64,000 nucleotides of DNA, from positions 160,001 through 224,000 of the forward strand of contig CAVXTP010000010.1 of the NCBI GenBank assembly GCA_963764715.1, written 5' to 3'. Source of the DNA: an uncultured Acidobacteriota bacterium (GTDB lineage: Bacteria > Acidobacteriota > Thermoanaerobaculia > UBA5066 > Gp7-AA6). The notes below the pieces were generated by a model. It was given only the letters and a program-made list of their open reading frames with translations. It had not been told where the DNA came from and did not search any database. Shown here one piece after another: positions 1-64,000 of this stretch. Numbering within the stretch: position 1 is the stretch's first letter; the number at the start of each line of letters is the position of its first letter. Made by a program: the position numbers and the translations under genes.

Positions 1-57
1 TCGTCATGCGGCTTGAGTTCCTGTCTCTTCGTGACTCAACGAACCAGCGGCGCGGGT

Positions 58-393
58 CTACTTGCTTTCCAGGATCTTTCGGATCGCCTTGTAGCCGCCG
101 CCGTTCGCCGCTTTGAAACCGTTCGCTTCGAGAATTTCCTTTGCCTTGCCTGCGCGCCCCCCGGTGCCGCAATAAGTCACGATCGTCCGATCACTCGGCA
201 ACTCATTCAGGCGACTCTTCAATTTCAAGAACGGGATGTTGGTGGCGCCGGGAGCCATGCCCCTCTTCGCCTCGAGCGTCGATCGCACGTCAACGACGAA
301 TGCTCCCTGGTCGATCAGTGTCGCCACGGCTTCTGGCGGCAGCTTTGTGTTCGCCAGCGCGTCGTGTTTTGCCTTCAGTTTCTTGATCAACAT
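58..393 (-). CDS. Rhodanese-like single-domain sulfurtransferase
   Basis: VVDVRS, PGATNIP and active-site loop YCGTGGRA. Confidence 0.88.
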   Translation of the reverse strand: MLIKKLKAKHDALANTKLPPEAVATLIDQGAFVVDVRSTLEAKRGMAPGATNIPFLKLKSRLNELPSDRTIVTYCGTGGRAGKAKEILEANGFKAANGGGYKAIRKILESK

Positions 394-420
394 TTGGCTC
401 TCCCTCTTAGCAGACGGCTG

Positions 421-1125
421 TTACACCTGCGCGCGGTGCCGTGCGGCCCGCCTCTTGTCCGTTCCAACGAGCTTTCCCAGCTTCACCAGCAAGAGCAGGA
501 CGAGCAGGATCGGGGCGAGAAGGGTTCCCACGACACCCTCGAAGACGGTGATCGGGCGACCCTTACCGCGAATTCGGTCGAGAAGGACGTCCACCGTGTT
601 GCCGCTGAGATTCGTGAACGTAATGAAGAACACGTACCCGACGATCTCCCGCACCTGTGCCTGGCTGAAATGGTTGCGAAGAGTCTTCACCGATTCCGGA
701 TCGATCTCGTTGAGATGCTCGGCATAGTGCTGGCCAAACAGAATGGCCGCCGCTTCGGCGGAATCGCTCGCCTTGAGTGAGTCGTCCTGACTGCCGAGTA
801 TCCGGTTGACCTCTTCCAGCGGGATGCCCTGGGATGTCGCCCAGTGGGAATGACCCCACGCGCAGTATCGGCAATCGTTGATCGCGGTGACCCCGAGCAT
901 GACCTTTTCGCGAAGCGCCTTGGATGTTTTCGGCCGAAATATCGACCGGATGATGACGGGAAGCGAAATTGCCATGTTGGCGACCGTTTTCAGGATGTTA
1001 CTCGGCGTAAACGTTCGTTTCGCCACACCTCGGAGGCCTCCGGCGCCGACAGGGTTATCAACGGCTGGCGCCGTGGCGTTCGAGCCCGTCTCCGTTTTGA
1101 CCGGACCGCCAGTTGAGTTCACCAT
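421..1125 (-). CDS. Carboxymuconolactone decarboxylase/AhpD-like protein
   Basis: LREKVMLGVTAINDCRYCAWGH (CxxC..H motif), C-terminal hydrophobic helix. Confidence 0.75.
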   Translation of the reverse strand: MVNSTGGPVKTETGSNATAPAVDNPVGAGGLRGVAKRTFTPSNILKTVANMAISLPVIIRSIFRPKTSKALREKVMLGVTAINDCRYCAWGHSHWATSQGIPLEEVNRILGSQDDSLKASDSAEAAAILFGQHYAEHLNEIDPESVKTLRNHFSQAQVREIVGYVFFITFTNLSGNTVDVLLDRIRGKGRPITVFEGVVGTLLAPILLVLLLLVKLGKLVGTDKRRAARHRAQV

Positions 1126-1159
1126 GAGATTGCCTCCGTGGCTCGATGGCCGCCTCGCC

Positions 1160-2023
1160 TCACTCGAAGAGCACGCCCTTGATGAGCTTGGGAAGCACCG
1201 GAGTCAGCGAGAGCTGGATGTTCCAACGCTGTCCCACGGGATCCGGCTGCGTGACCATGTACTGTCCTGCGAGCGAGATCTTCACGGGAAGCCGTCCGAA
1301 CTTCACGACCTTGCCGACGCCGACGCCGATCGGAACGGTCCAGCGGTCGCTCCCGGAGGCCTCCCAGTTGGCCAGGATGTTGCCCGAGTAACCCACGTTC
1401 CAACCGCCGTCGAAGAACAGGTTCGCGATCGGCTGGATGTTCATCTGACTCGTGTCCGCGCGGCTGGGATCGCCCGCGTAGGACCACCACTGCTGAGGGA
1501 ATACGCCTAGGATGAACTTCTTGGTCATGTAGGCGACGACCGCGGCGGGGCCGACCTGCCATTTGCCCTGCCCCGTGTAGATGGAGCCCGCCGTCGGGAA
1601 GATGAACGTGGGTCCCCCGCCGAGCAGCCAATTCCCGCTCTCGGCCGGCGACAGGAGCTCGAGCTGCGTCCAGTCGCCGAAGTTGGTCGTGCGAGCGTCG
1701 GCCCCCGTGGACGTCTGATAGGGCGCGCTGTTGTAGACCTGGATGACGGGACGCGTGATGAGGTTCCAGTCTTTCGTCAGGCTGACCGGCATGACGGGCT
1801 GGAAGTTCAGGTTGTTGTTCCAGCGGTCGTTCGTGAGCTGAAAGTTGTTGAACTGAAACTGCAGGGACCAGAGATTCGCGACCGGGTTGGCGAGCATTTG
1901 TGCGAGAGCGTTCTCCCTTTCCTTCTGCTCGGCCGGGGTCAACCCCTCCTGGCCCCGGCCGACGGCGCCGACCGCGAGGGCAACGAGGACAATCGACGCG
2001 AATCGCTGGAGCCTGGCCTTCAC
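1160..2023 (-). CDS. Putative outer-membrane beta-barrel protein (LANPVA-type family)
   Basis: GTG start after AAGAGG; signal peptide; LANPVANL, FQPVMP, LITRP, GKWQVGP, WTVPIG motifs; amphipathic strands. Confidence 0.7.
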   Translation of the reverse strand: MKARLQRFASIVLVALAVGAVGRGQEGLTPAEQKERENALAQMLANPVANLWSLQFQFNNFQLTNDRWNNNLNFQPVMPVSLTKDWNLITRPVIQVYNSAPYQTSTGADARTTNFGDWTQLELLSPAESGNWLLGGGPTFIFPTAGSIYTGQGKWQVGPAAVVAYMTKKFILGVFPQQWWSYAGDPSRADTSQMNIQPIANLFFDGGWNVGYSGNILANWEASGSDRWTVPIGVGVGKVVKFGRLPVKISLAGQYMVTQPDPVGQRWNIQLSLTPVLPKLIKGVLFE

Positions 2024-2055
2024 ACGTGACCTCTTGGTAGAAAAAAAATAAGGCG

Positions 2056-2448
2056 TCAATCGAAGGGTCCGGCGTTGTAGACGACGCTCGCGAGCATCAG
2101 GATGCCAAGGAGCGCAATGAGGCAGCCGACGATGAAAGCGAGGCCCCAGGGCTTGTAGGCCCGCACGGGGCTCAATCTTCTGACGTATGTCCAGTACTGC
2201 GTGCACGCGACGACGAGTGCGAAGGTCCCGATGCTAATGAGGGCGATCGCCAGGTTGCGGGGCGCCTGCGGCCGCATGATGAGCACCTTGCTCTGCTCTT
2301 GAACGACCTGCAGGAACTTGTAGATCGTGAACCCGAAGGTGATCATGGCGAGGGAGGTTCGAACCCAGGCCATAAGCGTGCGCTCGGCGGCCATGCGCGT
2401 GCGATCCAGCGCCAGGATGTCGTTGGGTTTCAGCTCCGTGTCACTCAT
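2056..2448 (-). CDS. DUF202/YidH-family membrane protein
   Basis: LALDRTRMAAERTLMAWVRTSLAMITFGF signature; 3 TM segments. Confidence 0.88.
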   Translation of the reverse strand: MSDTELKPNDILALDRTRMAAERTLMAWVRTSLAMITFGFTIYKFLQVVQEQSKVLIMRPQAPRNLAIALISIGTFALVVACTQYWTYVRRLSPVRAYKPWGLAFIVGCLIALLGILMLASVVYNAGPFD

Positions 2449-2506
2449 AGGGCCTCCATAGCCGGCGCTCTCTTCAGTCCGCTTTGGATCGGCTTGGCGT
2501 CGTCAG

Positions 2507-3277
2507 TCACGGAGCAGTCTCCAGGTGCGACAAAGCCAGGAGCAGGGCGGTGTACGACACGGCGCCAATCACGAAGGACCCGTACCGGCTTTCGCTTTCC
2601 TTCGGGAGCTCGGCGATCGCGGCGTTGACGACCACGCCGCCCATCACGAAAGCCACCAGGTTGAACAACCACAGAATCGGAATCTCCAGCGTTGCGGCCG
2701 CTCCCCAGCCGGCCAGGGAGGCTGAGGCCAGCAACAGCGCACCCCGAGGGTGATAGGTCTCACGATAGTGGCTGCTCAGGTTGCTCGAAATCGTGAAGAG
2801 GTGCAGGCCCATGGCCACCGCGAACAGAGCCAGGGTCAGTCCATTCTTCCCGGTCCACACCATCGTGTAGGCGAGGATCCACGCATAGAGGGCGAAACCG
2901 CTCATCTGCAGCCAGGGGCGCCACGATGTTTGACGGCCCCCATGAGCCCCGTGCGCCTGCGGCGCCTGTGGCGTATTGGCCATCTTCTCGAGCCCGAAGA
3001 AGACGAGGAAGCCAACCATGGTCCACAGGTAGACGCCATGCTCCGGGAACACCATGGATTTGCTCAGGGAGCGTGTCTGGATCTCCCGGATCGTGTGCAG
3101 CGCTGGCAGCACATGGACGAACGTGTAGGCCACCGACACGCCGGCCGCGAAGGAAAGGAACCGTCGGTGGCCGATCCGGCCCGGCCCGGGAGCTGCCCGG
3201 CCGCCGAACAGAAAGACGCCGGCGAACAGCAGCGCAACTCCGAGTGTCGGCAGCAGATGTAACTCAGACGTCGCCAT
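2507..3277 (-). CDS. Multi-pass membrane protein, possibly ZIP-like metal transporter
   Basis: FLSFAAGVSVAYTFVHVLP, AMGLH, AELP motifs; about 8 hydrophobic segments. Confidence 0.6.
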   Translation of the reverse strand: MATSELHLLPTLGVALLFAGVFLFGGRAAPGPGRIGHRRFLSFAAGVSVAYTFVHVLPALHTIREIQTRSLSKSMVFPEHGVYLWTMVGFLVFFGLEKMANTPQAPQAHGAHGGRQTSWRPWLQMSGFALYAWILAYTMVWTGKNGLTLALFAVAMGLHLFTISSNLSSHYRETYHPRGALLLASASLAGWGAAATLEIPILWLFNLVAFVMGGVVVNAAIAELPKESESRYGSFVIGAVSYTALLLALSHLETAP

Positions 3278-3344
3278 GTTCCTCGCAATTCTTCGCCGTG
3301 GCGGGGCCTGCCCGTTCGGGCAGGCCCCATCCCGTCATCAACAC

Positions 3345-3740
3345 TTACTTCTTCATCTTCGCGAAATGCTCCTGAATTATCTTGGCTTGCGAAGCCAACC
3401 CGCCAGCGGTGCTGAACTGGATGATCTCGGCCCCTTCCTCCGAGATGAAGTTGTGCGGAGCTGGCCAGTAGCACGCTTCCCCGGCACGACAAATCTCAAC
3501 GGTCCCGTCGAGGTAAATGACCTTCAACGAACCCTTCAAGACGTAAGCCCAATGTTCAACCCCGCACAGATCGTGCGCCAGTCCCTTCCCAGCCAGAATC
3601 TGTGTGAAATCAGTACCCGGGGCAAAGACGTGGTAGGCGCACTGCATGCCGTTCCAGTTCTCCTCCCAGATTTTGAGGCCCGGGGTGTTCTGGGTGACGA
3701 TGTCGTCGACCGGGCGCATGTCCGTCAATTTCTTTCTCAT
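3345..3740 (-). CDS. Cupin-domain protein
   Basis: CGVEHWAYVLKG...GEACYWPAPHN cupin-like motifs; AGGAG RBS. Confidence 0.7.
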   Translation of the reverse strand: MRKKLTDMRPVDDIVTQNTPGLKIWEENWNGMQCAYHVFAPGTDFTQILAGKGLAHDLCGVEHWAYVLKGSLKVIYLDGTVEICRAGEACYWPAPHNFISEEGAEIIQFSTAGGLASQAKIIQEHFAKMKK

Positions 3741-3941
3741 GGTTTGCTCCTTCTTGTGCCTCACCGGACCGGCGGTGACGGCGATCTTTCAAAGCCAGAC
3801 CCGGTCGCCTGGATCGCGATGCCGCGCTGTTCCATCGGGTTCTTCAGATCGAATTTCCCCTCCCTGTTGGTCGTAGAGTCACTGGGCCCAGGCTCGGCGC
3901 CCCAGGTCAGCATCGGCACACGGCGAAGAAGGGACATGGGA

Positions 3942-4352
3942 TCAACCCTCATGGCGGGCCTTGCGGTAGAGCAGGCGGGCGGTGCGAGTTATAGGCCCGC
4001 GAACCAGAACGTAGGGCACGACGGCGCAGAGGACCGCCACGATCAGCACCTGCACGGGGTAGACAAAGCGGAAGACCATCACCTGGTACACGGTGTCGAG
4101 CGCGACGGCCATGATGAAGACCTTGCCGATGTCCTTGAGCGCGCTGCGGAAGAGCCGGTTCCGCTCGACGGGGTCCTTGATGAACGCCCCCAGGAACGCG
4201 GGCCGCCCTTCCCGGGCATCCTCCCAGTCGGCGCGCAAGGCGAGGACGGTGACGACGATGGGCATGACCACCAGCCGGAAGTTCAGCGGTCCTCTCAGCC
4301 GATCGATGAGCTGCCCGAAACCGCGCGCCACCATTTCCAGAAAGTTGTTCAT
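3942..4352 (-). CDS. Hypothetical membrane protein
   Basis: GPLNFRLVVMP...PYVLVRGP; 3 hydrophobic segments. Confidence 0.65.
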   Translation of the reverse strand: MNNFLEMVARGFGQLIDRLRGPLNFRLVVMPIVVTVLALRADWEDAREGRPAFLGAFIKDPVERNRLFRSALKDIGKVFIMAVALDTVYQVMVFRFVYPVQVLIVAVLCAVVPYVLVRGPITRTARLLYRKARHEG

Positions 4353-4367
4353 CTCACCTGCCTCGTC

Positions 4368-6064
4368 TTACCTCTCCAGGACCATCGCCCGCGACAGCAT
4401 GCCGCCGGAGAGAACCCGGGCCTTGAAGCCGTTCTGGAGCAGGATCCGCGCCGCGAAATAGGCGCGGCCCGCGGAGCGGCAAATGGTCAGGATCTCCCGG
4501 TCCTTCGGGAGTTCGCCGAGTCGCGCGCGGAGCTGGGGCAGCGGGATGTTGACCGCGCCCGGTACGGTCTCGACGACGAGCTCGACCGGCATGCGCACGT
4601 CGAGGAGGAAGGCGCCATCCGTCTCGCCCCAGTGGGCGAGCGGCATGTCGCCGTGGAGGACGTCGCCCGGGACCATCCCGGCGAAGTTGACCGCGTCCTT
4701 CGCGCTGCCGAACTGCGGCGCATAGCAGAGCTCGGCCTCTTCGAGGTCCTTCACCGTCGCCTTCATCTGGAGGGCCATCGCGAGGGCGCTGATTCGCTTG
4801 TCCACTCCCGGCCCGTCCTCGCCCAGGCACTGCGCCCCGAGGAGACGGCCGTCGGATTTCCGGAAGAGGACCTTCAGCCCGAGCATCTTCGCGCCCGGGT
4901 AGTAGCCGGCGTGAGCGTTCGGGAAGATGTAGGCCTTCTCGTAGTCGGTGTCGCCGTTGCGCTTGAGCGTCTTCTCGTTGACGCCGGTCCAGGCGACGGC
5001 GGCGCCGAAGAGCCCGATGATCGAGGTCCCCTGGGTGCCGCGGAAGCGGGAGTCGCGCCCCGCGATGACGTCGGCCGCGATCCGCCCCTGGCGGTTCGCC
5101 GGCCCGGCCAGCGCGACGAGGCTCCATTGCCCGGTGACCCAGTCCTTCACCTCGACCACGTCGCCGACGGCGAAGATGTCCGGATCGCTCGTGCGCATGT
5201 GCTCGTCGACGCGGATTCCTCCGCGCTCGCCGATCTCGAGGCCGGCGGCCTTCGCCAGCGTCGTGTCGGGACGCACGCCGAGGGCGAGGATCACGACGTC
5301 GGCCGGGATAGCCCTTGCCGGATTTCGTCTTCACCTCGATCGCGCCGCCTTCGAGCTGCGTGAACTCCGCGACGCCGTCGGCGAGCGCGAGCCGGACGCC
5401 GTGGCGCTTCAGGTGCTCCTCGACGAGCCGGGCGAACTCCCGGTCGAGAGGAGCGAGGACCTGGTCGAGCATCTCGACGAGCGTCACCTCGAAGCCCGCG
5501 TGGACGAGGTTCTCGGCCGTCTCGAGGCCGATGAAGCCGCCGCCGATGACGACGGCCCGTCTTCGGCGGCTTGACGAACTGGATGCCCGAGTAGTTGAAC
5601 ACGCCGGCGAGAAAGGCGGTCCCCTTCTCGATCCACTCCTTGACCGCGTGGGCGTCCGGAACGGTCCGGACCTGGAAGATGCCGGGCAGGTCGATGCCCG
5701 GCAGCGGGGGCCGGATCGAGGCGGCGCCGGGCGACAGGACGAGCTTGTCGTAGCTCTCGGTCGTCGTCTCGCCGGTCGAGACGTTCTTCAGCTCGACGGT
5801 CTTCTGCTTCCGGTCGATCGAGACCGCCTCGCAGCGCGTCCTGACGTCGATGTTGAAGAACCCCTTGAAGAACTGTTCGTTTGCGAGGAGGAGGCTGGAC
5901 TCCTTCGGGATCACGCCGGAGATGTGGTACGGGAGGCCGCAGTTGGCGTACGAGACGTACGGTCCGCGCTCCACCATCAGGATCTCGGCCTTCTCGTCCA
6001 GCCGCCGCAGGCGCGCCGCGCAGGAGGCGCCTCCCGCCACGCCGCCGACGATGATGACTTTCAT
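4368..6064 (-). CDS. CoA-disulfide reductase with C-terminal rhodanese domain (two frameshifts, ~5560 and ~5306)
   Basis: GGVAGG FAD motif, SYANCGLPY redox Cys, GGGFIGLE, GDVVE, YAPQF, rhodanese loop CRSAGRA; reading joins three ORF fragments. Confidence 0.88.
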
Positions 6065-6113
6065 GCCGCCTCCTCCTCGCGTCGCGCAGATCCGGTGGAC
6101 ATCGCGACTTCGG

Positions 6114-6699
6114 TCATGACACCGGCGCGGGTGCCGGCGATCTCATCTGCTGGGAGGCGCCTTCTTCGATGATGATCTTTTCGGGATCGACGTCGTAGAC
6201 CCAGGGCGCCGAGTTCTTCCAGCCGTTCTTCATCCGCTTGCCGTGGAAGACGCTCTCGGGATCGTCCACGGTGTCTCCTTCGATCCCGTCGACGATGTTG
6301 TAGGCGGTGGTGAATCCGGCCGCCGCGAGCTGGTTCACGCCCATGGCGCCCCGGCCGCCGGACCGGCACGTGACGAGCAGGACGTCGGACGGCTTCGCGA
6401 TCTCCTTGACCTGCGCGACGAATGCCGTGTTCATCTGCGGCGCGTACGTGAACTTGTCGTCCTTTCTCTGGTAGCTCACGAAGGCGACCGGGATGTTCCA
6501 GGCCATCTGCGGGTGACCGACGAAGGCCCACTCTTCCGGGGTCCGCACGTCGATGATCTTCACCTCGTCTGGCGCGGCCTTCCACATGTCGTAGGCCTGC
6601 GCGGCGGTCACATAGAGACCGAGCGTCGTCTGTTTCATCTTCGGAAGCTGGGCGCCCGTCACCGTGGTCGACGGGCTCCTGAGCTCGAGTCGTTGCCAT
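6114..6699 (-). CDS. Rhodanese-like sulfurtransferase (frameshift near 6675)
   Basis: IIDVRTPEEWAFVGHP, CRSGGRG, DGIEGD, NGWKNS; GGAGG RBS before ATG 6699 in a shifted frame. Confidence 0.82.
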
Positions 6700-6774
6700 G
6701 AGCAACCTCCCATTCGTTCCGTCAGGAGCGGGAGCCGGGGGGCGCCGCGGCCCCCCGGGTCGATGGATTCCTCG

Positions 6775-7452
6775 TCACGGCACGTAGTTGGCGCTGGTGT
6801 CCGCGCCATAGCCGCAGCCCTGGTACGTGCAGTGGAGATCGTCGCGCAGGATGGCGGCCCATCCGCCGGCGCGGCCCGTATCCAGCGAAAGGTTCTCCGT
6901 GAGCACCTTGGTCTCGAACGTCCAGCCCTTGGGCAGGTTCTTCAGCTTGCTCCCCACCGTGTCGAGGTTGTCGGGGGTCAGGCTCGAATCGACCGCCTTG
7001 GTGTATTCCTGCAGGACCCAGACGGGACCGCCCGGCTCGCGCAGCAGATGCACGGGCTTGCCCTTGTGCCAGGTCCAGATCGTGTTGCGCTGGATCAACG
7101 AGGGCACGTAAGCGCTCTGGAACTGGGTCATCATTTCGGCCCCGGTCATGTCGCCCGCCCAATTCATCTTGACGCCATGGAAATCGACGCTGTCGCCGCC
7201 GGCGTAATCCACTTCGTCCATCATCCAGAAGCGGCCGCTGTTGACCGCGCACTGGTCCACTCCGAGCTCCCGCGCCAGCTTCTCCGGATCGATCTTCTTG
7301 TAGTCGTCCGGGCCGACCGGAAGGGAGGCCGCCGTATAGACGTGAGCCCGCTGTGTCTTGCCGATGCCGACGAAGGCGCCCATTCCGCAGAACGCGGCAC
7401 CGCGGGTGTTGTTGGCGTGGACCCTGCGGGTGGGACCGGGCTTGAGTTTCAT
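6775..7452 (-). CDS. Conserved hypothetical protein
   Basis: AGGAGG RBS; natural composition (RFWMMDE, LPKGWTF, LRDDL..TYQ). Confidence 0.65.
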   Translation of the reverse strand: MKLKPGPTRRVHANNTRGAAFCGMGAFVGIGKTQRAHVYTAASLPVGPDDYKKIDPEKLARELGVDQCAVNSGRFWMMDEVDYAGGDSVDFHGVKMNWAGDMTGAEMMTQFQSAYVPSLIQRNTIWTWHKGKPVHLLREPGGPVWVLQEYTKAVDSSLTPDNLDTVGSKLKNLPKGWTFETKVLTENLSLDTGRAGGWAAILRDDLHCTYQGCGYGADTSANYVP

Positions 7453-7539
7453 GTCGTGGACCTCCTTCTTGGATTCCTCGAGGTTGCGCTCGTTGTCATG
7501 ACTGTGTTTCTCCTTTCGGTCTTCGGTTTCGTTGCGTGA

Positions 7540-8325
7540 CTAGAATCTGAAGCCGCCCGCGAGCAGCGGCCCCTGAGTCAGGACGTCCCATCGGAAATAG
7601 TCGACTCCCGAGCCCGTCTCGAAGTCCTGGTCGAGCCATCGGTAGCCGATTCCCAGGCTGACGACGCGCGACACCTGCCAGTTCACCCGGGCGATGGCCT
7701 GCCAGGTGAAGTTGGAGCCGACGTGGAAGCCGCCGACGTCGCCGCGCATCTGCAGCTGGAAGGCCTTCGAAAGGGGCAGGAAGGCCTGGGCGCCGACGAT
7801 CGGGTCGAACCAGTCCTCCTCGATCTTCGCCTCGCTGGTGCTCCCGGGAGTCGTCAGCGTGACCGTCGTCCGGAGGTGCGTGTAGCGCCCGCCGGCGAGC
7901 AGCTCGAAGGACTTCGAGATCCTCCAGGCGCCGTCGAGCTCGGCGATGAACTCCTTGACGTCGACCTCCGCCGTGCTGAGCTCCTGGGTGCCCGTGCCGT
8001 CGCCTCCGACGTTCATGTAGATGACGTCGGCCAGCACGGCCCACTTCCGGGCCTCGCCGCGATAGTCGGCGAGCGCCGCGAACTTCAGGTTCCCGAGGAC
8101 GTCCGAGGCGTTCACGTCGATCTGCGTTTGGAGCCGGGCGACGTCGACCGTTCCCGAGATCCAGGGCAGCAGCAGGTAGAGCTCGACGTAGTTGCAGAAC
8201 TCGTTGCTCGTCGAGGCAGCCGGACTCTCCTGCGCGACGGCGCAGGGCGCGAGGAGCGCGATCGAGAGGACGGCAGCCACAATGGCGGGCAAGACTCGGC
8301 CTTTCGACCGCAAGACTCTCGTCAT
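7540..8325 (-). CDS. Putative outer-membrane beta-barrel protein
   Basis: Signal peptide; WFDPIVGA, GDVGGF, GYRWLD motifs; terminal GFRF. Confidence 0.72.
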   Translation of the reverse strand: MTRVLRSKGRVLPAIVAAVLSIALLAPCAVAQESPAASTSNEFCNYVELYLLLPWISGTVDVARLQTQIDVNASDVLGNLKFAALADYRGEARKWAVLADVIYMNVGGDGTGTQELSTAEVDVKEFIAELDGAWRISKSFELLAGGRYTHLRTTVTLTTPGSTSEAKIEEDWFDPIVGAQAFLPLSKAFQLQMRGDVGGFHVGSNFTWQAIARVNWQVSRVVSLGIGYRWLDQDFETGSGVDYFRWDVLTQGPLLAGGFRF

Positions 8326-8735
8326 CGTGTCTCCTTCGTCGCGGCCGCTTCCGGTGCCGCTCCGATCCCGCGAAGCTTGTCCACCGCCGGGAGCAGGTCC
8401 GTCACGATCGCGCGCTTGAGTACGAAGGCGTCGGCACCGGCCTCGAGGGCCGCGCGGCGGACGCTCGGCTCGTCGTGGACGCTCAGAACGATCACACCGA
8501 GCCCGGGGGAACGCTGGCGCAGCGTGCGCAGCCACCCGAGCCCGCTGCCCTGCGCCAGCGAGAGATCCACGACCGCGACGTCGGGCTTGATCCGGGCCGC
8601 GGCCTCGAGCAGCGACGTCTCCTCGGCCACCATGACGACCGTTCCGAACGCCGTTTCGAGGAGACCGCGCACGGCCTCGGTGAGACCGTGATGCCGATCC
8701 GCCAGGAGCACGCAGCTTGGAGATGTTTCGGGCAT
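8322..8735 (-). CDS. Single-domain response regulator receiver
   Basis: VLLAD, PDVAVVDLSL, IVLSVH, GADAFVLK; no output domain. Confidence 0.8.
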   Translation of the reverse strand: MPETSPSCVLLADRHHGLTEAVRGLLETAFGTVVMVAEETSLLEAAARIKPDVAVVDLSLAQGSGLGWLRTLRQRSPGLGVIVLSVHDEPSVRRAALEAGADAFVLKRAIVTDLLPAVDKLRGIGAAPEAAATKETR

Positions 8736-8772
8736 CGAGGTCTCCTGTTCCGCGGCTGATCGCCGCGATTGA

Positions 8773-8842
8773 AAGCTACGCGACCGCGGAAGCGTTGTGA
8801 CCTCGGGAAATCCCGGGTAACCGCCCGCGGGAAATTGCGAGG
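8773..8842 (-). promoter_or_regulatory. Sigma70-like promoter (GTCACA-N17-TAGCTT) with upstream operator, copy 1
   Basis: 8796-8842 matches 10242-10288 at 45/47 nt; contains CGGGAAATCCCG and a second CGGGAAAT 24 bp away. Confidence 0.72.
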
Positions 8843-8987
8843 GAGCCGGAGTCGCGAACGGCGGTTTCTCCGCCGAGGCTCGGCTATGCAACGAGCGGCG
8901 CCTCGCTGCCGAGGGCGCCGCTCGACCCAAGAGTCACTTTGGCTGGATCCGATCTTTCGGGTCCCGGCCCCGTCGGCCTCTAACCGC

Positions 8988-9284
8988 TCAGTCGACGTTG
9001 ACGACGACGTATTGCGAGCCGGACGCCTGGTAGTAGGTCCCGCCGCATTGGTGCAGGCTGACGTTCTCGACGACGACGGTGGTGCATGCCGGCGGCAGGG
9101 TGGCCACGAGGATCGCCGTCCGGCGGATGACGCGACGTGTCGTCCGGCGGGCGACACCGGCCACCGGCCTTCCGGGTGCTCCGACTCCGACGCCGCGCGG
9201 GGGCACGCGCCCATCAATGGTCAGCGAGGCGCCGAGCAGGGCGGAGACCAGGAGGGCCCGGCGCAGGGATTGTTTCGTGCTCAT
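8988..9284 (-). CDS. Small secreted protein with AGVARRTTRR motif
   Basis: Signal peptide; VAGVARRTTRR; Cys pair (LPPAC...QCGGTYY); overlaps upstream gene. Confidence 0.68.
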   Translation of the reverse strand: MSTKQSLRRALLVSALLGASLTIDGRVPPRGVGVGAPGRPVAGVARRTTRRVIRRTAILVATLPPACTTVVVENVSLHQCGGTYYQASGSQYVVVNVD

Positions 9285-10129
9285 GGTTTCTCCTCTCCGA
9301 TCTCGACTTCACCGGTCCCGGTGAGCCGAAGCGACGTGATCCGTTTGGCGCCCGCGGGCGGCGTGAAATCGAAGCGGCCGGCCGGGATCTTCGGCTGAAT
9401 GTCCCAGTCCCGGAGGAGCACCGTGAACTCCGGCGCCGAGGTCATCCACTTCGTGGTGATGACGTACTTCATGGGAAGCGGCTTGTCGCCGGTCTGGATC
9501 CAGATCTGCCAGTCGACCTTCGACGCCCGGAACGCCAGATGATGACATTCCACTCCGTTCACCGAGGTCGTGCCGATGTACTGGCCGCTCGTCACGTCGG
9601 TGAGAAGGCCGGGCAACGGGTCGGAGTACAGCAGATCCGCGCCTGCAAGCTCGAAACCGGTCTCTTCGCCCAGAGCGGTGATGGCGTGATCGAGCGACCC
9701 GGGCGCCGCCATCTGGTAGTAGGCGCCCCGCGACGTGGAGGAGATCGTCACGGTCTTGCCGTCGATGAAGAGCTCGAAGCTTCCGTACGGCGTCCGGCGC
9801 TGCGAGTAGAAGCTTCCGGGCCGGCTGAGCACGAAGTTTCCGGAGCTCGCGAGCTGCAGTTTCTGCCCGTTCATGTCGACGACCTCGGTGTCGACCTCGG
9901 CCTGTGCGCTGTAGGCCGAGAGACGCCCCATGTATTTCGACATCGCCCGCAGGACCTCATCGGCGTCCGGGTCGATGCCGCTGGCGCCGCTCATGGCCGG
10001 CGCGCCGGCGAGACCCAGCGCCGCGACGAGAGCCGCCATGGAGAGGATGCCTCGGATCCTGGTGAATCGACCCTTCATCTTGCCCGTCGCCGCACCGGCC
10101 GCCGCGGCCCAGGTCTTCGGTCTGTTCAT
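9281..10129 (-). CDS. DUF2092-family periplasmic protein
   Basis: LRAMSKYM, GQKLQL, CHHLAFR..VDWQIWI..GDKPLP.KYVIT. Confidence 0.82.
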   Translation of the reverse strand: MNRPKTWAAAAGAATGKMKGRFTRIRGILSMAALVAALGLAGAPAMSGASGIDPDADEVLRAMSKYMGRLSAYSAQAEVDTEVVDMNGQKLQLASSGNFVLSRPGSFYSQRRTPYGSFELFIDGKTVTISSTSRGAYYQMAAPGSLDHAITALGEETGFELAGADLLYSDPLPGLLTDVTSGQYIGTTSVNGVECHHLAFRASKVDWQIWIQTGDKPLPMKYVITTKWMTSAPEFTVLLRDWDIQPKIPAGRFDFTPPAGAKRITSLRLTGTGEVEIGEEKP

Positions 10130-10218
10130 CGTGCTTCCTCCTTGTTCAGTCCCGGAGCGATCGATCGTTTGAACCGGCGAGGAGCTTCGTCTTCACGAAG
10201 CGGCTGGCCTCGATTCCG

Positions 10219-10288
10219 AAGCTACCCGAGCGCCGGACGGCTGTGACCTCGGGAAATCCCGGGTATCCGGCCGCGGGAAATTGCGAGG
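10219..10288 (-). promoter_or_regulatory. Sigma70-like promoter (GTCACA-N17-TAGCTT) with upstream operator, copy 2
   Basis: Near-identical to 8773-8842 with identical -35/-10 spacing. Confidence 0.72.
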
Positions 10289-10334
10289 TCTGCGGCGGAA
10301 GGTCTCGAGAATCGGGGCCGAATGCCCGAGAGTC

Positions 10335-11042
10335 TCAGTAGTACCACTTGGCCACGAGGCCCACGGCATTCACGCCGGAGTTCTCGGGGAGGACGTCGGA
10401 CATCCGCGACACCTTCAGCTCGAATCGGAAATGCTTGTCGACCGTGACCTCCGCGCCGGCCTCGTAGAGGAAGCGGGACCAGCCGTCGTAACGCGTGTCG
10501 TAGAACGCCTCGGCGTTCAGGAAGGGAACGACCGGGTGACCCTTCACGATGAACTCACGGGTGGCTTCGAGTCGCAGCCGGTAGCGCGTCGAGTAGACCC
10601 CGTCGATCCAGCGGAAGTCGACCCGGGCTCGTCCCTCCAGCCAGACCTCCGCCGGCAGCGGGAGCTTCCCGTAGGCCGAGACGACCGCCCGGTTCTCCGT
10701 GAGGTCGCGCGTGCCGCTCGTGATCTCGAGGACGCGGGTATAGCCGATCCGCGCCCAGAAGTACCGACTCCGCTGCCAGTCCAGGCCGGCGCGCGAGGAG
10801 GACAGGATGGGCTTGATCGAGATGTCCAGGAAGGCCGAGGCGTCGAGTGTCCGGTGCTCCGTGTCGTCTTCCCTCGCATAGGACGCGTCCAGGTAGGCTC
10901 TCGTGACGGGGCCCAGGGTCAGGAAGGCGCTGGCCTCGGGCCAAAGCTCCCAGGGGTCTGCGCCCCGCGCCGTGCCGCGCAGGAGACAGGCGGCACAGGC
11001 GGCAATGGACAGGTGCCTGACCCACCGAGTGGCGTTCCCCAC
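10335..11042 (-). CDS. DUF2490-like outer-membrane beta-barrel protein
   Basis: Signal peptide; ENR, RVDFRW, RYRLRL, EAFYD; terminal WYY. Confidence 0.7.
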   Translation of the reverse strand: MGNATRWVRHLSIAACAACLLRGTARGADPWELWPEASAFLTLGPVTRAYLDASYAREDDTEHRTLDASAFLDISIKPILSSSRAGLDWQRSRYFWARIGYTRVLEITSGTRDLTENRAVVSAYGKLPLPAEVWLEGRARVDFRWIDGVYSTRYRLRLEATREFIVKGHPVVPFLNAEAFYDTRYDGWSRFLYEAGAEVTVDKHFRFELKVSRMSDVLPENSGVNAVGLVAKWYY

Positions 11043-11080
11043 GACCTCGTCCCCGGGCGATCGCAGCGCGGGCTGCGGCG

Positions 11081-11731
11081 TCAGAGCTCCACGACACCGT
11101 GCTTGATGGCGAAGTGGACGAGCTCGGCGTTGGTGTGCAGGCCCAGGGTCTCCAGAATCTGGTACTTGTGGAACTCCACGGTGCGGGCCGAGATCGCGAG
11201 GTCCGACGCGATCTCCTTCGCCGAGCGGCCTTCCGCCAGGAGATGGAGCACTTCCTTCTGACGCGGGGTCAGGGATTCGACCGGATTGACGGCCTTGTCC
11301 GGTCCCAGCTTCATGGCGCCCAGGACTTCTCCCGCCAGCTGCGGGGTGAGGTAGGTTTTTCCGTCGAGTGCGGCGCGGATCGCCGAGACCAGCTCGGTCG
11401 GAGCCGAGTGCTTGAGCACGAATCCCGATGCCCCGGCATCGAGCGCTCGGCGCGCGTAAGTCGCGTCCCGGTGCATCGTGAGGAAGACCACGGGGACGCG
11501 ATCTCCGCCCTTCCTCATCTGGACCAGGGCTTCGATACCGTTCAGGTGAGGCATCGTGACGTCGGCGACGACCACGTCCGGCCGCAGCGTTCGGGACGCC
11601 TCGACCAGCGCGCGCCCGTCTTCCACCACGCCGACCAGGTCGAACTCGGCCGCGAGCAGGCTCTTCAGCGCCTCGGCGACCAGGAGATGGTCGTCGGCGA
11701 TCAGGACGCGGGGCCGTCGGCGAAGGCTCAT
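11081..11731 (-). CDS. NarL/LuxR-family DNA-binding response regulator
   Basis: LIADDH, DVTMP, FLTMH, and LTPRQKEVL..EGRSAKEIA..ISARTVEFHK HTH. Confidence 0.93.
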   Translation of the reverse strand: MSLRRRPRVLIADDHLLVAEALKSLLAAEFDLVGVVEDGRALVEASRTLRPDVVVADVTMPHLNGIEALVQMRKGGDRVPVVFLTMHRDATYARRALDAGASGFVLKHSAPTELVSAIRAALDGKTYLTPQLAGEVLGAMKLGPDKAVNPVESLTPRQKEVLHLLAEGRSAKEIASDLAISARTVEFHKYQILETLGLHTNAELVHFAIKHGVVEL

Positions 11732-12987
11732 CGCGCCACTCCTTCCGCGGGGACCCAGGCGACGACCGAGGTGCCGTGGCCGGGCGCGCTTTCGACGTCG
11801 AGCGTGCCGTGGACGAGCTCCACCCGCTCGCGCATGCTGGCGAGGCCGAGGCTCCGTCCGTTTCCGTTTCTTGCGCGGTCGAATCCGACGCCGTCGTCGC
11901 GGACCGAGAGGAGCAGGCCCTCGTCCAACGGACGCAGGTCGAGAGTTGCGGTCCGCGCCCGAGAGTGCCGGACGACGTTGGTCAGCGCCTCCTGGGCCAC
12001 GCGGAAAAGACAGAGGGCCGCGTCGCGGGAGACGGTGGCGGGCACCGGAGCCAGTCTGGCCGAAAAGTCGACGCGCGTTCGGCGGCCAAGCCGCTCGCAT
12101 TCCGCGTTGAGCGCGGCGGCCAGGCCCAGCTCCTCCAGGACCGACGGGTGGAGCTGGTACGCGAGGGAGTGGACGTCCTCGCTCAAGGTCACGAGACTCT
12201 CGCGCACGGCGCGCATCGCGTCGGCCTGCGTGCCGGCGGGCGCGGCGAGCTCCGCCTTGCCGACGTCGATCGCCAGGACCGCCAGCCGCTGGGTCAGATC
12301 GTCGTGGAGCTCGCGCGCCAGGAGCGCGCGCTCCTTCTCCTGCGCCTGGATCAGGCGGCGGCTCAGGTTTCGGAGCTCAGCCTCGCGACCGCGCAGGGTC
12401 TGGTCGGCGCGTCTCCGGGCCAGGGCATTGCAGAAGACCTGAGCGACGAGTTGCAGCCGATTCACCAACATGTCCGGCCAGTCGCGGCACTCATGCACGG
12501 TGTTGAAGGCGAGGCAGCCGATGGGCGGCTCGCCGCCTGGCAGGAGAGGGAGGCAGAGGCACGACTTCAGGCTCATCTGGAGCGCGTTCTCGCGGTCGAC
12601 GGCCGCGTCCGCCGGCATCTCCGCGATCGCCGGAATCACCACCGTTTTGCCGGCGATGATCTGCTCGAGGACCCAGGGAAACTGATCCTGCCGCAGCGGC
12701 TCGGTCGGTCGCAGGCCCTCCTGGACCCAGTACGCGTGGGTGGGCGTGATGACCATCGGCTCCGTGTCGGACCACTGCCAGAGCACCGAGAGATCGACTC
12801 CGAGAGGCTTGCATACCCGGCCCAGTGCCTTCTCGATCTCGCCGTCCACCGCGGCGGGAGGGAGGTTGATGAATCTCGATGACAGATCGGCCAGGAGCAT
12901 CTCGAACTCGAGCCGGTCCTCCAGCCGATCCTCCAGCCGATCCGGAATGGGCACGGCATCCTCCCCGGTGGAAACGGCACTTTCCAT
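11728..12987 (-). CDS. Soluble GAF + HisKA_3 sensor histidine kinase
   Basis: ARELHDDLTQ, QEALTNVVRH, VRDDGVGF, GLASMRER, GHGT; no TM segment. Confidence 0.9.
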   Translation of the reverse strand: MESAVSTGEDAVPIPDRLEDRLEDRLEFEMLLADLSSRFINLPPAAVDGEIEKALGRVCKPLGVDLSVLWQWSDTEPMVITPTHAYWVQEGLRPTEPLRQDQFPWVLEQIIAGKTVVIPAIAEMPADAAVDRENALQMSLKSCLCLPLLPGGEPPIGCLAFNTVHECRDWPDMLVNRLQLVAQVFCNALARRRADQTLRGREAELRNLSRRLIQAQEKERALLARELHDDLTQRLAVLAIDVGKAELAAPAGTQADAMRAVRESLVTLSEDVHSLAYQLHPSVLEELGLAAALNAECERLGRRTRVDFSARLAPVPATVSRDAALCLFRVAQEALTNVVRHSRARTATLDLRPLDEGLLLSVRDDGVGFDRARNGNGRSLGLASMRERVELVHGTLDVESAPGHGTSVVAWVPAEGVAR

Positions 12988-13147
12988 GCATCGAGACTAA
13001 TCACGGCGAACCGGCGGCCGATGATGCGTTTACATCAGATCGTCGACATCGGGCGGCTGCCATTTGGATGCCGTCCGCCGCGATACGCTACAGCCCTTCG
13101 ACTACGCGAACCGCTCGACGTTGAGAGACAAGCGAGGCTGACGACCT

Positions 13148-13954
13148 ATGCGCTTCGATTCGATACCCATCTTGGCGATTTTCGCCGCAACGTTTCTTGT
13201 CGTGATGGCGGCCATCGAAGCCGGGTACAGGCTGGGGCGTTCTGCGCACCGGCGGTCCGAGGAAGTCAAGGAATCGCCGGTTTCGGCGATTGCCGGCGCC
13301 GTCCTCGGGCTCGCGGCGTTCATGCTGGCGTTCACATTCGGAATCGTCTGGGAGCTCCGGGGCACACGGAAGGAGCTGGTTCGTCAGGAAGCGGTTGCCC
13401 TCCGCGCAGCCTGGCAACGATCGGACTTTCTGCCGGAAGGCGATCGCGCCAGGGCCGCCGCTTTACTCCACCAGTACGTCGATTTGCGCGTGGCCTTCGC
13501 GGAGGCGGGCCGCCTCGAGCCGTCCGGCGTCAAGCGTTTCCTGTCCGAGACTCAGCGGCTAGAAGACGGCCTTTGGAGCATGGCCGTCGCGAATGCGCGG
13601 AAGGACATGAACTCGGACGTGGCCGCGCTGTATATCGAGTCCCTGAACGAGGTCAGCGGGATTCATGCGACGAGATTGGCCCTCGGGATGCAAGAGCGGC
13701 TTCCCAGCGAGATATGGATCGTGCTCTATGGCGTCACCATTCTCGGCATGATGGCCGTGGGCTATCAGACCGGAATCGCGGCATCCAAACGGTCCATGGG
13801 GCGGCTGAATATGGCCGCGTCCTTCGCCCTGGTGTTCGGTCTGATCGCCTCGCTCGATCGCCCCGACAGCGGCATCCTGAGCGTCAGCCAGCGCCCGTTG
13901 GCCGACCTTCGCGACGCGATGGCCGCCGCCGCCGTCCGGGCCCCGAGCGACTAG
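13148..13954 (+). CDS. DUF4239/bestrophin-like membrane protein
   Basis: LGLAAFMLAFTF, ESLNEV, LDRPDSG motifs; 4 TM segments. Confidence 0.7.
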   Translation: MRFDSIPILAIFAATFLVVMAAIEAGYRLGRSAHRRSEEVKESPVSAIAGAVLGLAAFMLAFTFGIVWELRGTRKELVRQEAVALRAAWQRSDFLPEGDRARAAALLHQYVDLRVAFAEAGRLEPSGVKRFLSETQRLEDGLWSMAVANARKDMNSDVAALYIESLNEVSGIHATRLALGMQERLPSEIWIVLYGVTILGMMAVGYQTGIAASKRSMGRLNMAASFALVFGLIASLDRPDSGILSVSQRPLADLRDAMAAAAVRAPSD

Positions 13955-14033
13955 GGCCACCTCGACACGGCCGAAGACGCCCCGGAGACCCCGAGGGAGA
14001 AGCTCGAGGCGCGCCTCGTCCGCGAGCAAGTGG
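13955..14033 (+). pseudogene. Remnant of the 3' end of an MGH1-like glucosidase paralog
   Basis: 13967-14032 encodes TAEDAPETPREKLEARLVREQV versus TAEDALETPKPMLDARLVREQV at 38597-38662 (17/22 aa, 54/66 nt by hand count). Confidence 0.7.
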
Positions 14034-14065
14034 GGGCGGTGAGCCGTCGCCGTCCCGCAACGCCA

Positions 14066-14089
14066 ACGGCCGGCCCGAAGGCCGGCCGT
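14066..14089. terminator. Hairpin between convergent genes
   Basis: ACGGCCGGCC-CGAA-GGCCGGCCGT; 10-bp stem, C(UUCG)G loop on the minus strand; no U-tract. Confidence 0.55.
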
Positions 14090-14112
14090 GGATGGACTCG
14101 AGGACCGGGAGC

Positions 14113-14877
14113 TCAGTTCGCCCAGTAAAGACCGACCAGCTTGCTCAGGAAGACCGCCATCTGTCCGCGCGTGAGCGGATTGCTCGGACAGTAGTTCCCG
14201 CCGCCGCAGCCGGCCGTGACGCCGGAGGCGACGAGGGCCTCGATGAACTGGAACTGGGGGTGTCCGGTCGGCACGTCGCCGAACGTCGCGGTCAGCGGAG
14301 CCGGGCTGACCTGGAGGTGGTAGTAGACCAGCACCCGGCGCAGCTTGTGCAGCCCGGCGTTGGTGTACAGGTTGACCTGGATGAAGTAGGCATTGTTGAG
14401 GTTGTCGACGGTGGTGTTGATGTTCGGGTTGGTGACGTACGTCCAGCCCGGAACGCCGAAGGTGTTGGCGGCGTTGACGAAGTTGGCGTTGGTCCCGGCG
14501 GCGGTGCCGACGTGGATACCGAGCCAGCTCGAAATCTCGTATGCCGGATCGTTGTCGTAAACCTCGATGGCAACGCCGTCGATGCGGGCTCCCGACGGGA
14601 GGTTGACGGGAGCGTCGAACCACCCCGACACGCCCCCGGTCCGATAGCGGGCGAAGCTCGAGACGTCGAAGTTCCACGATGTGGCCGAGTCCACCGGAGA
14701 AAAAGCGTCGACCGGGATCGACAGGACGGCCGTGTTCGGCCCGAACGAGCTCGGGGCCAACGGGGCCGTCGTCACCGACATCGGGCCGACCGGTGCATCC
14801 TGGGCGAGCGCGAGCCCGGCCACGAGCACGAGCGCCGCCGCCAATCCGATCCGCGAGAGACAACTCCGCTGCTTCAC
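14113..14877 (-). CDS. Secreted protein with C-terminal SLH-like domain
   Basis: AGGAGG RBS + GTG; signal peptide; FGDVP..GVTAGCGGGNYCP..TRGQMAVFL. Confidence 0.8.
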   Translation of the reverse strand: MKQRSCLSRIGLAAALVLVAGLALAQDAPVGPMSVTTAPLAPSSFGPNTAVLSIPVDAFSPVDSATSWNFDVSSFARYRTGGVSGWFDAPVNLPSGARIDGVAIEVYDNDPAYEISSWLGIHVGTAAGTNANFVNAANTFGVPGWTYVTNPNINTTVDNLNNAYFIQVNLYTNAGLHKLRRVLVYYHLQVSPAPLTATFGDVPTGHPQFQFIEALVASGVTAGCGGGNYCPSNPLTRGQMAVFLSKLVGLYWAN

Positions 14878-15027
14878 AATTTCCTCCTTCACTTGTCGGG
14901 AACGTTCGGAATGTAGCACGGCGAATTGCGCGGCCTCACCTCTTGTCGAGGCACCTCGGCCGACGACGTTCCGCCGGATCGATTCGATTTGGTTCGTATG
15001 CGCGGATTCGGCCGACCGAACCGTCCG

Positions 15028-15675
15028 CTAGAAGCTGACGGCGACCGAGGTGACGACCGTCGGCGTCTCCCATCCGGGGTTGAACACGTAGACGGTCAGG
15101 CTCAGGTTCTCGCGCGTGAAGCCGACGAGGAACCCGCGCTGCACGTCGAGGCCCGTTTCGTACGTCCGCGTTCGCTGCGAGACGAGCCCCACGGAGAGCC
15201 AGTCGAGGGGGGAGTAGGAAAGCTGGGCCCAGTTGTAGAAGAAGTTGTTGTCCGAGTCCTCGACGTCGACGACGTACTCGCCTTCGCTGTAGAGCTCGAA
15301 CGAGCCCAGGGAGACCGTCAATTCGTAGCCCGGGGCGACTCCCTTCGTTTCGCCGAAGACGCCTCCGGCCATGAGAGTCGCATCGAGCCGCAGCTTCTCG
15401 CCGACGCCGACGTTCCAGCCGACCCATGCGGAGCCGGTGTCGATTCCCTCGTAGTTGTAGCGGGTTTCGAGATGGAGCGACCCGCGGTCGGCCATGATCG
15501 TCGGCTGGCCGTAGTTCGTGTCCTCCGGCGGGAAGTAGCCGAACACACTGGCGTTGAACTCCCAGGCGAGCTTCTCTTCGGCGGCCGGCGGCGCGGCGAC
15601 GGCCCGTTCCTGGGCTGATACCGGGACGGGTAGCGCGGTGACGATCGCGAGCGCGAGGAGGCGAGCGGCCGTCAT
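15028..15675 (-). CDS. Putative outer-membrane beta-barrel protein
   Basis: Signal peptide; ETRYNYE, YSEGEY; terminal VAVSF. Confidence 0.65.
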   Translation of the reverse strand: MTAARLLALAIVTALPVPVSAQERAVAAPPAAEEKLAWEFNASVFGYFPPEDTNYGQPTIMADRGSLHLETRYNYEGIDTGSAWVGWNVGVGEKLRLDATLMAGGVFGETKGVAPGYELTVSLGSFELYSEGEYVVDVEDSDNNFFYNWAQLSYSPLDWLSVGLVSQRTRTYETGLDVQRGFLVGFTRENLSLTVYVFNPGWETPTVVTSVAVSF

Positions 15676-16325
15676 CCGCCGAGCGCGATCGTCAGCGCGA
15701 CGAGAACGAGGCCGACGGCGACCATGACGAGGGCCGTAAGCCACGGACGGTACCCGGAGTATTTTCCGAGCTTGTAGCCGCCGTAGAACAGCAGAGCAAT
15801 CGCCACGGCGTTGGAGACGCGCAGAGCGGGCATCGCATCGCGTATGAAGAAGAAGGGAACGACGACCGGGAAGGTCGAAAGGAAGACGAGCAGAAAGACC
15901 CCGAGGGCGCCCCGGAAATCGTCGCGCTCGAGCGATGCCCGCCGGCGAGGCTCGGGCAGGGCGAGAAGACGCTGTCGTATGGAGCCGAGTTCCTCCGGGC
16001 GCAGGACCGAGGCGACGAGCGGCGGCAGAGCCTCGGCGATCAGGGCGTTGCCCTCGTCGGGCCCGGCCGTTTCGCGCAGGCGCAGGTAGGACACGAGGAT
16101 GTGCCCGCGGCGGCTGATCGCGTTCATGAGGTAGAAGGCCGCGTCGACGATGCCCCATGCGAGATTGCAGCCGATCGCGCCGATGAGCATCGTGCGTACT
16201 TCGCTGCGGCCGCTCTCAGCCGCCGAAAGCGCGCCCGTGAAAGTGAGGACCATGATGAGGCCGAACAGGATCTCGGAGAACCGTTCGGTCGGCTCGAGGA
16301 CCCGGCGGCGCTTCTCCTCGGGCAT
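15672..16325 (-). CDS. VIT1/CCC1-like membrane protein
   Basis: SEILFGLIMVLTFT, CNLAWGIVDA, STFPVVVPF, IALGG. Confidence 0.72.
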   Translation of the reverse strand: MPEEKRRRVLEPTERFSEILFGLIMVLTFTGALSAAESGRSEVRTMLIGAIGCNLAWGIVDAAFYLMNAISRRGHILVSYLRLRETAGPDEGNALIAEALPPLVASVLRPEELGSIRQRLLALPEPRRRASLERDDFRGALGVFLLVFLSTFPVVVPFFFIRDAMPALRVSNAVAIALLFYGGYKLGKYSGYRPWLTALVMVAVGLVLVALTIALGG

Positions 16326-16351
16326 CGTGTGCTCCTTCGGCCGCCGCGGCC

Positions 16352-17437
16352 CTAGTTCGGCATCAGGTAGAGCGTCGCCGCAAAGACCGCGTAGACCGCG
16401 ATGAGCTGAACGCCCGAGTACCAGGCCGAGCTGCCGGTCGCAACGACCATGCTCACCGTCAGGGTGGTCAGGAGCACCATGAGCACCTGGCCGCCGGCGA
16501 AGGTGAGATCCATGGGCGACGGAGCGACGGCATAGCTCAGAAGGACGAGCACCGGAGCGACGAACAGAGCGATCTGGACGGAGCTTCCCATGGCGATCCC
16601 GACGGAGAGGTCGAGCCGGTTCTTGCGCGCCGCCGAGAAGGCGGCCGTCATCTCCGCCGCGGCGCCGACGAGAGAGACGACGACGAAGCCCACGAACGCC
16701 TGCGACAGGCCGAGGGACCTGGCCGCCTCCGTGACGGAGCCGACGAAGATCTCGCTGACGAGGGCGATCAACACCGTCACGGCCGCGAGCGTTCCGAGGG
16801 CGGCCGGCAGCGGCCAGGGGGTCTCGCCGTGCTCTCCGCCTTCCGTGCTCGTGAAGAACTCGCGGTGGGTCTTGAGCGAAAAGAGAAGGCTCAGGGCGTA
16901 GGTTGCGAGAAGGATGAACGAGATCGTGAGGCCGAGGGGCAACCGGAAGGAGGCCACGTTGAGCTGGTCGACGCGGGTAGTGGCCGCCGAAACGACCAGG
17001 GCGATCGTGGCGAGCAGCAGCATTCCCGCCTGGACCCGCGCGTTTCGCGGGTTGAACTCCTGCACGCGGTGCCGGAGACCTCCGAGGAGAAACGCTCCCC
17101 CGAGCATGAAGAGGCCGTTGGTCACGATCGCGCCGGCCAGCGACGCCTTGACGAGGTCGAACATGCCGGCCGAGAGCGCCGTGATGGCGATGACGAGCTC
17201 CGTCAGGTTGCCGAGCGTGGCGTTCAGGAGCCCGCCGATCGCGTCCCCGGTCTTCGCCGCGACGCTCTCGGTCGCGCGGGCGAGCAGCCCGGCGAGGGGG
17301 ACGATGGCCACGACCGAAAGGAGGAACACGAGCGTGTAGCTCTCGGGCCGTAGCTTCTCCGCGGCGAAGACCACCGGGACGAAGACGACCAGCCAGTAGA
17401 GCGGGGTCCGGCGGAAGTCCGTCAGGACGCCGCTCAT
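16352..17437 (-). CDS. cax: Calcium/proton exchanger (CAX family)
   Basis: GGLLNATLGNLTE alpha-1 and GAAAE..GSSVQIALFVAP alpha-2 repeats. Confidence 0.9.
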   Translation of the reverse strand: MSGVLTDFRRTPLYWLVVFVPVVFAAEKLRPESYTLVFLLSVVAIVPLAGLLARATESVAAKTGDAIGGLLNATLGNLTELVIAITALSAGMFDLVKASLAGAIVTNGLFMLGGAFLLGGLRHRVQEFNPRNARVQAGMLLLATIALVVSAATTRVDQLNVASFRLPLGLTISFILLATYALSLLFSLKTHREFFTSTEGGEHGETPWPLPAALGTLAAVTVLIALVSEIFVGSVTEAARSLGLSQAFVGFVVVSLVGAAAEMTAAFSAARKNRLDLSVGIAMGSSVQIALFVAPVLVLLSYAVAPSPMDLTFAGGQVLMVLLTTLTVSMVVATGSSAWYSGVQLIAVYAVFAATLYLMPN

Positions 17438-17507
17438 GGAGCCGTCCGTGCCGACCCGCCGGGGGTAGCCCCGCTCACGCTCCGCATGTCGGCTCCCTTC
17501 GACGCCG

Positions 17508-18465
17508 CTATTGCGCGTCGTCGGTGACGGTCCAGGTCTTGTCCGGGTTGTAGGCCTTGATCTTCGGGGCGAGCTTCGCCGTGTCCGGGCCGAGGTCCTT
17601 CTGGTAGACGACGCCGTCGTTGTTGACGACGAAGGTCTGGACGCCCGTGACGCCGTAGTTGGCGGGCCAGGCGATCGCGGCGAAGCCGCCGATCATCATT
17701 CCCTTGAAGACGTAGTCGCGGGCGCCCAGCCTCGCCGACGGGACCCTGGGCCGTCAGCGTGCGGAAGTAGTAGCCGTTGTACGGCTCGCTCTTCTTGGTG
17801 TAGCCGGCGGCGAGGGCCTTGGCGATCTCGTCGCCCATCGGACCCGCCGGATTGCCGGTCGTGTCTCGCCACGAGAGCCCGTCCTGGGTGCCGGGAGTGC
17901 TCACCCACTTCTGCGCGTACTGGCGAACGCCGCTGCCATCGCGCGGCTCCGAGGCGTACTCCCACTGCGCATCGACGTAGCCGCGCAGGAGCGCGATCGC
18001 GTCGAGCTCGTTGCCGCCGATGCGGCGAGCGAGAAGCTCCTGGCGCCCCATTTTCGCGTTGAAGCGCCACTTGCCGTTTTTCTCGACGATCGGAACCGGC
18101 ATCGGCCAGTCTTCGCTTCCGACGACCACGATCGCCAGCTTCGGGTCGGCGACGTCGAAGGTCACGTCCATCTTCTGGCGGGCGTGCTCGGCGAACTTCG
18201 CGAGGCTGTTCTTGTCGGCGACGGGGTCGCCGGAAGAGACGATGCCTTTGCCTTCGGCGCCGAAGATGGCGTCGACGGCCGCCATGTCGCCCGCCTCGGC
18301 CGCCTTGACCAGGGCATCGGCGGCCTGCTGCGGCGTGTCGAAGGCGCGCGGCGCCGCGGGCGGGTTGGCGGCACGGGCCGGAATGGCCCAGAACGCGCAG
18401 GCGATCGCCAGCGAAGCCGAGAGCCGAAAAGCGCGGTGAGAGTGACGCAGTTTGTTCATGTTCAT
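17508..18465 (-). CDS. DUF2950-family protein (frameshift ~17742)
   Basis: WPMPVPIV, RRIGGNE, PYNGYYF, then GFAAIAWPANYGVTGVQTF..VYQKDLG in the next frame. Confidence 0.85.
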
Positions 18466-18480
18466 TTTCGTTCCTCGCCG

Positions 18481-19743
18481 TTACCGCCGCCGCCCGCCGC
18501 CACCGCCGCCGCGCGACATTCCGCCCATGCTCGACGAGCCGCGCGAGCTCGACGACCGCGCGCTGCTCCCGCTGTAGGATCCTCCTCCTCCGCCGAACGC
18601 GGACGAGCCCCGGGAGCTCGAGGACGGCACGTTGCGGCTGCCGACCTGGCTCGACTTGCTTCCGCCGCGGTCGAAGCTGCGGAGCCGCCGCGGTCGAAGC
18701 TGCTCGCGCCCGCGCCCGAGCGGCTGCTCGCACCGCCGCGATCCATGCTCTGGGACTGGCGCTGGCTCGCCCCGGCCTGCCGGCTCGACGCCGAGTCGCC
18801 GCGCGCGTTGCCGCCGTACTTGCTGGCGGTCGCCTTGTCCTTGTACGGGCGCGCCGCCGCGCTGCTGCGAGTTGTGCTGCCAGTTGCTGTTGCCGCTGCG
18901 GTTGCTGACGTTGTTCTGACGGTTGCTGTTGTTGACGAAGTTGTTGCTGTTGTTGATGTTGATGGTGTTTCCGCCGCCGCCGTGCCAGCCGCAGCCCCAG
19001 CCCCAGCCGCCGCTGATTCCGACTCCGATGGCGACGCCCACACCGAACCCGATGAGCCCGGCGCCGGGCACGTAGGGCGGGTAGTACATCGGGTAATACG
19101 GGTAGACCGGCGGTCCCCAGATCACCGTCGGGTTGTAGGACGGAACGTAGACGACCTCGGTCGACGTGGGCTGGATCTCGATGACGGTCTTCGACTCCAC
19201 CGTAGTCGTTTCGACCTTCTGCTGTTCGGACGACGCGAGTTTGCCCGCGTCTTTCGCCTTCGCCCGCATGCGCTGGACGGCGTCCATCACTTCGCTCTGC
19301 TGCGCGAGGAACGCGTCGCCGAGATCCTGCGTCCACTTGATGTTCTCGGACAGGACCTTGAGCGCATCGGGCAGCACCACCAGGGCCTGGACGCTCGGGT
19401 CCCAGGGCTCCTTCTCGGCCGCCTTGACGAGCTCATCGCCCTTGAGTGTGCCGTTCTTGGCCAGCCACTGCTGCGCGGCGACGACGTCGATCGGGTACGT
19501 CGCGGCCACGAGGCACTGGGCGAGCAGAGGATCGGGGTAGAGCGCGATCGGCGCGACCAGCGAGTCGAGCTGGTCGGGCGTGAGTTTCGCGGATTCCGGC
19601 GCCTCCGTGGCGGGAGCGGCAGCCTGCGCATCCTGAGTCGGGACCGCGCCGGCCGGCGCGGCCATCAGCGCGCTGAGCGTTGCGACGAGCGCCACGCCGA
19701 AGGCGCCCGACAGCCTGGCCCGAAGCGACTGGAGAGTTGTCAC
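18481..19743 (-). CDS. DUF3300-family protein with Gly/Ser/Asn/Arg-rich tail (two compensating frameshifts, ~18848 and ~18680)
   Basis: LVAPIALYPDPLLAQ, WDPSVQAL, LGDAFLAQ, VYVPSYNP. Confidence 0.88.
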   Translation of the reverse strand: MTTLQSLRARLSGAFGVALVATLSALMAAPAGAVPTQDAQAAAPATEAPESAKLTPDQLDSLVAPIALYPDPLLAQCLVAATYPIDVVAAQQWLAKNGTLKGDELVKAAEKEPWDPSVQALVVLPDALKVLSENIKWTQDLGDAFLAQQSEVMDAVQRMRAKAKDAGKLASSEQQKVETTTVESKTVIEIQPTSTEVVYVPSYNPTVIWGPPVYPYYPMYYPPYVPGAGLIGFGVGVAIGVGISGGWGWGCGWHGGGGNTININNSNNFVNNSNRQNNVSNRSGNSNWQHNSQQRGGAPVQGQGDRQQVRRQRARRLGVEPAGRGEPAPVPEHGSRRCEQPLGRGREQLRPRRLRSFDRGGSKSSQVGSRNVPSSSSRGSSAFGGGGGSYSGSSARSSSSRGSSSMGGMSRGGGGGGRRR

Positions 19744-19801
19744 CGTGTCCTCCTCGTTTCCTGAACGCCTCATCCTATTCCGGGGACCGGTGGCGGCGCC
19801 A

Positions 19802-19819
19802 ATTGGACCAAGGTCTTAG
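19802..19819. promoter_or_regulatory. 18-bp palindromic operator, site B
   Basis: ATTGGACCAAGGTCTTAG; minus-strand -10 TAGGAT at 19777-19772. Confidence 0.68.
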
Positions 19820-20007
19820 CGGACGGCCAGCCCTGCCTCCGACACGGCTCTTCGGCCATCCAGGGGAGTCGGACGGGGGCCTGCCCGAGACCCCCGTTCC
19901 CGACGCGAGGCCATGGCGCGAGAGCTCTGCCTTACCATCTCCACGATGCGAGCTCGAGACCTGCCGCCGTCGTGGCGGCCCCCGGCGGCCTGGCTCCGGG
20001 AGGCCTC

Positions 20008-21858
20008 GTGACGAGCTGGGTCACGGTCGTCTGGTCCGCCATCGCGTCGTCGTGCCTGACGCTCGCGCTCGTGCATGCCCTGATCGGTGTGCGGCAGCGG
20101 CAGCGGGCCAATTTCCTCTTCGCCGTCAACAGCCTCTCCGTCACGGCCATCGCGGCCGTCGAGCTCGCGCTGATGCGGGCGGCCAACCCGGTCGAGTTCG
20201 GCTTGCTCATGCGGTGGATGCACGTTCCCATCTTCGTTCTCGTCACGTCGCTCGTCCTCTTCGTGCGCGCGTTCTTTCGGGCGGGCTCCGCGGGGCTCGC
20301 TGCGGCGGCCATCGCCTCGAGGGCGGCGGCTCTCCTCGTCAACTTTCTCCGCCAGCCCAACCTGAACTTCGTCGAGATCACGAGCCTGCGCCGCGTCGCG
20401 TTCCTGGGAGAAGACGTCTCGGTGGCCGTGGGGACCGTCAGCCGCTGGACGCGGCTGGGCGAGCTCTCCTCGATCCTGCTGCTCGCCTTCCTGCTTTCGG
20501 CGGCGCTTTCGGTCTGGCGGCGCGGCGAGCGCGGACGGGCGGCGATCGTCGGCGGCAGCATGGTGCTGTTCGTTCTCGGGGCCGCAGGCCACGCGGCACT
20601 GGTCCATGCCGGGGTTGTGGTCTTCCCGTACATGTTCAGCGTCGCGTACCTCGGCGTCGTCGCGGCGATGGGACTACGAGTTGACGTCCGACGTCCTTCG
20701 CGCGACCGCCCTGGCGCGCGCGCTCCGCGAGAGCCAGGACGCCCTGCAAGAGAGCGACCGACAGCTGGCCGTGGCGGCCGACGCGGCGAAGCTGGGTTTC
20801 TGGGCGTGGGACCCGGGAACGGACGAACTGTGGATGACGGCCACGGGGCGGGTCGCTTCGCGGCTACTCTCCGAACGAGCGCCTCGACCTGTCCCGCCTT
20901 CTCTCCTCGGTCCACCCGGGGGATCGGGAGGACATCCGGCGATCCATCGAGTCCGCGGTCGACGATCGAAGGTCCTTCGAGCGTGAGTATCGGATCGTGC
21001 GCCCCGACGGGGAGATTCGCTGGGTCGCGTTCCGCGGCGCCGGCGAGCGCGACCCCGGGGACGGGCGGGCCCGCGTGCGGGGCGTCTCGATCGACGTCAC
21101 GTGGCAGAAGATGGCGGAGCTCGAATCGCAGAGGCGGCAGAACGAGGTCGCCCATCTCTCGCGGGTGACCGTGCTCGGCGAGCTGTCGGGATCGCTCGCC
21201 CACGAGATCAATCAGCCGCTGACGGCGATCCTGAGCAACACGGAAACCCTGCAGAACCTGCTGGGGCAGGAGGGGGCGTCTCTCCCCGAAGTCCAGGAGA
21301 TCCTGGCCGACATCGTCCACGAGGGCAGGCACGCGGCCGAGGTAATCCAACGACTCCGACTCCTCCTGAAGAAAGGCGACGTCCGCCCCGAGGCTCTCGC
21401 TCTGCCCGACCTCGTCGACGACGTCGTCCGCCTGGTCCGGGGCGACCTCGCCCACCAGGGCGTGACGTTCTCGGCGGAGCTCCCGGCCGACTTGCCCCGG
21501 GTTCGCGGAGACCGCGTCCAGATCGAACAGGTTCTCCTGAACCTCCTGACGAACGCCTGCGACGCCCTGGCGGACGCCGACCCGCGAGACCGGCGTCTCG
21601 TCCTCGGCGCGGCGGTCGCGGAAGGCGGCGAGGTTCGCGTCTCCGTCCGCGATCGGGGCCACGGGGATCGCGCCTTCGGACCTCGAGCGCGTCTTCGAGC
21701 CGTTCGTGACGACGAAGAGCCGCGGCATGGGCCTGGGACTGTCCGTCTGCCGCACGATCGTCACCGCCCACGGGGGAAGGCTGTGGGCGGTCAACAACGA
21801 CGACCGCGGTGCGACGTTTCATTTCACGCTTCCCGTCGCCGGCACAGCGCCACGATGA
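20008..21858 (+). CDS. Membrane PAS sensor histidine kinase (three frameshifts, ~20673, ~20851, ~21666)
   Basis: Multi-TM N-terminus, PAS/PAC (VHP..YRIVRPDGEIRW), SLAHEINQPL, QVLLNLLTNA, DRGHG, FEPFVTTK, GMGLGL. Confidence 0.85.
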
Positions 21859-22469
21859 CCGCGGAGCGCGTGTACGTGGTCGACGACGAGCCCGCCGTGC
21901 GCAAGGCCCTCTGGCGACTGCTTCGCTCCGCCGGAATCGAGGTCGAGGCTTTCGGGTCCGCGGAGGATTTCCTCGGCGCCCTGGAAGCGGAGCCTGCGGG
22001 CTGCGCGATCCTCGACGTCGCGATGCCGGGGCTGGACGGCCTCGCGCTGCAGGCGGCGCTCGCCTCCCGCGGCATCGACCTGCCGGTCCTGTTCCTGACC
22101 GGACGGGGCGACATCCCGATGTCCGTGCGGGCCATGAAGGCGGGGGCGGCCGACTTTCTGACGAAGCCCGTCGACGGCAAGGCCCTCGTCGCCGCGGTTC
22201 GGCGGGCGCTGGAAAAGGGCCGGTCTGCCGGGCAGGCGCGGCGGGAAGCCTCGGAGATCCGCCGGCGCCTCGCCTCCCTCACCCCGCGGCAGCGCGAAGT
22301 CCTGGAGGGGGTCGTCGCCGGGAAGCTCAACAAGCAGATTGCGGCCGATCTCGGGATCGCGGAGAAGACCGTCAAGATCCATCGCGGCGAGGTCATGTCG
22401 AAGATGGCGGCGGGCTCCGTCGCCGAGCTCGTTCGCTTCGCGCATCGGGCCAGCATCCGGCGCCCGTAG
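21855..22469 (+). CDS. FixJ/NodW-like response regulator (LuxR HTH)
   Basis: VYVVDDE, LDVAMP, FLTGRGDIPMSVRAMKAGA.DFLTKP, LTPRQREV..LNKQIA. Confidence 0.92.
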   Translation: MTAERVYVVDDEPAVRKALWRLLRSAGIEVEAFGSAEDFLGALEAEPAGCAILDVAMPGLDGLALQAALASRGIDLPVLFLTGRGDIPMSVRAMKAGAADFLTKPVDGKALVAAVRRALEKGRSAGQARREASEIRRRLASLTPRQREVLEGVVAGKLNKQIAADLGIAEKTVKIHRGEVMSKMAAGSVAELVRFAHRASIRRP

Positions 22470-22499
22470 CTTCGGGTCGCGGCCCGACCCGGAATTCCG

Positions 22500-22517
22500 T
22501 TAGGACCAAGGTCCGAT
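22500..22517. promoter_or_regulatory. 18-bp palindromic operator, site A
   Basis: TTAGGACCAAGGTCCGAT; extended -10 TGcTAGCGT at 22537-22545. Confidence 0.7.
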
Positions 22518-22552
22518 CGCGCGCCTTCCGAGCGCCTGCTAGCGTCGGGAGC

Positions 22553-22960
22553 GTGAACCCGAGAAGCTGGGAGTGCTTCGTCGCGGTCGTGGATGACGAC
22601 GACGCGGTGCGCCGCGCCCTCTCGCGCCTGGTTCGCTCGCTCGGGTTCGAGGCCGAAGCGTTCCCGTCGGGCAAGGAATTCCTGGCCGCGCTCGCGACGC
22701 GGCGCCCCGATTGCGTCGTGCTCGATCTGCACATGCCGGAAGTCAACGGCTTCGACGTTCAGGCGAGGATGGCCGAGGCGGGCCTGCACGTCCCGGTCAT
22801 CGTGATCACGGGCCACGATTCTCCCGAAGCGCGGGCGAGGGCGCTCGCCGGGGGGGCCTCGGCCTATCTGTGCAAACCGTTGGACGGGTTGGCGCTCCGG
22901 GAGGCGATTCGCGCCGCCGTCGTGGGCAGCGCGACGACGAACGGGAGCGCAAAACAATGA
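22553..22960 (+). CDS. Single-domain response regulator receiver
   Basis: VVDDD, LDLHMP, VITGH, YLCKP. Confidence 0.85.
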   Translation: MNPRSWECFVAVVDDDDAVRRALSRLVRSLGFEAEAFPSGKEFLAALATRRPDCVVLDLHMPEVNGFDVQARMAEAGLHVPVIVITGHDSPEARARALAGGASAYLCKPLDGLALREAIRAAVVGSATTNGSAKQ

Positions 22961-22973
22961 GGAGGAGACCGTC

Positions 22974-24524
22974 ATGATCGCTCGTGGGGAATCCTGGCGC
23001 CGCCGGTTGGCGGCGGCATCGCTGGCGGCGACGATCGTGGGGGCGGCGGCGTCCGGCGCGCTCGGCCAGGAGCTCAAGGGCGCGATCTCGGGGCGCGTCG
23101 TGGACGAAGTCGGCGCGGCCGTCGCCGGCGCCACGGTGACGGCCCGAAACCTCGCGACCGGGTTTCGCCAGTCGGCGGTCTCGGACGCGTCGGGCGCCTT
23201 CCGCATCGAGGCGCTTCCGGCGGGCTCCTACGACGTCACTTCCGAGGCCTCGGGGTTCAGGACCGGGCTGTCGACGGGCGTGGTCGTCCACGCCTCCGAG
23301 TTCACGAACGTGGCCTTCGCTCTGAAGGCCGTCGCCTTCGTGGCGCAGGAGCCGCAGGGACAGGCCGGCGCGCCGCCCCCGGATCCCATGAAGCAGGGGC
23401 CGCGCATGCAGATCTACGGCTTCGCGATGACGGACCTGATCTACGACATCGACCAGGTGAATCCGGACTGGTTCGACGTCGAGCGCCCGTCGAAGCTCCC
23501 GTCGTTTCCGAACGAGTTCGGCGACAACGGCAACTTCTGGGCGAGCGTGCGGCAGACGCGCTTCGGCGTCCGCGGCTGGCTGCCGACGTCGATGGGAGAA
23601 GTGAAGACGGAGTTCGAGTTCGACCTCTTCGGCGTCGGCTCCGACGCCGGCCAGACGACGATCCGACTGCGCCAGGCCTGGGGCGAGCTCGACGCGTTCC
23701 TCATCGGCCAGACGAACAGCGTCTTCATGGACGGGGACGTCTTCCCGAACACGGTCGAGTACTGGGGGCCCGACGGGATGGTGTTCTTCCGCAACGTCCA
23801 GCTGCGATGGGCGCCCATCCAGGGCGACACGCGCCTGTACATCGCACTCGAGCGGCCCGGGGCCACGGGCGATCAGGGAAAGTACTCCGACCGCATCGAG
23901 CTCTCGGGCATCAAGCCGCACTTCCCGTACCCGGACTTCACGGCCCAGTTCCGGACCGGGAGCGACTGGGGGCACGTGCAGCTCGCGGGGATCGTCCGCT
24001 ACATCGGCTGGACCGACACCCTGGCCGACGAGGTCGATCTTTCGGACCACGCCATCGGCTGGGGCCTCAGCGCGAGCTCCGTCATCAAGTTCGGGAAGAC
24101 GGGGAGCCTGCGCCTCCAGGCCACCTACGGCGAGGGCATCGAGAACTACATGAACGACGCGCCCGTCGACGTCGGGATCCAGGCCAACCCGGGCAATCCG
24201 CTTCAGCCGGTCACCGGCAAGGCGCTGCCGATCTTCGGGATGATGGCTTACTACGATTTCAACTGGAGCGACTGCTTCTCGACGGCGATCGGCTATTCCC
24301 GTCTCGACATCGACAACAGCAACGGACAGCTTCCGACCGCCTTCAAGAGCGGGCAGTACGCATCGACCAACATCCTCTATTACCCCGTCCAGAACGTCAT
24401 GACCGGGCTCGAGTTCCAGTGGGGCCGCCGGCAGAACTTCGGCGACGACTTCGCCGTGAACGACTTCCGGATCCAGTTCTCGGCGCAGTACAAGTTCTCG
24501 TTCGATCTGGGAGGGAAGAAGTGA
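22974..24524 (+). CDS. DcaP-family outer-membrane porin with N-terminal carboxypeptidase-regulatory-like domain
   Basis: GAISGRVVDEVGAAVAGATVTARN, SVRQTRFG, RLRQAWGE, GQT.SVFMD, NDFRIQFS. Confidence 0.8.
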   Translation: MIARGESWRRRLAAASLAATIVGAAASGALGQELKGAISGRVVDEVGAAVAGATVTARNLATGFRQSAVSDASGAFRIEALPAGSYDVTSEASGFRTGLSTGVVVHASEFTNVAFALKAVAFVAQEPQGQAGAPPPDPMKQGPRMQIYGFAMTDLIYDIDQVNPDWFDVERPSKLPSFPNEFGDNGNFWASVRQTRFGVRGWLPTSMGEVKTEFEFDLFGVGSDAGQTTIRLRQAWGELDAFLIGQTNSVFMDGDVFPNTVEYWGPDGMVFFRNVQLRWAPIQGDTRLYIALERPGATGDQGKYSDRIELSGIKPHFPYPDFTAQFRTGSDWGHVQLAGIVRYIGWTDTLADEVDLSDHAIGWGLSASSVIKFGKTGSLRLQATYGEGIENYMNDAPVDVGIQANPGNPLQPVTGKALPIFGMMAYYDFNWSDCFSTAIGYSRLDIDNSNGQLPTAFKSGQYASTNILYYPVQNVMTGLEFQWGRRQNFGDDFAVNDFRIQFSAQYKFSFDLGGKK

Positions 24525-24571
24525 AGCGAGCCATTCCGACACCCGATGTCATTCCGATGGGGAGGTAACCC

Positions 24572-25987
24572 GTGAGCACCGTATCCAAGACCAAGACCCG
24601 TACCGAGCACGACCTGCTCGGAGACCTCGCCGTTCCCGCCGACGCCTACTACGGCGTCCAGACCGCGCGGGCCCTCGAGAATTTCCACATCTCGGGTGTC
24701 GAGCTGCGTCTCTATCCCAACCTGATCAAGGCCTTCGCCATGGTCAAGCTCGCCGCCGCGCGAGCCAACTACGACTGCAAGCAATTCTCCAGGGAGATCC
24801 TGAAGGGGATGGAGGGCGCCTGCAAGGAGCTGATCGACGGCAAGCTCCACGACGAGTTCCGTCTCGACGTCTTCCAGGGCGGCGCGGGCACCTCGACCAA
24901 CATGAACGCCAACGAGGTCATCGCCAACCGGGCGCTGGAATTGATGGGCCACAAGAAGGGCGAGTACAAGTATTGCGACCCGCACGACCACGTCAACGGC
25001 TCCCAGTCCACCAACGACGCCTACCCGACGTCGCTCCACATCGGCATGGCCCTCGGCAACATCGAGCTCGTCGCAGCGATGAAGGAGCTCATCGCGTCCT
25101 TCCGCCGCAAGGGGAAGGAATTCTCGAAGATCCTCAAGATGGGGCGCACGCAGCTCCAGGACGCCGTGCCGATGACGCTCGGCCAGGAGTTCGAGGCCTT
25201 CGCCGCGACGCTTTCGGGCGAGGTCCTGGCCCTCGAGCGCATTCAAAACGTGCTCTGCAAGACCAACATGGGGGCGACCGCGATCGGGACGGGCCTGAAC
25301 GCCCCGGCAGGCTACGCCGAGAAGTGCACGGAGCACCTGGCGAAGATCACGGGGCTGCCGATCCACCTGGCCGAAGACCTGATCGAGGCCACGCAGGACA
25401 CGCAACCTTTCGTCCTCTACTCGTCCTGCATGAAGAGCCTGGCGATCAAGCTCTCGAAGGTCTGCAACGACCTCCGGCTCCTCTCCTCGGGACCGCGCTG
25501 CGGACTCCGCGAGATCAATCTCCCGGCCAAGCAGCCGGGCTCCTCGATCATGCCCGGGAAGGTCAATCCCGTGATCCCGGAGGTCGTCAACATGGTCTGC
25601 TTCCGGGTCATCGGCAGCGACCTGACGGTGTCGATGTCCGCCGAGGCCGGCCAGCTCCAGTTGAACGTCTTCGAGCCGGTCATCGCCGCGTGCATCTTCG
25701 AAGCACAGACGATGTTCATCAACGCGGCGCGCACCCTGCGCGTGCACTGCGTGGACGGCATCACCGCCAACCCCGATGTCTGCAAGCACTACGTCGAGTA
25801 CTCGATCGGCACGGTCACGGCCCTGAACCCGGTCATCGGGTACGACCGCTCGACCGAGCTCGCGGCGGAGGCGATGAAGACGGGACGGGGCATTCTCGAG
25901 CTGATCCGGGAGAAGAAGGTCCTGACGGAGGATCAGATCGCGAAGGTCTTCAACCCGGCGGCGATGGCGGGGGCACACCGGAAGTGA
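24572..25987 (+). CDS. aspA: Aspartate ammonia-lyase
   Basis: YYGVQT.RA.ENF, QGGAGTSTNMNANEV, GRTQLQDAVP, GSSIMPGKVNPVIPE. Confidence 0.93.
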   Translation: MSTVSKTKTRTEHDLLGDLAVPADAYYGVQTARALENFHISGVELRLYPNLIKAFAMVKLAAARANYDCKQFSREILKGMEGACKELIDGKLHDEFRLDVFQGGAGTSTNMNANEVIANRALELMGHKKGEYKYCDPHDHVNGSQSTNDAYPTSLHIGMALGNIELVAAMKELIASFRRKGKEFSKILKMGRTQLQDAVPMTLGQEFEAFAATLSGEVLALERIQNVLCKTNMGATAIGTGLNAPAGYAEKCTEHLAKITGLPIHLAEDLIEATQDTQPFVLYSSCMKSLAIKLSKVCNDLRLLSSGPRCGLREINLPAKQPGSSIMPGKVNPVIPEVVNMVCFRVIGSDLTVSMSAEAGQLQLNVFEPVIAACIFEAQTMFINAARTLRVHCVDGITANPDVCKHYVEYSIGTVTALNPVIGYDRSTELAAEAMKTGRGILELIREKKVLTEDQIAKVFNPAAMAGAHRK

Positions 25988-26514
25988 AGTCCGTTGCGCC
26001 TCTTCGCGCGGTCCTGCTGGCATCGGCCATCGGCGTGCTCGCCCTGCCGGCGCGGGGCCAGCAGGCGGCGTCCGACTGGCGTCCGTTCGCGGCGACGTGG
26101 ACCCTCTCGGGGCAGAGGTTCCTCCTGCCGACGGAGGGCGAGCGCCCCGCCTCCATCGTCACCCTTTCGGGTCCCCTGACCATCACGAAGGGGGAGGGGC
26201 TCGGCCGCGGGCTGCTCAGCCAGGTGATCGGCTTCGACGACGGCGGGGCGGTTCTCGCCGGCCGGGCCGTCTTCACGGACGAGCGCGGCGACAGGATCTT
26301 CTGCACCATCCAGGCCGAGCCGATCGGGACCGGCCGCCGGGCCACGGCGACGATCACCGGCGGCACGGGGCGCTTCGCGGGGCTGGAAGGGAGCTTCTCG
26401 TTTGCCTGGCTGTACGTCGTGGACCAGGAGAGCGGCGAGGTCAGCCTGCGCTCCGTCGACATCGAGGGGCGAACCAGACGCGGAGCCTCGGCGCGCGGCG
26501 GGAGCGGGCCATGA
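25984..26514 (+). CDS. Hypothetical secreted beta-rich protein
   Basis: GTGA overlap with aspA; signal peptide; ITGGTGRFAGLEG. Confidence 0.65.
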   Translation: MKSVAPLRAVLLASAIGVLALPARGQQAASDWRPFAATWTLSGQRFLLPTEGERPASIVTLSGPLTITKGEGLGRGLLSQVIGFDDGGAVLAGRAVFTDERGDRIFCTIQAEPIGTGRRATATITGGTGRFAGLEGSFSFAWLYVVDQESGEVSLRSVDIEGRTRRGASARGGSGP

Positions 26515-27918
26515 CGGCGGGTCCGAAGACGCTCCTCGCCCGCCTCGGGGTGGTCGCCCTCGGCGTGGTCATCTGGTTCTGGCCGGTGCCCGAGGGGCTC
26601 ACCCCTCCGGCCTGGCACCTCTTCGCGATCTTCGCCGCCACGATCGCCTCCGTCATCGCCGGCGCATTCCCCATCCTGACGGCCTCGGTCCTCGCGGTCG
26701 CGATCTCCGTTCTTTCCGGGCTCCTGACCCCCGCGAAGGCGTATGCGGGGTTTGCGAACGGGACGATCCTGCTCATCGTGGTCGCTTTTCTCGTGGCGCG
26801 GGCGATCGTGAAGTGCGGCCTCGGCCAGCGCCTCGGCCACCTGGTCGTGCGGCTCTTCGGGCGCTCGACGCTCGGCCTCGGCTACAGCATCTTCTTCTTC
26901 GACGCCGTGATCGCGCCCGCGTTTCCGAGCGACACGGCGCGCTCCGGCGTGATCTACCCCCTCGCCCTCTCGCTCGCGGAAGGCGGCGGCTCGAAGCCCG
27001 ACGAGGCCACGCGCAAGAAGATGGGGGCCTACCTTATGTTCTGCGGGATGGCGACCCTGTCCCTCTCCTCGGCGCTGTGGCTGACCGCGATGGCGGGCAA
27101 TCCGCTCGGAGCCGAGATCGGCAAGACGATGGGCTTCCAGGTCTCGTTCGGCTCGTGGCTGCTGGCCGCCTCGGTGCCGACCCTCCTCGCGCTCGCGCTG
27201 CTGCCGCTGCTCATCTACAAGGTCTTCCCGCCCGAGGTGAAGGCGACGCCCGAGGCTCCCGCCGCGGCGCGCAAGGCGCTGGCCGCGATGGGCCCGCTGA
27301 GCCTGCAGGAGAAGATCGTGGCGGCGACCTTCGTCGTGATGGTCGTCCTGTGGGGGCTCGCCGGGACGCTGAAACTCGACCTGACGGCGGTGGCGTTTCT
27401 CGGTCTCGGAGTGCTCCTCGCGACGGGCGCCCTGACGTTGAAGGACATCGGACAGCAGGGCGACGTGCTCGGGACCTTCATCTGGTTCTCGATCCTGTAC
27501 ACCCTGAGCGGCCAGCTGAACGCCATGGGCTTCATGGGCTATCTCGGGCAGAGACTCGGCGGCGCGCTCGGCGGGCTGCCGGTTCCCGCGGCCTACGCCA
27601 TTCTCGTGGTCGCCTACGTCCTTCTCCACTACCTGTTCGTCAGCCAGACGGCGCACGTTCTCGCTCTCTTCGGCGTGTTCCTCGGAATCGGCTCCCAGCT
27701 CGGCATCCCGCTGCCGGTGCTCGGCTTACGCCCTGCTCTTCTCCACGAGCTACTTGTCGACGATGACGCCGCAGGCCTCGAGCGCGAACGTGCTCGTCGT
27801 CGGGAGCGGCTACCTCACGCAGGGCGAGCTGTATCGCCTCGGCACGATCACGACGGCCTTCAACATCCTGCTGCTCCTTCTCGTGGGGACGCCCTGGCTG
27901 ATGTTCGTGGCGCGGTGA
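26511..27918 (+). CDS. DASS-family dicarboxylate transporter (frameshift ~27725)
   Basis: PVPEGL..AWHLFAIF, PSDTARSG, LTAMAGNP, HYLFVSQTAH. Confidence 0.87.
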
Positions 27919-27931
27919 CGGTGGAGGCGGC

Positions 27932-29608
27932 ATGACGTACCTGACGAATGCCCTTCGCAACAACCCCGAGCTCGCCATCTTCCTGACGCTCGCCGTGGGT
28001 TTCGTGTTCGGGCGCCTGCGGATCGGCAGCTTCCGGCTCGGCAACGTCGTCGGGACGCTGCTCGCCGGCGTGCTCATCGGACAGCTCGACATCCACGTCG
28101 ATCCGATCGTCAAGCTCGTCTTCTTCGACCTCTTCCTCTTCGCGACCGGCTACAAGGTGGGCCCGCAGTTCTTCCGTGGGCTCGGCAAGAGCGCCCTGCC
28201 GCAGGTCGCCGTGACGTTGGTCCTGTGCATCACGAGCCTCGTGGTCACGGTCGCGGCGGCGAAGCTCTTCCACTACGACTGCGGGACCGCGGCGGGACTG
28301 ATGGCCGGCGCCTTCACGGAGTCGACCGTCATCGGCACGGCGGGAGAGACGATCAACCATCTCGACCTGCCGGCGGAGGAGAAGGCCCGGCTTCTGAACA
28401 ACATCCCCGTGGCCTACGCGGTCTCGTACCTCGTCGGCACCGGGTTCGTCGTGTGGTTCCTGTCGAGCCTCGCGCCGAAGCTCCTCAAGGTGGACCTGAA
28501 GGCCGAGAGCCGCAAGCTCGAGAAGGAGCTCTCGGGCGAATCGGAGTCGAGGTCCTCCAAGGAGTCCGCCTATCGCGAGTGGGACCTGCGCACCTACCGG
28601 ATCGACGACGCGGCCTGGGCGGATCGCACCGTGGCCGATCTCGAGAAGTCGTTCTCGCCCGCGCGGGCCTTCGTCGAGCGGATCCGCCGCGGGGCGGAGA
28701 TCCTCGACGCCTCGCCGGAGATGGCGCTGGCCCGCGGCGATTCGGTCGCGATCGCCGCCCCCAGGAGGGTGCTCGCGGGCGGGGTCTCGATCGGCGTGGA
28801 GATCGAGGACAAGGCGCTGCTCGACTTTCCGCTCGTCGCGCTGGACATCGTCCTGACCAATCGGAGCCTGGTCGACCTCAGCCTCAGGGAGCTCGCCTCA
28901 CTCCACGGGCGCGGCGTGGCGCTGATGCAACTCGTGCGCGGGGGAGAGGAGATCCCGTTCGTGCCGTCGACCGTGGTCAACCGGGGTGACATCCTGCGGC
29001 TCTCCGGCGCGACCCGCGACGTCGAGCGCGTCGGCGCGGCCCTGGGCTACATCGAGCGGCCCTCGCACGAGACCGACGTCGTCTTCGTCGGCCTCGGCAT
29101 CCTCGTGGGCGGGCTCGTCGGGCTCCTCTCGGTCTCGGTGGGCGGGTTACCGCTTTCCCTGACGGCGAGCGGCGGCGCCCTCATCATGGGGCTCGTCTTC
29201 GGGTGGCTGCGCTCGGTGCGCCCGACCTTCGGCCGGATCCCGGAGCCGGCGCTCTGGGTGTTCGACACGGTCGGCCTGGCCGTCTTCATCGGCGTGGTCG
29301 GCCTGACCGCGGGCCCGAGCTTCGTCGCGGGCCTGAAGCAGACCGGGCTGAGCCTGCTCTTCGTCGGCTTCGTCGTCGCGGTCACGCCGCACATGGCGGC
29401 GCTCGTCTTCGGGCACAAGGTCCTCAAGATGAATCCGGTCATTCTGCTGGGGGCCTCGGCCGGGGCCGGGACGGTCACGGCCGCCCTGCGCTCGATCCAG
29501 GACGAGGCTCACAGCAAGCTCCCCGTGCTCGGTTACACGGTGCCCTACGCCATCGGGAACATCCTCCTGACGGCCTGGGGCCCGGTCATCGTTTTTCTGA
29601 CGAAGTAG
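27932..29608 (+). CDS. aspT: Aspartate:alanine antiporter (AAE family, TrkA-C domains)
   Basis: PELAIFLTLA, FLFATGYKVGPQFF, AYAVSY, GYTVPYAIGN. Confidence 0.87.
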   Translation: MTYLTNALRNNPELAIFLTLAVGFVFGRLRIGSFRLGNVVGTLLAGVLIGQLDIHVDPIVKLVFFDLFLFATGYKVGPQFFRGLGKSALPQVAVTLVLCITSLVVTVAAAKLFHYDCGTAAGLMAGAFTESTVIGTAGETINHLDLPAEEKARLLNNIPVAYAVSYLVGTGFVVWFLSSLAPKLLKVDLKAESRKLEKELSGESESRSSKESAYREWDLRTYRIDDAAWADRTVADLEKSFSPARAFVERIRRGAEILDASPEMALARGDSVAIAAPRRVLAGGVSIGVEIEDKALLDFPLVALDIVLTNRSLVDLSLRELASLHGRGVALMQLVRGGEEIPFVPSTVVNRGDILRLSGATRDVERVGAALGYIERPSHETDVVFVGLGILVGGLVGLLSVSVGGLPLSLTASGGALIMGLVFGWLRSVRPTFGRIPEPALWVFDTVGLAVFIGVVGLTAGPSFVAGLKQTGLSLLFVGFVVAVTPHMAALVFGHKVLKMNPVILLGASAGAGTVTAALRSIQDEAHSKLPVLGYTVPYAIGNILLTAWGPVIVFLTK

Positions 29609-29617
29609 GAGGTTTCC

Positions 29618-30704
29618 ATGTTCCACCGCAAGACGTTTCTTCCCGCCCTGGTGACTGCATTGTCGTTGGCGGCAACGGCGACGGCGCAGACCGGCGCGAC
29701 CGCGGCGAAAGGCCCTCTTCCCGAACATCGTGGTCCTGGCGACCGGCGGCACGATCGCCGGAGCCGCCGCGAGCGACGTCCAGGCCGGCTATACGTCGGG
29801 CCAGGTCGGCGTCGAGCAGCTCCTGGCCGCCGTGCCGCAGGCGAAGAAGCTCGCGAACCTCCGCGGCGAGCAGATCTCGAACATCGGCTCGCAGGACATG
29901 AACGACGAGGTCTGGTTCAAGCTCGCGCGGCGAATCAACGAGCTCACCGCGATGAAGGACGTGGACGGAATCGTCATCACGCACGGAACCGACACGATCG
30001 AGGAGACGGCCTACTTTCTCAATCTCGTGACCAGGTCGCGCAAACCGGTTGTGCTGACGGCGGCGATGCGGCCGTCCACCGCCCTGTCGGCCGACGGCCC
30101 GCTCAACTTCTACAACGCCGTGGCGGTGGCCGCGAACAAGGACGCGGCGGGCCGCGGCGTGCTCGTGGTCGTCAACGACTGGATCCACGGCGCCTCTTCG
30201 CTCACCAAGGCGAGCACGACCGCGGTGCAGACCTTCCTTTCGCCGCTGCGCGGCTTGATCGGCACCGTGGCGTACGGGGAGGCCGAGTTCTACCGCGGCC
30301 CGGTCGGCCGCAACACGGTCGACTCGGAGTTCTCGCTCGATGGCCTGACGAGCCTGCCGCGCGTGGACATCGTCATGGCGTACGAGAACATGGACGGGGC
30401 CCTGATCGATTGCTCGGCGGCGGCGGGAGCGAAAGGCATCGTGATCGCGGGGGTGGGCAACGGGAACATGACGGCGGTCGCGCTGAACGCCCTCGGTGCC
30501 CAGGCGAAGAAGGGGATCGTCTGTGTGCGCTCCTCGCGGGTGGCGACGGGACGGGTGGGGCGCAACGTCGAGGTCGACGACGACAAGTACGGGTTCGTCG
30601 CCTCCCTGGAGCTGAATCCCCAGAAATCGCGGGTTCTCCTCCGGCTGGCGCTGACGAAGACGAAGGACCCCAAACAGATTCAGCGGTATTTCGACCAGTA
30701 CTGA
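29618..30704 (+). CDS. ansB: Type II (periplasmic) L-asparaginase (frameshift ~29721)
   Basis: Signal peptide; LATGGTIAG, IGSQDM, HGTDTIEET, GVGNGN, LNPQK. Confidence 0.88.
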
Positions 30705-32221
30705 TGCGGCCCTGGACCCCGGCGGTCGTCGCGGCCCTCTCGTGGGCCCTCGGGCCGGCGTCGGTGCCGGCGCAAGCCCGTGCCGGCGTGTTGGAGGGAC
30801 GCGTGCTCGATGAGCGCCGGGCCCCTGTGGCCAACGCGACGATCGCCGCTCGCCATCTCGCGACCGGATTTCGCCAGTCGGCGGTTTCCGATGCGTCGGG
30901 CCTCTTCCGTGTCGGCCCTCTTCCGGAGGGTTTGTACGACGTCACGGCCGAGGCGCCGGGGTACGGCACGGGCCTGGCGAGCGGCGTCGCCACGGCGGCC
31001 GCCGGGAGCGTGCGCGTCGACTTCGTGCTGAAGGCGTCGCTTCCGGAAGGCCGCGTGGCGCCCGCAGCGGCGCCTTCCGAAAAGCCGGCGCCGAGGCGGG
31101 GGCCCCGGCTCCAGATCTACGGATACGCCGCCCTCAACCTGATCAACGACTTCGACCAGATGAACCCGGACTGGTACGACATGGAGAGGCCCTCGAAGCT
31201 TCCGGCCTTTCCAAACGAGTTCGGCGAAAACGGCAACTTCTGGGCGAGCGTGCGCCAGACGCGCTTCGGCGTCCGTTCGTGGATCCCGACGGGGCTCGGC
31301 GAGGTCAGGACGGAGTTCGAGTTCGACCTTTCCGGTGTCGCCCCCGACGCCGGGGAGACGACGTTTCACCTGCGTCAGGCCTGGGGCGAGCTCGGCCCGT
31401 TTCTCGCCGGCCAGACCGTCAGCGTCTTCATGGACATGGACATCTTTCCGAGAATCGTGGAGTACTTCGGCCCCGACGGGATGGTCTTCTATCGCAACGT
31501 TCAGCTGCGCTGGACGCCCATCCGGGGGGAGAAGCGCCTGATCTTCGCCCTCGAACGCCCCGGAGCCAACGGCGACACCGGCGAGTTTGCGGGCCGGGTC
31601 GAGCTCGAGGGAGTCCAGAGCCGCTTCCCGTATCCGGACCTCACGGCGCAATACCACTACGGCGACGACTGGGGGCACGTCCAGCTCGCCGGGATCGTGC
31701 GCTACATCGGGTGGACCGACTCCGTCCGCGACCAGTACGACCTGGCGGGGCACGCCATCGGCTGGGGCTTCAACCTGAGCTCCGTCCTCAAGGTGTCGCA
31801 GACCGGCAATCTCCGGCTCGAGGCCTCGTACGGGGAAGGGATCGAGACTTACATGCGGGACGCGCCCGTGGACGTCGCGGCGCAGGCCAATCCGGGTCAC
31901 CCGAGCCAGCCGGTCGTCGGAAAGGCGCTGCCGGTCTTTGGCATGGCCGCGTTCTACGATTTCAACTGGAGCGAGAAATTCTCGAGCGCGATCGGCTACT
32001 CCCGGATCGACATCGAGAACAGCGACGATCAGCTCCCGACCGCCTTCCGGAGCGGCCAGTACGCCCTGGCCAATCTCCTCTACTATCCCGTCCGGAACGT
32101 GATGACGGGACTCGAATTTCAGTGGGGCCGCCGGGAGAACTTTTCCGACGGTTTCGCGGTCAACGACTTCCGAATTCAGTTCTCGGCGAGATACAACTTC
32201 TCTTTCGAGGCCGGCGAGTGA
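30704..32221 (+). CDS. Second DcaP-family porin with carboxypeptidase-regulatory-like domain
   Basis: Clear paralog of 22974-24524 (ERPSKLP.FPNEFG.NGNFWASVRQTRFG). Confidence 0.8.
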   Translation: MRPWTPAVVAALSWALGPASVPAQARAGVLEGRVLDERRAPVANATIAARHLATGFRQSAVSDASGLFRVGPLPEGLYDVTAEAPGYGTGLASGVATAAAGSVRVDFVLKASLPEGRVAPAAAPSEKPAPRRGPRLQIYGYAALNLINDFDQMNPDWYDMERPSKLPAFPNEFGENGNFWASVRQTRFGVRSWIPTGLGEVRTEFEFDLSGVAPDAGETTFHLRQAWGELGPFLAGQTVSVFMDMDIFPRIVEYFGPDGMVFYRNVQLRWTPIRGEKRLIFALERPGANGDTGEFAGRVELEGVQSRFPYPDLTAQYHYGDDWGHVQLAGIVRYIGWTDSVRDQYDLAGHAIGWGFNLSSVLKVSQTGNLRLEASYGEGIETYMRDAPVDVAAQANPGHPSQPVVGKALPVFGMAAFYDFNWSEKFSSAIGYSRIDIENSDDQLPTAFRSGQYALANLLYYPVRNVMTGLEFQWGRRENFSDGFAVNDFRIQFSARYNFSFEAGE

Positions 32222-32267
32222 CGTGGTGCGGGGCGCCGATGAGCGTCGTGGACGGAAGGAGCAGGGC

Positions 32268-33227
32268 ATGAAAGATTCCGGAAAGAAGGCCCCCGGGTCC
32301 AAAGTCGAGACGCCGGGGCTGCCCCGGCTCGACGATCTGGTCGAACGGGCGCAGAAGCTGGCGCGCCGATATCGGGTCCGGGACGGCAAGGGCTTCCGGC
32401 TGGAGGACGTCGACCCGGGAGACACCGCCTGGCTCAAGGCCGAGGACAAGCCCGCCGCCAAGGAGGCGCTGCAGCAGGGCATCGATCTGCTCGCCGAGCT
32501 GCAGGACATGCTGTACGCCCAGGACCGCTGGGCCGTCCTCCTGATCTTCCAGGCGATGGATGCCGCCGGAAAGGACGGCGCCATCAAGCACGTCATGTCC
32601 GGCATCAACCCGCAGGGCTGCCAGGTCTCGTCCTTCAAGGCCCCGTCGGCGGAAGACCTCGACCACGACTTCCTGTGGCGCTGCTCCAAGAACCTCCCGG
32701 AGCGCGGAAGGATCGGGATCTTCAACCGTTCCTACTACGAAGAGGTTCTCGTGGTCCGCGTCCACAAGGAGCTCCTCGAAAAGCAGAAGCTGCCCCGGCA
32801 GCGGATCTCCGGGGACATCTGGGACGAGCGCTTCCGGGACATCCGCGGCTGGGAGCGATACCTCGACGCCAACGGCGTGCTCGTGCGGAAGTTCTTCCTG
32901 CACGTGTCCCGCAAGGAGCAGAAGCGGCGCTTCCTCGAGCGCATCGAGAATCCCGAGAAGAACTGGAAGTTCTCCCCGACCGATGCGCAGGAGCGCGGGT
33001 TCTGGAAGGACTACATGCGCGCCTACGAGGACCTGATCCGCCACACGGCCACGAAGCGCTCGCCCTGGTACGTCGTGCCGGCGGACAACAAGTGGTTCAC
33101 GCGGATCGTGGTCGCGGCCGCCGTCATCGACACGCTGTCGTCGATGGGGCTGAAGTACCCGAAGGTCGACGAGGCGAAGCTCCGCGAGCTGCAGAAGACG
33201 AAGGCGAAGCTGCTCGCCGAGAAGTGA
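32268..33227 (+). CDS. ppk2: Polyphosphate kinase 2 family protein
   Basis: FQAMDAAGKDGAIKHV Walker A, FNRSYYEEVL, PWYVVPADNKW. Confidence 0.92.
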   Translation: MKDSGKKAPGSKVETPGLPRLDDLVERAQKLARRYRVRDGKGFRLEDVDPGDTAWLKAEDKPAAKEALQQGIDLLAELQDMLYAQDRWAVLLIFQAMDAAGKDGAIKHVMSGINPQGCQVSSFKAPSAEDLDHDFLWRCSKNLPERGRIGIFNRSYYEEVLVVRVHKELLEKQKLPRQRISGDIWDERFRDIRGWERYLDANGVLVRKFFLHVSRKEQKRRFLERIENPEKNWKFSPTDAQERGFWKDYMRAYEDLIRHTATKRSPWYVVPADNKWFTRIVVAAAVIDTLSSMGLKYPKVDEAKLRELQKTKAKLLAEK

Positions 33228-33239
33228 GCCCGGGTCGGC

Positions 33240-34940
33240 TCAGGCGCGGGGCGAAGCCGCGGCGGGTTTCTGGTACCGCTCCACGGCCAGCTCGACGCTG
33301 AAGACCATCCGCTCGCGGCCCAGGATCTCCCCGAGCGCCGAGCGCTGGATCATCGCCAGGACCGCGGGGTTCAGCGCGACGAGCCACAGGGCGACGCCCC
33401 GCTCGCGGCTGCGCTTCTCGCCCTCCACGAGCATCTTGAGAGCCGTGTACTCGAGGTCGAAGACGGCGCTCATGTCGAGCGCCACGACCTTCGCCCCGGC
33501 TTCGTCGGCGAGCGCACGGATCTTCTGCCCGATCCGTTCGGCGTTGGCGAAGAAGATCCGGCCCTCCGGCCGCAGAAGGAGGAGGCCCGGAAAGAATTCG
33601 TCCTCGGGATGCTCCTTCGTGCGCGGCCGGAAGACGTTGGTTCCGGGCTTGCGCCCCAGGACGTGGACCGGCGGATCCGCCACCTGCTGGGCGAGGGCGA
33701 TGAGCGACAGCACGATCGCGACGAGGATCCCCTTGAGCGTTCCGAGGACCATCACGCCGGCAAACGCGGCCAGCGCCCAGACGAACTCCGTCCGCCGGAT
33801 GCGGAGGATCGACCGGAACTCCGCCGGCTTGATCAGGCCGACCGAGTAGACGACGACGACCGCGGCGAGCGTCGCCTGGGGCATGAGGCCCATCCACGGG
33901 GCCAGGAAGAACATCGTCGCGAGCGTGCCCGCGGCCGTGACGATCTCGGCGAGCTGCGTGCGGGCGCCCGCGTTGCGGTTGACCGCCGTCTGGCTCGTCC
34001 CGCCGCCCGAAGGCATCGCGCCCAGAAAGGCGCTGCCGGCGTTCGCGAAGCCCGTCGCGAGAAGCTCCCGGTTGGCCCGGGGAGGGGCCTCGTTGCTCCG
34101 CGCGAAGGCCCGCCCGGCGGCGACGGTCTCGGTGAAGCTCATCAGCGCGATGCCGATCGCGCCCGACCAGAGCCCGGCGACGAGCGAGAAGTCCGGAAGG
34201 GTGACCGACGGAAATCCCCTGGGGATGTGGCCTACCAGCTCGACGCCCCGGTCTGCGAGCCCGAGCAGTCCCGCGGCGGCGATCCCGGCCGCCACCACGA
34301 CGAGGGGCGCCGGAGCCCGGGGAAGAAACCGCGCGAGACCGATCAGGATCGCCATCATCGCGCCCGCGACCGCGAGCGTCGGCAGCGACGTCTGCGGGAT
34401 GTGTTGGATGGTCGAACCCACGTTGCGGAGGAACGTCGACCGCGGAATGTGGAATCCGAGGAGCTTGGGGAGCTGGTCGAGGATGATGACGACTCCGATG
34501 CCCGCCTTGAAGCCGACGAGCACGGGCTCGGAGATGAAGTCGGCGACGAACCCCAGCCTCAGGACCGAGGCCGCGAGGAGGATCGCCCCGACGAGCAGCG
34601 TCAGCGTGGCGAGAGCCGAGAGCAGCGCGGCGGAATCGCCCGCCGGGGCCGTGGCGGCGAGGATGGTCCCGGTCAGGATCGCCATCGTCGTGGTGGTGCT
34701 GACGCTCAGAACGTTCGACGAGCCGAGAAAAGCGTAAATCAACATCGGGAGAAACGCCGTGTAGAGGCCGACCTGGACCGGCAGCCCGGCAATCGTGGCG
34801 TAGGCCATCGCCTTGGGGATGACCACGGCCGCGGCGGTCAGCCCGGCGACGACGTCGAGCCTCAGCCACTCCTTCCGATATCCGCCGAGCCAGGCGGGCA
34901 ACCAGGAGCCGGTCTGCGTCGGACGGGCGGGCGCGTCCAT
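33240..34940 (-). CDS. SulP-family anion transporter with STAS domain
   Basis: DVVAGLT..IPKAMAYA.IAGLP..GLY, NRELLATG.AN, IFFANA. Confidence 0.92.
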   Translation of the reverse strand: MDAPARPTQTGSWLPAWLGGYRKEWLRLDVVAGLTAAAVVIPKAMAYATIAGLPVQVGLYTAFLPMLIYAFLGSSNVLSVSTTTTMAILTGTILAATAPAGDSAALLSALATLTLLVGAILLAASVLRLGFVADFISEPVLVGFKAGIGVVIILDQLPKLLGFHIPRSTFLRNVGSTIQHIPQTSLPTLAVAGAMMAILIGLARFLPRAPAPLVVVAAGIAAAGLLGLADRGVELVGHIPRGFPSVTLPDFSLVAGLWSGAIGIALMSFTETVAAGRAFARSNEAPPRANRELLATGFANAGSAFLGAMPSGGGTSQTAVNRNAGARTQLAEIVTAAGTLATMFFLAPWMGLMPQATLAAVVVVYSVGLIKPAEFRSILRIRRTEFVWALAAFAGVMVLGTLKGILVAIVLSLIALAQQVADPPVHVLGRKPGTNVFRPRTKEHPEDEFFPGLLLLRPEGRIFFANAERIGQKIRALADEAGAKVVALDMSAVFDLEYTALKMLVEGEKRSRERGVALWLVALNPAVLAMIQRSALGEILGRERMVFSVELAVERYQKPAAASPRA

Positions 34941-35006
34941 GGTCGTCGAAATCCTACCTTTCCGTCGGCGGCACGGCGGATGGCGTCGCCGCGAGCCCCG
35001 ACCGCT

Positions 35007-35738
35007 TCAGCGAGGTGGCTGAGGCTGCGGGGTCGGAGCCGCCTTGGGGACGTCGCCGGGGGACGCGACGACGGCCGATGGCGGCGCATACGCGTCCGTC
35101 ACACCGGGCTCCCCCTGGTAGAGCCAGTTGCCCTGGCCCGAATCGGGCTGGGCGGGAGCCGGCACCGGCGCGACCTGCGGACCGCCGGGAAGGATCGTCA
35201 CGGTGCCGCCGCCCTCCATCGGAAGGTTGTCGATGCGAGCGCCGCCCCTCTCCTCCTGCTGGATCCGGAACGCCGGGATTCCCGTCACGCGGGTGATCGC
35301 CTTGACGTCCTCCATCCGCAGGCTCATGAGCGTGCCGTCGCGCCAGGTTTTCAGCACGTAGGTCTTTCCCTTGAGGACCGGGTTGTCGCGCGCGATGACC
35401 CGGCCGGTCGGGACGAGGTCGACCCGATACACGACCTCCTGGTTGATGTCCTTCGTCCGCTGGCTGACCTTCTTCACCCTGGCCCGGGAAAGGCGCACGG
35501 TCTGCCTGTCCGGCCACGCCGTGAATACGTAGACATCGCCCTCGAGCACCGGTTTGCCGAGACTGAATGCCTGGCCCGACGGGTCGAGATCGAACTGCCA
35601 GATCTCGAGCATCTGCACGGGCGCGGGAGCCTTGCTGCCGACGAGGGGTGTCGCCCGTGGAGCCGGGCTCGACGGCGCCTGGGCATCGAGGCGGGTGGCG
35701 AGAACCAGGGCGGCCAGGATGCAGATTCCGGTACGCAT
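35007..35738 (-). CDS. Hypothetical secreted protein
   Basis: Signal peptide; two short similar beta-domains; Pro-rich tail. Confidence 0.6.
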   Translation of the reverse strand: MRTGICILAALVLATRLDAQAPSSPAPRATPLVGSKAPAPVQMLEIWQFDLDPSGQAFSLGKPVLEGDVYVFTAWPDRQTVRLSRARVKKVSQRTKDINQEVVYRVDLVPTGRVIARDNPVLKGKTYVLKTWRDGTLMSLRMEDVKAITRVTGIPAFRIQQEERGGARIDNLPMEGGGTVTILPGGPQVAPVPAPAQPDSGQGNWLYQGEPGVTDAYAPPSAVVASPGDVPKAAPTPQPQPPR

Positions 35739-35786
35739 GGCAATCTCCCTTGGACTTCATGGTCCGCCGAACCGGCGGTGGCGCCA

Positions 35787-35804
35787 ATGGGACAATGGTC
35801 TCAT
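35787..35804. promoter_or_regulatory. 18-bp palindromic operator, site C
   Basis: ATGGGACAATGGTCTCAT; plus-strand -10 TAACTT at 35827-35832. Confidence 0.6.
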
Positions 35805-35935
35805 GCCGGAAAGCTCGTGGGCGGGGTAACTTGAGCCGGGTCGAGTGCAATCCGCGAAACCGGTCGTCTCTGATCGGAATGAATCATTCGAGTCCTGGTT
35901 GCGAGTCGTCAGAATCAGGACGGACGGAGGCCGAG

Positions 35936-38680
<2,745 letters not shown>

Positions 38681-38899
38681 GCCGAGAACGGATCTCTTGA
38701 CCGACGAGGCCGAGACCGGGCCCCGGTGGGCCGGGCGGCCTCATCGAGGAGCCGAGGTATCCCGGCCGGGCCGTGAACCAGCCGGGGGGCGAGACGGGCT
38801 GCCGGGGTTGCGGGCCGGCCTGTGGGATATGCTCCCTCGAGCGCTGCCGTCCGGCGGCCGACCTCCGGTCGCCCCGTCGTGGCGCAAAGGAGTACCGTG

Positions 38900-39244
38900 A
38901 TGAGAGGTAAGACTGTTGTAATCGCCGCGACCGCGCTCTTGGTCGCACTCGTCGCCTCGGCCGGGGACCAACCCTGTTCGATCCACGCGAAGAAGAGCCA
39001 GTCGAAGGAAGAGCTCACCGCGATGGCCAAGTGGTCGCACGCCGATGCGCTCGGAGCAGCGCTCAAGTCCCTGAATGTCACCGCCGACAAGGCGACGGTG
39101 AAAAAGTCCGAGCTCGAGGTCGAGGACGGGTGCCTCGTCTACTCGTTCGACATCGTCGTCGCCGGGGAGAGCAAGGGCAAGCACGAGATCGAGGTGGATG
39201 CCGGCAACGGACGGATCCTCTCGACGGACCACGATCGGCACTGA
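38900..39244 (+). CDS. PepSY-domain secreted protein
   Basis: Signal peptide; ELEVEDG.LVYSFDI..EIEVDAGNGRIL. Confidence 0.8.
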   Translation: MRGKTVVIAATALLVALVASAGDQPCSIHAKKSQSKEELTAMAKWSHADALGAALKSLNVTADKATVKKSELEVEDGCLVYSFDIVVAGESKGKHEIEVDAGNGRILSTDHDRH

Positions 39245-39363
39245 GCCCGGGAAACATCGGAAGCACTCAGGTTCTAGCGGACCCGCCGGCGGTGAGCGAG
39301 TTACGTCCGACGGGTTCGCGTCCTGGCTCGATCGGTACTTGAAGCGCTGAGGGCCGGGTCCTC

Positions 39364-41448
39364 TCAGTTCAGACGGAACGACAGCGCCACGCTCAGGATT
39401 TCCTTGGCCGCGAAGGGGCTCGAGCTCCAGGCGATCGTCGGCCCCTGCACGAAGATGTCGATGATCCCGGCAGTGAAGGCGATGCCGATGCGTGAGCCGG
39501 CCTGGAAGTAGTACTGGTTCCCCAGCTCTCCGCGGACCCCCGGGGAACCGTCGAATATTTCGCTCCCGCGGACCTGCGGTCCGCCCTCGATGCGCACCGG
39601 CGTCACCGCCAGCCCGAGCACGCCGAGGGGGTACCAGCGCAGGTCCAGGCCGAACGCTCCCGTCAGGTAGGCCGAGTCTCCGACCGTCCGCCGGGCGCAG
39701 ATCGCCAGCGACCCGCCGGGCGCCCAGAGGAACCTGCCGCCCCAGCGGTCCCGATCCCACAGAACCATCGCCCCGACCGCGCCCTCCCCGTACTGCCGTC
39801 CCTCGACGACCTCGGTCGGCGGCTCGACCGTGGTGACTCCCGTTCCCACGTACCAGGAGGCCGTCCGGCCTTCGAGTCGTCCGTACGGCGCTTCCGGGGG
39901 CGACCACGTGGCGTCCGACCGCTCGACCTTTTCGGTGTGGTGCTCGATCAGGGGCCCGCCGGCGAACTTCGGCGACGTCAGGGCCCAGGCGAAGCCGATT
40001 CCGATCGAGACCTCCGCGGCGGGCTTGCGCCAGTCGATCTCCAGCGGGCCGTGGAGCGTGAGGGCGAAGCGGCTGTCGATGACGTAGTCGACGCGGAAGA
40101 AATTCGACGTGACTTCCGATCCGGTGCGCTCCCCTCCGAAGGCGACGCGCCAGGCCGCCGGAGTGAACCCCACGGCGAGGCGTCTTCCGATGGGGAGCGC
40201 GAGGTCGACCTCGAGGCCGAGCAGGCCGGCCCCCACGCCGTTGTTGTAGCGCCGGTACCCGACCTCGCCGGAGAGCGCGTAGACGAAGGGATTGAGCTCC
40301 CAGCTGTACCGGAAGAGCGTCGCCTTTCCGGTGACGTCGACGAATTTGCGCGTGAAGTTGTAGGTCGTGTCGAGGCCGAGGAAGGCGTACGCGCCGGGAG
40401 AGATGTCGGTGGGCTGGCGCACGCCGCACTCGTCGCCCTGGCAGGAATAGGCCGCCGTAAACCAGCGGTCCTTGAAGGAGCGCCATTCCTCGGATTGTTC
40501 CGGGGCCGGCTCCGGAACCGGGACGGAAGACGCGGGCGGGGCGGAGGTCAACTTCTGTTTCTCCGCGATGCGGAGGTCGTGCACGACGATGAGCAGCTCG
40601 ACGATCGCCTGTCTCGCATCGTCGCCCTCCGCGGAGAGGCATTCGAAGGGCACCTTGTACGGATAATCGGTGAGGTCCTTGCAGTGGTGCCCGTCGGAGA
40701 CGACACGTTCCTCGACGACGTAAGTCTTGTCGCGGTGGTCGTCCCACTTGTGGAACGCGGAGTCGGGGATTTGCGCGACCTCTTCGGTCACCAGTCCCGG
40801 TAATCGGGTCAGTGGCTTCCAGATGCGGAGCTCTTCGATCTCATGCGTCCCCGGGCGACGCTGCGAGTGGGCTCCCGAGAACGAGTCGCCCACGGCGTGC
40901 ATGAGCTCGTACAGGCCGTACCCGCCCTTGCGCGCCCCGGGCCCCCCGTCGATGACGACCTGGCGCATGAGGTTGTCGAGCAGGTCTCGGCAGCGGACGA
41001 GCGCGGAGGTCGCGAGCCCGCGGGGAATCACGGTTCCTTCGATGTCCGGGGATTCGCCGTCCTCCAGCTGCGCCATGAAGTGAAAGCACTGGCCGGCGTC
41101 GCTGAATTGCCTCCGAAAGGCCGCGTCGGGATGGTCGGTCAGGGGCTTGGGCCAGCCGAGGAGGGGATTGGTCGTCGTCGCGTCGGCGCAAAAACCCGGG
41201 GGCTGGTCGCCCCAGCCGAAGCAGAGGGGCGCCTGGAGGTCCCCGTCGTTGAAGAGATCCCGCAGAACGTCGGGCCGCGCCGGCTCCCCGCCGTGCCCTT
41301 CGATGAGGGTGCGGTAGGCGACCGCCTCGATGACGACGTGCCCCTTGCTGTCGAAGGCCGCGGCGCGCTCCGCGGAGAGCGCCGCGAAGAGCGCGATCGG
41401 CAGCGTGAGGAGGGCCGCTTGCCGCGTTCCTCCCGGGGCTCGCTTCAT
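39364..41448 (-). CDS. Secreted protein with S1/P1-nuclease/phospholipase C-like Zn domain and C-terminal beta-rich region
   Basis: Mature N-terminus FDSKGH, HF, HAVGDSFSGAH, HKWDD; amphipathic strands ending LSFRLN. Confidence 0.6.
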   Translation of the reverse strand: MKRAPGGTRQAALLTLPIALFAALSAERAAAFDSKGHVVIEAVAYRTLIEGHGGEPARPDVLRDLFNDGDLQAPLCFGWGDQPPGFCADATTTNPLLGWPKPLTDHPDAAFRRQFSDAGQCFHFMAQLEDGESPDIEGTVIPRGLATSALVRCRDLLDNLMRQVVIDGGPGARKGGYGLYELMHAVGDSFSGAHSQRRPGTHEIEELRIWKPLTRLPGLVTEEVAQIPDSAFHKWDDHRDKTYVVEERVVSDGHHCKDLTDYPYKVPFECLSAEGDDARQAIVELLIVVHDLRIAEKQKLTSAPPASSVPVPEPAPEQSEEWRSFKDRWFTAAYSCQGDECGVRQPTDISPGAYAFLGLDTTYNFTRKFVDVTGKATLFRYSWELNPFVYALSGEVGYRRYNNGVGAGLLGLEVDLALPIGRRLAVGFTPAAWRVAFGGERTGSEVTSNFFRVDYVIDSRFALTLHGPLEIDWRKPAAEVSIGIGFAWALTSPKFAGGPLIEHHTEKVERSDATWSPPEAPYGRLEGRTASWYVGTGVTTVEPPTEVVEGRQYGEGAVGAMVLWDRDRWGGRFLWAPGGSLAICARRTVGDSAYLTGAFGLDLRWYPLGVLGLAVTPVRIEGGPQVRGSEIFDGSPGVRGELGNQYYFQAGSRIGIAFTAGIIDIFVQGPTIAWSSSPFAAKEILSVALSFRLN

Positions 41449-41478
41449 GGGGTCAGGTGATGCCGTCCCTTCTGCCCG

Positions 41479-42975
41479 CTAGGGATTGACCGGCGCCGGG
41501 GTGGGCTCGCGTCGCTCCTCCGTCGCGAATTCCGGCACGTCGGCCGGGGGCGGCGCCTCGGTTCCGGGCGACTGCCAGGTCGGGTTCTCGAGATTCCACC
41601 CGCCGCCGAGAGCCTTGTAGATGTCGACGTAGTCGTTCAGCAAGTCGAGGCGCGCTCGGGCGAGGGAGATCTCCGCCGGGAAGAGAAGCTGCATCGAGTA
41701 GAGCACTTCGAAGTAGTCCGCGAGACCGCTGTCGTAGCGCACCTGCGAAAGGCGCACCATCTCGCGATACGCGCCGGCGGTCCTCTCGAGCTCGGCCACG
41801 GCGGCGGCGATCTTCATCCGCGCGTAGAGAACCGTGGTCGTCTCCGCGAATGCTCCGGTGACGACCCGCTCGTAGACGGCTTTGGTCTGCTCCCACTGGG
41901 CGTAGGTCGCGGCGTACTCGCTGCGGATCCGTCCGCCCTGAAACAGCGGGCCGAGAAGGCTGGCGGCGATCGACCAGGTCTTTCCGGCGGGATAGAAGAA
42001 GTTGTCGATCTCGGGGGCGACGGCGCCGAAGAGCCCCGTCAGGCTGAGCCGGGGGAAGAAATTCGCGAACGCGACGCCGACGAGGGCATTGGCCGCGATG
42101 AGGTCTTCTTCGGCCTGACGCACGTCGGGACGACGAAGGAGCAGCTCCGAGGGAAGGCCGGGCGGCACCTCGGGCGGGATCGGCTGCGTTTCGATCGACT
42201 CTCCGCGCGGAACCGGTCCGGGATTGCGGCCGAGGAGCAGGCTGAGCTGATTCTCGGTGGCCTCGATCCTTCGCTCGATCTCGGGGATCTGCGCCGCGAC
42301 CTGCCCCAGCGCCGCCTCCGCGTAGGAGGTCTCGATCGCGGACGCCGCGCCCTGGTCGAGCTTGCGCTTGAAGAGGTTGTAGGTCTCCTGGAAGGAGTCC
42401 ACGGTCTTGCGCGTGATCACGAGCTCGGCGTCGAGCTCGCGGAGCGTGAAGTACGTGCGCGCGACGTCCGAAATCAGGGAGAGCAGGACGCCGCGGCGCG
42501 CATCCTCGCTCCCGAAGAAGCGGGCCTTCGCGGATTCGTTCAGCCGCCGGATCCGGCCCCAGATGTCGAGCTCCCAGCCGAAGTTGACGTTGGCGTCCCA
42601 GAGGTTTCCGGTCGCAGTGCTGTTGGGCGGGAGATAGACCGAGGTCCGGCCGCGGGAAAAGCCGCCGCCGATGTTGATCTGGGGGAAGAACTCCGACCGG
42701 GCGATTCCCGCGTTCGCCCGGAACTCGTCGACCCGCCAGGCCGCGATTCGGACGTCGTAGCTGCCGGCGAGAGCCTCGTCGATCAGCCGCTTGAGGACCG
42801 GGTCGCCGAAGACGTCCCACCAGGGCTGGTCGGCGAGCGACGGCGCGGGCGCCGGCGGTCCCTGAATCTCGCGGTACTGGTCGGGAACGGTGAGGGGAGG
42901 CCTCTCGTAGTTGGGGCCGACGGCGCATCCGGACACGAAGACGACGGCGAGGGCCGCGGCGACGAGCCTCCTCAT
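41479..42975 (-). CDS. Efflux outer-membrane lipoprotein (NodT/OprM family)
   Basis: Lipobox VSGC-AVGPNY, WELDIWG, LPSELL.RRPDV, YKALGGGW. Confidence 0.93.
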   Translation of the reverse strand: MRRLVAAALAVVFVSGCAVGPNYERPPLTVPDQYREIQGPPAPAPSLADQPWWDVFGDPVLKRLIDEALAGSYDVRIAAWRVDEFRANAGIARSEFFPQINIGGGFSRGRTSVYLPPNSTATGNLWDANVNFGWELDIWGRIRRLNESAKARFFGSEDARRGVLLSLISDVARTYFTLRELDAELVITRKTVDSFQETYNLFKRKLDQGAASAIETSYAEAALGQVAAQIPEIERRIEATENQLSLLLGRNPGPVPRGESIETQPIPPEVPPGLPSELLLRRPDVRQAEEDLIAANALVGVAFANFFPRLSLTGLFGAVAPEIDNFFYPAGKTWSIAASLLGPLFQGGRIRSEYAATYAQWEQTKAVYERVVTGAFAETTTVLYARMKIAAAVAELERTAGAYREMVRLSQVRYDSGLADYFEVLYSMQLLFPAEISLARARLDLLNDYVDIYKALGGGWNLENPTWQSPGTEAPPPADVPEFATEERREPTPAPVNP

Positions 42976-42976
42976 C

Positions 42977-45900
42977 TCAGTGCCCTCCGCCGGCGCCGGT
43001 CGGGCTCGGGGCCGGCGTGCCCGCGGCGGCGGGAGCGGCTTCCGGGACCCTGGCCTTGCCCTTGCCCGAGAGCTTTTCGACCATCACGAAGAGCGCGGGG
43101 ATGAGAAAGATCGCGATTCCCGTCGCGGCGAGCATGCCGACGATGACGACGGTGCCCAGCACTTTGCGGGAGACGGCCCCCGAGCCCGAAGCGGTCCAGA
43201 GCGGGACGCAGCCGAGGATGAAGGCGAAGGACGTCATCAGGATCGGCCGGAGGCGCAGCTTCGCCCCTTCGAGAGCGGCGTCCACCAGGCTCTTTCCCTC
43301 TTTTTGCTGCAGGACGGCGAACTCGACGATCAGGATGGCGTTCTTGGCGGCGAGTCCGATCAGCATGACGAGCCCGATCTGGCCGTAGACGTCGAGGTTG
43401 AACTTGCGCATGAGGAGTCCGAGGAAGGCGCCGAAAACCGCGACCGGGACGGACAGCAGGACGCTGAAGGGAAGGGACCAGCTCTCGTAGAGCGCGGCGA
43501 GGATCAGGAACACAAAGACGATCGAGAGGACGAACACCCGTGCGCCCGCCCCCGCGGCCTTGACCTCCTGGTACGACATGTCGGCCCAGTCGTAGCCCAT
43601 CTCGCGCGGCAGGACCTCCTTCGCGACGGCCTCGAGCGCCGCCGTGGCCTGGCCGGAGCTGTAGCCGGGCGCGGGGACTCCGGTGACCTGCGCGGCCCGG
43701 AAGAGGTTGAACCGGTTGGTGAACTCGGGCCCCGCGATCGCCCGGGTCGTCGCAACGGCGGAAAGGGGCACCATCTGGCCATCGTTGTTTCGCACGTAGA
43801 ACTGGTTGATGTCCGCGGCCTTGACGCGTCCCTCGGCTTCGGCCTGCAGGAAGACCTTCCACTGGCGCCCGAAGCGGTTGAACTGGTTCACGTAGATGCC
43901 GCCAAGAAACGCCTGGAGGGTCTGGTAGACATCTCCGACGGCGACGCCCTGTTTCAGGACCTTGTCCCGGTTGATGTCGGCGTAGATCTGGGGCACCGAG
44001 GGCCGCCAGACGCTGTTGACGTTGGCGAGCTCCGGGCGCTTCCTCGCGGCCTCCAGGAACTTCTGAAGATTCTGGTTCAGGTACTCGACGCTTCCGCCGC
44101 TGCGGTCCTGGAGCCAGAAGGAGAAGCCGCCGCCCGTGCCGAGTCCCTGGATGGCCGGAGGCGGAAAGGCCACGGCGCTCGCTTCGAGAATCTGGGCTCG
44201 AAGAACGCCATTCAACCGCTGCATGATCGGCCCGACCTCCATCTCCTTGCCTTTGCGCTCGTCCCAGGGATCGAGGGAGACGAAGTAGAACCCCGTGTAC
44301 GGCGCCGAGGCACCGGCCAGGAGGCTGTACCCCGCCACCGTCGTGACGTACTTGACCCCCTTGGTCTCCGCGAGGATCTTCTCGATCTTCTTGCAGACCG
44401 CATCCGTCCGCTGGAGCGAAGAGGCGTCGGGAAGCTGGACGTTGATGAAGAAGTAGCCCTGGTCCTCGTCCGGGAGGAAGCCCGAGGGAAGCTTCTTTCC
44501 GAGCAGTCCGGAGAGCGCGACGAAGCCGCCGAGGATCAGGAGCGTGACGAAGACCTTTCGGACCAGGTGATGGGAGAGGTTGACGTAGCCGTTGGTCATC
44601 TTCGCAAAGACCCGGTTGAACCAGGCGAAGAACTTCCCGAGCGGCCCCTTCGACTCCTTCTTGGGTTTCAGGATGAGGGAACAGAGCGCCGGCGACAGCG
44701 ACAGGGCGTTGAAGGCCGAAATCAGGACCGAAACGGCGATCGTGATGGCGAACTGCATGTTCATCCGCCCCTGGATCCCGCCCATGAAGGCCACGGGGAT
44801 GAACACGGCGGAAAGGACGAGGGCGATTCCGATGACCGGCTGCGTGACCTCTTCCATCGCCTTCAGCGTGGCGTCCTTCGGCGAGAGTCCGTGCTCGATG
44901 TGGTGCTCGACGGCCTCGACGACGACGATCGCGTCGTCCACGACGAGGCCGATGGCGAGGACCAGGCCGAAGAGCGAAAGCGTGTTGATCGAGAAGCCGA
45001 GCATCGGAAAGAACATGAACGTGCCGACGAGCGACACCGGCACGGCGAGCAGCGGAATGAGCGTCGCCCGCCACCCCTGCAGGAACAGGAACACGACGAT
45101 GATGACGAGAACGATCGCCTCGAAGAGGGTGTGCTCGATTTCCTTGATGCCCTCGGTGACCGGCAGCGTCGTGTCGAGGGCGACGACGTAGTCGAGGTCG
45201 TCCGGAAAGCGCTCCTTCAACTCCTGCATGGTCTTCTTGACGCCCTCGGCGACGGCGATGGCGTTGGAGCCCGGGACCTGGAAGACGCCGATCGGGCAGG
45301 AGGGCTTGCCGTTCAAGCGCGCGCGCTGCTGGTAGTTCAGGGCGCCGAGGTCGATCCGGCTGACGTCCTTCAGGCGAACCATGGACCCGTCGGGGTTCAA
45401 GCGCACGACCACGTTGCCGAATTCCTCGGCGGTCTCGAGGCGACCCTTGGAGCGGAGGGTGTAGGTGAACTCCTGGCCCTGCGGAGCGGGCTCCGTGCCG
45501 ATTCCCCCGGCCGGGTTGACCGTGCTCTGCTGCTTCACCGCGTTCATCAGGTCGGGGACGGTCAGCCCGAGGCTCGCCAGCCGTTCCGGCTTGACCCAGA
45601 TGCGCATGGCGTAGTCGGCGGTTCCGTAGTTCTGGATCTGGCCCACACCCGGAACGCGGTAGATGGCGTCGTTGACGTTGATCGTCGCGTAGTTGCCGAG
45701 GAAGAGCGCGTCGTACGTTCCCTTGGGGGAATACAGCGAGACGATGAGCAGGGGATTGCTCGTGGCCTTCTTGACCGTCAGGCCGAACTGGTTCACGTCG
45801 GCCGGCAGGTTGGGCTGCGCCTGCGAGACCCGGTTCTGCGTGTTGACCTGGTCGAAGTTGATGTCGGTCTCGACGTCGAACGTGACGGTGAGCTTCATCG

Positions 45901-46159
45901 TCCCGTCGTTCGCGTTGATGGACTGCATGTAGATCATGTAGTCGACGCCGTTCATCTGCTGCTCGATCGGCGTCGCGACGGACTGCTCGATCGTGATCGC
46001 GTCGGCGCCGGTGTAGGTCGTCGTGACCTGGATCTGCGGCGGCACGATGTCCGGGTACTGGGCGGTCGGGAGCTTCGTCATCGCGACCGCCCCCGCCATC
46101 GTCATCAGGATCGCGATGACGATCGCGACGATCGGCCGGCGGACGAAAAAGGCGCCCAC
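42977..46159 (-). CDS. RND efflux permease (HAE1/AcrB family)
   Basis: FFVRRPI, AIGLVVDDAIVVVE, GLAAKNAILIVEFA, RLRPILMTS. Confidence 0.95.
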   Translation of the reverse strand: MGAFFVRRPIVAIVIAILMTMAGAVAMTKLPTAQYPDIVPPQIQVTTTYTGADAITIEQSVATPIEQQMNGVDYMIYMQSINANDGTMKLTVTFDVETDINFDQVNTQNRVSQAQPNLPADVNQFGLTVKKATSNPLLIVSLYSPKGTYDALFLGNYATINVNDAIYRVPGVGQIQNYGTADYAMRIWVKPERLASLGLTVPDLMNAVKQQSTVNPAGGIGTEPAPQGQEFTYTLRSKGRLETAEEFGNVVVRLNPDGSMVRLKDVSRIDLGALNYQQRARLNGKPSCPIGVFQVPGSNAIAVAEGVKKTMQELKERFPDDLDYVVALDTTLPVTEGIKEIEHTLFEAIVLVIIVVFLFLQGWRATLIPLLAVPVSLVGTFMFFPMLGFSINTLSLFGLVLAIGLVVDDAIVVVEAVEHHIEHGLSPKDATLKAMEEVTQPVIGIALVLSAVFIPVAFMGGIQGRMNMQFAITIAVSVLISAFNALSLSPALCSLILKPKKESKGPLGKFFAWFNRVFAKMTNGYVNLSHHLVRKVFVTLLILGGFVALSGLLGKKLPSGFLPDEDQGYFFINVQLPDASSLQRTDAVCKKIEKILAETKGVKYVTTVAGYSLLAGASAPYTGFYFVSLDPWDERKGKEMEVGPIMQRLNGVLRAQILEASAVAFPPPAIQGLGTGGGFSFWLQDRSGGSVEYLNQNLQKFLEAARKRPELANVNSVWRPSVPQIYADINRDKVLKQGVAVGDVYQTLQAFLGGIYVNQFNRFGRQWKVFLQAEAEGRVKAADINQFYVRNNDGQMVPLSAVATTRAIAGPEFTNRFNLFRAAQVTGVPAPGYSSGQATAALEAVAKEVLPREMGYDWADMSYQEVKAAGAGARVFVLSIVFVFLILAALYESWSLPFSVLLSVPVAVFGAFLGLLMRKFNLDVYGQIGLVMLIGLAAKNAILIVEFAVLQQKEGKSLVDAALEGAKLRLRPILMTSFAFILGCVPLWTASGSGAVSRKVLGTVVIVGMLAATGIAIFLIPALFVMVEKLSGKGKARVPEAAPAAAGTPAPSPTGAGGGH

Positions 46160-46163
46160 GACG

Positions 46164-47342
46164 CTACGTCCCGGTCTTCGGAGCGGCTTCGGCGGCGGGG
46201 GCCGGCTCGCTCGAAGCCTCTTTCGGCACGACGGTCATGCCGCTTCGCACCCGCTGGAGACCTTCGACGATGATGCGGTCTCCCGCCTTGAGTCCGTCCT
46301 CGATGACCCACAGGCTCCCGTCGACGGGCCCCGGCTTCACGACGCGGATCGTCACCTTGTTGTCAGCGCCGACGACCGCGACCTGATAACTGCCCTGCAA
46401 CTCGCTCACGGCGCGCTGCGGAACGAGGATGGCGCCCTTCTTCGTATCGACCGCGACGCGGACCTTGGCGTACTGGCCGGGCCGCAACAGGTTGCCGGGG
46501 TTCGGAAAGACGCCGGCGAGCTGGATCGTGCCCGTCTTGACGTCGACTTCGCGCCCCACCAGGAACGGGCGGCCGCGGTGAGGGAACACCGAGCCGTCGG
46601 AAAGGACGAGCTGCAGGGGGCCCTTGTCCAGGCTCTGGTCGGTTCGCAGCGTCTTCTCCGGAGGACCGTACTTGGCGACCCAGGCCAGGTACTCCTGTTC
46701 GCTCGGGTTGAAGTACACCTTGATGGGGTCGACCTGCGAGACCGTTGTCATCAGGATCTCGCGGTTGACGAGATCACCGACCTGAGACTTGGCAACGCCC
46801 GCGACACCATCGATCGGCGAGACGACCTTCGTCCAGCCGAGGTCGAGTCTCGCCTTCTCGAGGCTCGCCCGAGCGCTCTCCACGTTGGCCTGCGCCGTGC
46901 GCTCGCGCGTTTCGGCGTCGTCGAGCTCCTGCTGGCTGATGGCTTTCTCGGCGGCCAGGGGCCGGTATCGTGCCACCGTCGTCGTGGCGTTGGCGAGCGT
47001 CGCTTCGTACTGGGCGAGCGTGCCCTTGGCCTGGTCGTAGGTCGCCTGGAACTGCCGCGGGTCGATTTCGAAGAGGGTATCGCCGGCCTTGACCGCGAAT
47101 CCCTCGCGGTAGACCTGTCGGAGGACGTAGCCCTCGATCTGCGGGCGGATCTCGGCGTTGACGAAGCCGTCGAGCGTCCCGATCCACTCCTGAACGATCG
47201 AGACGTCTTTCTGGACGACCGGGGCGACCTCGACGGTCGGGGGAGGCGCGACCGGCGTCTCCTTCTTGCCGCACGCCGAGGCGGCGGCGAGTGCGAACAG
47301 CACGGCGGCTGAGAGCGGTAGTCGTCGGCTGCGCAGCGGCAT
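46164..47342 (-). CDS. RND periplasmic adaptor (MFP) lipoprotein
   Basis: ASAC lipobox, EIRPQIEG, SPIDG, FPNP..LLRPGQY. Confidence 0.92.
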   Translation of the reverse strand: MPLRSRRLPLSAAVLFALAAASACGKKETPVAPPPTVEVAPVVQKDVSIVQEWIGTLDGFVNAEIRPQIEGYVLRQVYREGFAVKAGDTLFEIDPRQFQATYDQAKGTLAQYEATLANATTTVARYRPLAAEKAISQQELDDAETRERTAQANVESARASLEKARLDLGWTKVVSPIDGVAGVAKSQVGDLVNREILMTTVSQVDPIKVYFNPSEQEYLAWVAKYGPPEKTLRTDQSLDKGPLQLVLSDGSVFPHRGRPFLVGREVDVKTGTIQLAGVFPNPGNLLRPGQYAKVRVAVDTKKGAILVPQRAVSELQGSYQVAVVGADNKVTIRVVKPGPVDGSLWVIEDGLKAGDRIIVEGLQRVRSGMTVVPKEASSEPAPAAEAAPKTGT

Positions 47343-47499
47343 GTTTTCCTCCGAAAATCGGCGGCTCTTCATCGGAGTTAGAGCAAACGCAATATATCCC
47401 GCAGGCCCGGTGAGGCGAAACGCCGTCGCGCGACGGAACGAAAGCACGTCGTGGCTCATCTTCGAGGCTGAAGATAGGCCCGGCGGCCGGAATCTCGCC

Positions 47500-47517
47500 A
47501 TAGGGCCTTGGTCCCAT
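47500..47517. promoter_or_regulatory. 18-bp palindromic operator, site D
   Basis: Minus strand ATGGGACCAAGGCCCTAT; -10 TATCTT at 47476-47471. Confidence 0.66.
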
Positions 47518-47585
47518 AGCGCAGCGAAGACGCCGCCGCGAGCCCGGCTCGCGCCGGGCTTCGGCTCGTGGGATAGGGTTTCCGC

Positions 47586-48281
47586 GTGAAGACCGAGGTG
47601 CTCGCCGACGCCGAATCGGCGGCCCGCCGCGCCGCCGGGGTCATCGCCGCCGACGCGCGCGCGGCCGTCGCCGCGCGCGGCCGCTTCGTCATGGCGGTCA
47701 GCGGCGGACGCACGCCCTGGGTGATGCTGCGGGTCCTCGCCGGCGAAGAGGTCCCCTGGTCCTTCGTCCACGTCGTCCAGGTGGACGAGCGCGTGGCCCC
47801 GGCCGGAGACCCCGACCGCAACCTCATGCACCTGCGGGACAGCCTGCTCTCGCACGCGCCGCTGCCGCCCGGGCAGATCCACGCGATGCCGGTCGAAGCC
47901 GCGGACCTCGAGGCGGCTGCGGCGGCGTATGCGCGCCTTCTCGAGGGAATCGCCGGAACGCCGCCCGTCCTCGACCTGGCGCATCTCGGCCTCGGGCCCG
48001 ACGGGCACACGGCCTCGCTCGTGCCGGGCGACCCGGCGCTCGCCGTGACGGACCGCGACGTGGCCTTGACCGGCGTCTACATGGGAAGACGCCGCATGAC
48101 CCTGACGTACCCGGTGCTGAACCGGGCCCGGCGCGTCCTGTGGCTCGCGACGGGCGCCGAGAAGGTCGCCATGCTCCCGCGGCTTCTCACCGGCGACCCG
48201 TCGATTCCGGCCGGAAGAGTGGCGCGCGAAAACGCGCTCGTCGTGGCCGATCGCGCGGCGATGGGCGAACCGCCGTCTTGA
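47586..48281 (+). CDS. pgl: 6-phosphogluconolactonase
   Basis: SGGRTP, VDERV, LGLGPDGHTASL, RMTLT. Confidence 0.9.
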   Translation: MKTEVLADAESAARRAAGVIAADARAAVAARGRFVMAVSGGRTPWVMLRVLAGEEVPWSFVHVVQVDERVAPAGDPDRNLMHLRDSLLSHAPLPPGQIHAMPVEAADLEAAAAAYARLLEGIAGTPPVLDLAHLGLGPDGHTASLVPGDPALAVTDRDVALTGVYMGRRRMTLTYPVLNRARRVLWLATGAEKVAMLPRLLTGDPSIPAGRVARENALVVADRAAMGEPPS

Positions 48282-49180
48282 ACGATCCCTCCGCGCGCGT
48301 TCTGGCCGCCGGGGGCCTCGAAGCCGTGTTCCTGCCCGGCCGCGGGATGCTCGGCGCGTCGTTGAAGCGCCGCGGCGTCGAGCTCCTCCGGCGCGTCGAG
48401 GACCTCGAAGCCTCGGCACGGAGCGGCTCGACCGCCGGGATCCCGCTGCTCCACCCCTGGGCCAATCGCCTCGCGGGGCTCCGCTATCGCGCGGCGGGGC
48501 GCGAGGTGGAGCTCGACCCGTCCTCGCCGCTGCTTCGCCGGGATGCCGGGGGACTCCCGATTCACGGCGTGCCGTGGTCCCGGCTCGCCTGGAGCGTCAC
48601 CGAGGCCGCGACGAACCGGCTGACCGCCCGCCTCGACTGGAACCGCGCCGATCTCCTGGCCGTTTTTCCGTTTGCGCACCGGTTGACGATGCGCGTGACG
48701 CTGGCGCCGGAGGGGCTCACGCTCGAGACCGTGCTCTCCGCCGGCGACGGCCCCGTGCCCGCCTCCTTCGGGTTTCACCCTTACCTCGCGATCCCCGGAA
48801 GCCCGCGCGGGCAGTGGCGTCTCGAGCTTCCGGCGATGCGGCGGCTCACGCTCGATCCGCGCGGGATCCCGACCGGCGAGGAGACGCCGTTCGAGGCGCT
48901 CGACGCTCCTCTCGGGGACCGCGCCTTCGACGACGGCTTCATGCTCCCCTCGGAGAGCTCCGGCCTCTCGGTTTCGGGCGGCGGCCTCCGGATCTCCGTC
49001 GAGCTCCTCGCGGGATATACCCACGCCCAGGTCTACGCGCCCTCCGGCCAGGACTTCGTGGCATTCGAGCCCATGACGGCGCCGACGTCCGCCCTGACGA
49101 GCGGGAACGGGCTTCGCCTCGTTCGGCCCGGCGGGGAGCTCCGCACGGCGTTTCGCATAAGAGTGGACGGGGAGGCCTAG
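48278..49180 (+). CDS. Aldose 1-epimerase family protein
   Basis: GIPLLHPWANR, IHG, GFHPY, FDDGF, FEPMT. Confidence 0.85.
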   Translation: MNDPSARVLAAGGLEAVFLPGRGMLGASLKRRGVELLRRVEDLEASARSGSTAGIPLLHPWANRLAGLRYRAAGREVELDPSSPLLRRDAGGLPIHGVPWSRLAWSVTEAATNRLTARLDWNRADLLAVFPFAHRLTMRVTLAPEGLTLETVLSAGDGPVPASFGFHPYLAIPGSPRGQWRLELPAMRRLTLDPRGIPTGEETPFEALDAPLGDRAFDDGFMLPSESSGLSVSGGGLRISVELLAGYTHAQVYAPSGQDFVAFEPMTAPTSALTSGNGLRLVRPGGELRTAFRIRVDGEA

Positions 49181-49268
49181 CCCGGCGGATGGCCGGCCGG
49201 GATCCGCAGCCGCCGTGCAACCCTTTCGGCCGCCGCCCGCACTCATGGGCGACCGAAAGGAGGTCCCC

Positions 49269-49805
49269 ATGAAGACGAGGATCGGCGTGACCCTGGGCTC
49301 CTGCGCTCTCGCCGCCGCGGCGTTCCTGAAGGGAGAGGATCCGGCCGGAACGGTGCCGGCCACGCCGGAACTCGCGCGCGCGGCCTTCGCGCGCTTCCAG
49401 TCGAATGACGGAAACTGGATCGGAAAGAGCACGAAGGGCTGGGAGGAGACGCTCCGGTACCGGACGATCGCCGGCGGTTCGACCGTTCTCGAGACCTCCT
49501 TCGACGCCCATCCCGGGCAGGAGATGGCGACGGCGTTCTATCTCGACGGGGACCGGCTCATGCTGACGCACTACTGCATGGCGAAAAACGCGCCGCGGCT
49601 CGAGGCGACGGCCTTCGGCGACGGCGGCCGCACGGTGGTCTTCACGTTCGTCGACGGCGCGAACATCCCGACGCGCGACAAGGGACACATGGACAAGGCG
49701 GTCTTCCGCTTCGAGACGGAGGACCGCGTGGTCTCGCGCTGGACCTGGTACGAGAACGGACGGGAAAAATGGTTCGAAGAGATCGTCCAGACGCGCCGGC
49801 CGTGA
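49269..49805 (+). CDS. Hypothetical secreted protein
   Basis: AGGAGG RBS; signal peptide; LMLTHYC..N.PRL motif. Confidence 0.65.
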   Translation: MKTRIGVTLGSCALAAAAFLKGEDPAGTVPATPELARAAFARFQSNDGNWIGKSTKGWEETLRYRTIAGGSTVLETSFDAHPGQEMATAFYLDGDRLMLTHYCMAKNAPRLEATAFGDGGRTVVFTFVDGANIPTRDKGHMDKAVFRFETEDRVVSRWTWYENGREKWFEEIVQTRRP

Positions 49806-50341
49806 ACGAGCCGGCGGCGGAGGACCGGGACCTCGTCGCGCGCTTTCTCGAGGGCCGCGACGAGGCCGCGTTCCGGAAGCTCTACCGGCGCCACGCCGCG
49901 TTCCTGTACCGGTTCCTGCTGCGGCTGTCGGGCGGCGACGCGGCGGCCGCGGACGAGGGCGTGCAGGAGACCTGGGTCCGGGCGGCGCGCGGACTGCAGG
50001 AGTTCCAGTGGCGTTCGTCGCTGAAGACCTGGCTCGCCGGCATCGCGATCCGCTGGTGGCGCGAGTTCGAGCGGGCGGCGGGCCGCGAGGCGGAGCTGCC
50101 GGATGAGGCCGAGCTTCCGCCCGCGCCGCCGATCCGGCGCGAGATCGAGCGGCTCGATCTCGAGCGGGCACTCGCCTCCCTCGCGCCGGGCTACCGGCGG
50201 GCGATCCTGCTTCACGACGTCGAGGGCTACACGCACGAGGAGGTCGCCGCGCTGACGGGCGTCGACGTCGGGACCTCGAAGAGCCAGCTTTCACGGGCGC
50301 GCAGCGCTTTGCGCGCGCGCCTTTCCGGGAGGAACCCATGA
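49802..50341 (+). CDS. ECF RNA polymerase sigma factor
   Basis: AFRKLY, VQETWVRA, SLKTWL, LHDVEGYTHEEVA..GTSKSQLSRAR. Confidence 0.92.
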   Translation: MNEPAAEDRDLVARFLEGRDEAAFRKLYRRHAAFLYRFLLRLSGGDAAAADEGVQETWVRAARGLQEFQWRSSLKTWLAGIAIRWWREFERAAGREAELPDEAELPPAPPIRREIERLDLERALASLAPGYRRAILLHDVEGYTHEEVAALTGVDVGTSKSQLSRARSALRARLSGRNP

Positions 50342-50922
50342 ACGATCCGGACGACCGGACACCCGAGGAGACGAGCCCGGAGGAGAAGAGGATGCTGAGC
50401 GCGCTCGCGGCCGGCCCCGAGCCGCCGCCCGGCCTCGAGGACGCGGTGGTCGCGCGGCTCGCGGCGGGCGGTCTCCTGGCCCGGCGCCGCGGGACGGTGC
50501 GCCTGCGGGTCTTCGCCGCCGCGGCGGGGCTCGCCCTCTTCGCCCTCGGCGTCGTCGTGGGGGCGCGGCGGGCCCCCGCGCCGGTAACCGGGGCGGCCCC
50601 GGCGATGCCGCGCTACGTGCTGCTTCTCTACGACGCCCCGGACGAACGGGGACTGTCGGCAGGGGAGATGGCGGCGCGCGTCGCCGAGTACCGCGACTGG
50701 GCGATCGGCCTGCGGCGCGCCGGCAGCGACATCACGGGCGAGAAGCTCGCGCCGGGAGGCCTCGACCTCGGGGCCTCGAACGCCCCCGCGGGGCCGCTTC
50801 CGCTCGGCGGCTACTTCGTCTTCTCGGCGAAGGATCCGGCGGCCGCGGCGGAGGTGGCCAAGTCGTGCCCGCACCTTCGGCACGGAGGCCGCGCGGCGCT
50901 GCGTCCGATCGAGGAGACCTGA
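50338..50922 (+). CDS. Putative anti-sigma factor: TM helix plus YCII-like domain
   Basis: Coupled to ECF gene; one TM; YVLLLY..LGGYF..CPHLRHGG. Confidence 0.65.
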   Translation: MNDPDDRTPEETSPEEKRMLSALAAGPEPPPGLEDAVVARLAAGGLLARRRGTVRLRVFAAAAGLALFALGVVVGARRAPAPVTGAAPAMPRYVLLLYDAPDERGLSAGEMAARVAEYRDWAIGLRRAGSDITGEKLAPGGLDLGASNAPAGPLPLGGYFVFSAKDPAAAAEVAKSCPHLRHGGRAALRPIEET

Positions 50923-51534
50923 TCAGCTCTTCTTGCGGGTGTACTGGATCTCGACGAGCTTGCTCATCCGGCCGTTCGGCGCCTTGCCGGTGAGCTCGAA
51001 GCTGTAGTGGTCGTTGTCGGTGATCACGAGCTTCGACTCGACCGGGAACGGCTTGGCGTAGACCGGGTCCCACATCGTCGAGCGGCCCAGGATCGTCTTG
51101 CCGGACGCATCCGGGCTGCCGACGAGGTAGATCATGCCGGTCCCCGAGGTGTCGAGCCACACCGACACGTATTTCTTCTGGACGTTGTCGTAGCCCGTGT
51201 ACCCGATGCCGGTGAACGGCTCGCCCATCATCGAGCCGTCGAACTGCTGCTCGACGTAGCGGCCGCCGAGGGCCCAGCTGTTGACCGCGGTGCCGACGGA
51301 GTCCTCCGGCGGCTTGGAGGGGTCGATCCACGACCTCACCTTCGCGTCGAACGTGCCCACGAGCGCGTCGAGCTTCTTGTGCGGCTCGCCCGGGGTCGAG
51401 GCCTTCTGCCAGGCCTCGAGCCGGGCCTTGTCGGCCGAGGATGCGGGCCTGGGAGCGGATTCCTGGGCGCCGACGGCCGCCGCGAAGGCGAGCGCCGCCG
51501 AAGCCACCGTGAGCCTGCCGATCGGACGCATCAT
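50923..51534 (-). CDS. DUF1579-family secreted protein
   Basis: TPGEPHKKL..LVG, GGRYV, GYDN..KYVSVWLDT. Confidence 0.8.
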   Translation of the reverse strand: MMRPIGRLTVASAALAFAAAVGAQESAPRPASSADKARLEAWQKASTPGEPHKKLDALVGTFDAKVRSWIDPSKPPEDSVGTAVNSWALGGRYVEQQFDGSMMGEPFTGIGYTGYDNVQKKYVSVWLDTSGTGMIYLVGSPDASGKTILGRSTMWDPVYAKPFPVESKLVITDNDHYSFELTGKAPNGRMSKLVEIQYTRKKS

Positions 51535-51603
51535 CCTCGGTCCTCCTGAGGGGCCAGATTCTACGACGGTGAGGTATCGTTTCGGACGGTGAAGGGATCA
51601 TTC

Positions 51604-52980
51604 ATGCAAACCCCCCGGACACTGCTCGCGCTCGCGCTCGTCGTTTCGGCCGCCTCGACCGCTCTCGCCGCGCCGCCGCCGTCGTCCGCCCCCGCGGCGC
51701 GGCCGGCGCTTCCGTTCATCGAGGACGACTACCCCAGGGCCCTCGCCGAGGCCCGGGCGAAGAAGCTCCCGATCTTCGCGGAGGCGTGGGCGCCGTGGTG
51801 CCACACCTGCCGCTCGATGCGCGCCTTCGTGTACACGGACCCGGCCCTGGCGAAGTATGCCGGCCAGTACGTGTGGCTCTCGATCGACACGGAGAAGGCG
51901 CAGAACGCGGCCTTCTCCGAGAAGTACCCGATCCGCGCCTGGCCCTCGATGTACGTCATCGATCCGATGAAGGAGACGATCGCCGTGCGCTGGGTCGGGG
52001 GCGCGACGGTCGGCCAGCTCGAGAAGCTCTTCGCCGACGGCGAGCGGGCCGTGCGGGGAGGCGCGAAGGGCGCGGCGCAGACGCTCGCGGCGGCCGACGC
52101 GCTCTACGGCCGGGGACAGTACGCGGAAGCCGTGCCGGCGTACCGCGAGGCCCTGAAGCTGTACGCGGTGAGCTCGGCCGAGTACGCCCGGTCGCTCGAC
52201 GCTCTGCTCTTCAGCCTGTCGGTCACGAAACAGTACGCCGAGTGCTCCGCCGCGGCGGGCGCGGCGCTGCCGAGGCTGAAGACCGGCCCCTCCGCCGCCT
52301 CGGTCGCGGGCTCGGGCCTCGACTGCGCGCTGAGGATGCCGGCGGAGTCGACCGGGCGCGCCGAGGCGATCAAGACCTTCGAAGCGGAGGCCCGCGCGAT
52401 CGTCGACAACAAGCGGATTCCGCTCCAGGCCGACGACCGGTCCGCGCTCTACTCCTCGATCTTCGACGCGCGGCAGGACGCGAAGGACGAGGCCGGCGCG
52501 AAGGCGGTGGCGCGCGCGTGGGTCGCGTACCTCGACGGCGAAGCCGCCGCGGTCAAGACGCCCGAGCAGCGGACGGCCCTCGATCCCAACCGGCTCGGGG
52601 CGTTCGACGCCGCGGGGGAGATCGCGAAGGCCATCCCGATGCTCGAGCAGTCCGAGAAGGACTTTCCCGACGACTACAACCCGCCGGCGCGCCTGGCGCT
52701 CGTCTACAAGGACCTCAAACGCTACCCGGAGGCGCTCGCCGCTTCCGACCGGGCGCTCGCGCGCGTCTACGGCCCGCGCCGGATCCGCGTCCTGGCGGTG
52801 CGCGTCGAGATCTACCAGGGCATGGGCGACGCGGCCGCGGCGCGCAAGACCCTCGGGGAGGCCGTCCGCTTCGCCGAGGGCCTTCCGGCCGGGCAGCGTT
52901 CGGACTCGCAGATCGCCGCGCTGAAGAAGCAGCTCGTCGCGGCGGGCGGTTCGCCGCAGGCCGCCTCCGCGCAGCCGTGA
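51604..52980 (+). CDS. Secreted thioredoxin-like + TPR protein
   Basis: Signal peptide; WAPWCHTC; helical TPR-like repeats. Confidence 0.78.
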   Translation: MQTPRTLLALALVVSAASTALAAPPPSSAPAARPALPFIEDDYPRALAEARAKKLPIFAEAWAPWCHTCRSMRAFVYTDPALAKYAGQYVWLSIDTEKAQNAAFSEKYPIRAWPSMYVIDPMKETIAVRWVGGATVGQLEKLFADGERAVRGGAKGAAQTLAAADALYGRGQYAEAVPAYREALKLYAVSSAEYARSLDALLFSLSVTKQYAECSAAAGAALPRLKTGPSAASVAGSGLDCALRMPAESTGRAEAIKTFEAEARAIVDNKRIPLQADDRSALYSSIFDARQDAKDEAGAKAVARAWVAYLDGEAAAVKTPEQRTALDPNRLGAFDAAGEIAKAIPMLEQSEKDFPDDYNPPARLALVYKDLKRYPEALAASDRALARVYGPRRIRVLAVRVEIYQGMGDAAAARKTLGEAVRFAEGLPAGQRSDSQIAALKKQLVAAGGSPQAASAQP

Positions 52981-54557
52981 GCTCGGCACCGGCCGCGCGG
53001 TCGGGCCCGGGTTCCCGGGCCACGTTCCAGGCGAGGAACCCGGCGACGGGGGACGCGCTCGAGGGCGAGTTCGTCGAAGCGACCGCCGGAGAGATCGACG
53101 CGGCCGCCCGGGCGGCGGAGCGCGCCTTCGACCCGTATTCCGCGCTCTCGGCGTTCCGGCGCGCGGAGTTCCTGCGGTCCGTCGCGCAGCAGACGCTGGC
53201 GCTCGGCGACCGGCTGCTCGCGCGCGCCGCGGCCGAGACGGGCCTTCCGTCCGCGCGCCTCGAGAGCGAGCGCGCCCGGACGGTCAGCCAGATCCTTCTC
53301 TTCGCCGAGCTGATCGAGGAGGGCTCCTGGGTCGGCGCGCGGATCGATCGCGCGCTTCCGGACCGCAAGCCCCAGCCGCGTCCGGATCTTCGCCGCATGC
53401 TGATCCCGTCGGGGCCGGTGGCCGTGTTCGGCGCGTCCAACTTTCCACTCGCCTTCTCGGTCGCCGGGGGCGACACGATCTCGGCCCTCGCGGCCGGGTG
53501 CCCGGTCGTCGTCAAAGCCCACCCGGCGCACCCCGGGACCTCCGACCTTTCGGCCTCCGCGATCCGCCTGGCGGCCCGCGAGATCGGAATGCCCGAGGGC
53601 GTGTTCTCGATGGTTCACGGACGCTCGCCCGAAGTCGGCATCACGCTGGTGACGCACCCCTCGATCCGCGCGGCGGCGTTCACGGGCTCGCACGTCGCGG
53701 GCCGGACGCTCTACGACGCCGCGGCGCTGCGGCCGGACCCGATCCCGGTCTTCGCCGAGATGGGGTCGTCCAACCCGGTGTTTCTGCTGCCGGGCGCGCT
53801 CCAGGAGCGCGGCGAGGCGATCGCCAGGGGATTCGCGGCCTCGGTCACGCTCGGGTCCGGTCAGTTCTGCACGAATCCCGGTCTGGCGGTGCTCGTCGAC
53901 GCGCCCGCCTCGAACGCGTTCCTCAAAGCCGCGGGCGACCTGCTCGCGGGCGCCGCGGCCGGCACGATGGTCCACGCGGGGATCAAGTCCTCGTACGACC
54001 AGAGCGTCGCCGAGGCCGCCCGGACCCAGGGCGTGGCGATCGCGGCGCGCTCGCAGGCCGCGGGCGCCCACCCGGAGACGGAGGCCCGCGCCGCCCTGCT
54101 CCTGACGGACGCCCGGACGTTCCTCGCGAACCCTCGGCTGTCGTCCGAGATCTACGGGCCGGCCACGATCGCGGTGCGCTGCGCCTCGCGGCCCGAGATG
54201 CTGCAGCTCGCGCGCGCCCTGCACGGCCACCTCACGGCGACCGTGCACGGCACGGACCGGGACCTCGAGGAGTTCCCGGAGCTCGTCGCCGTGCTTCGCC
54301 GGAAGGCCGGACGCCTCGTCTTCAACGGATTTCCGACGGGCGTCGAGGTCTCTCACGCGATGCACCACGGCGGCCCCTATCCGGCCTCGACGGACCCCCG
54401 CGAGACTTCCGTCGGCTCGGCGGCGATCCTCCGTTTCGCGCGGCCCGTCTGCTACCAGGACTTCCCGCCGTCGGCGCTCCCCGAGGAGCTCCGCAACGAG
54501 AACCCGCGCGGCATCTGGCGGATGATCGACGGCGACCTGACGAAAGACCCGGTGTGA
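52977..54557 (+). CDS. NADP-dependent aldehyde dehydrogenase (2-ketoglutarate semialdehyde dehydrogenase type)
   Basis: FGASNFPLAFSVAGGDT, FTGS, EMGSSNP, GQFCTNPG, HGGPYPA. Confidence 0.88.
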   Translation: MSSAPAARSGPGSRATFQARNPATGDALEGEFVEATAGEIDAAARAAERAFDPYSALSAFRRAEFLRSVAQQTLALGDRLLARAAAETGLPSARLESERARTVSQILLFAELIEEGSWVGARIDRALPDRKPQPRPDLRRMLIPSGPVAVFGASNFPLAFSVAGGDTISALAAGCPVVVKAHPAHPGTSDLSASAIRLAAREIGMPEGVFSMVHGRSPEVGITLVTHPSIRAAAFTGSHVAGRTLYDAAALRPDPIPVFAEMGSSNPVFLLPGALQERGEAIARGFAASVTLGSGQFCTNPGLAVLVDAPASNAFLKAAGDLLAGAAAGTMVHAGIKSSYDQSVAEAARTQGVAIAARSQAAGAHPETEARAALLLTDARTFLANPRLSSEIYGPATIAVRCASRPEMLQLARALHGHLTATVHGTDRDLEEFPELVAVLRRKAGRLVFNGFPTGVEVSHAMHHGGPYPASTDPRETSVGSAAILRFARPVCYQDFPPSALPEELRNENPRGIWRMIDGDLTKDPV

Positions 54558-55522
54558 CGCGGTTCCCGGAGTCGATGGAGGTCGTCGACTCGCACACCGA
54601 AGGGGAGCCGACTCGCGTCGTCGTCGCGGGATGGCCGGCGCTCGAGTCGGCGACGATGGAGGGGCGCCGCGAGGAGCTCGCGACGCGCTTCGAGCCGCTC
54701 TGGCGCGGCGTCGTCCTCGAGCCGCGGGGCCACGACGCGATCGTCGGCGCGCTGCTGACGCCGCCGGTCTCCCACGGCGCGGTCGCGGGGGTCGTCTTCT
54801 TCGACAACGTCGGCCCGCTCTGGATGTGCGGCCACGGCACGATCGGCGTCGTCCGGACCCTCGAGCACCTCGGGCGCATCGCGCCGGGCCGGGTGCGTCT
54901 GGACACGCCGGTCGGCCCGGTCGCGGCGGAGCTCTCGGTCGACGGCCTCGTCACGATCGAGAACGTCCCGGCCCGCTGCCTCGCGCAGGACGTGGCCGTG
55001 GAGGTCCCCGGCCTCGGGCGAGTCGTCGGCGACGTGGCCTACGGTGGCAACTGGTTCTTCCTCGTCGACGACGGGCTCGAGCGGGTCGGGGGCGACGACC
55101 TCGACCGCCTGCGGACGTCGACGCTTGCGATTCAGCGGGCCCTCGCGGCCCGGGGGATCACGGGGGAGGGCGGGGCCGTCGTCGACCATGTCATTCTCTA
55201 TGGGCCACCCGCCCGGTCCGACGCGGACAGCCGCAACTACGTGATGTGTCCGGGCGGCGCCTACGACCGGTCGCCCTGCGGCACCGGAACCTCGGCGCGG
55301 ATGGCCTCGCTCCACGCCCGCGGGAAGCTTCCGGCCGGGCAGCGCTACCGGCAGGAATCGATCACGGGGAGCCTCTTCACCGGCTGGCTCGAGGAGAGCG
55401 GCGGAAAGCTCCTGCCCCGCATCCAGGGGCGGGCCTTCGTGACCGGGAAGACGACGCTGTACTTCGATCCGCGCGACCCCTTCCGCAACGGTCTCGCCCC
55501 GGGAGGAGATGCCCGCCCCTGA
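54554..55522 (+). CDS. Proline racemase family protein, likely 4-hydroxyproline 2-epimerase
   Basis: DSHTEGEPTR, EPRG, MCGHG, DRSPCGTGT (Cys/Cys catalytic pair). Confidence 0.88.
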   Translation: MTRFPESMEVVDSHTEGEPTRVVVAGWPALESATMEGRREELATRFEPLWRGVVLEPRGHDAIVGALLTPPVSHGAVAGVVFFDNVGPLWMCGHGTIGVVRTLEHLGRIAPGRVRLDTPVGPVAAELSVDGLVTIENVPARCLAQDVAVEVPGLGRVVGDVAYGGNWFFLVDDGLERVGGDDLDRLRTSTLAIQRALAARGITGEGGAVVDHVILYGPPARSDADSRNYVMCPGGAYDRSPCGTGTSARMASLHARGKLPAGQRYRQESITGSLFTGWLEESGGKLLPRIQGRAFVTGKTTLYFDPRDPFRNGLAPGGDARP

Positions 55523-56633
55523 CGCCGTCGTCGTGGGCGCGGGCATCGTCGGAGCGGCGTGCGCCGACGCGCTCGCCGCGGCCGGCCTCTCGGTCGAGGT
55601 CCTCGAGGCGCGTTTCGCCGGCGGCGGCGCGACGGCCGCGGCCATGGGGCACATCGTCGTCATGGACGACTCGCCCGCGCAGTTCGCCCTGACCGAGCGC
55701 TCCCGCCTTCTCTGGACCGAGCTCGCGCCGGAGCTGCCCGCCGACTGCGAGGACGAGCCGTGCGGAACCCTGTGGGTCGCGGCGGACGAGGAGGAGCGCG
55801 AGCACGTCCGCCGGAAGGCCGCGCTCTACCGGGAGCGGGGCGTCGAGGTGGAGGAGCTGTCGGGCGAGGAGCTCGCGCGCCTCGAGCCGAACCTCCGGCC
55901 AGGCCTCGCGGGCGCGCTCCGCGTCCCCGGCGATCGCGTGCTCTACCCGGTCAACGCGGCGCGGTGGCTCCTCGGGCGGGCGCAACGGCAGGGCGCCGTG
56001 CGGCGGGAAGGCATCGAAGCCGTCGCGGTGTTCGGGCGGCGCGTCGAGACGCATCAGGGGACCATCGACGCCGGCGTGGTCGTCAACGCCGCCGGGACCG
56101 CCGCGCCGCTCCTGACGCCGGGCCTTCCGGTCGCGCCGCGCAAAGGCCACCTCGTCATCACCGACCGGTACCCGGGGTTCTGCCGGCACCAGCTCGTGGA
56201 GCTCGGGTATCTCAAGAGCGCCCACACCCCGGCGCCCGAGTCGGTGGCCTTCAATCTCCAGCCGCGAGCGACCGGCCAGATGCTGCTGGGCTCCTCGCGC
56301 GAGTTCGTCGGGCTCGACGCCTCGATCAACCGGCGGATCCGCGCCCGGATGATCCGTCGCGCGCTGGAGTTCGTCCCGGCGCTCTCCGCGCTGTCGTCGA
56401 TCCGGACGTGGGTGGGCTTCCGGCCGGCGACACCGGACAATCTTCCGCTCATCGGCCGCCACCCCGGGACCCCCGGCCTCGTCATTGCCGCGGGCCACGA
56501 GGGGCTCGGCATCACGACGGCGCTGGCGACGGCGGAGCTCGTCGCCGACGCCATCCTCGGGCGGCCGAGCGCGATCGATCCGGCGCCCTACTCGCCGGGC
56601 CGGTCCTTCCCGGAGGCTTCCGCGCATGACTGA
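55509..56633 (+). CDS. FAD-dependent oxidoreductase (D-hydroxyproline dehydrogenase beta-subunit-like)
   Basis: VGAGIVG, ATAAAMGH, RKGHLVITDRY, GFRPATPD, GHEGLGIT. Confidence 0.85.
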   Translation: MPAPDAVVVGAGIVGAACADALAAAGLSVEVLEARFAGGGATAAAMGHIVVMDDSPAQFALTERSRLLWTELAPELPADCEDEPCGTLWVAADEEEREHVRRKAALYRERGVEVEELSGEELARLEPNLRPGLAGALRVPGDRVLYPVNAARWLLGRAQRQGAVRREGIEAVAVFGRRVETHQGTIDAGVVVNAAGTAAPLLTPGLPVAPRKGHLVITDRYPGFCRHQLVELGYLKSAHTPAPESVAFNLQPRATGQMLLGSSREFVGLDASINRRIRARMIRRALEFVPALSALSSIRTWVGFRPATPDNLPLIGRHPGTPGLVIAAGHEGLGITTALATAELVADAILGRPSAIDPAPYSPGRSFPEASAHD

Positions 56634-58128
56634 CGCGCCGTCCAACGGGCTCACCGTCGCGTCCCTTCGGGAGAACGAGGGACGCCCCGTGCTTCGCCGC
56701 TCGGTCACGGGCGAGCCGCGGGGCGTGCTCTGCGCGATGGGGATCTGCTTCGAGTGCCGCGTGACGCTCGGCGGCGCCGCGCACCGGCGGGCCTGCATGG
56801 AGATGGACGGCGGGCCGGAGCGCGCCGCGGCTCCCGTCTTGCGCACGGAGGAAGTCGCGTGCGACGTCGCCGTCGTCGGCGCGGGGCCCGCGGGGATCGC
56901 GGCGGCCTGTCGCGCGGCCGAGGCCGGCGCGCGGACGCTGCTGCTCGACGAGAACCCGGCGCCCGGAGGCCAGATCCACCGTCACCTCCCGGGAGCGGCC
57001 GCGCCCGAGGCGGCGCGACCGTGGCTCGCGCGGCTCGCGGCCTCGGGGGCCGACCGGCGAAGCGGCGCCACGGCCTTCGACGCGACCGGCTCCGAATCCG
57101 CATTCCGCGTGCTCGCCGAAGTCGGGAACGGCTCGGTCCTCGCGGTGCGCGCGCGTGCGCTGGTCCTCGCGACCGGCGCGCGGGAGCTCTTCCTCCCGTT
57201 TCCGGGCTGGACGCTGCCGGGCGTCATGGGCGCCGGGGGAGCGCAGGCGATGAAGAAGATGGGCGCCGACTTTCGCGGGCGCCGGGCCGTCGTGGCCGGT
57301 TCCGGGCCGCTGCTCTTCCCGGTCGCGGCCTCGCTCGCGGCGGCGGGCGCCGAGGTCGCGCTCGTCGCCGAGCAGGCCGGGGCCGCGGCGCTCCTCCGGT
57401 TCGGCGCGGCGCTCGCGGCCCACCCGCGGAAGATCGCGGAGGCCGGCCGCCATCGCGCGGGCTTCTTTCCCGCCCCGTACCGCTCCGGAACCTGGGTCGC
57501 CGGGGCGGAGGGAAACGAGCGCCTCGAGCGGGTCGTCGTGACCGACGGCCGGGACCGGTTCCGGATCGACTGCGACCTCGCGGCCGTCGGCTACGGCCTC
57601 GTGCCCAACGTCGAGCTCGCGCGGCTCCTCGGCTGCGCGGTCCGCCGCGGCGCGGTCATCGTCGACGCGGCGCAGGCCACGAGCCTCGAGGGCGTTTTCG
57701 CGGCGGGCGAGCCGTGCGGCGTGGCCGGCCTCGAGGTCGCTCTGGCCGAGGGGCAGATCGCGGGCCTCGCGGCGGCGAGCGCGTCCGGATCCGCCGCCGA
57801 ACGGCGCCGGCTCTCCGCCGACCGCGCCCGCGGCCGCCGTCTCGCCTCCGTCATGGAACGCGTCTTCCGCCCCCGCGCGGAGCTCGCCTCCGCCGTCCGC
57901 GCGGACACGATCGTCTGCCGCTGCGAGGACGTGCGGCTGGCTTCGCTCGCCGCCTGCGGGAGCGCGCGGGAGGCCAAGCTCGCGACGCGCGCCGGGATGG
58001 GCCCCTGCCAGGGCCGCGTCTGTGCGCCGGCGATCGAGTTCCTCTTCGGCTGGGATTCGGATACGGTACGCCCGCCCGTCAAGCCGGCCGCGCTCGGGAG
58101 TCTCGCGGCGATGGAGGAGCCCGGATGA
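56626..58128 (+). CDS. Fused [2Fe-2S] domain + FAD/NAD(P) oxidoreductase (D-Hyp dehydrogenase gamma+alpha-like)
   Basis: CAMGICFECRV..RACM, VGAGPAG, ATGARE..PFPGWTLPGV, VCRCED..GMGPCQGRVC. Confidence 0.82.
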   Translation: MTDAPSNGLTVASLRENEGRPVLRRSVTGEPRGVLCAMGICFECRVTLGGAAHRRACMEMDGGPERAAAPVLRTEEVACDVAVVGAGPAGIAAACRAAEAGARTLLLDENPAPGGQIHRHLPGAAAPEAARPWLARLAASGADRRSGATAFDATGSESAFRVLAEVGNGSVLAVRARALVLATGARELFLPFPGWTLPGVMGAGGAQAMKKMGADFRGRRAVVAGSGPLLFPVAASLAAAGAEVALVAEQAGAAALLRFGAALAAHPRKIAEAGRHRAGFFPAPYRSGTWVAGAEGNERLERVVVTDGRDRFRIDCDLAAVGYGLVPNVELARLLGCAVRRGAVIVDAAQATSLEGVFAAGEPCGVAGLEVALAEGQIAGLAAASASGSAAERRRLSADRARGRRLASVMERVFRPRAELASAVRADTIVCRCEDVRLASLAACGSAREAKLATRAGMGPCQGRVCAPAIEFLFGWDSDTVRPPVKPAALGSLAAMEEPG

Positions 58129-59018
58129 AATGGCAGGGAGTTTTTCCGGCGGTCACCACGCCCTTCCGCGAGGACCTCTCGCTCGACCTCGACGCCCTGG
58201 CGGTCCGGCTCGAAGCGATGCTCGCGGCCGGCTGCCTCGGGTTCGTGCCGCTCGGCTCGCTCGGCGAGTCGGCGACCCTCACCTTCGCCGAGAAGGGCGC
58301 CGTGCTCGAGGCTTGCCGCCGCGTCCTCGGCAAGCGGGCGCCGCTCGTCGCGGGGATCGCGGCTCTCTCGACCGCCGAGGCCGTGGCGACGGCGCGCCTG
58401 GCCGAGGAGAAGGGCTGCGACGGCCTGATGGTCCTTCCGCCGTACGTCTATCGGACCGACGCGCGGGAGACCGCGGCCCACTTTTCCACCGTCATCGGCG
58501 CGACGCGGCTTCCCTGCATGCTCTACAACAACCCCATCGCCTACGGGACGGACGTCTCGCCCGAGGAGCTCCGGGAGCTCGCCCGGTCGCACGCGAACCT
58601 CGAGGCCGTCAAGGAGTCGAGCGCCGACGTCCGCCGCGTGACCGCCATCCGGGGCCTCCTCGGCGATCGCCTCGCGATCTTCGTGGGCGTCGACGACCTC
58701 ATCCTCGAGGGGATCGCCGCCGGGGCGGTGGGCTGGGTGGCCGGCCTCGTCAACGCGCTGCCCCACGAGTCGGTGCGGCTCTTCGACCTCGGCGCCGCGG
58801 GACGGACCCGCGAGGCGCGGGAGCTCTACGACTGGTTCCTGCCGCTCCTGCGGATGGACGTCGTGCCGAAGTTCGTGCAGCTCATCAAGCTCGTGCAGCA
58901 GGAGACCGGGACGGGCTCGGAGCGCGTGCGGCCGCCGCGGCTGACGCTCGCGGGGAAGGAAAGGGACGAGGCGCTCGCCGTGATCCGGGAGCGCCTCGCC
59001 GCGAAACCGAAGGTCTAG
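58125..59018 (+). CDS. DapA-family protein, likely delta1-pyrroline-4-hydroxy-2-carboxylate deaminase
   Basis: GVFPAVTTPF, GSLGE, YNNPIAY, VKESS, GVDD; operon context. Confidence 0.85.
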   Translation: MKWQGVFPAVTTPFREDLSLDLDALAVRLEAMLAAGCLGFVPLGSLGESATLTFAEKGAVLEACRRVLGKRAPLVAGIAALSTAEAVATARLAEEKGCDGLMVLPPYVYRTDARETAAHFSTVIGATRLPCMLYNNPIAYGTDVSPEELRELARSHANLEAVKESSADVRRVTAIRGLLGDRLAIFVGVDDLILEGIAAGAVGWVAGLVNALPHESVRLFDLGAAGRTREARELYDWFLPLLRMDVVPKFVQLIKLVQQETGTGSERVRPPRLTLAGKERDEALAVIRERLAAKPKV

Positions 59019-59022
59019 GCCC

Positions 59023-59544
59023 CTACTTGCCGACCTGGAGCGCCGGCATGTTGTCGAGGATCGACAGGCGCATGATCGTCGTCAGGTAGTCGTCGATGTG
59101 GGCGAACCGGCCCGCGGCCTTCGCCCCGAGCTTGCCGTTCAGGATGCCGAAGTACTTCATCCGGAGGTCGAGGGTCGCCTTCTGGAGCTCCGCCGACTCG
59201 TTGACCATCTTCACGATGTCGGCATCGGAGAGCGTCGCGAAGTTGTCCGTGTAGTTCTTCAGGAGATTGATTCGGCTCGACATGACGGAATCGCGCTCCT
59301 TCTCGAAGTCCGCGTAGACGGCCCAGAACGTCTCCTGCTGCTGCGCGGTGAGGCCGCCCATGCCGGCGGCGAAGAGCTCGCGGCGCTTGGTCGAGAGGGC
59401 GTTCTGCAGCTTCGCCATGTCGACGTCGGACTTCGAGAGCTCCGGCATCTGGGCCTTCTGGGCCGAGCCGGCGGCCGGCTGCTGCGCGGCGGCGGTTGCG
59501 GCGATTCCGAGTGACAGGAACAGGGCGAGGGACTTCTTCATCAC
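59023..59544 (-). CDS. Hypothetical secreted helical protein
   Basis: Signal peptide; LT..Q..FWAVY..FE motif. Confidence 0.65.
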   Translation of the reverse strand: MMKKSLALFLSLGIAATAAAQQPAAGSAQKAQMPELSKSDVDMAKLQNALSTKRRELFAAGMGGLTAQQQETFWAVYADFEKERDSVMSSRINLLKNYTDNFATLSDADIVKMVNESAELQKATLDLRMKYFGILNGKLGAKAAGRFAHIDDYLTTIMRLSILDNMPALQVGK

Positions 59545-59632
59545 GCGTCTCCTTCTCAGGTGATTTGGGACCGGCGCGCGACGGGCGGCCGGCGGTTTGC
59601 GGCCGCGAAATCTATCACGGGCGCCGTCCCCG

Positions 59633-60103
59633 TCAAACGTGGCAGGAGCCCCCGCCGCGCTTTTCGAAATACCGCTGGTGGTACTCCTCGGCCCGCCAGA
59701 AGCGGGGGGCCGGGGTGATCTCCGTGACGATGGGCCGGGAGAAGCGCCCGCTCTTCTCGAGCCGCGCCTTCGAGGCCTGCGCCGCGGCCTGCTGTTCGGG
59801 CGTGTGGAAGAAGATCGCCGACCGGTACTGCGTGCCCACGTCGGGGCCCTGCCGGTTCAACTGCGTGGGGTTGTGGCCGTTCCAGAAGACGTCGAGGAGC
59901 GTCTCGTAGCCGACCTTCGCGGGGTCGTACTCGACCTCGACGACCTCGGCGTGGCCGGTGGCGTCGCCGCACACGTCCTCGTAGGTCGGGTTCTCGGTCC
60001 GCCCGCCGGCGTACCCGACCGCCGTCGCGAGCACGCCCGGGACCTTGCGAAACTCCTCCTCGACTCCCCAGAAGCATCCTGCGCCGAACATCGCCCTGGC
60101 CAT
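59633..60103 (-). CDS. msrA: Peptide-methionine (S)-S-oxide reductase
   Basis: [31 protein letters not shown]. Confidence 0.95.
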
Positions 60104-60175
60104 GTCTCCTCCGATCGAGGGGGATTAGAACACCGGCGAACCCGGCGGTGTTCCCGGCGCGTATATTCGGCTGCC

Positions 60176-61039
60176 ATGACCAACACACGGTCCGTGCGGC
60201 GCGTCGTCCCGTCGATCGAGACCCTCGAGGGCGCCGGGTTCCTGGTCCACCGTCCCTTTCCCAACGCGGGCCTCGACCACGTCGATCCCTTCCTCCTGCT
60301 CGACGAGATGGGGCCGTCGGAGCTCGGCCCGGGCGAGGCGCAGGGCGCCCCGGACCACCCGCACCGCGGGTTCGAGACGGTGACCTACCTGCTCTCGGGC
60401 CGGATGGAGCACGAGGACTCGCGGGGCAACCGCGGTCTGCTCACGCCGGGCGACGTGCAGTGGATGACGGCGGGCGCGGGCGTCGTGCACTCGGAGATGC
60501 CGGAGGCGGAGTTCGCCGCCCGGGGCGGGCGCATGCACGGCTTCCAGCTCTGGGTCAATCTCCCGCGCCGCGACAAGATGATGGCCCCCCGTTACCAGGA
60601 GATCCCGGCGGCGCGCATTCCCGTCGGGAAGTCGGCCGACGGTTCGGTCACGGCGCGCGTCATCGCCGGCGAGGCCCTCGGCGCGACCGCGGTCATCGAC
60701 ACGCGGACTCCGATCGTCTACCTCGACCTCCAGCTCTCGGCGGGGGCCTCGCACGTCCAGCCGATTCCGGAGGACTTCAACGCCTTCGCCTACGTCGTCG
60801 AGGGGAAGGGCCTCTTCGGACCGGACCGCACCGCCGCTTCGCCCCACGACCTCGTGATGTTCGGCCAGGACGGCGCCGACGCGCGTCTCGCTGCCTCGCC
60901 GGAGGCGCCCCTGCGCGCGCTCCTGATCGCGGGCCGCCCGATCGGCGAGCCCGTCGCCCGGATGGGGCCCTTCGTGATGAACACCCGCGCCGAGCTCGTC
61001 CAGGCCTTCGAGGACTTCCAGAGCGGCCGGCTCGGCTGA
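60176..61039 (+). CDS. Pirin family protein
   Basis: DPFLLLDE, HPHRGFETVTY, QWMTAGAGVVHSE, QLWVNLP, GPFVMN. Confidence 0.93.
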   Translation: MTNTRSVRRVVPSIETLEGAGFLVHRPFPNAGLDHVDPFLLLDEMGPSELGPGEAQGAPDHPHRGFETVTYLLSGRMEHEDSRGNRGLLTPGDVQWMTAGAGVVHSEMPEAEFAARGGRMHGFQLWVNLPRRDKMMAPRYQEIPAARIPVGKSADGSVTARVIAGEALGATAVIDTRTPIVYLDLQLSAGASHVQPIPEDFNAFAYVVEGKGLFGPDRTAASPHDLVMFGQDGADARLAASPEAPLRALLIAGRPIGEPVARMGPFVMNTRAELVQAFEDFQSGRLG

Positions 61040-61071
61040 AAAGCGCGAGGCCCGGCGCGCGCCGGGCCTCG
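61038..61071 (-). terminator. Rho-independent terminator
   Basis: Perfect 26-bp palindrome CGAGGCCCGGCGCGCGCCGGGCCTCG (61046-61071) followed on the minus strand by GCTTTT. Confidence 0.65.
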
Positions 61072-61099
61072 GAGAAGTCGGTGTCTCGCGGAGCGGAGT

Positions 61100-64000
61100 C
61101 TAGAGCCCGTAGAGCTGCAGCCCGAAGGTCTTCACCAGGAAGACCGCCATCTGCTGCCGCAGCACGGAGTTCGTCGGGCAGTACAGGCCGCCGCCGCAGC
61201 CGGCGGTGACTCCCCGCGCCACGAGCTCGTTGATCCACGGCGCGAAACCGCTGGAGCACGGCACGTCGTCGAACTGCTGGACCGAGCAGGACGGCGGCGT
61301 GTAGCCCGAGCCCTCCTTGGTCTTCAGCAGGAAGACGGCCATCTGCTCGCGGGTCGTCGGGTTGGTCGGGCAGTAGTTTCCGCCGCCGCAGCCGGCGGTG
61401 ACTCCGCGCGCCACGAGCTCGTTGACCCAGGGCGCGAAGGAGCTCGAGCAGGGCACGTCGGGGAAGGCCGGCGTGACGCACGCGGGCGGGACGTAGTCGC
61501 CGCCGTCCTTGGCCTTGAGCAGGAAGACCGCCATCTGCTGGCGGGTGACCGTGTCGCCAGGGCAGTAGTTGCCGCCGCCGCAGCCGGCGGTCACGCCGTT
61601 GTGGAGGACGTTTTCGACCGCGGGATAGAACGGGCTGCCGGAGGTGACGTCGGGGAAGCTGCCGCCGACGTGGAGGATCCACGTCTTGGGGCCGGTGCCT
61701 CCGGAAACGGACTCGGATGCCGAGGCGTCCCAGTGCGCGGCCGGCCGCGCGCCCGCCGTGATCGACACGGAGTAGCAGTCGGTGCAGAACGCCGAACCGG
61801 CGCCGGGGATCGACCCGTAGTCGGCCGAGGGATCTTCGATCGTGTAGACCGGTCCCGCCGGGCCCGTGAAGTTCGAGAGCGACCCCGTGACCGCCGCCGC
61901 CGAGACGTCCTGGTTCTTCCAGGACGGTTCGACCGCCGCCGACTCTCCCGCCTCGAGGACGCCGTTGCCGGCCGCGTCCACGTGGAGCGCCTCCGGAGCG
62001 ACGTTGCCCGGCGGCACGCAGACGTCCGACTGCGCGTCGGGGACCTGGATCTCGACGTTGGCGAGCGTGAACTCGTCGAAATCGAGGCCCGCGAGGGAGA
62101 TGGCCTCGTCCGTTCCGTAGGCCACCTCGAGGCGGACGACCTTGTTGTCGAAGCTTCCGCCCGGGGACAGTGCGCCCGTGCTCCACGTGCTCGCGACGAA
62201 GGCGGGGTTGCCGGGGTTCGTCCCGTTCCATCCGGGCTCGCCTCCGACGACGCAGAACCCGGTGGCCCCGAGGTTGGCCGTGTAGACCTGCCCGCCGCTC
62301 GGCGAGACGACCGTGCTGGCGCCGGTCGCGGGGTCGTAGACCGAGACGTTCGCCCGGTCGTAGGCCTGGTCGGAGGTCGGCTCGATCGCGTAGCGCTCCT
62401 GCATCGCCAGCGTCGAGACGTCGGCGCCGAGGCGGATCAGGGGGCTGCGGATCACGTCGCACGAGAAGAGCGCGCTCGAGGACGACGTGACGTGGGCAGC
62501 TGTTCCGCTCGCCCCGCCCCCGACGGTGGTGCGCGCGAACGTGCCGCTGACGACCTTCCAGCCCTCGAGGTCGGTCTCGAATCCGAAGGTGTGGCTCGCG
62601 GCGGCCTGGAAGTCGCTCTCGACGTTCTCGAACTGCAGCGTGACCGTACGAGTCTGTCCGAGGCCGTCGAGCTCGTCCGAGGCGAGGGTCACGCGGACCT
62701 CGCTCGTCTCGTCGAAGGCGAGGCCCTGGGCCTGGAGCTGGAACGAGGCTTGCGCGACGTCGCACTCGGCGAGGCTCGCCGTGACGTCGATCGGAAGGGA
62801 GGACACGATGATCGTCGAGGGGTGCGTCAGCGGCTCGATCGCCACGATGCGCACGTTGGTCTGGGTTCCCGTGCCGGTGTTCTTCACGTCGAACGTGGCG
62901 GTCGCGAGCTCGCAGTTGTCGAGGAAGGGATCGCCGTCGCCGCCCGACACCGCGGGGAGCACCGACGCGACGCCGAGGCCAGGCCCGCCCGCGGGCACGA
63001 CCGAAACGCACGCGCTCATCGGGCCGAAGCAGGCGTCGCTCGTGCCGAGCGCGGTGACGCTGTAGTCGTACGTGCGTCCGTTCTGCAGGCCTTCGTCGAC
63101 GAAGGCCAGGTCCGCCGTCTCCGCGAGCTTGACCTTGCCGAACTCGCAGCCTCCCACGCCCTCGGTTCGGTACACCGCGTAGGCCGAGGCGTTGGCCACG
63201 GCGGTCCAGCTCAACGCGGCGCTCTTGTCGCGGGACTCGACGGTCACGGCGGTCGCCGTGGTCGGGCCGCCGGCGCAGCCCGCGTTGGCCTGGGCGGGCG
63301 TGGCGCAGGCGATCTGGTGGCGGTTGAACGCCGCGAAGATGGCCGTCATGTGGGGCGTGCCGTCGGCGAGATTGCCGTTGTCGTCGTCGGCGGCGAGGAT
63401 GTTGAGATAGCCGCCCGTCGCGCCGCAGCCGCCGCCGGCGGCGCACGTGTACCAGCTCGTCACGACCTGGCTGCCGAGGTAGAAGAGCCGCGTCGCGACC
63501 TCGCGGGCCATCTCGGTCGAGTAGTTGAACGGGCCGGCCGTCAGGTCCCTGGTCGCGAGATCCCAGGCGACCTCGGCGACGATCATGCCCTCGCAATGGG
63601 TCTCGCGGTTGCACGGGCCGCGCGAGCCCAGGTTCGGGCAGGCCTGAGCGAAGGTGATCCCGTGGGGAACACCGCTCACGTGGTTGGCAAAGTCGATGTC
63701 CCGAATTCCGGAGCACGCCGTGCAGGCATCGCCATAGCCGGTACAGTCGCCCACGAGGAAGAAGCCCCGACCGATGCAGGAGGTGTTCAGTCGAAGGGCG
63801 GCGTAAATGTCGGCGATCGACTCACCGGGGGAGGTGATCGACGGATTGACGCCGTTGTTGTCCATGCCGTGTCCCCACTCGTGGTCGAAGACCGCGGCGA
63901 TCTCGCCCGTGTTGCCGCAGCCGCCGCCCGAGCGGAAGAAGTTGACGGTGGTCCCGTTCCAGAACGCATTGCAGGTGCTGACGATGTTCATGTTGGCGGT
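61100..64000 (-). CDS. Large secreted zinc metalloprotease (M4/M36-like) with FN3-like and three SLH-like domains; 5' end outside window
   Basis: NAFWNG, HEWGH, GESIAD, ETH; three GVTAGCGGG.YCP..MAVFL repeats. Confidence 0.82.
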   Translation of the reverse strand, partial: TANMNIVSTCNAFWNGTTVNFFRSGGGCGNTGEIAAVFDHEWGHGMDNNGVNPSITSPGESIADIYAALRLNTSCIGRGFFLVGDCTGYGDACTACSGIRDIDFANHVSGVPHGITFAQACPNLGSRGPCNRETHCEGMIVAEVAWDLATRDLTAGPFNYSTEMAREVATRLFYLGSQVVTSWYTCAAGGGCGATGGYLNILAADDDNGNLADGTPHMTAIFAAFNRHQIACATPAQANAGCAGGPTTATAVTVESRDKSAALSWTAVANASAYAVYRTEGVGGCEFGKVKLAETADLAFVDEGLQNGRTYDYSVTALGTSDACFGPMSACVSVVPAGGPGLGVASVLPAVSGGDGDPFLDNCELATATFDVKNTGTGTQTNVRIVAIEPLTHPSTIIVSSLPIDVTASLAECDVAQASFQLQAQGLAFDETSEVRVTLASDELDGLGQTRTVTLQFENVESDFQAAASHTFGFETDLEGWKVVSGTFARTTVGGGASGTAAHVTSSSSALFSCDVIRSPLIRLGADVSTLAMQERYAIEPTSDQAYDRANVSVYDPATGASTVVSPSGGQVYTANLGATGFCVVGGEPGWNGTNPGNPAFVASTWSTGALSPGGSFDNKVVRLEVAYGTDEAISLAGLDFDEFTLANVEIQVPDAQSDVCVPPGNVAPEALHVDAAGNGVLEAGESAAVEPSWKNQDVSAAAVTGSLSNFTGPAGPVYTIEDPSADYGSIPGAGSAFCTDCYSVSITAGARPAAHWDASASESVSGGTGPKTWILHVGGSFPDVTSGSPFYPAVENVLHNGVTAGCGGGNYCPGDTVTRQQMAVFLLKAKDGGDYVPPACVTPAFPDVPCSSSFAPWVNELVARGVTAGCGGGNYCPTNPTTREQMAVFLLKTKEGSGYTPPSCSVQQFDDVPCSSGFAPWINELVARGVTAGCGGGLYCPTNSVLRQQMAVFLVKTFGLQLYGL
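61110..61660 (-). repeat. Three tandem SLH-like repeats (about 60 aa each)
   Basis: F.DV..F.PW..ELVARGVTAGCGGG.YCP..R.QMAVFL.K pattern repeated, first copy more diverged. Confidence 0.8.

Follow-up and report, generated by a model that had tools for sequence, protein, structure and literature searches.

A single 18-base palindrome precedes four gene groups in the window, that is, the whole 64-kb stretch of DNA from an uncultured Acidobacteriota bacterium analysed here, and a response regulator is encoded directly before one of its copies. The locus raises the question of whether this regulator binds the palindrome and what it would do at the four promoters.

The palindrome and the genes behind it

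The palindrome had been placed at four sites by a sequence-only reading, and both coordinates and letters agreed with the sequence; an ORF and Pfam map of the window located all four in intergenic regions. Box 1 (19802–19819, minus strand) reads ATTGGACCAAGGTCTTAG on the forward strand and CTAAGACCTTGGTCCAAT towards the DUF3300 operon. Box 2 (22500–22517, plus strand; TTAGGACCAAGGTCCGAT) lies 31 nt past the stop codon of the regulator gene, and box 3 (35787–35804, plus strand; ATGGGACAATGGTCTCAT) lies in the divergent region between a gene for a 243-aa product without assigned function on the minus strand and a GH63-like gene on the plus strand. Box 4 (47500–47517, minus strand) reads ATGGGACCAAGGCCCTAT towards the RND operon.

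With a weight matrix derived from 24 other genomes (42 sites), the window being excluded, boxes 1 to 4 scored 22.2, 17.4, 20.5 and 24.6 bits, respectively, the last being the top score of the window. The four boxes ranked first in the 64 kb, the next position reached 2.8 bits, and the top score in the reversed window sequence was 2.3 bits. This matrix from other genomes is the strongest chance control. The comparison with random background, on which the sequence-only reading had made its proposal depend, also showed the motif to be commoner in the window than in shuffles: the 18-mer pattern with up to three mismatches gave four matches versus 0.38 expected, and none of 100 shuffles reached four. 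The 12-mer core gave 19 matches versus 9.8 expected with up to two mismatches (19 reached in 0/100 shuffles) and three matches versus 0.61 expected with up to one mismatch (three reached in 3/100 shuffles), the latter being weak alone.

This weak enrichment of the bare 12-mer would suit an explanation of the matches as chance, as a dispersed repeat (REP/MITE-like) or as an RNA hairpin or terminator, as would the place of box 2 just past a stop codon, a position in which terminators occur. Such an explanation is nevertheless hardly credible, given the roughly 15 bits that separate the boxes from the next-best site, the flanks of the four window copies, in which similarity ends after a few bases, and the presence of the box beside the regulator gene, at the same gene junction, in at least seven named phyla; the 22-nt phasing to a −10-like hexamer described below contradicts it as well. 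The boxes are not an RNA element, because their folds do not surpass those of shuffled sequence (z = −0.92 to +0.53) and an Rfam search of the window gave no match; moreover, no T-run was seen after the boxes.

The gene names proposed earlier agreed with Pfam and NCBIfam, and the earlier figure of about 33 kb of genes has to be lowered to about 27 kb for the genes behind the four promoters. Operon 1 (15672–19743, minus strand; Pfam, NCBIfam cax) comprises DUF3300 (18481–19743), with a GTG at 19743, preceded by AGGAGG, as the likely start read from the sequence, DUF2950 (17434–18465), with an apparent frameshift near 17741 in tblastn with proteins of comparison locus L002, a CAX calcium/proton exchanger (16352–17437; Pfam, NCBIfam cax) and a VIT1-family transporter (15672–16325; Pfam). 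Behind box 2 lies the gene of a stand-alone receiver (22553–22960, plus strand; 135 aa according to Pfam and translation) without output domain, which keeps the acidic pocket and the acceptor Asp, Thr and Lys. The rest of operon 2 (22974–33227, plus strand) encodes a DcaP-type porin (22974–24524), aspartate ammonia-lyase (24572–25987), a secreted 176-aa protein (25984–26514), a DASS transporter (26511–27915, with an apparent frameshift), an Asp-Al_Ex transporter (27932–29608), a type II asparaginase (about 29655–30704), a second DcaP porin (about 30700–32221) and PPK2 (32223–33227). The gaps between these genes are short, or stop and start codons overlap, and we infer a single transcript. The gene behind box 3 encodes a GH63/MGH1-like glycoside hydrolase (35936–38680, plus strand; Pfam), and a PepSY-domain gene (38822–39244) may continue this unit. 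Operon 4 (39364–47459, minus strand; Pfam) encodes a membrane-fusion protein (46164–47459), an AcrB-type RND pump (42977–46159), an outer-membrane factor (41479–42975) and a 694-aa protein without assigned function (39364–41448).

The regulator and its site across genomes

The response regulator (21855–22469, plus strand; Pfam) combines an N-terminal receiver carrying the phospho-acceptor set (Response_reg, 2.6e-27, 1–111 of 111) with a C-terminal GerE/LuxR-type HTH (GerE, 5.8e-20, positions 2–57 of 57), as in NarL/FixJ (LuxR-type HTH) response regulators, and its recognition helix reads EKTVKIHRGEVM. Its receiver aligns gap-free to the receiver domains of StyR and FixJ, and the nearest solved structures are StyR (1yio, 1.1e-50) and then FixJ (5xso, 1.6e-49). 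The top NCBIfam model is FixJ (E = 4e-66). The earlier label "FixJ-like" is thus apt at the level of the family and does not extend to FixJ proper, which was rejected because the equivalog NF006900 scored 222.4 bits, below its cut-off of 255.

The stop codon of a sensor histidine kinase gene (19972–21858, plus strand) overlaps the regulator ATG. The kinase has a membrane domain of about 240 aa, PAS_3, HisKA and HATPase_c; the N-terminal part is a multi-pass membrane domain, to which 7TMR-DISM matched only weakly (E = 0.008). The gene is split over four frame pieces, with frame changes near 20672, about 20850 and about 21665 that are probably assembly indels, and because of this split the role of the window kinase cannot be judged from the window sequence. 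Orthologues with an intact frame are 622 aa (L002) and 642 aa (L001) long. For the L002 kinase, the closest intact relative, the top NCBIfam model was FixL, an identity rejected at 212.3 versus a cut-off of 850, with only model positions 221–481 of 485 matched.

The regulator protein was used to fetch 80 loci, of which 26 share the helix type of the window, EKT[VI]K[VI]HR (EKTxKxHR; class A), and 54 have other helix types. The 16-mer pattern TNGGACCWWGGTCCNA with up to two mismatches was found in 24/26 class-A loci versus 5/54 others (Fisher p = 2e-13, for loci that are related and not independent). This count rests on the consensus of the sequence-only reading and is not circular; matrix-score figures per locus are partly circular, since the helix classes were set after the data had been seen and class-A loci supplied the training sites. 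The class-A loci without the site were L012, a 3-kb contig, and L022. The cross-genome consensus is ATTGGACC-WW-GGTCCAAT, and the 12-mer core, with one mismatch allowed, follows the regulator stop codon by about 10–70 nt in 13 of the 80 loci.

Other helices are paired with other half-sites at the same position: EQT..HRAH with TTATAC, EQNIK with TTACAC or TTGCAC, ERTVKA with TTGTAC, and EQT..HRM with TAAAAC. No box was found in the loci whose helix has E at the lysine position (TVEVHR; L044, L045, L049, L056, L060, L061, L066, L071, L074, L077, L080 and others). In the regulator tree, the helix type does not form a single clade; at least three changes are required by well-supported branches, one example being the TTATAC group nested among TTGGAC rows (support 99/82). 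Three cultured-strain loci were fetched afterwards as a test of the helix–site pairing and agreed with the prediction: Paraburkholderia phenoliruptrix and Eleftheria terrae have the window helix type and sites of 20–31 bits, and in Cronobacter condimenti, whose helix differs, no site reached 10 bits. The pairing of regulator and palindrome is supported indirectly, by the co-variation of half-site and recognition helix.

The box might instead be bound by another protein, such as a LuxR-type paralogue of the regulator or an unrelated dimer, its adjacency to the regulator gene then being a matter of synteny. A second receiver-plus-GerE gene does lie near the regulator in L011, L019, L023, L025 and L053, and five non-class-A loci match the TNGGACCWWGGTCCNA pattern, among them L038, which has two strong overlapping sites and a different helix type. 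Another binder is nonetheless quite improbable, since the half-site shifts with the helix of this regulator over at least three supported tree transitions and the pairing holds in loci without a second regulator (L001, L002, L008 and L034) as well as in the three later test loci. Judged from these comparisons, the adjacently encoded response regulator very probably binds the 18-base palindrome.

Promoter phasing and regulon content

TAnnnT hexamers had been proposed 22–24 nt past the boxes, and they can be read from the sequence at all four. The predicted −10 of box 1, TAGGAT (19772–19777, minus strand; spacer 24), overlaps the first ATG of the longest ORF; that of box 2, TAGCGT (22540–22545, plus strand; spacer 22), precedes the receiver gene's GTG by 7 nt; that of box 3, TAACTT (35827–35832, plus strand; spacer 22), points towards the GH63-like gene; and that of box 4, TATCTT (47471–47476, minus strand; spacer 23), lies 11 nt before the ATG at 47459. 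Read the other way, box 3 is followed at offset 22 by GACCAT, a hexamer unlike a −10. As at box 1, TAGGAT recurs 24 nt past a box in L002 and 23 nt past one in L001, and TAGCGT at 22 nt, as at box 2, recurs in both loci.

Among 39 sites of at least 20 bits from other genomes, for which offsets 0–49 after the box were counted, TANNNT stands exactly 22 nt past the box in 16; offsets 21, 23 and 24 gave 1, 2 and 1, the other 46 offsets average 0.24, and no offset but 22 exceeded 2. The remaining strong sites show weaker hexamers (e.g., CACACT, CATGCT and GATTGA). With a start 7 nt past the predicted −10 hexamer, the 22-nt spacing would place the box centre near −43.5. Sites of class II activators overlap or abut −35, with centres near −41.5 to −43.5 relative to the start, and the predicted centre would agree with the suggestion that the box lies where such an activator would sit.

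The same geometry could serve a repressor: the operator would be real, and the regulator, bound from −52 to −35, would occlude −35 until the signal removes it. The box ends where the −35 hexamer would start, and at several orthologous sites the box end and the next bases form TTGTCC or TTGTGC 17 nt before −10, a usable −35 that a bound dimer could cover. At the window boxes, however, the −35-position hexamers are poor (TTGGCG, TCGCGC, TGCCGG and TGGCGA), as is typical of activator-dependent promoters, and FixJ and StyR, the closest characterised relatives, are both transcriptional activators. Face-of-helix contacts with polymerase would demand a rigid phasing to −10 at one position, as counted here, and occlusion would not. 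Repression is therefore unlikely, and it is likely, on this sequence evidence, that a phosphorylated dimer of the FixJ/StyR type activates the four operons via the palindrome from about −43.5.

We propose the following scenario for such activation. The membrane PAS kinase encoded next door may phosphorylate the regulator, which would dimerise and contact the two TTGGAC half-sites, spaced 6-N4-6, with one recognition helix each. The dimer, near −43.5 and abutting a weak or absent −35, would recruit RNA polymerase to the TAnnnT hexamer 22–24 nt downstream. The DUF3300–DUF2950–CAX–VIT operon, the receiver-led long operon, the GH63-like hydrolase and the RND efflux pump would thus be switched on together, the long operon carrying the receiver together with porins, asparaginase, aspartase, dicarboxylate and aspartate transporters and PPK2.

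In other genomes, the recurring regulon content consists of the stand-alone receiver, encoded directly behind the regulator, DUF3300–DUF2950, cation/proton antiporters, an RND pump and PPK2. Of these targets the receiver is the most conserved, a receiver-only gene having a box at most 160 nt upstream in 15/26 class-A loci. A DUF3300 gene occurs in 6/26 class-A loci versus 0/54 others, with a box at most 161 nt upstream in four of the six. Conservation at orthologous DUF3300 promoters, which the sequence-only reading had made a point of, was found in L002, L042, L051, L078 and P. phenoliruptrix; in L001 and L053, DUF3300 is present with no site of at least 12 bits near it, and the DUF3300–DUF2950 genes of Cupriavidus metallidurans CH34 have neither site nor regulator within 24.5 kb. 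The Trinickia locus L051 has a box at DUF3300/CAX and another before the Gly-zipper, MFP, AcrB and OEP genes of an RND operon. In P. phenoliruptrix, one box precedes hypothetical–DUF3300–DUF2950 genes, another is next to a TrkA-C transporter gene, and a further one separates a cation:proton antiporter gene from a TerC gene. PPK2 is boxed in two Verrucomicrobia. A boxed GH63 gene was not found elsewhere, the single homologue (L079) having no site, so that this target is seen only in the window. The site is thus present in several promoters beyond chance and conserved at orthologous promoters, as in a shared-operator regulon.

The earlier proposal that one regulator would act through one palindrome at four promoters accordingly draws support from co-occurrence, helix co-variation, phasing and regulon recurrence. 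We infer binding, activation rather than repression, the role of the kinase and a feedback in which, by analogy, the stand-alone receiver most likely drains phosphate from the pathway or inhibits its kinase. Because the cargo includes cation/proton antiporters, VIT1, TerC, ammonia-releasing enzymes, an RND pump and PPK2, our guess from cargo only is that the signal is ion, pH or envelope stress. The uncharacterised DUF3300 and DUF2950 would gain a first regulatory context, and the pair of regulator and site recurs in many bacterial phyla.

Comparison with known systems

At class II promoters of the LuxR/TraR type, a dimer of LuxR-type HTH proteins binds an 18–20-bp palindrome near −42.5 and replaces −35, and the putative box centre here, about −43.5 as estimated from predicted −10 hexamers only, is similar; LuxR/TraR proteins are activated by a ligand and lack a receiver domain. 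DosR/DevR of mycobacterial dormancy, whose kinases are GAF-domain kinases, belongs to the NarL family and has a 20-bp palindrome and a multi-operon stress regulon, and its half-site core resembles the GGAC...GTCC core of the window box. It is, however, far more distant than StyR and FixJ (DevR 3c3w, E = 4.4e-15), and organisms and cargo differ.

The rhizobial oxygen-sensing FixL–FixJ system supplies the top NCBIfam models and the second-best structure, 5xso, whereas regulator and orthologous kinase fall below the equivalog cut-offs (222.4 vs 255 and 212.3 vs 850) and the FixJ helix is TIEVYRAN versus TVKIHRGE in the window protein. In Caulobacter, fixT is reached via FixK, whereas the window receiver gene directly follows the regulator gene and has the regulator's own predicted box. 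FixT is likewise a single-domain receiver within a FixJ-type pathway, where it inhibits the kinase FixL, and its function depends on a 4-Cys Fe–S motif (PMC7078487). The 135-aa window receiver, directly behind box 2 and predicted to be under box control, has three cysteines, a complete phospho-acceptor set and no 4-Cys motif.

The StyR/TodT/TmoT regulators of aromatic catabolism in Pseudomonas resemble the window regulator in the gap-free alignment to 1yio over residues 5–197 (E = 1.1e-50), in domain order and in having a PAS-containing partner kinase. StyR-type regulators are reported to recognise ATAAACN4GTTTAT, so that both operators have two 6-bp half-sites with a 4-bp gap (6-N4-6), the half-site being TTGGAC in the window and ATAAAC in StyR/TodT (PMC5874301). 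The DNA-contact residues named for StyR are K175, V176 and H179 (PMC5874301), which correspond to K, I and G in the window protein. L079 has ATAAAACCATGG-type boxes, with another helix type. Furthermore, the window kinase is a single membrane-anchored PAS kinase in place of the double TodS-type kinase, and the window cargo is unrelated to aromatic compounds. Membership in StyR/TodT was rejected on the contact residues K, I and G and the TTGGAC half-sites, and the system is neither FixJ proper nor StyR/TodT.

Four boxes in the window and their predicted promoters

The sequence-only reading had proposed a four-promoter regulon marked by an 18-bp palindrome (here the box, its half-sites TTGGAC), and all four 18-mers are present exactly as it described, at 19802–19819 (box 1, minus strand), 22500–22517 (box 2, plus strand), 35787–35804 (box 3, plus strand) and 47500–47517 (box 4, minus strand). 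The TAnnnT hexamers that it placed after each box, on the strand facing the named operon, are likewise all in place: TAGGAT at 19772–19777 (minus strand, spacer of 24 nt) for box 1, TAGCGT at 22540–22545 (22 nt) for box 2, TAACTT at 35827–35832 (22 nt) for box 3, and TATCTT at 47471–47476 (minus strand, 23 nt) for box 4, where the predicted −10 hexamer ends 11 nt before an ATG. The motif is also commoner than in random sequence, a comparison that the same reading had called for; the 18-mer with up to three mismatches matched four times against 0.38 expected, and none of 100 shuffles reached four. The bare 12-mer core was less decisive, with three matches at up to one mismatch against 0.61 expected and 3 of 100 shuffles reaching three. 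The strongest control was a weight matrix trained on 42 sites from 24 other genomes and on no window sequence, which scored the four sites at 24.6, 22.2, 20.5 and 17.4 bits; the next position down, fifth in rank across the 64 kb, reached 2.8 bits, the maximum in the reversed sequence was 2.3 bits, and the matrix scan of the 64-kb window found no further site beyond the four. The box was rejected as an RNA element or terminator on its folds and on an empty Rfam search; a simple terminator and promoter scan was uninformative. The matrix scores, the hexamer phasing, the folds and the empty Rfam search contradict an origin of the boxes by chance or as RNA, and the distance from box to −10 hexamer reads as too long for the box to be the −35 element of an alternative sigma-factor promoter. 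A second, imperfect inverted repeat, TTGGACTTCATGGTCCG, lies at 35750–35766, 20 nt from box 3 and 12 nt before the ATG of a gene for an unknown 243-aa protein; its GGAC/GTCC arms are two bases wider apart than those of the box, and the matrix gives it no score.

Promoter register was examined by counting TANNNT at every offset on both sides of 39 sites of at least 20 bits, from loci other than the window whose regulators carry the window's helix type (class A). The hexamer occurred at offset 22 in 16 of the 39 sites and at offsets 21, 23 and 24 in one, two and one, the mean for the remaining 46 offsets (0–49) being 0.24; the other class-A sites mostly have weaker hexamers at the −10 place. With a transcription start 7 nt past the hexamer, the box is predicted to span −52 to −35, with −43.5 as its centre, and would reach the place of the −35 hexamer; that hexamer is poor in the window's four promoters. 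The best-supported account is the ordinary one, a FixJ/StyR-type dimer activating from a class II-like site: the phosphorylated dimer of the regulator, a receiver plus GerE/LuxR-type HTH protein (21855–22469, plus strand), would bind the two-fold symmetric operator and would activate the promoters from there. Its rival, in which the regulator would act as a repressor from the box, has to be weighed against the same register and the same poor −35 hexamers, and is the less well supported of the two. The window (22540–22555) and its two nearest related loci, L001 and L002, share the TAGCGT hexamer followed 7 nt later by a GTG, which in the window is the start codon of the stand-alone receiver gene behind box 2 (22553–22960, plus strand). 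Because the predicted −10 hexamer stands 7 nt before this start, the arrangement suggests that the receiver's message is leaderless.

Recognition helices and half-sites in related loci

A single search of species-representative genomes, with the regulator protein as query, gave 80 loci at 46–71% identity, the source genome itself being absent. L001 and L002 were the nearest, and L002, an Acidobacteriota MAG, is syntenic with the window, the encoded proteins being 96% (asparaginase), 92% (aspartase), 90% (DASS transporter) and 89% (Asp-Al_Ex transporter) identical. The 12-mer core, with up to one mismatch, stands about 10–70 nt past the regulator's stop codon in 13 of the 80 loci, most often as the perfect palindrome ATTGGACCAAGGTCCAAT, and many other loci carry a different palindrome in the place just after the regulator gene. 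Alignment of the recognition helices assigned the window's type, EKT[VI]K[VI]HR, to 26 of the 80. The motif that had been expected to persist in related loci does so: a 16-mer from the earlier consensus (up to two mismatches) was found in 24 of the 26 class-A loci versus 5 of the 54 with other helix types (Fisher p = 2e-13, for classes set post hoc after the data had been viewed and for sequences that are related). Other helices stand beside other half-sites, namely EQT..HRAH beside TTATAC or TTAAAC (L003, L005, L006 and L036), EQNIK beside TTGCAC and TTACAC (L018, L033 and L024), ERTVKA beside TTGTAC (L054) and EQT..HRM beside TAAAAC (L079), and several loci with the K[FY]HR helix carry a box one base longer, CTnnnCCAAAGGnnnAG. 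No box was found in those loci among the 80 that have the TVEVHR helix.

In a maximum-likelihood tree of 81 regulators the window's helix type does not form one clade, and well-supported branches require at least three changes of helix type, the TTATAC group, for example, being nested among TTGGAC rows. Among sister clades the Lys in E-K-T pairs with the GG of TTGGAC and Gln pairs with the AT of TTATAC. It is against this pairing that the rival explanation in which a protein other than the regulator binds the box has to be set; binding by the regulator remains the best-supported reading. A small prospective test used three plasmid-borne homologues from cultured strains: in Paraburkholderia phenoliruptrix (EKTVKVHR) two sites score 31.3 and 28.9 bits and in Eleftheria terrae (EKTIKVHR) two score 24.9 and 20.1 bits, and the fetched locus of Cronobacter condimenti (EITVKVHR) has no site of 10 bits or more.

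Unusual box arrangements occur at several of the related loci. A pair of strong boxes that overlap each other (32.5 and 30.1 bits) lies upstream of the kinase gene in the Gemmataceae locus L038 (3648–3683), despite the different helix type of its regulator; L011 holds four boxes within 2.5 kb (10637–13081); and the verrucomicrobial L003, L005 and L006 have, 3′ of the regulator gene, tandem and hybrid boxes that join a TATAC-like half to a GGTCCAAT-like half.

Genes behind the boxes

Pfam and NCBIfam bore out the gene names of the sequence-only reading. Behind box 1, on the minus strand, are genes for DUF3300 and DUF2950 proteins, a CAX calcium/proton exchanger and a VIT1-family protein; the sensor kinase and then the receiver-plus-GerE regulator occupy the stretch from box 1 to box 2. 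Box 2 is followed in order by genes for the receiver-only protein, a DcaP-type porin, aspartate ammonia-lyase, a 176-aa secreted protein, a DASS transporter, an Asp-Al_Ex transporter, a type II asparaginase, a second DcaP porin and PPK2, with short gaps or overlapping stop and start codons. A GH63/MGH1-like hydrolase gene stands behind box 3, and box 4 precedes genes for a membrane-fusion protein, an AcrB-type pump, an outer-membrane factor and an unknown 694-aa protein; the genes behind the four boxes sum to about 27 kb. The 520 bp that seem to separate aspA from the DASS gene were considered as a second promoter region, which was rejected because they are a conserved ORF (25984–26514), missed in the first pass, for the 176-aa protein with its signal peptide. 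This ORF runs into the gene on either side, at GTGA and ATGA junctions, and shares 86% of its DNA sequence with L002; its protein received no family assignment. That box 3 also serves as promoter for the divergent unit of the unknown 243-aa gene (35007–35738, minus strand) and SulP is less likely, as no −10-like hexamer stands at the right offset toward that unit. The 243-aa protein may belong to the same system as the box, because its 61%-identical homologue in L002 (7354–8037) sits between the DUF3300 and kinase genes. Outside this set, at 49769–50922, the gene of an ECF-type sigma factor shares 4 nt with that of a YCII-related-domain protein.

Pfam annotation took in 24 of the 26 class-A loci (all but L012 and L022) and, for most of them, was confined to genes lying a few kb at most from the regulator or from a site. 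The most conserved predicted target is the receiver-only gene: 15 of the 26 loci have one with a box at most 160 nt upstream. Six of the 26, and none of the 54 others, contain DUF3300 (p = 8e-4). Conservation of the box at orthologous DUF3300 loci, also proposed earlier, is seen in four of the six, within 161 nt upstream (L002, L042, L051 and L078); L001 and L053 have DUF3300 without a box within that distance. In Trinickia (L051) one box lies between DUF3300-DUF2950 and a CAX gene and another ahead of a Gly-zipper, MFP, AcrB and OEP operon, and in two Verrucomicrobia loci (L052 and L064) the box is at PPK2. P. phenoliruptrix has a 31.7-bit box ahead of hypothetical-DUF3300-DUF2950, a box upstream of the gene for a TrkA-C transporter, and a further one that separates cation:proton antiporter and TerC genes. 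The link is not universal, since Cupriavidus metallidurans CH34 has DUF3300-DUF2950 and no box within 24.5 kb. Among the annotated loci the GH63 target is found in this window only, and elsewhere in class A the set is widened by sulfatase, FGE and HAD genes and by Phenol_MetA_deg outer-membrane proteins.

Sensor domains in class A vary from a membrane domain with PAS_3 to ETR1_N with PAS, double PAS, GAF and a hybrid kinase with a receiver. In four Acidobacteriaceae loci (L014, L023, L025 and L053) the paired kinase has an ethylene-receptor-like ETR1_N domain (E about 1e-40) before PAS. The cargo includes cation/proton antiporters, VIT1 and TerC, PPK2, the RND pump, the secreted DUF3300/DUF2950 proteins and ammonia-releasing enzymes (asparaginase and aspartase in the window, glutaminase in L001). 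Taken from gene content only, this is a loose hint that the signal may be ion, pH or envelope stress. The Escherichia coli DUF3300 gene yacH is reported to be CpxR-regulated and to belong to the Cpx envelope-stress regulon (PMC9600279).

The regulator–kinase pair and its relation to known systems

Among solved structures the regulator comes nearest to StyR (1yio, E = 1.1e-50) and to Bradyrhizobium FixJ (5xso, E = 1.6e-49). Its description as FixJ-like holds insofar as the NCBIfam FixJ model is its best match, and does not extend to membership, the score of 222.4 being below the cut-off of 255. The kinase of the nearest intact relative matches the FixL model over positions 221–481 of 485 only (212.3 versus a cut-off of 850), and the first approximately 240 residues of the kinase are a multi-pass membrane domain. 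On these scores below cut-off, the partial FixL match and the N-terminal membrane domain, the pair is by predicted family FixJ/StyR-like and is neither FixLJ nor StyRS. Compared with its intact orthologues of 622 aa (L002) and 642 aa (L001), the window kinase gene (19972–21858, plus strand) falls into four segments in successive frames, with changes near 20672 (in the context GGACTAC) and at about 20850 and 21665 (in GGGG runs), each of one extra base. Compared with L002, DUF2950 (17511–17741) and the DASS gene (27724–27728) have one frame change each. The genes for AcrB (1060 aa) and the GH63-like protein are single uninterrupted ORFs. Decay of the kinase gene as a specific pseudogene would account for its three shifts and was not upheld; assembly indels are likelier, because DUF2950 and DASS are also frame-changed and two of the three kinase shifts fall in GGGG runs. 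The receiver behind box 2 has a complete acceptor set, and would compete for the kinase's phosphoryl groups or inhibit the kinase.

Box and regulator recur together in at least seven named phyla. We propose, as a tentative reading that we think rather less probable than its failure, that regulator, 18-bp operator and boxed receiver form a conserved plug-in output module. On this reading at least seven named phyla would have retained it, with every operator base conserved and the promoter register fixed at 22 nt; sensors would be swapped freely, sister clades would have changed helix and half-site together, and the cargo would drift around a core of ion, pH and envelope functions (DUF3300-DUF2950, cation/proton antiporters, VIT1 or TerC, an RND pump, PPK2 and enzymes that release ammonia). 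If true, that joint change would make the DNA recognition of FixJ/StyR-type HTH domains readable as a code. The finding itself offers a natural series of paired helices and half-sites, bearing on how such domains select DNA, and a clean example of a two-component output kept across phyla under exchangeable sensors. To our knowledge, almost no transcription-factor sites are known in Acidobacteriota, which would gain a testable promoter model. We also know of no function for the DUF3300 and DUF2950 proteins, which are widespread, secreted and always adjacent; the module, if true, would give a first handle on their purpose. A predicted regulator, a precise operator and a set of putatively co-regulated genes provide their first regulatory context. 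A survey of root-nodule bacteria singled out DUF3300/DUF2950 as induced in two RNA-seq studies and reported that gene neighbourhood gave no clue (PMC4653623). Cultured, tractable carriers include Paraburkholderia phenoliruptrix BR3459a, Vineibacter terrae, Methylomicrobium lacus and Eleftheria terrae.

Systems of this kind are well documented. The literature searched, with most subscription journals outside its scope, yielded no description of this operator, regulator subfamily or regulon, and its DUF3300/DUF2950 papers yielded nothing on the box system; the literal motif strings retrieved unrelated texts only, the titles listed all being non-bacterial or primer contexts. Caulobacter FixT, described as a receiver-only feedback inhibitor of a FixL-type kinase (PMC7078487), is a precedent for receiver-only feedback, whereas its 4-Cys motif is absent from the window receiver. 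For StyR/TodT, PMC5874301 gives the box consensus ATAAACN4GTTTAT and names three contact residues; two of these residues differ in the window regulator and the half-site differs as well, whereas the operator geometry matches that of the window box.

Follow-up and report, generated by a model that had tools for sequence, protein, structure and literature searches.

The window, by which we mean the whole 64-kb stretch of DNA analysed, contains a closely packed run of nine genes on the + strand (22553-33227), which is preceded on the same strand by the two genes of a two-component system. The features are as follows.

19999..21858, + strand: sensor histidine kinase with membrane 7TM-like N-terminus, PAS_3, HisKA and HATPase_c (frame plot, Pfam)
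21855..22469 (start approximate), + strand: FixJ/NarL-type response regulator, receiver plus GerE/LuxR HTH (Pfam Response_reg and GerE)
22553..22960, + strand: stand-alone receiver domain protein, 135 aa (Pfam Response_reg, 92.7 bits; start read from sequence)
22974..24524, + strand: porin 1, outer membrane; signal peptide, CarboxypepD_reg domain and DcaP-like barrel (PF13620, 74.8 bits; PF19577, 69.9 bits)
24572..25987, + strand: aspartate ammonia-lyase AspA, cytoplasmic (Lyase_1 and FumaraseC_C; NF008909, 707 bits, cutoff 510)
25984..26514, + strand: sec176, a secreted 176-aa protein of an uncharacterised family (ORF)
26511..27918, + strand: DASS-family dicarboxylate carrier, exchanger subgroup (PF00939, 325.8 bits; TIGR00785, 286 bits)
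27932..29608, + strand: AAEx-family carrier (AspT-like), 558 aa, intact (TIGR03802, 641.7 bits, cutoff 546.95)
29618..30704, + strand: type II (periplasmic) L-asparaginase AnsB (Asparaginase N and C domains)
30704..32221, + strand: porin 2, outer membrane, paralogue of porin 1 (PF13620, PF19577; start read from sequence)
32269..33227, + strand: PPK2-family polyphosphate kinase (PF03976, 226 bits; start read from sequence)

Intergenic spacing across the run ranges from -4 to 47 nt, and no terminator-like site was found on its + strand. The initial annotation had described a tightly coupled run of nine genes, and Pfam and NCBIfam profiles recovered all nine of them on the + strand. Its observation that the decarboxylase gene aspD is missing from the window was likewise borne out, as tblastn with acidobacterial queries (E ≤ 1e-5) returned no AsdA match in the 64 kb. 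With the same type of search, combined with Pfam analysis of 50 ORFs, we also found no glutaminase, Orn/Lys/Arg decarboxylase or Sdh/Frd in the window. Co-regulation with CAX, SulP, VIT and RND genes, which had been suggested as well, cannot occur via co-transcription here, since the CAX, VIT and SulP genes lie on the strand opposite to the run and the RND genes more than 8 kb away.

Upstream of the run, the sensor kinase is read in four frame pieces, corresponding to three +1 shifts in the frame plot. Pfam assigns PAS_3, HisKA and positions 1-48 of HATPase_c to the ORF starting at 20838, and HATPase_c positions 47-110 to the ORF at 21550-21858. The unbroken orthologue of a related locus (L002, 622 aa) maps onto the window pieces 19999-20703, 20675-20851, 20841-21683 and 21664-21849, in frames 1/2/3/1. 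The response regulator reaches 219 bits against the FixJ model NF006900, under the cutoff of 255, and an orthologue of the stand-alone receiver is found in only 5 of 80 related loci.

Enzymes, porins and a secreted barrel protein

AspA, which is 82-93% identical in relatives, falls just below the cutoff of TIGR00839 (656 against 681), and fumC models score lower. AnsB matches TIGR00520 with 435.8 bits (cutoff 314.3), the alignment beginning at profile position 29. Its signal peptide is read from ATG 29618, with a Shine-Dalgarno site, and is out of frame with the mature enzyme (from 29709); in 41 of 44 AnsB orthologues, a signal-peptide-like extension is in frame. The start of porin 2 overlaps the ansB stop by one base. 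Both porins carry signal peptides, are 67% identical to each other and match the DcaP family PF19577 above its gathering threshold of 27 (69.9 and 70.0 bits), with partial coverage of the 410-position profile (110-248 in porin 1, 112-410 in porin 2). For PPK2, the longest possible start is GTG 32223, while ATG 32269 is preceded by a Shine-Dalgarno site. The protein scores 382 bits against TIGR03709 (PPK2_rel_1; cutoff 247) and 409.5 bits against the ADP-polyphosphate phosphotransferase equivalog, below the cutoff of 450. Only two related loci (L001 and L003) have a PPK2 orthologue of more than 50% identity after porin 2; at the same position in two others (L002 and L004), the PPK2 is 29% identical.

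sec176 overlaps each neighbouring gene by 4 nt, its start with the stop of aspA and its stop with the start of DASS; judged by these overlaps, sec176 is translationally coupled to both neighbours. The protein has no Pfam match and no PDB sequence match. Its AlphaFold2 model (pLDDT 80.9) predicts an 8-stranded beta-barrel with a dirigent/AOC-like fold, the top Foldseek match in the PDB being the dirigent protein 6ooc (E 9e-4, TM 0.46-0.49). Homologues are numerous, 1515 at E ≤ 1e-5 among 8000 scored; the best 120 of the 1515 all lack Pfam domains, and wherever they carry a source name it is 'hypothetical protein'.

The two carriers

In the AspT-like carrier, two Asp-Al_Ex repeats (PF06826, 243 bits) flank two TrkA_C domains (PF02080), an architecture that matches the ~550-aa layout of AspT. 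The carrier aligns to the solved AspT (PDB 8xw5) in two stretches with moderate identity (E 2e-71). Taking the L-Asp-binding and gate residues listed for this structure (PMC12462496), we find by HMMER alignment to 8xw5 that T130, S132, Y167, L431 and T496 of the pocket are identical, with S498 replaced by Thr, and that the gate residues F66, F69, F434, G439 and Y524 are identical too. None of the pocket and gate positions varies among all 69 orthologues compared. The tip of hairpin 1 reads T-E-S in the carrier and T-Q-S in AspT. Members of the TIGR03802 seed were chosen as genes adjoining aspartate 4-decarboxylase; here there is no AsdA in the 64 kb, and it is adjacent in only 6 of 63 evaluable relatives. 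An AspT-equivalog score normally predicts Asp:Ala exchange, and no alanine source is encoded here, which counts against the utilisation model presented below.

For the DASS carrier, we searched the PDB with the intact orthologue of a related locus (L001). Only DiT1 (9mcr, E 1.5e-85), DiT2.1 (9mcu) and 6wtw/6wu1, the latter LaINDY, passed E ≤ 1e-3, with values from 1.5e-85 to 1.8e-74. These best matches are dicarboxylate exchangers and not Na+ symporters; in sequence, the carrier is nearest to exchanger-type DASS proteins. We know of no counterpart in the DiT/LaINDY systems for translational coupling to a secreted barrel protein.

Related loci, mostly in Acidobacteriota

We surveyed 80 loci encoding an AspT-like protein at least 69% identical to the one described here, the best 80 of 362 confirmed relatives. 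All belong to one clade and are phylogenetically non-independent; 73 are labelled Acidobacteriota, and 63 have enough flank to judge gene content. Since the core aspA-DASS-aspT-ansB recurs, with aspA, DASS and ansB together, in 31 of the 63 evaluable loci, the nine-gene run is not due to chance. The asparagine/aspartate gene cluster is conserved in many Acidobacteria, and its core is present in loci labelled Thermoanaerobaculia, Vicinamibacteria, Polarisedimenticolia, Holophagae and Gemmatimonadota. Where flanks suffice, DASS lies directly upstream of aspT in 32 of 71 loci, aspA no more than 4.2 kb upstream in 33 of 67, and ansB is the next gene downstream in 39 of 73; in 5 further loci it is the next gene upstream. 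The genes of the cluster keep together in two modules, aspA-sec176-DASS and aspT-ansB, and the arrangement of the two differs between loci (L022, L026, L027 and L063 are examples); sec176 itself was found in 32 of the 80 loci.

The AspT-like gene has aspA and/or ansB nearby in 43 of the 63 evaluable loci and AsdA in only 6, a neighbourhood that fits the proposal of the initial annotation that AspT may use another counter-substrate here. Other genes join the cluster in places. A secreted glutaminase A is present in 20/80 loci (signal peptide read in the one example inspected, L028). Genes of the sdhC/sdhA type follow ansB in five (L006-L009, L013) and stand beside aspA, ~5 kb downstream of aspT, in a sixth (L029). 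AsdA occurs together with an OKR_DC (Orn/Lys/Arg-type) decarboxylase and a second AspT in 6/80, and VIT, CAX, SulP or PPK2 lies within 10 kb in 37/80, or 30/48 among loci with full flanks; a K+ channel is also often near the carrier. The glutaminase, AsdA, decarboxylase and ion-transport neighbours of relatives would also suit acid or ion stress, which counts against the utilisation model.

Proposed function and alternatives

From the gene identities, their order, coupling and conservation, and the pocket residues, we infer substrates, transport direction, a division of labour between the carriers and a physiological role: with a probability of roughly 0.6, the locus is an Asn/Asp utilisation operon working by periplasmic deamidation. 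The two DcaP-like porins would admit asparagine and aspartate, and periplasmic AnsB would convert asparagine to aspartate and NH4+. Aspartate would then be imported by the AAEx (AspT-like) carrier, in which the L-aspartate pocket is kept, and be converted to fumarate and NH4+ by AspA in the cytoplasm. The exchanger-type DASS carrier, always encoded with aspA, would release a C4-dicarboxylate (fumarate, succinate or malate) against external aspartate, and DASS and aspA may together play the part that aspA-dcuA plays in E. coli. The gain would be nitrogen and a C4 skeleton for carbon; in relatives with sdh/frd inside the operon, this skeleton may also feed fumarate respiration. The pathway logic of the initial annotation stands in this respect, with signal peptides on the porins, a periplasmic asparaginase, a cytoplasmic aspartase and two carriers of aspartate/dicarboxylate type.

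What we describe is a known pathway with unusual transporters, probably functionally analogous to ansB-aspA-dcuA. For ansB-aspA-dcuA of A. succinogenes (Asuc_0140-0142) and aspA-dcuA of E. coli, PMC10634366 describes Asn/Asp as nitrogen source and fumarate precursor. As in ansB-aspA-dcuA, a periplasmic asparaginase II, a cytoplasmic aspartase and an Asp/C4-dicarboxylate exchanger, a role predicted here, are encoded together; the type II asparaginase and the aspartase in the operon are both found, but the Dcu antiporter is not, and the AAEx (AspT-like) carrier and the exchanger-type DASS carrier replace it. Pfam detected no Dcu-family carrier among 13 candidate ORFs in the run and 50 elsewhere in the window. 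The two DcaP-like porins, the secreted barrel protein, PPK2, and the two-component system with its extra receiver are additions absent from ansB-aspA-dcuA. With AspT-AspD of Tetragenococcus halophilus, the locus shares the carrier family, its architecture, a TIGR03802 score above cutoff, and the Asp pocket and gates, whereas the window is without a decarboxylase, and the partner enzymes deaminate and yield no alanine. A Gram-positive Asn catabolic operon is ansAB of B. subtilis. Another, ansR-ansA2-aspA2-ansP of C. glutamicum, combines asparaginase, aspartase and permease in one Asn-induced operon (PMC9145765, as described there). Gram-positive Asn operons likewise join asparaginase, aspartase and a transporter gene, but their asparaginase is cytoplasmic, they rely on an Asn permease and a repressor, and they have neither porins nor exchangers. 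Another precedent is C. jejuni, for which PMC4178425 describes periplasmic AnsB/GGT followed by Dcu/Peb uptake; in Campylobacter/Helicobacter (AnsB, GGT, DcuA/B, DctA, Peb), the conversion of Asn/Gln takes place in the periplasm, according to the same source, and import of the acidic amino acids follows. Relatives of the operon resemble these bacteria further by adding a secreted glutaminase, although the periplasmic Gln-converting enzyme is glutaminase A in the former and GGT in the latter, and the Campylobacter/Helicobacter genes are scattered and involve other transporter families, in contrast to the single operon here.

The carrier could instead belong to a canonical AspT/AsdA proton-motive system, with asdA elsewhere in the genome, exchange of Asp for Ala, and an adjacency to aspA/ansB that reflects shared substrate only. 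This would agree with the TIGR03802 score above cutoff, with the conserved Asp pocket, and with the 70-72% identical orthologues that lie directly downstream of AsdA (NF006755, 749.7 bits) in L032, L034, L035, L047, L049 and L071. However, asdA is absent from the 64 kb and, within 10 kb, from 57 of 63 evaluable relatives; the orthologues next to AsdA group as a single nested clade (4 rows, SH-aLRT 96) inside the aspA/ansB-linked ones, and every AsdA locus has its own 40%-identical AspT paralogue adjoining AsdA (TIGR03802, 606.8 bits). We consider this explanation very unlikely. In the sequence as written, moreover, frameshifts affect DASS, ansB and the sensor kinase, and the operon could therefore have lost its function in this organism. 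The reading frame of DASS shifts near 27725, with a 1-base insertion relative to L001, L002 and L004, and ansB contains one extra base near 29709-29713 when compared with L001, L003 and L004; DUF2950 is probably frameshifted too. Six +1-type breaks fall within 17.4-33.2 kb, three of them in the kinase and a single one in each of DASS, ansB and DUF2950, as would be the case in a decaying operon in which the insertions are real and ansB, DASS and the sensor kinase are pseudogenes. Against such decay, third-position GC bias stays strong in the broken genes, amino-acid identity to relatives is 83-95% on both sides of each break, with no further lesions, and a Pyr_redox_2 gene at 4368-6064 is likewise split. 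Similar splits affect ansB in L001 and aspT in L004, L009, L015 and L071, and their occurrence in other genes of related contigs suggests consensus errors. The 1-base frameshifts in DASS, ansB, the sensor kinase and DUF2950 are probably assembly errors, and decay appears improbable.

The primary role might also be acid resistance or pH homeostasis, with Asn/Asp (and Gln in relatives) yielding ammonia in periplasm and cytoplasm, Asp/fumarate exchange, and assistance by ion transporters and PPK2. In E. coli, a glutaminase or a decarboxylase together with an antiporter forms an acid-resistance system. As in amino-acid-dependent acid resistance, ammonia-releasing enzymes and an amino-acid exchanger share one locus here, and the glutaminase A of 20 relatives, the AsdA, OKR_DC and second AspT of six, and the recurrent VIT, CAX, SulP or PPK2 neighbours are in line with such a role. 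Aspartase aids acid survival in Y. pseudotuberculosis, as PMC4773443 describes, and the legend of Fig. 8 in PMC10634366 lists pH homeostasis among the roles of the A. succinogenes cluster. Unlike in amino-acid-dependent acid resistance, however, the 64-kb window holds neither decarboxylase nor glutaminase (tblastn with acidobacterial AsdA, OKR_DC and GlsA), and such genes are present in some relatives. No recognised acid-responsive regulator was found, the kinase offering only a 7TM-like region and a PAS domain, and the CAX, VIT and SulP genes are encoded opposite to the run. Nothing in the window, whether regulator, motif or neighbouring gene, links the operon to pH. Nor does the initial annotation's count of two NH3 released amount to base: both steps, Asn -> Asp- + NH4+ and Asp- -> fumarate2- + NH4+, leave the proton balance unchanged once the pH exceeds the carboxyl pKa values, that is, at moderate pH, and the net conversion of Asn to fumarate2- + 2 NH4+ uses no protons above ~pH 4.5. 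Base arises only if fumarate is further metabolised or the medium is very acid. The dedicated porins, and sdh/frd inside the operons of relatives, indicate substrate throughput for growth. In PMC10634366 and PMC9145765, clusters of ansB, aspA and a transporter gene are interpreted primarily as serving Asn/Asp utilisation or fumarate respiration. In view of the glutaminase, the decarboxylases and the recurrent CAX/VIT/SulP/PPK2 neighbours seen in relatives, we retain acid resistance as a doubtful reading. In a broader proposal, which we consider unlikely, the acidobacterial 'AspT' clade would not exchange Asp for Ala but act as the importer in periplasmic deamidation by AnsB (alone or alongside a secreted glutaminase), in partnership with a DASS exchanger resembling DiT and a new secreted barrel protein. 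The complete module would be part of a conserved acidobacterial neighbourhood that includes CAX, VIT, SulP, PPK2, a K+ channel, DUF3300/DUF2950 and, at some loci, AsdA plus a decarboxylase of the Orn/Lys/Arg type, and this neighbourhood as a unit would constitute a regulon for pH/ion homeostasis that runs on acidic amino acids and their amides.

Automatic annotation names the carrier 'aspartate-alanine antiporter', which implies a decarboxylation-driven energy cycle. Because its usual partners in Acidobacteriota are an aspartase, a periplasmic asparaginase and a DASS exchanger, this name is probably misleading for the whole clade, which is one of abundant, mostly uncultured bacteria. If the Asn/Asp utilisation model is true, these bacteria would have a defined scavenging route for Asn/Asp (Gln/Glu in relatives) that provides nitrogen, carbon or electron acceptors, and a second, non-Dcu answer to Asp/C4-dicarboxylate exchange would be at hand. 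The locus would also supply a first functional context for the uncharacterised secreted sec176 family, with its more than 1500 members.

Gene content of the operon and its frame breaks

Pfam and NCBIfam matches across 22553-33227 (+ strand) agree with the nine-gene list of the initial annotation. At a window G+C content of ~68%, genuine genes were chosen by third-position GC bias together with domain matches. Neighbouring genes overlap by 4 nt or 1 nt or are otherwise separated by gaps of 9-47 nt.

Genes of the operon and its upstream regulators
~19999-22469, sensor kinase and FixJ-type regulator, immediately upstream of the operon
22553-22960, +, stand-alone receiver (Response_reg 92.7 bits)
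22974-24524, +, porin 1 (CarboxypepD_reg and DcaP-like barrel)
24572-25987, +, aspartate ammonia-lyase AspA (NF008909 707 bits, cutoff 510)
25984-26514, +, secreted 176-aa protein, sec176 (ORF and gene overlaps)
26511-27918, +, DASS carrier (PF00939 325.8 bits)
27932-29608, +, AAEx/AspT-like carrier (TIGR03802 641.7 bits, cutoff 546.95)
29618-30704, +, type II asparaginase AnsB (TIGR00520 435.8 bits, cutoff 314.3)
30704-32221, +, porin 2 (67% identity to porin 1)
32269-33227, +, PPK2 (TIGR03709 382 bits, cutoff 247)

A promoter and terminator scan found no terminator-like site on the + strand and, by consensus, from which acidobacterial promoters may deviate, a single promoter-like site on the - strand. 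FNR/CRP-type boxes matched 8 times against 4.4 expected, with none in the regulatory regions of the operon, and neither Rfam at gathering threshold nor a tRNA scan yielded an RNA element anywhere in the window.

Two of the nine genes, DASS and ansB, are broken as written. DASS changes frame near 27725, its final 64 codons continuing in the next frame with 83-89% identity to relatives. In ansB, the signal peptide begins at ATG 29618, preceded by a Shine-Dalgarno site, and the mature enzyme is encoded from 29709 in the adjacent frame. Compared with the nearest relatives, the window has one surplus base at each break. A start of the asparaginase at GTG 29730, which would make it cytoplasmic, was rejected: it would cost the enzyme its conserved N-terminal strand, and the other frame immediately upstream encodes a signal peptide preceded by a Shine-Dalgarno site. 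The upstream sensor kinase (19999-21858) is likewise in four frame pieces with three +1-type breaks (near 20690, 20845 and 21670), where its orthologue in L002, one of the four nearest relatives (L001-L004), is a single 622-aa ORF. These breaks could be real and mark a decaying operon. We consider consensus errors more likely, because all shifts run in the same direction, a strong coding signal and high identity persist on both sides of every break, and similar splits occur in other genes of some related contigs.

Elsewhere in the window, the DUF2950 gene (17434-18465) has a probable +1-type break near 17740, and a Pyr_redox_2/rhodanese gene (4368-6064) appears split into two ORFs; with the three kinase breaks, these suggest that one-base insertions are a general problem of the window sequence. 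A sulfur-related gene run at 58-7452 (-) encodes three or four rhodanese-domain proteins, a CoA-disulfide-reductase-like Pyr_redox_2 and rhodanese fusion, DUF202, and ZIP-like and cupin proteins. Two genes at 14113-14919 and 61100-64000, both on the - strand, encode proteins containing S-layer homology (SLH) domains; the second protein exceeds 966 aa and continues past the window end.

We discarded a DASS gene extended far upstream to 26097 and instead recognise sec176 as a distinct secreted protein encoded in a different frame. The sec176 stop and the DASS start overlap both in the window and in six relatives. sec176 has no Pfam match and no PDB sequence match, yet at least 1515 homologues at E<=1e-5; among the 120 listed, none has a Pfam domain, and all source names given read 'hypothetical protein'. 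Structure prediction gives a confident 8-stranded barrel (pLDDT 80.9), whose fold matches to dirigent/AOC-like barrels are weak (E ~1e-3, TM 0.46-0.49); Atlas gave further leads. In one relative (L009, 7926-9986), sec176 and DASS share one open frame with no intervening stop, which may be a natural fusion or another indel.

Gene neighbourhoods of the AspT-like clade

Relatives of the AspT-like protein number in the thousands. The top 120 are 75-100% identical to it, and six of these bear the NCBI name 'aspartate-alanine antiporter' and come from Thermoanaerobaculia, Polarisedimenticolia and one Acidithiobacillales-labelled MAG. We surveyed the loci of the best 80 of 362 confirmed relatives in species-representative genomes, all >=69% identical and 73 labelled Acidobacteriota, by mapping the window proteins onto them with tblastn and by separately clustering their 1072 ORFs and annotating the cluster representatives. 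The loci with enough flanking sequence to judge neighbours numbered 63. Linkage to aspA or ansB is usual among them (43/63), and 31 have aspA, DASS and ansB together; AsdA, the aspartate 4-decarboxylase (AspD) that usually partners AspT, is present in six, and 14 lack aspA, ansB, AsdA and DASS altogether. DASS lies immediately upstream of the AspT-like gene in 32 of 71 loci, and ansB immediately downstream in 39 of 73, with five more immediately upstream. By gene order there are two modules, aspA-sec176-DASS and aspT-ansB, which can exchange places, for example in L022, L026, L027 and L063.

Further enzymes join these modules in subsets of the relatives. Glutaminase A is encoded in 20 of the 80 loci (NF009020 412 bits, cutoff 395), with a signal peptide seen in L028. 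Five loci (L006, L007, L008, L009 and L013) have genes of sdhC/sdhA type directly after ansB and ahead of the second porin, so that a type-B succinate dehydrogenase/fumarate reductase, with its flavoprotein and cytochrome b558 subunit, forms part of the operon; the L029 copies adjoin aspA rather than ansB, ~5 kb downstream of aspT. As a separate observation, a secreted protein of ~830 aa, rich in Pro/Ala at its N-terminus and in Gly/Tyr in its C-terminal tail and without Pfam or NCBIfam match, occurs in 11 loci (for example L028, 1371-3863); in L018, L054 and L060 its gene separates DASS from the AspT-like gene. PPK2 follows porin 2 in L001-L004, with 51-85% identity to the window PPK2 in L001/L003 and 29% in L002/L004 (~14100-15070), where, judged by sequence, the position is kept and the paralogue is different.

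The absence of AspD from the window, pointed out in the initial annotation, was borne out by tblastn across the 64 kb. In the six AsdA loci (L032, L034, L035, L047, L049 and L071; ~2000-11700 in each), a porin gene is followed by those for an 825-aa Orn/Lys/Arg-type (OKR_DC) decarboxylase, an AspT paralogue (40% identical), AsdA (NF006755 749.7 bits) and the orthologue of the window carrier, after which come CAX and VIT in four of the six. L071 additionally has sec176-DASS upstream of the decarboxylase. In a tree of 73 of the 90 ORFs of the AspT cluster (520-640 aa, split genes excluded), 69 orthologues form one clade, in which the window protein groups with L001-L003 and the four AsdA-adjacent orthologues make up a single nested clade (SH-aLRT 96); the closest outgroups of the latter are L038 and L072, which have neither partner, followed by the aspA/ansB-linked L028 and L044. 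Together with the linkage counts, this nesting indicates that, among the best 80 relatives, association with aspA and ansB is the rule for this clade, and that the AsdA link looks like one later addition that brought its own carrier along.

Several acidobacterial classes share a wider set of genes that recurs, in variable order and orientation, no more than 10 kb from the AspT-like gene: VIT, CAX, DUF2950, DUF3300, SulP, PPK2, a GH63/MGH1-like hydrolase, an alpha-amylase-family protein and a K+ channel. In the window, such genes occupy 15672-19773 (-) and 33240-34940 (-). Counts over the 80 loci (SulP 23, PPK2 18, GH63 18, VIT 16, DUF3300 11, DUF2950 10, CAX 8) look like those of a conserved super-neighbourhood.

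Probable asparagine and aspartate uptake versus possible acid resistance

Compared with the solved AspT (PDB 8xw5, E 2e-71), the window carrier is identical at five of the six L-aspartate-binding residues, the sixth being Ser to Thr, and at all five gate residues, as these are named in an excerpt of PMC12462496. Because pocket and gate residues match those of AspT and are invariant across 69 orthologues, aspartate is a well-supported candidate substrate. The Glu at the tip of hairpin 1 (T-E-S) is invariant in the clade (69/69) and replaced by Ile in four AsdA-adjacent paralogues and by Gln in the solved AspT; we dropped it as a subfamily marker, since T-E-S is the second commonest form (16, after T-Q-S with 29) among 91 full-length cluster representatives. 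For the second carrier, the intact DASS orthologue of L001 matched, at E<=1e-3 in the PDB, only chloroplast DiT1, DiT2.1 and the 6wtw/6wu1 DASS chains, all of which we take to be dicarboxylate exchangers.

Gene identity, gene order, conservation and pocket residues are direct observations; from these we infer substrates, transport directions and a physiological role, which is most likely the uptake of asparagine and aspartate by periplasmic deamidation. Asparagine and aspartate would enter through the porins, periplasmic AnsB would convert asparagine to aspartate and NH4+, and the AAEx carrier would import aspartate, from which AspA would release fumarate and NH4+; the DASS exchanger could then swap a C4-dicarboxylate for further aspartate.

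The initial annotation had instead read the operon as an ammonia-generating acid-resistance system fuelled by asparagine and aspartate, which we regard as a minority view and which also enters the boldest interpretation of the operon. Precedent exists in a Yersinia aspartase (excerpt of PMC4773443), and pH homeostasis is mentioned in a passage of PMC10634366. In relatives, glutaminase and decarboxylases adjoin the same carrier, and 37 of the 80 loci have VIT, CAX, SulP or PPK2 no further than 10 kb away, variably ordered and oriented, a recurrence that, by rough inference rather than formal test and over phylogenetically related loci, is far above chance for families of few copies per genome. 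Against this, VIT, CAX and SulP are on the opposite strand in the window, which contains no proton-consuming enzyme, and no pH-linked regulator was recognised. Moreover, as a matter of general chemistry, neither deamination step consumes or releases protons on balance above the pKa values of the carboxyl groups.

The uptake pathway itself is already known. The proposed DASS step resembles that of DcuA, which is encoded beside aspA in E. coli and in the ansB-aspA-dcuA cluster of A. succinogenes (both from PMC10634366); C. jejuni is described as following the same logic of periplasmic deamidation (PMC4178425), and C. glutamicum has asparagine-induced asparaginase-aspartase-permease operons (part of PMC9145765). 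In the literature on AspT with aspartase or asparaginase, and on Acidobacteria with these enzymes, we found no account of such an operon. The novelty lies in the carrier families, in the pair of porins, in the secreted barrel protein, and in the habitual linkage of a clade labelled 'AspT' to aspartase and asparaginase instead of AsdA.
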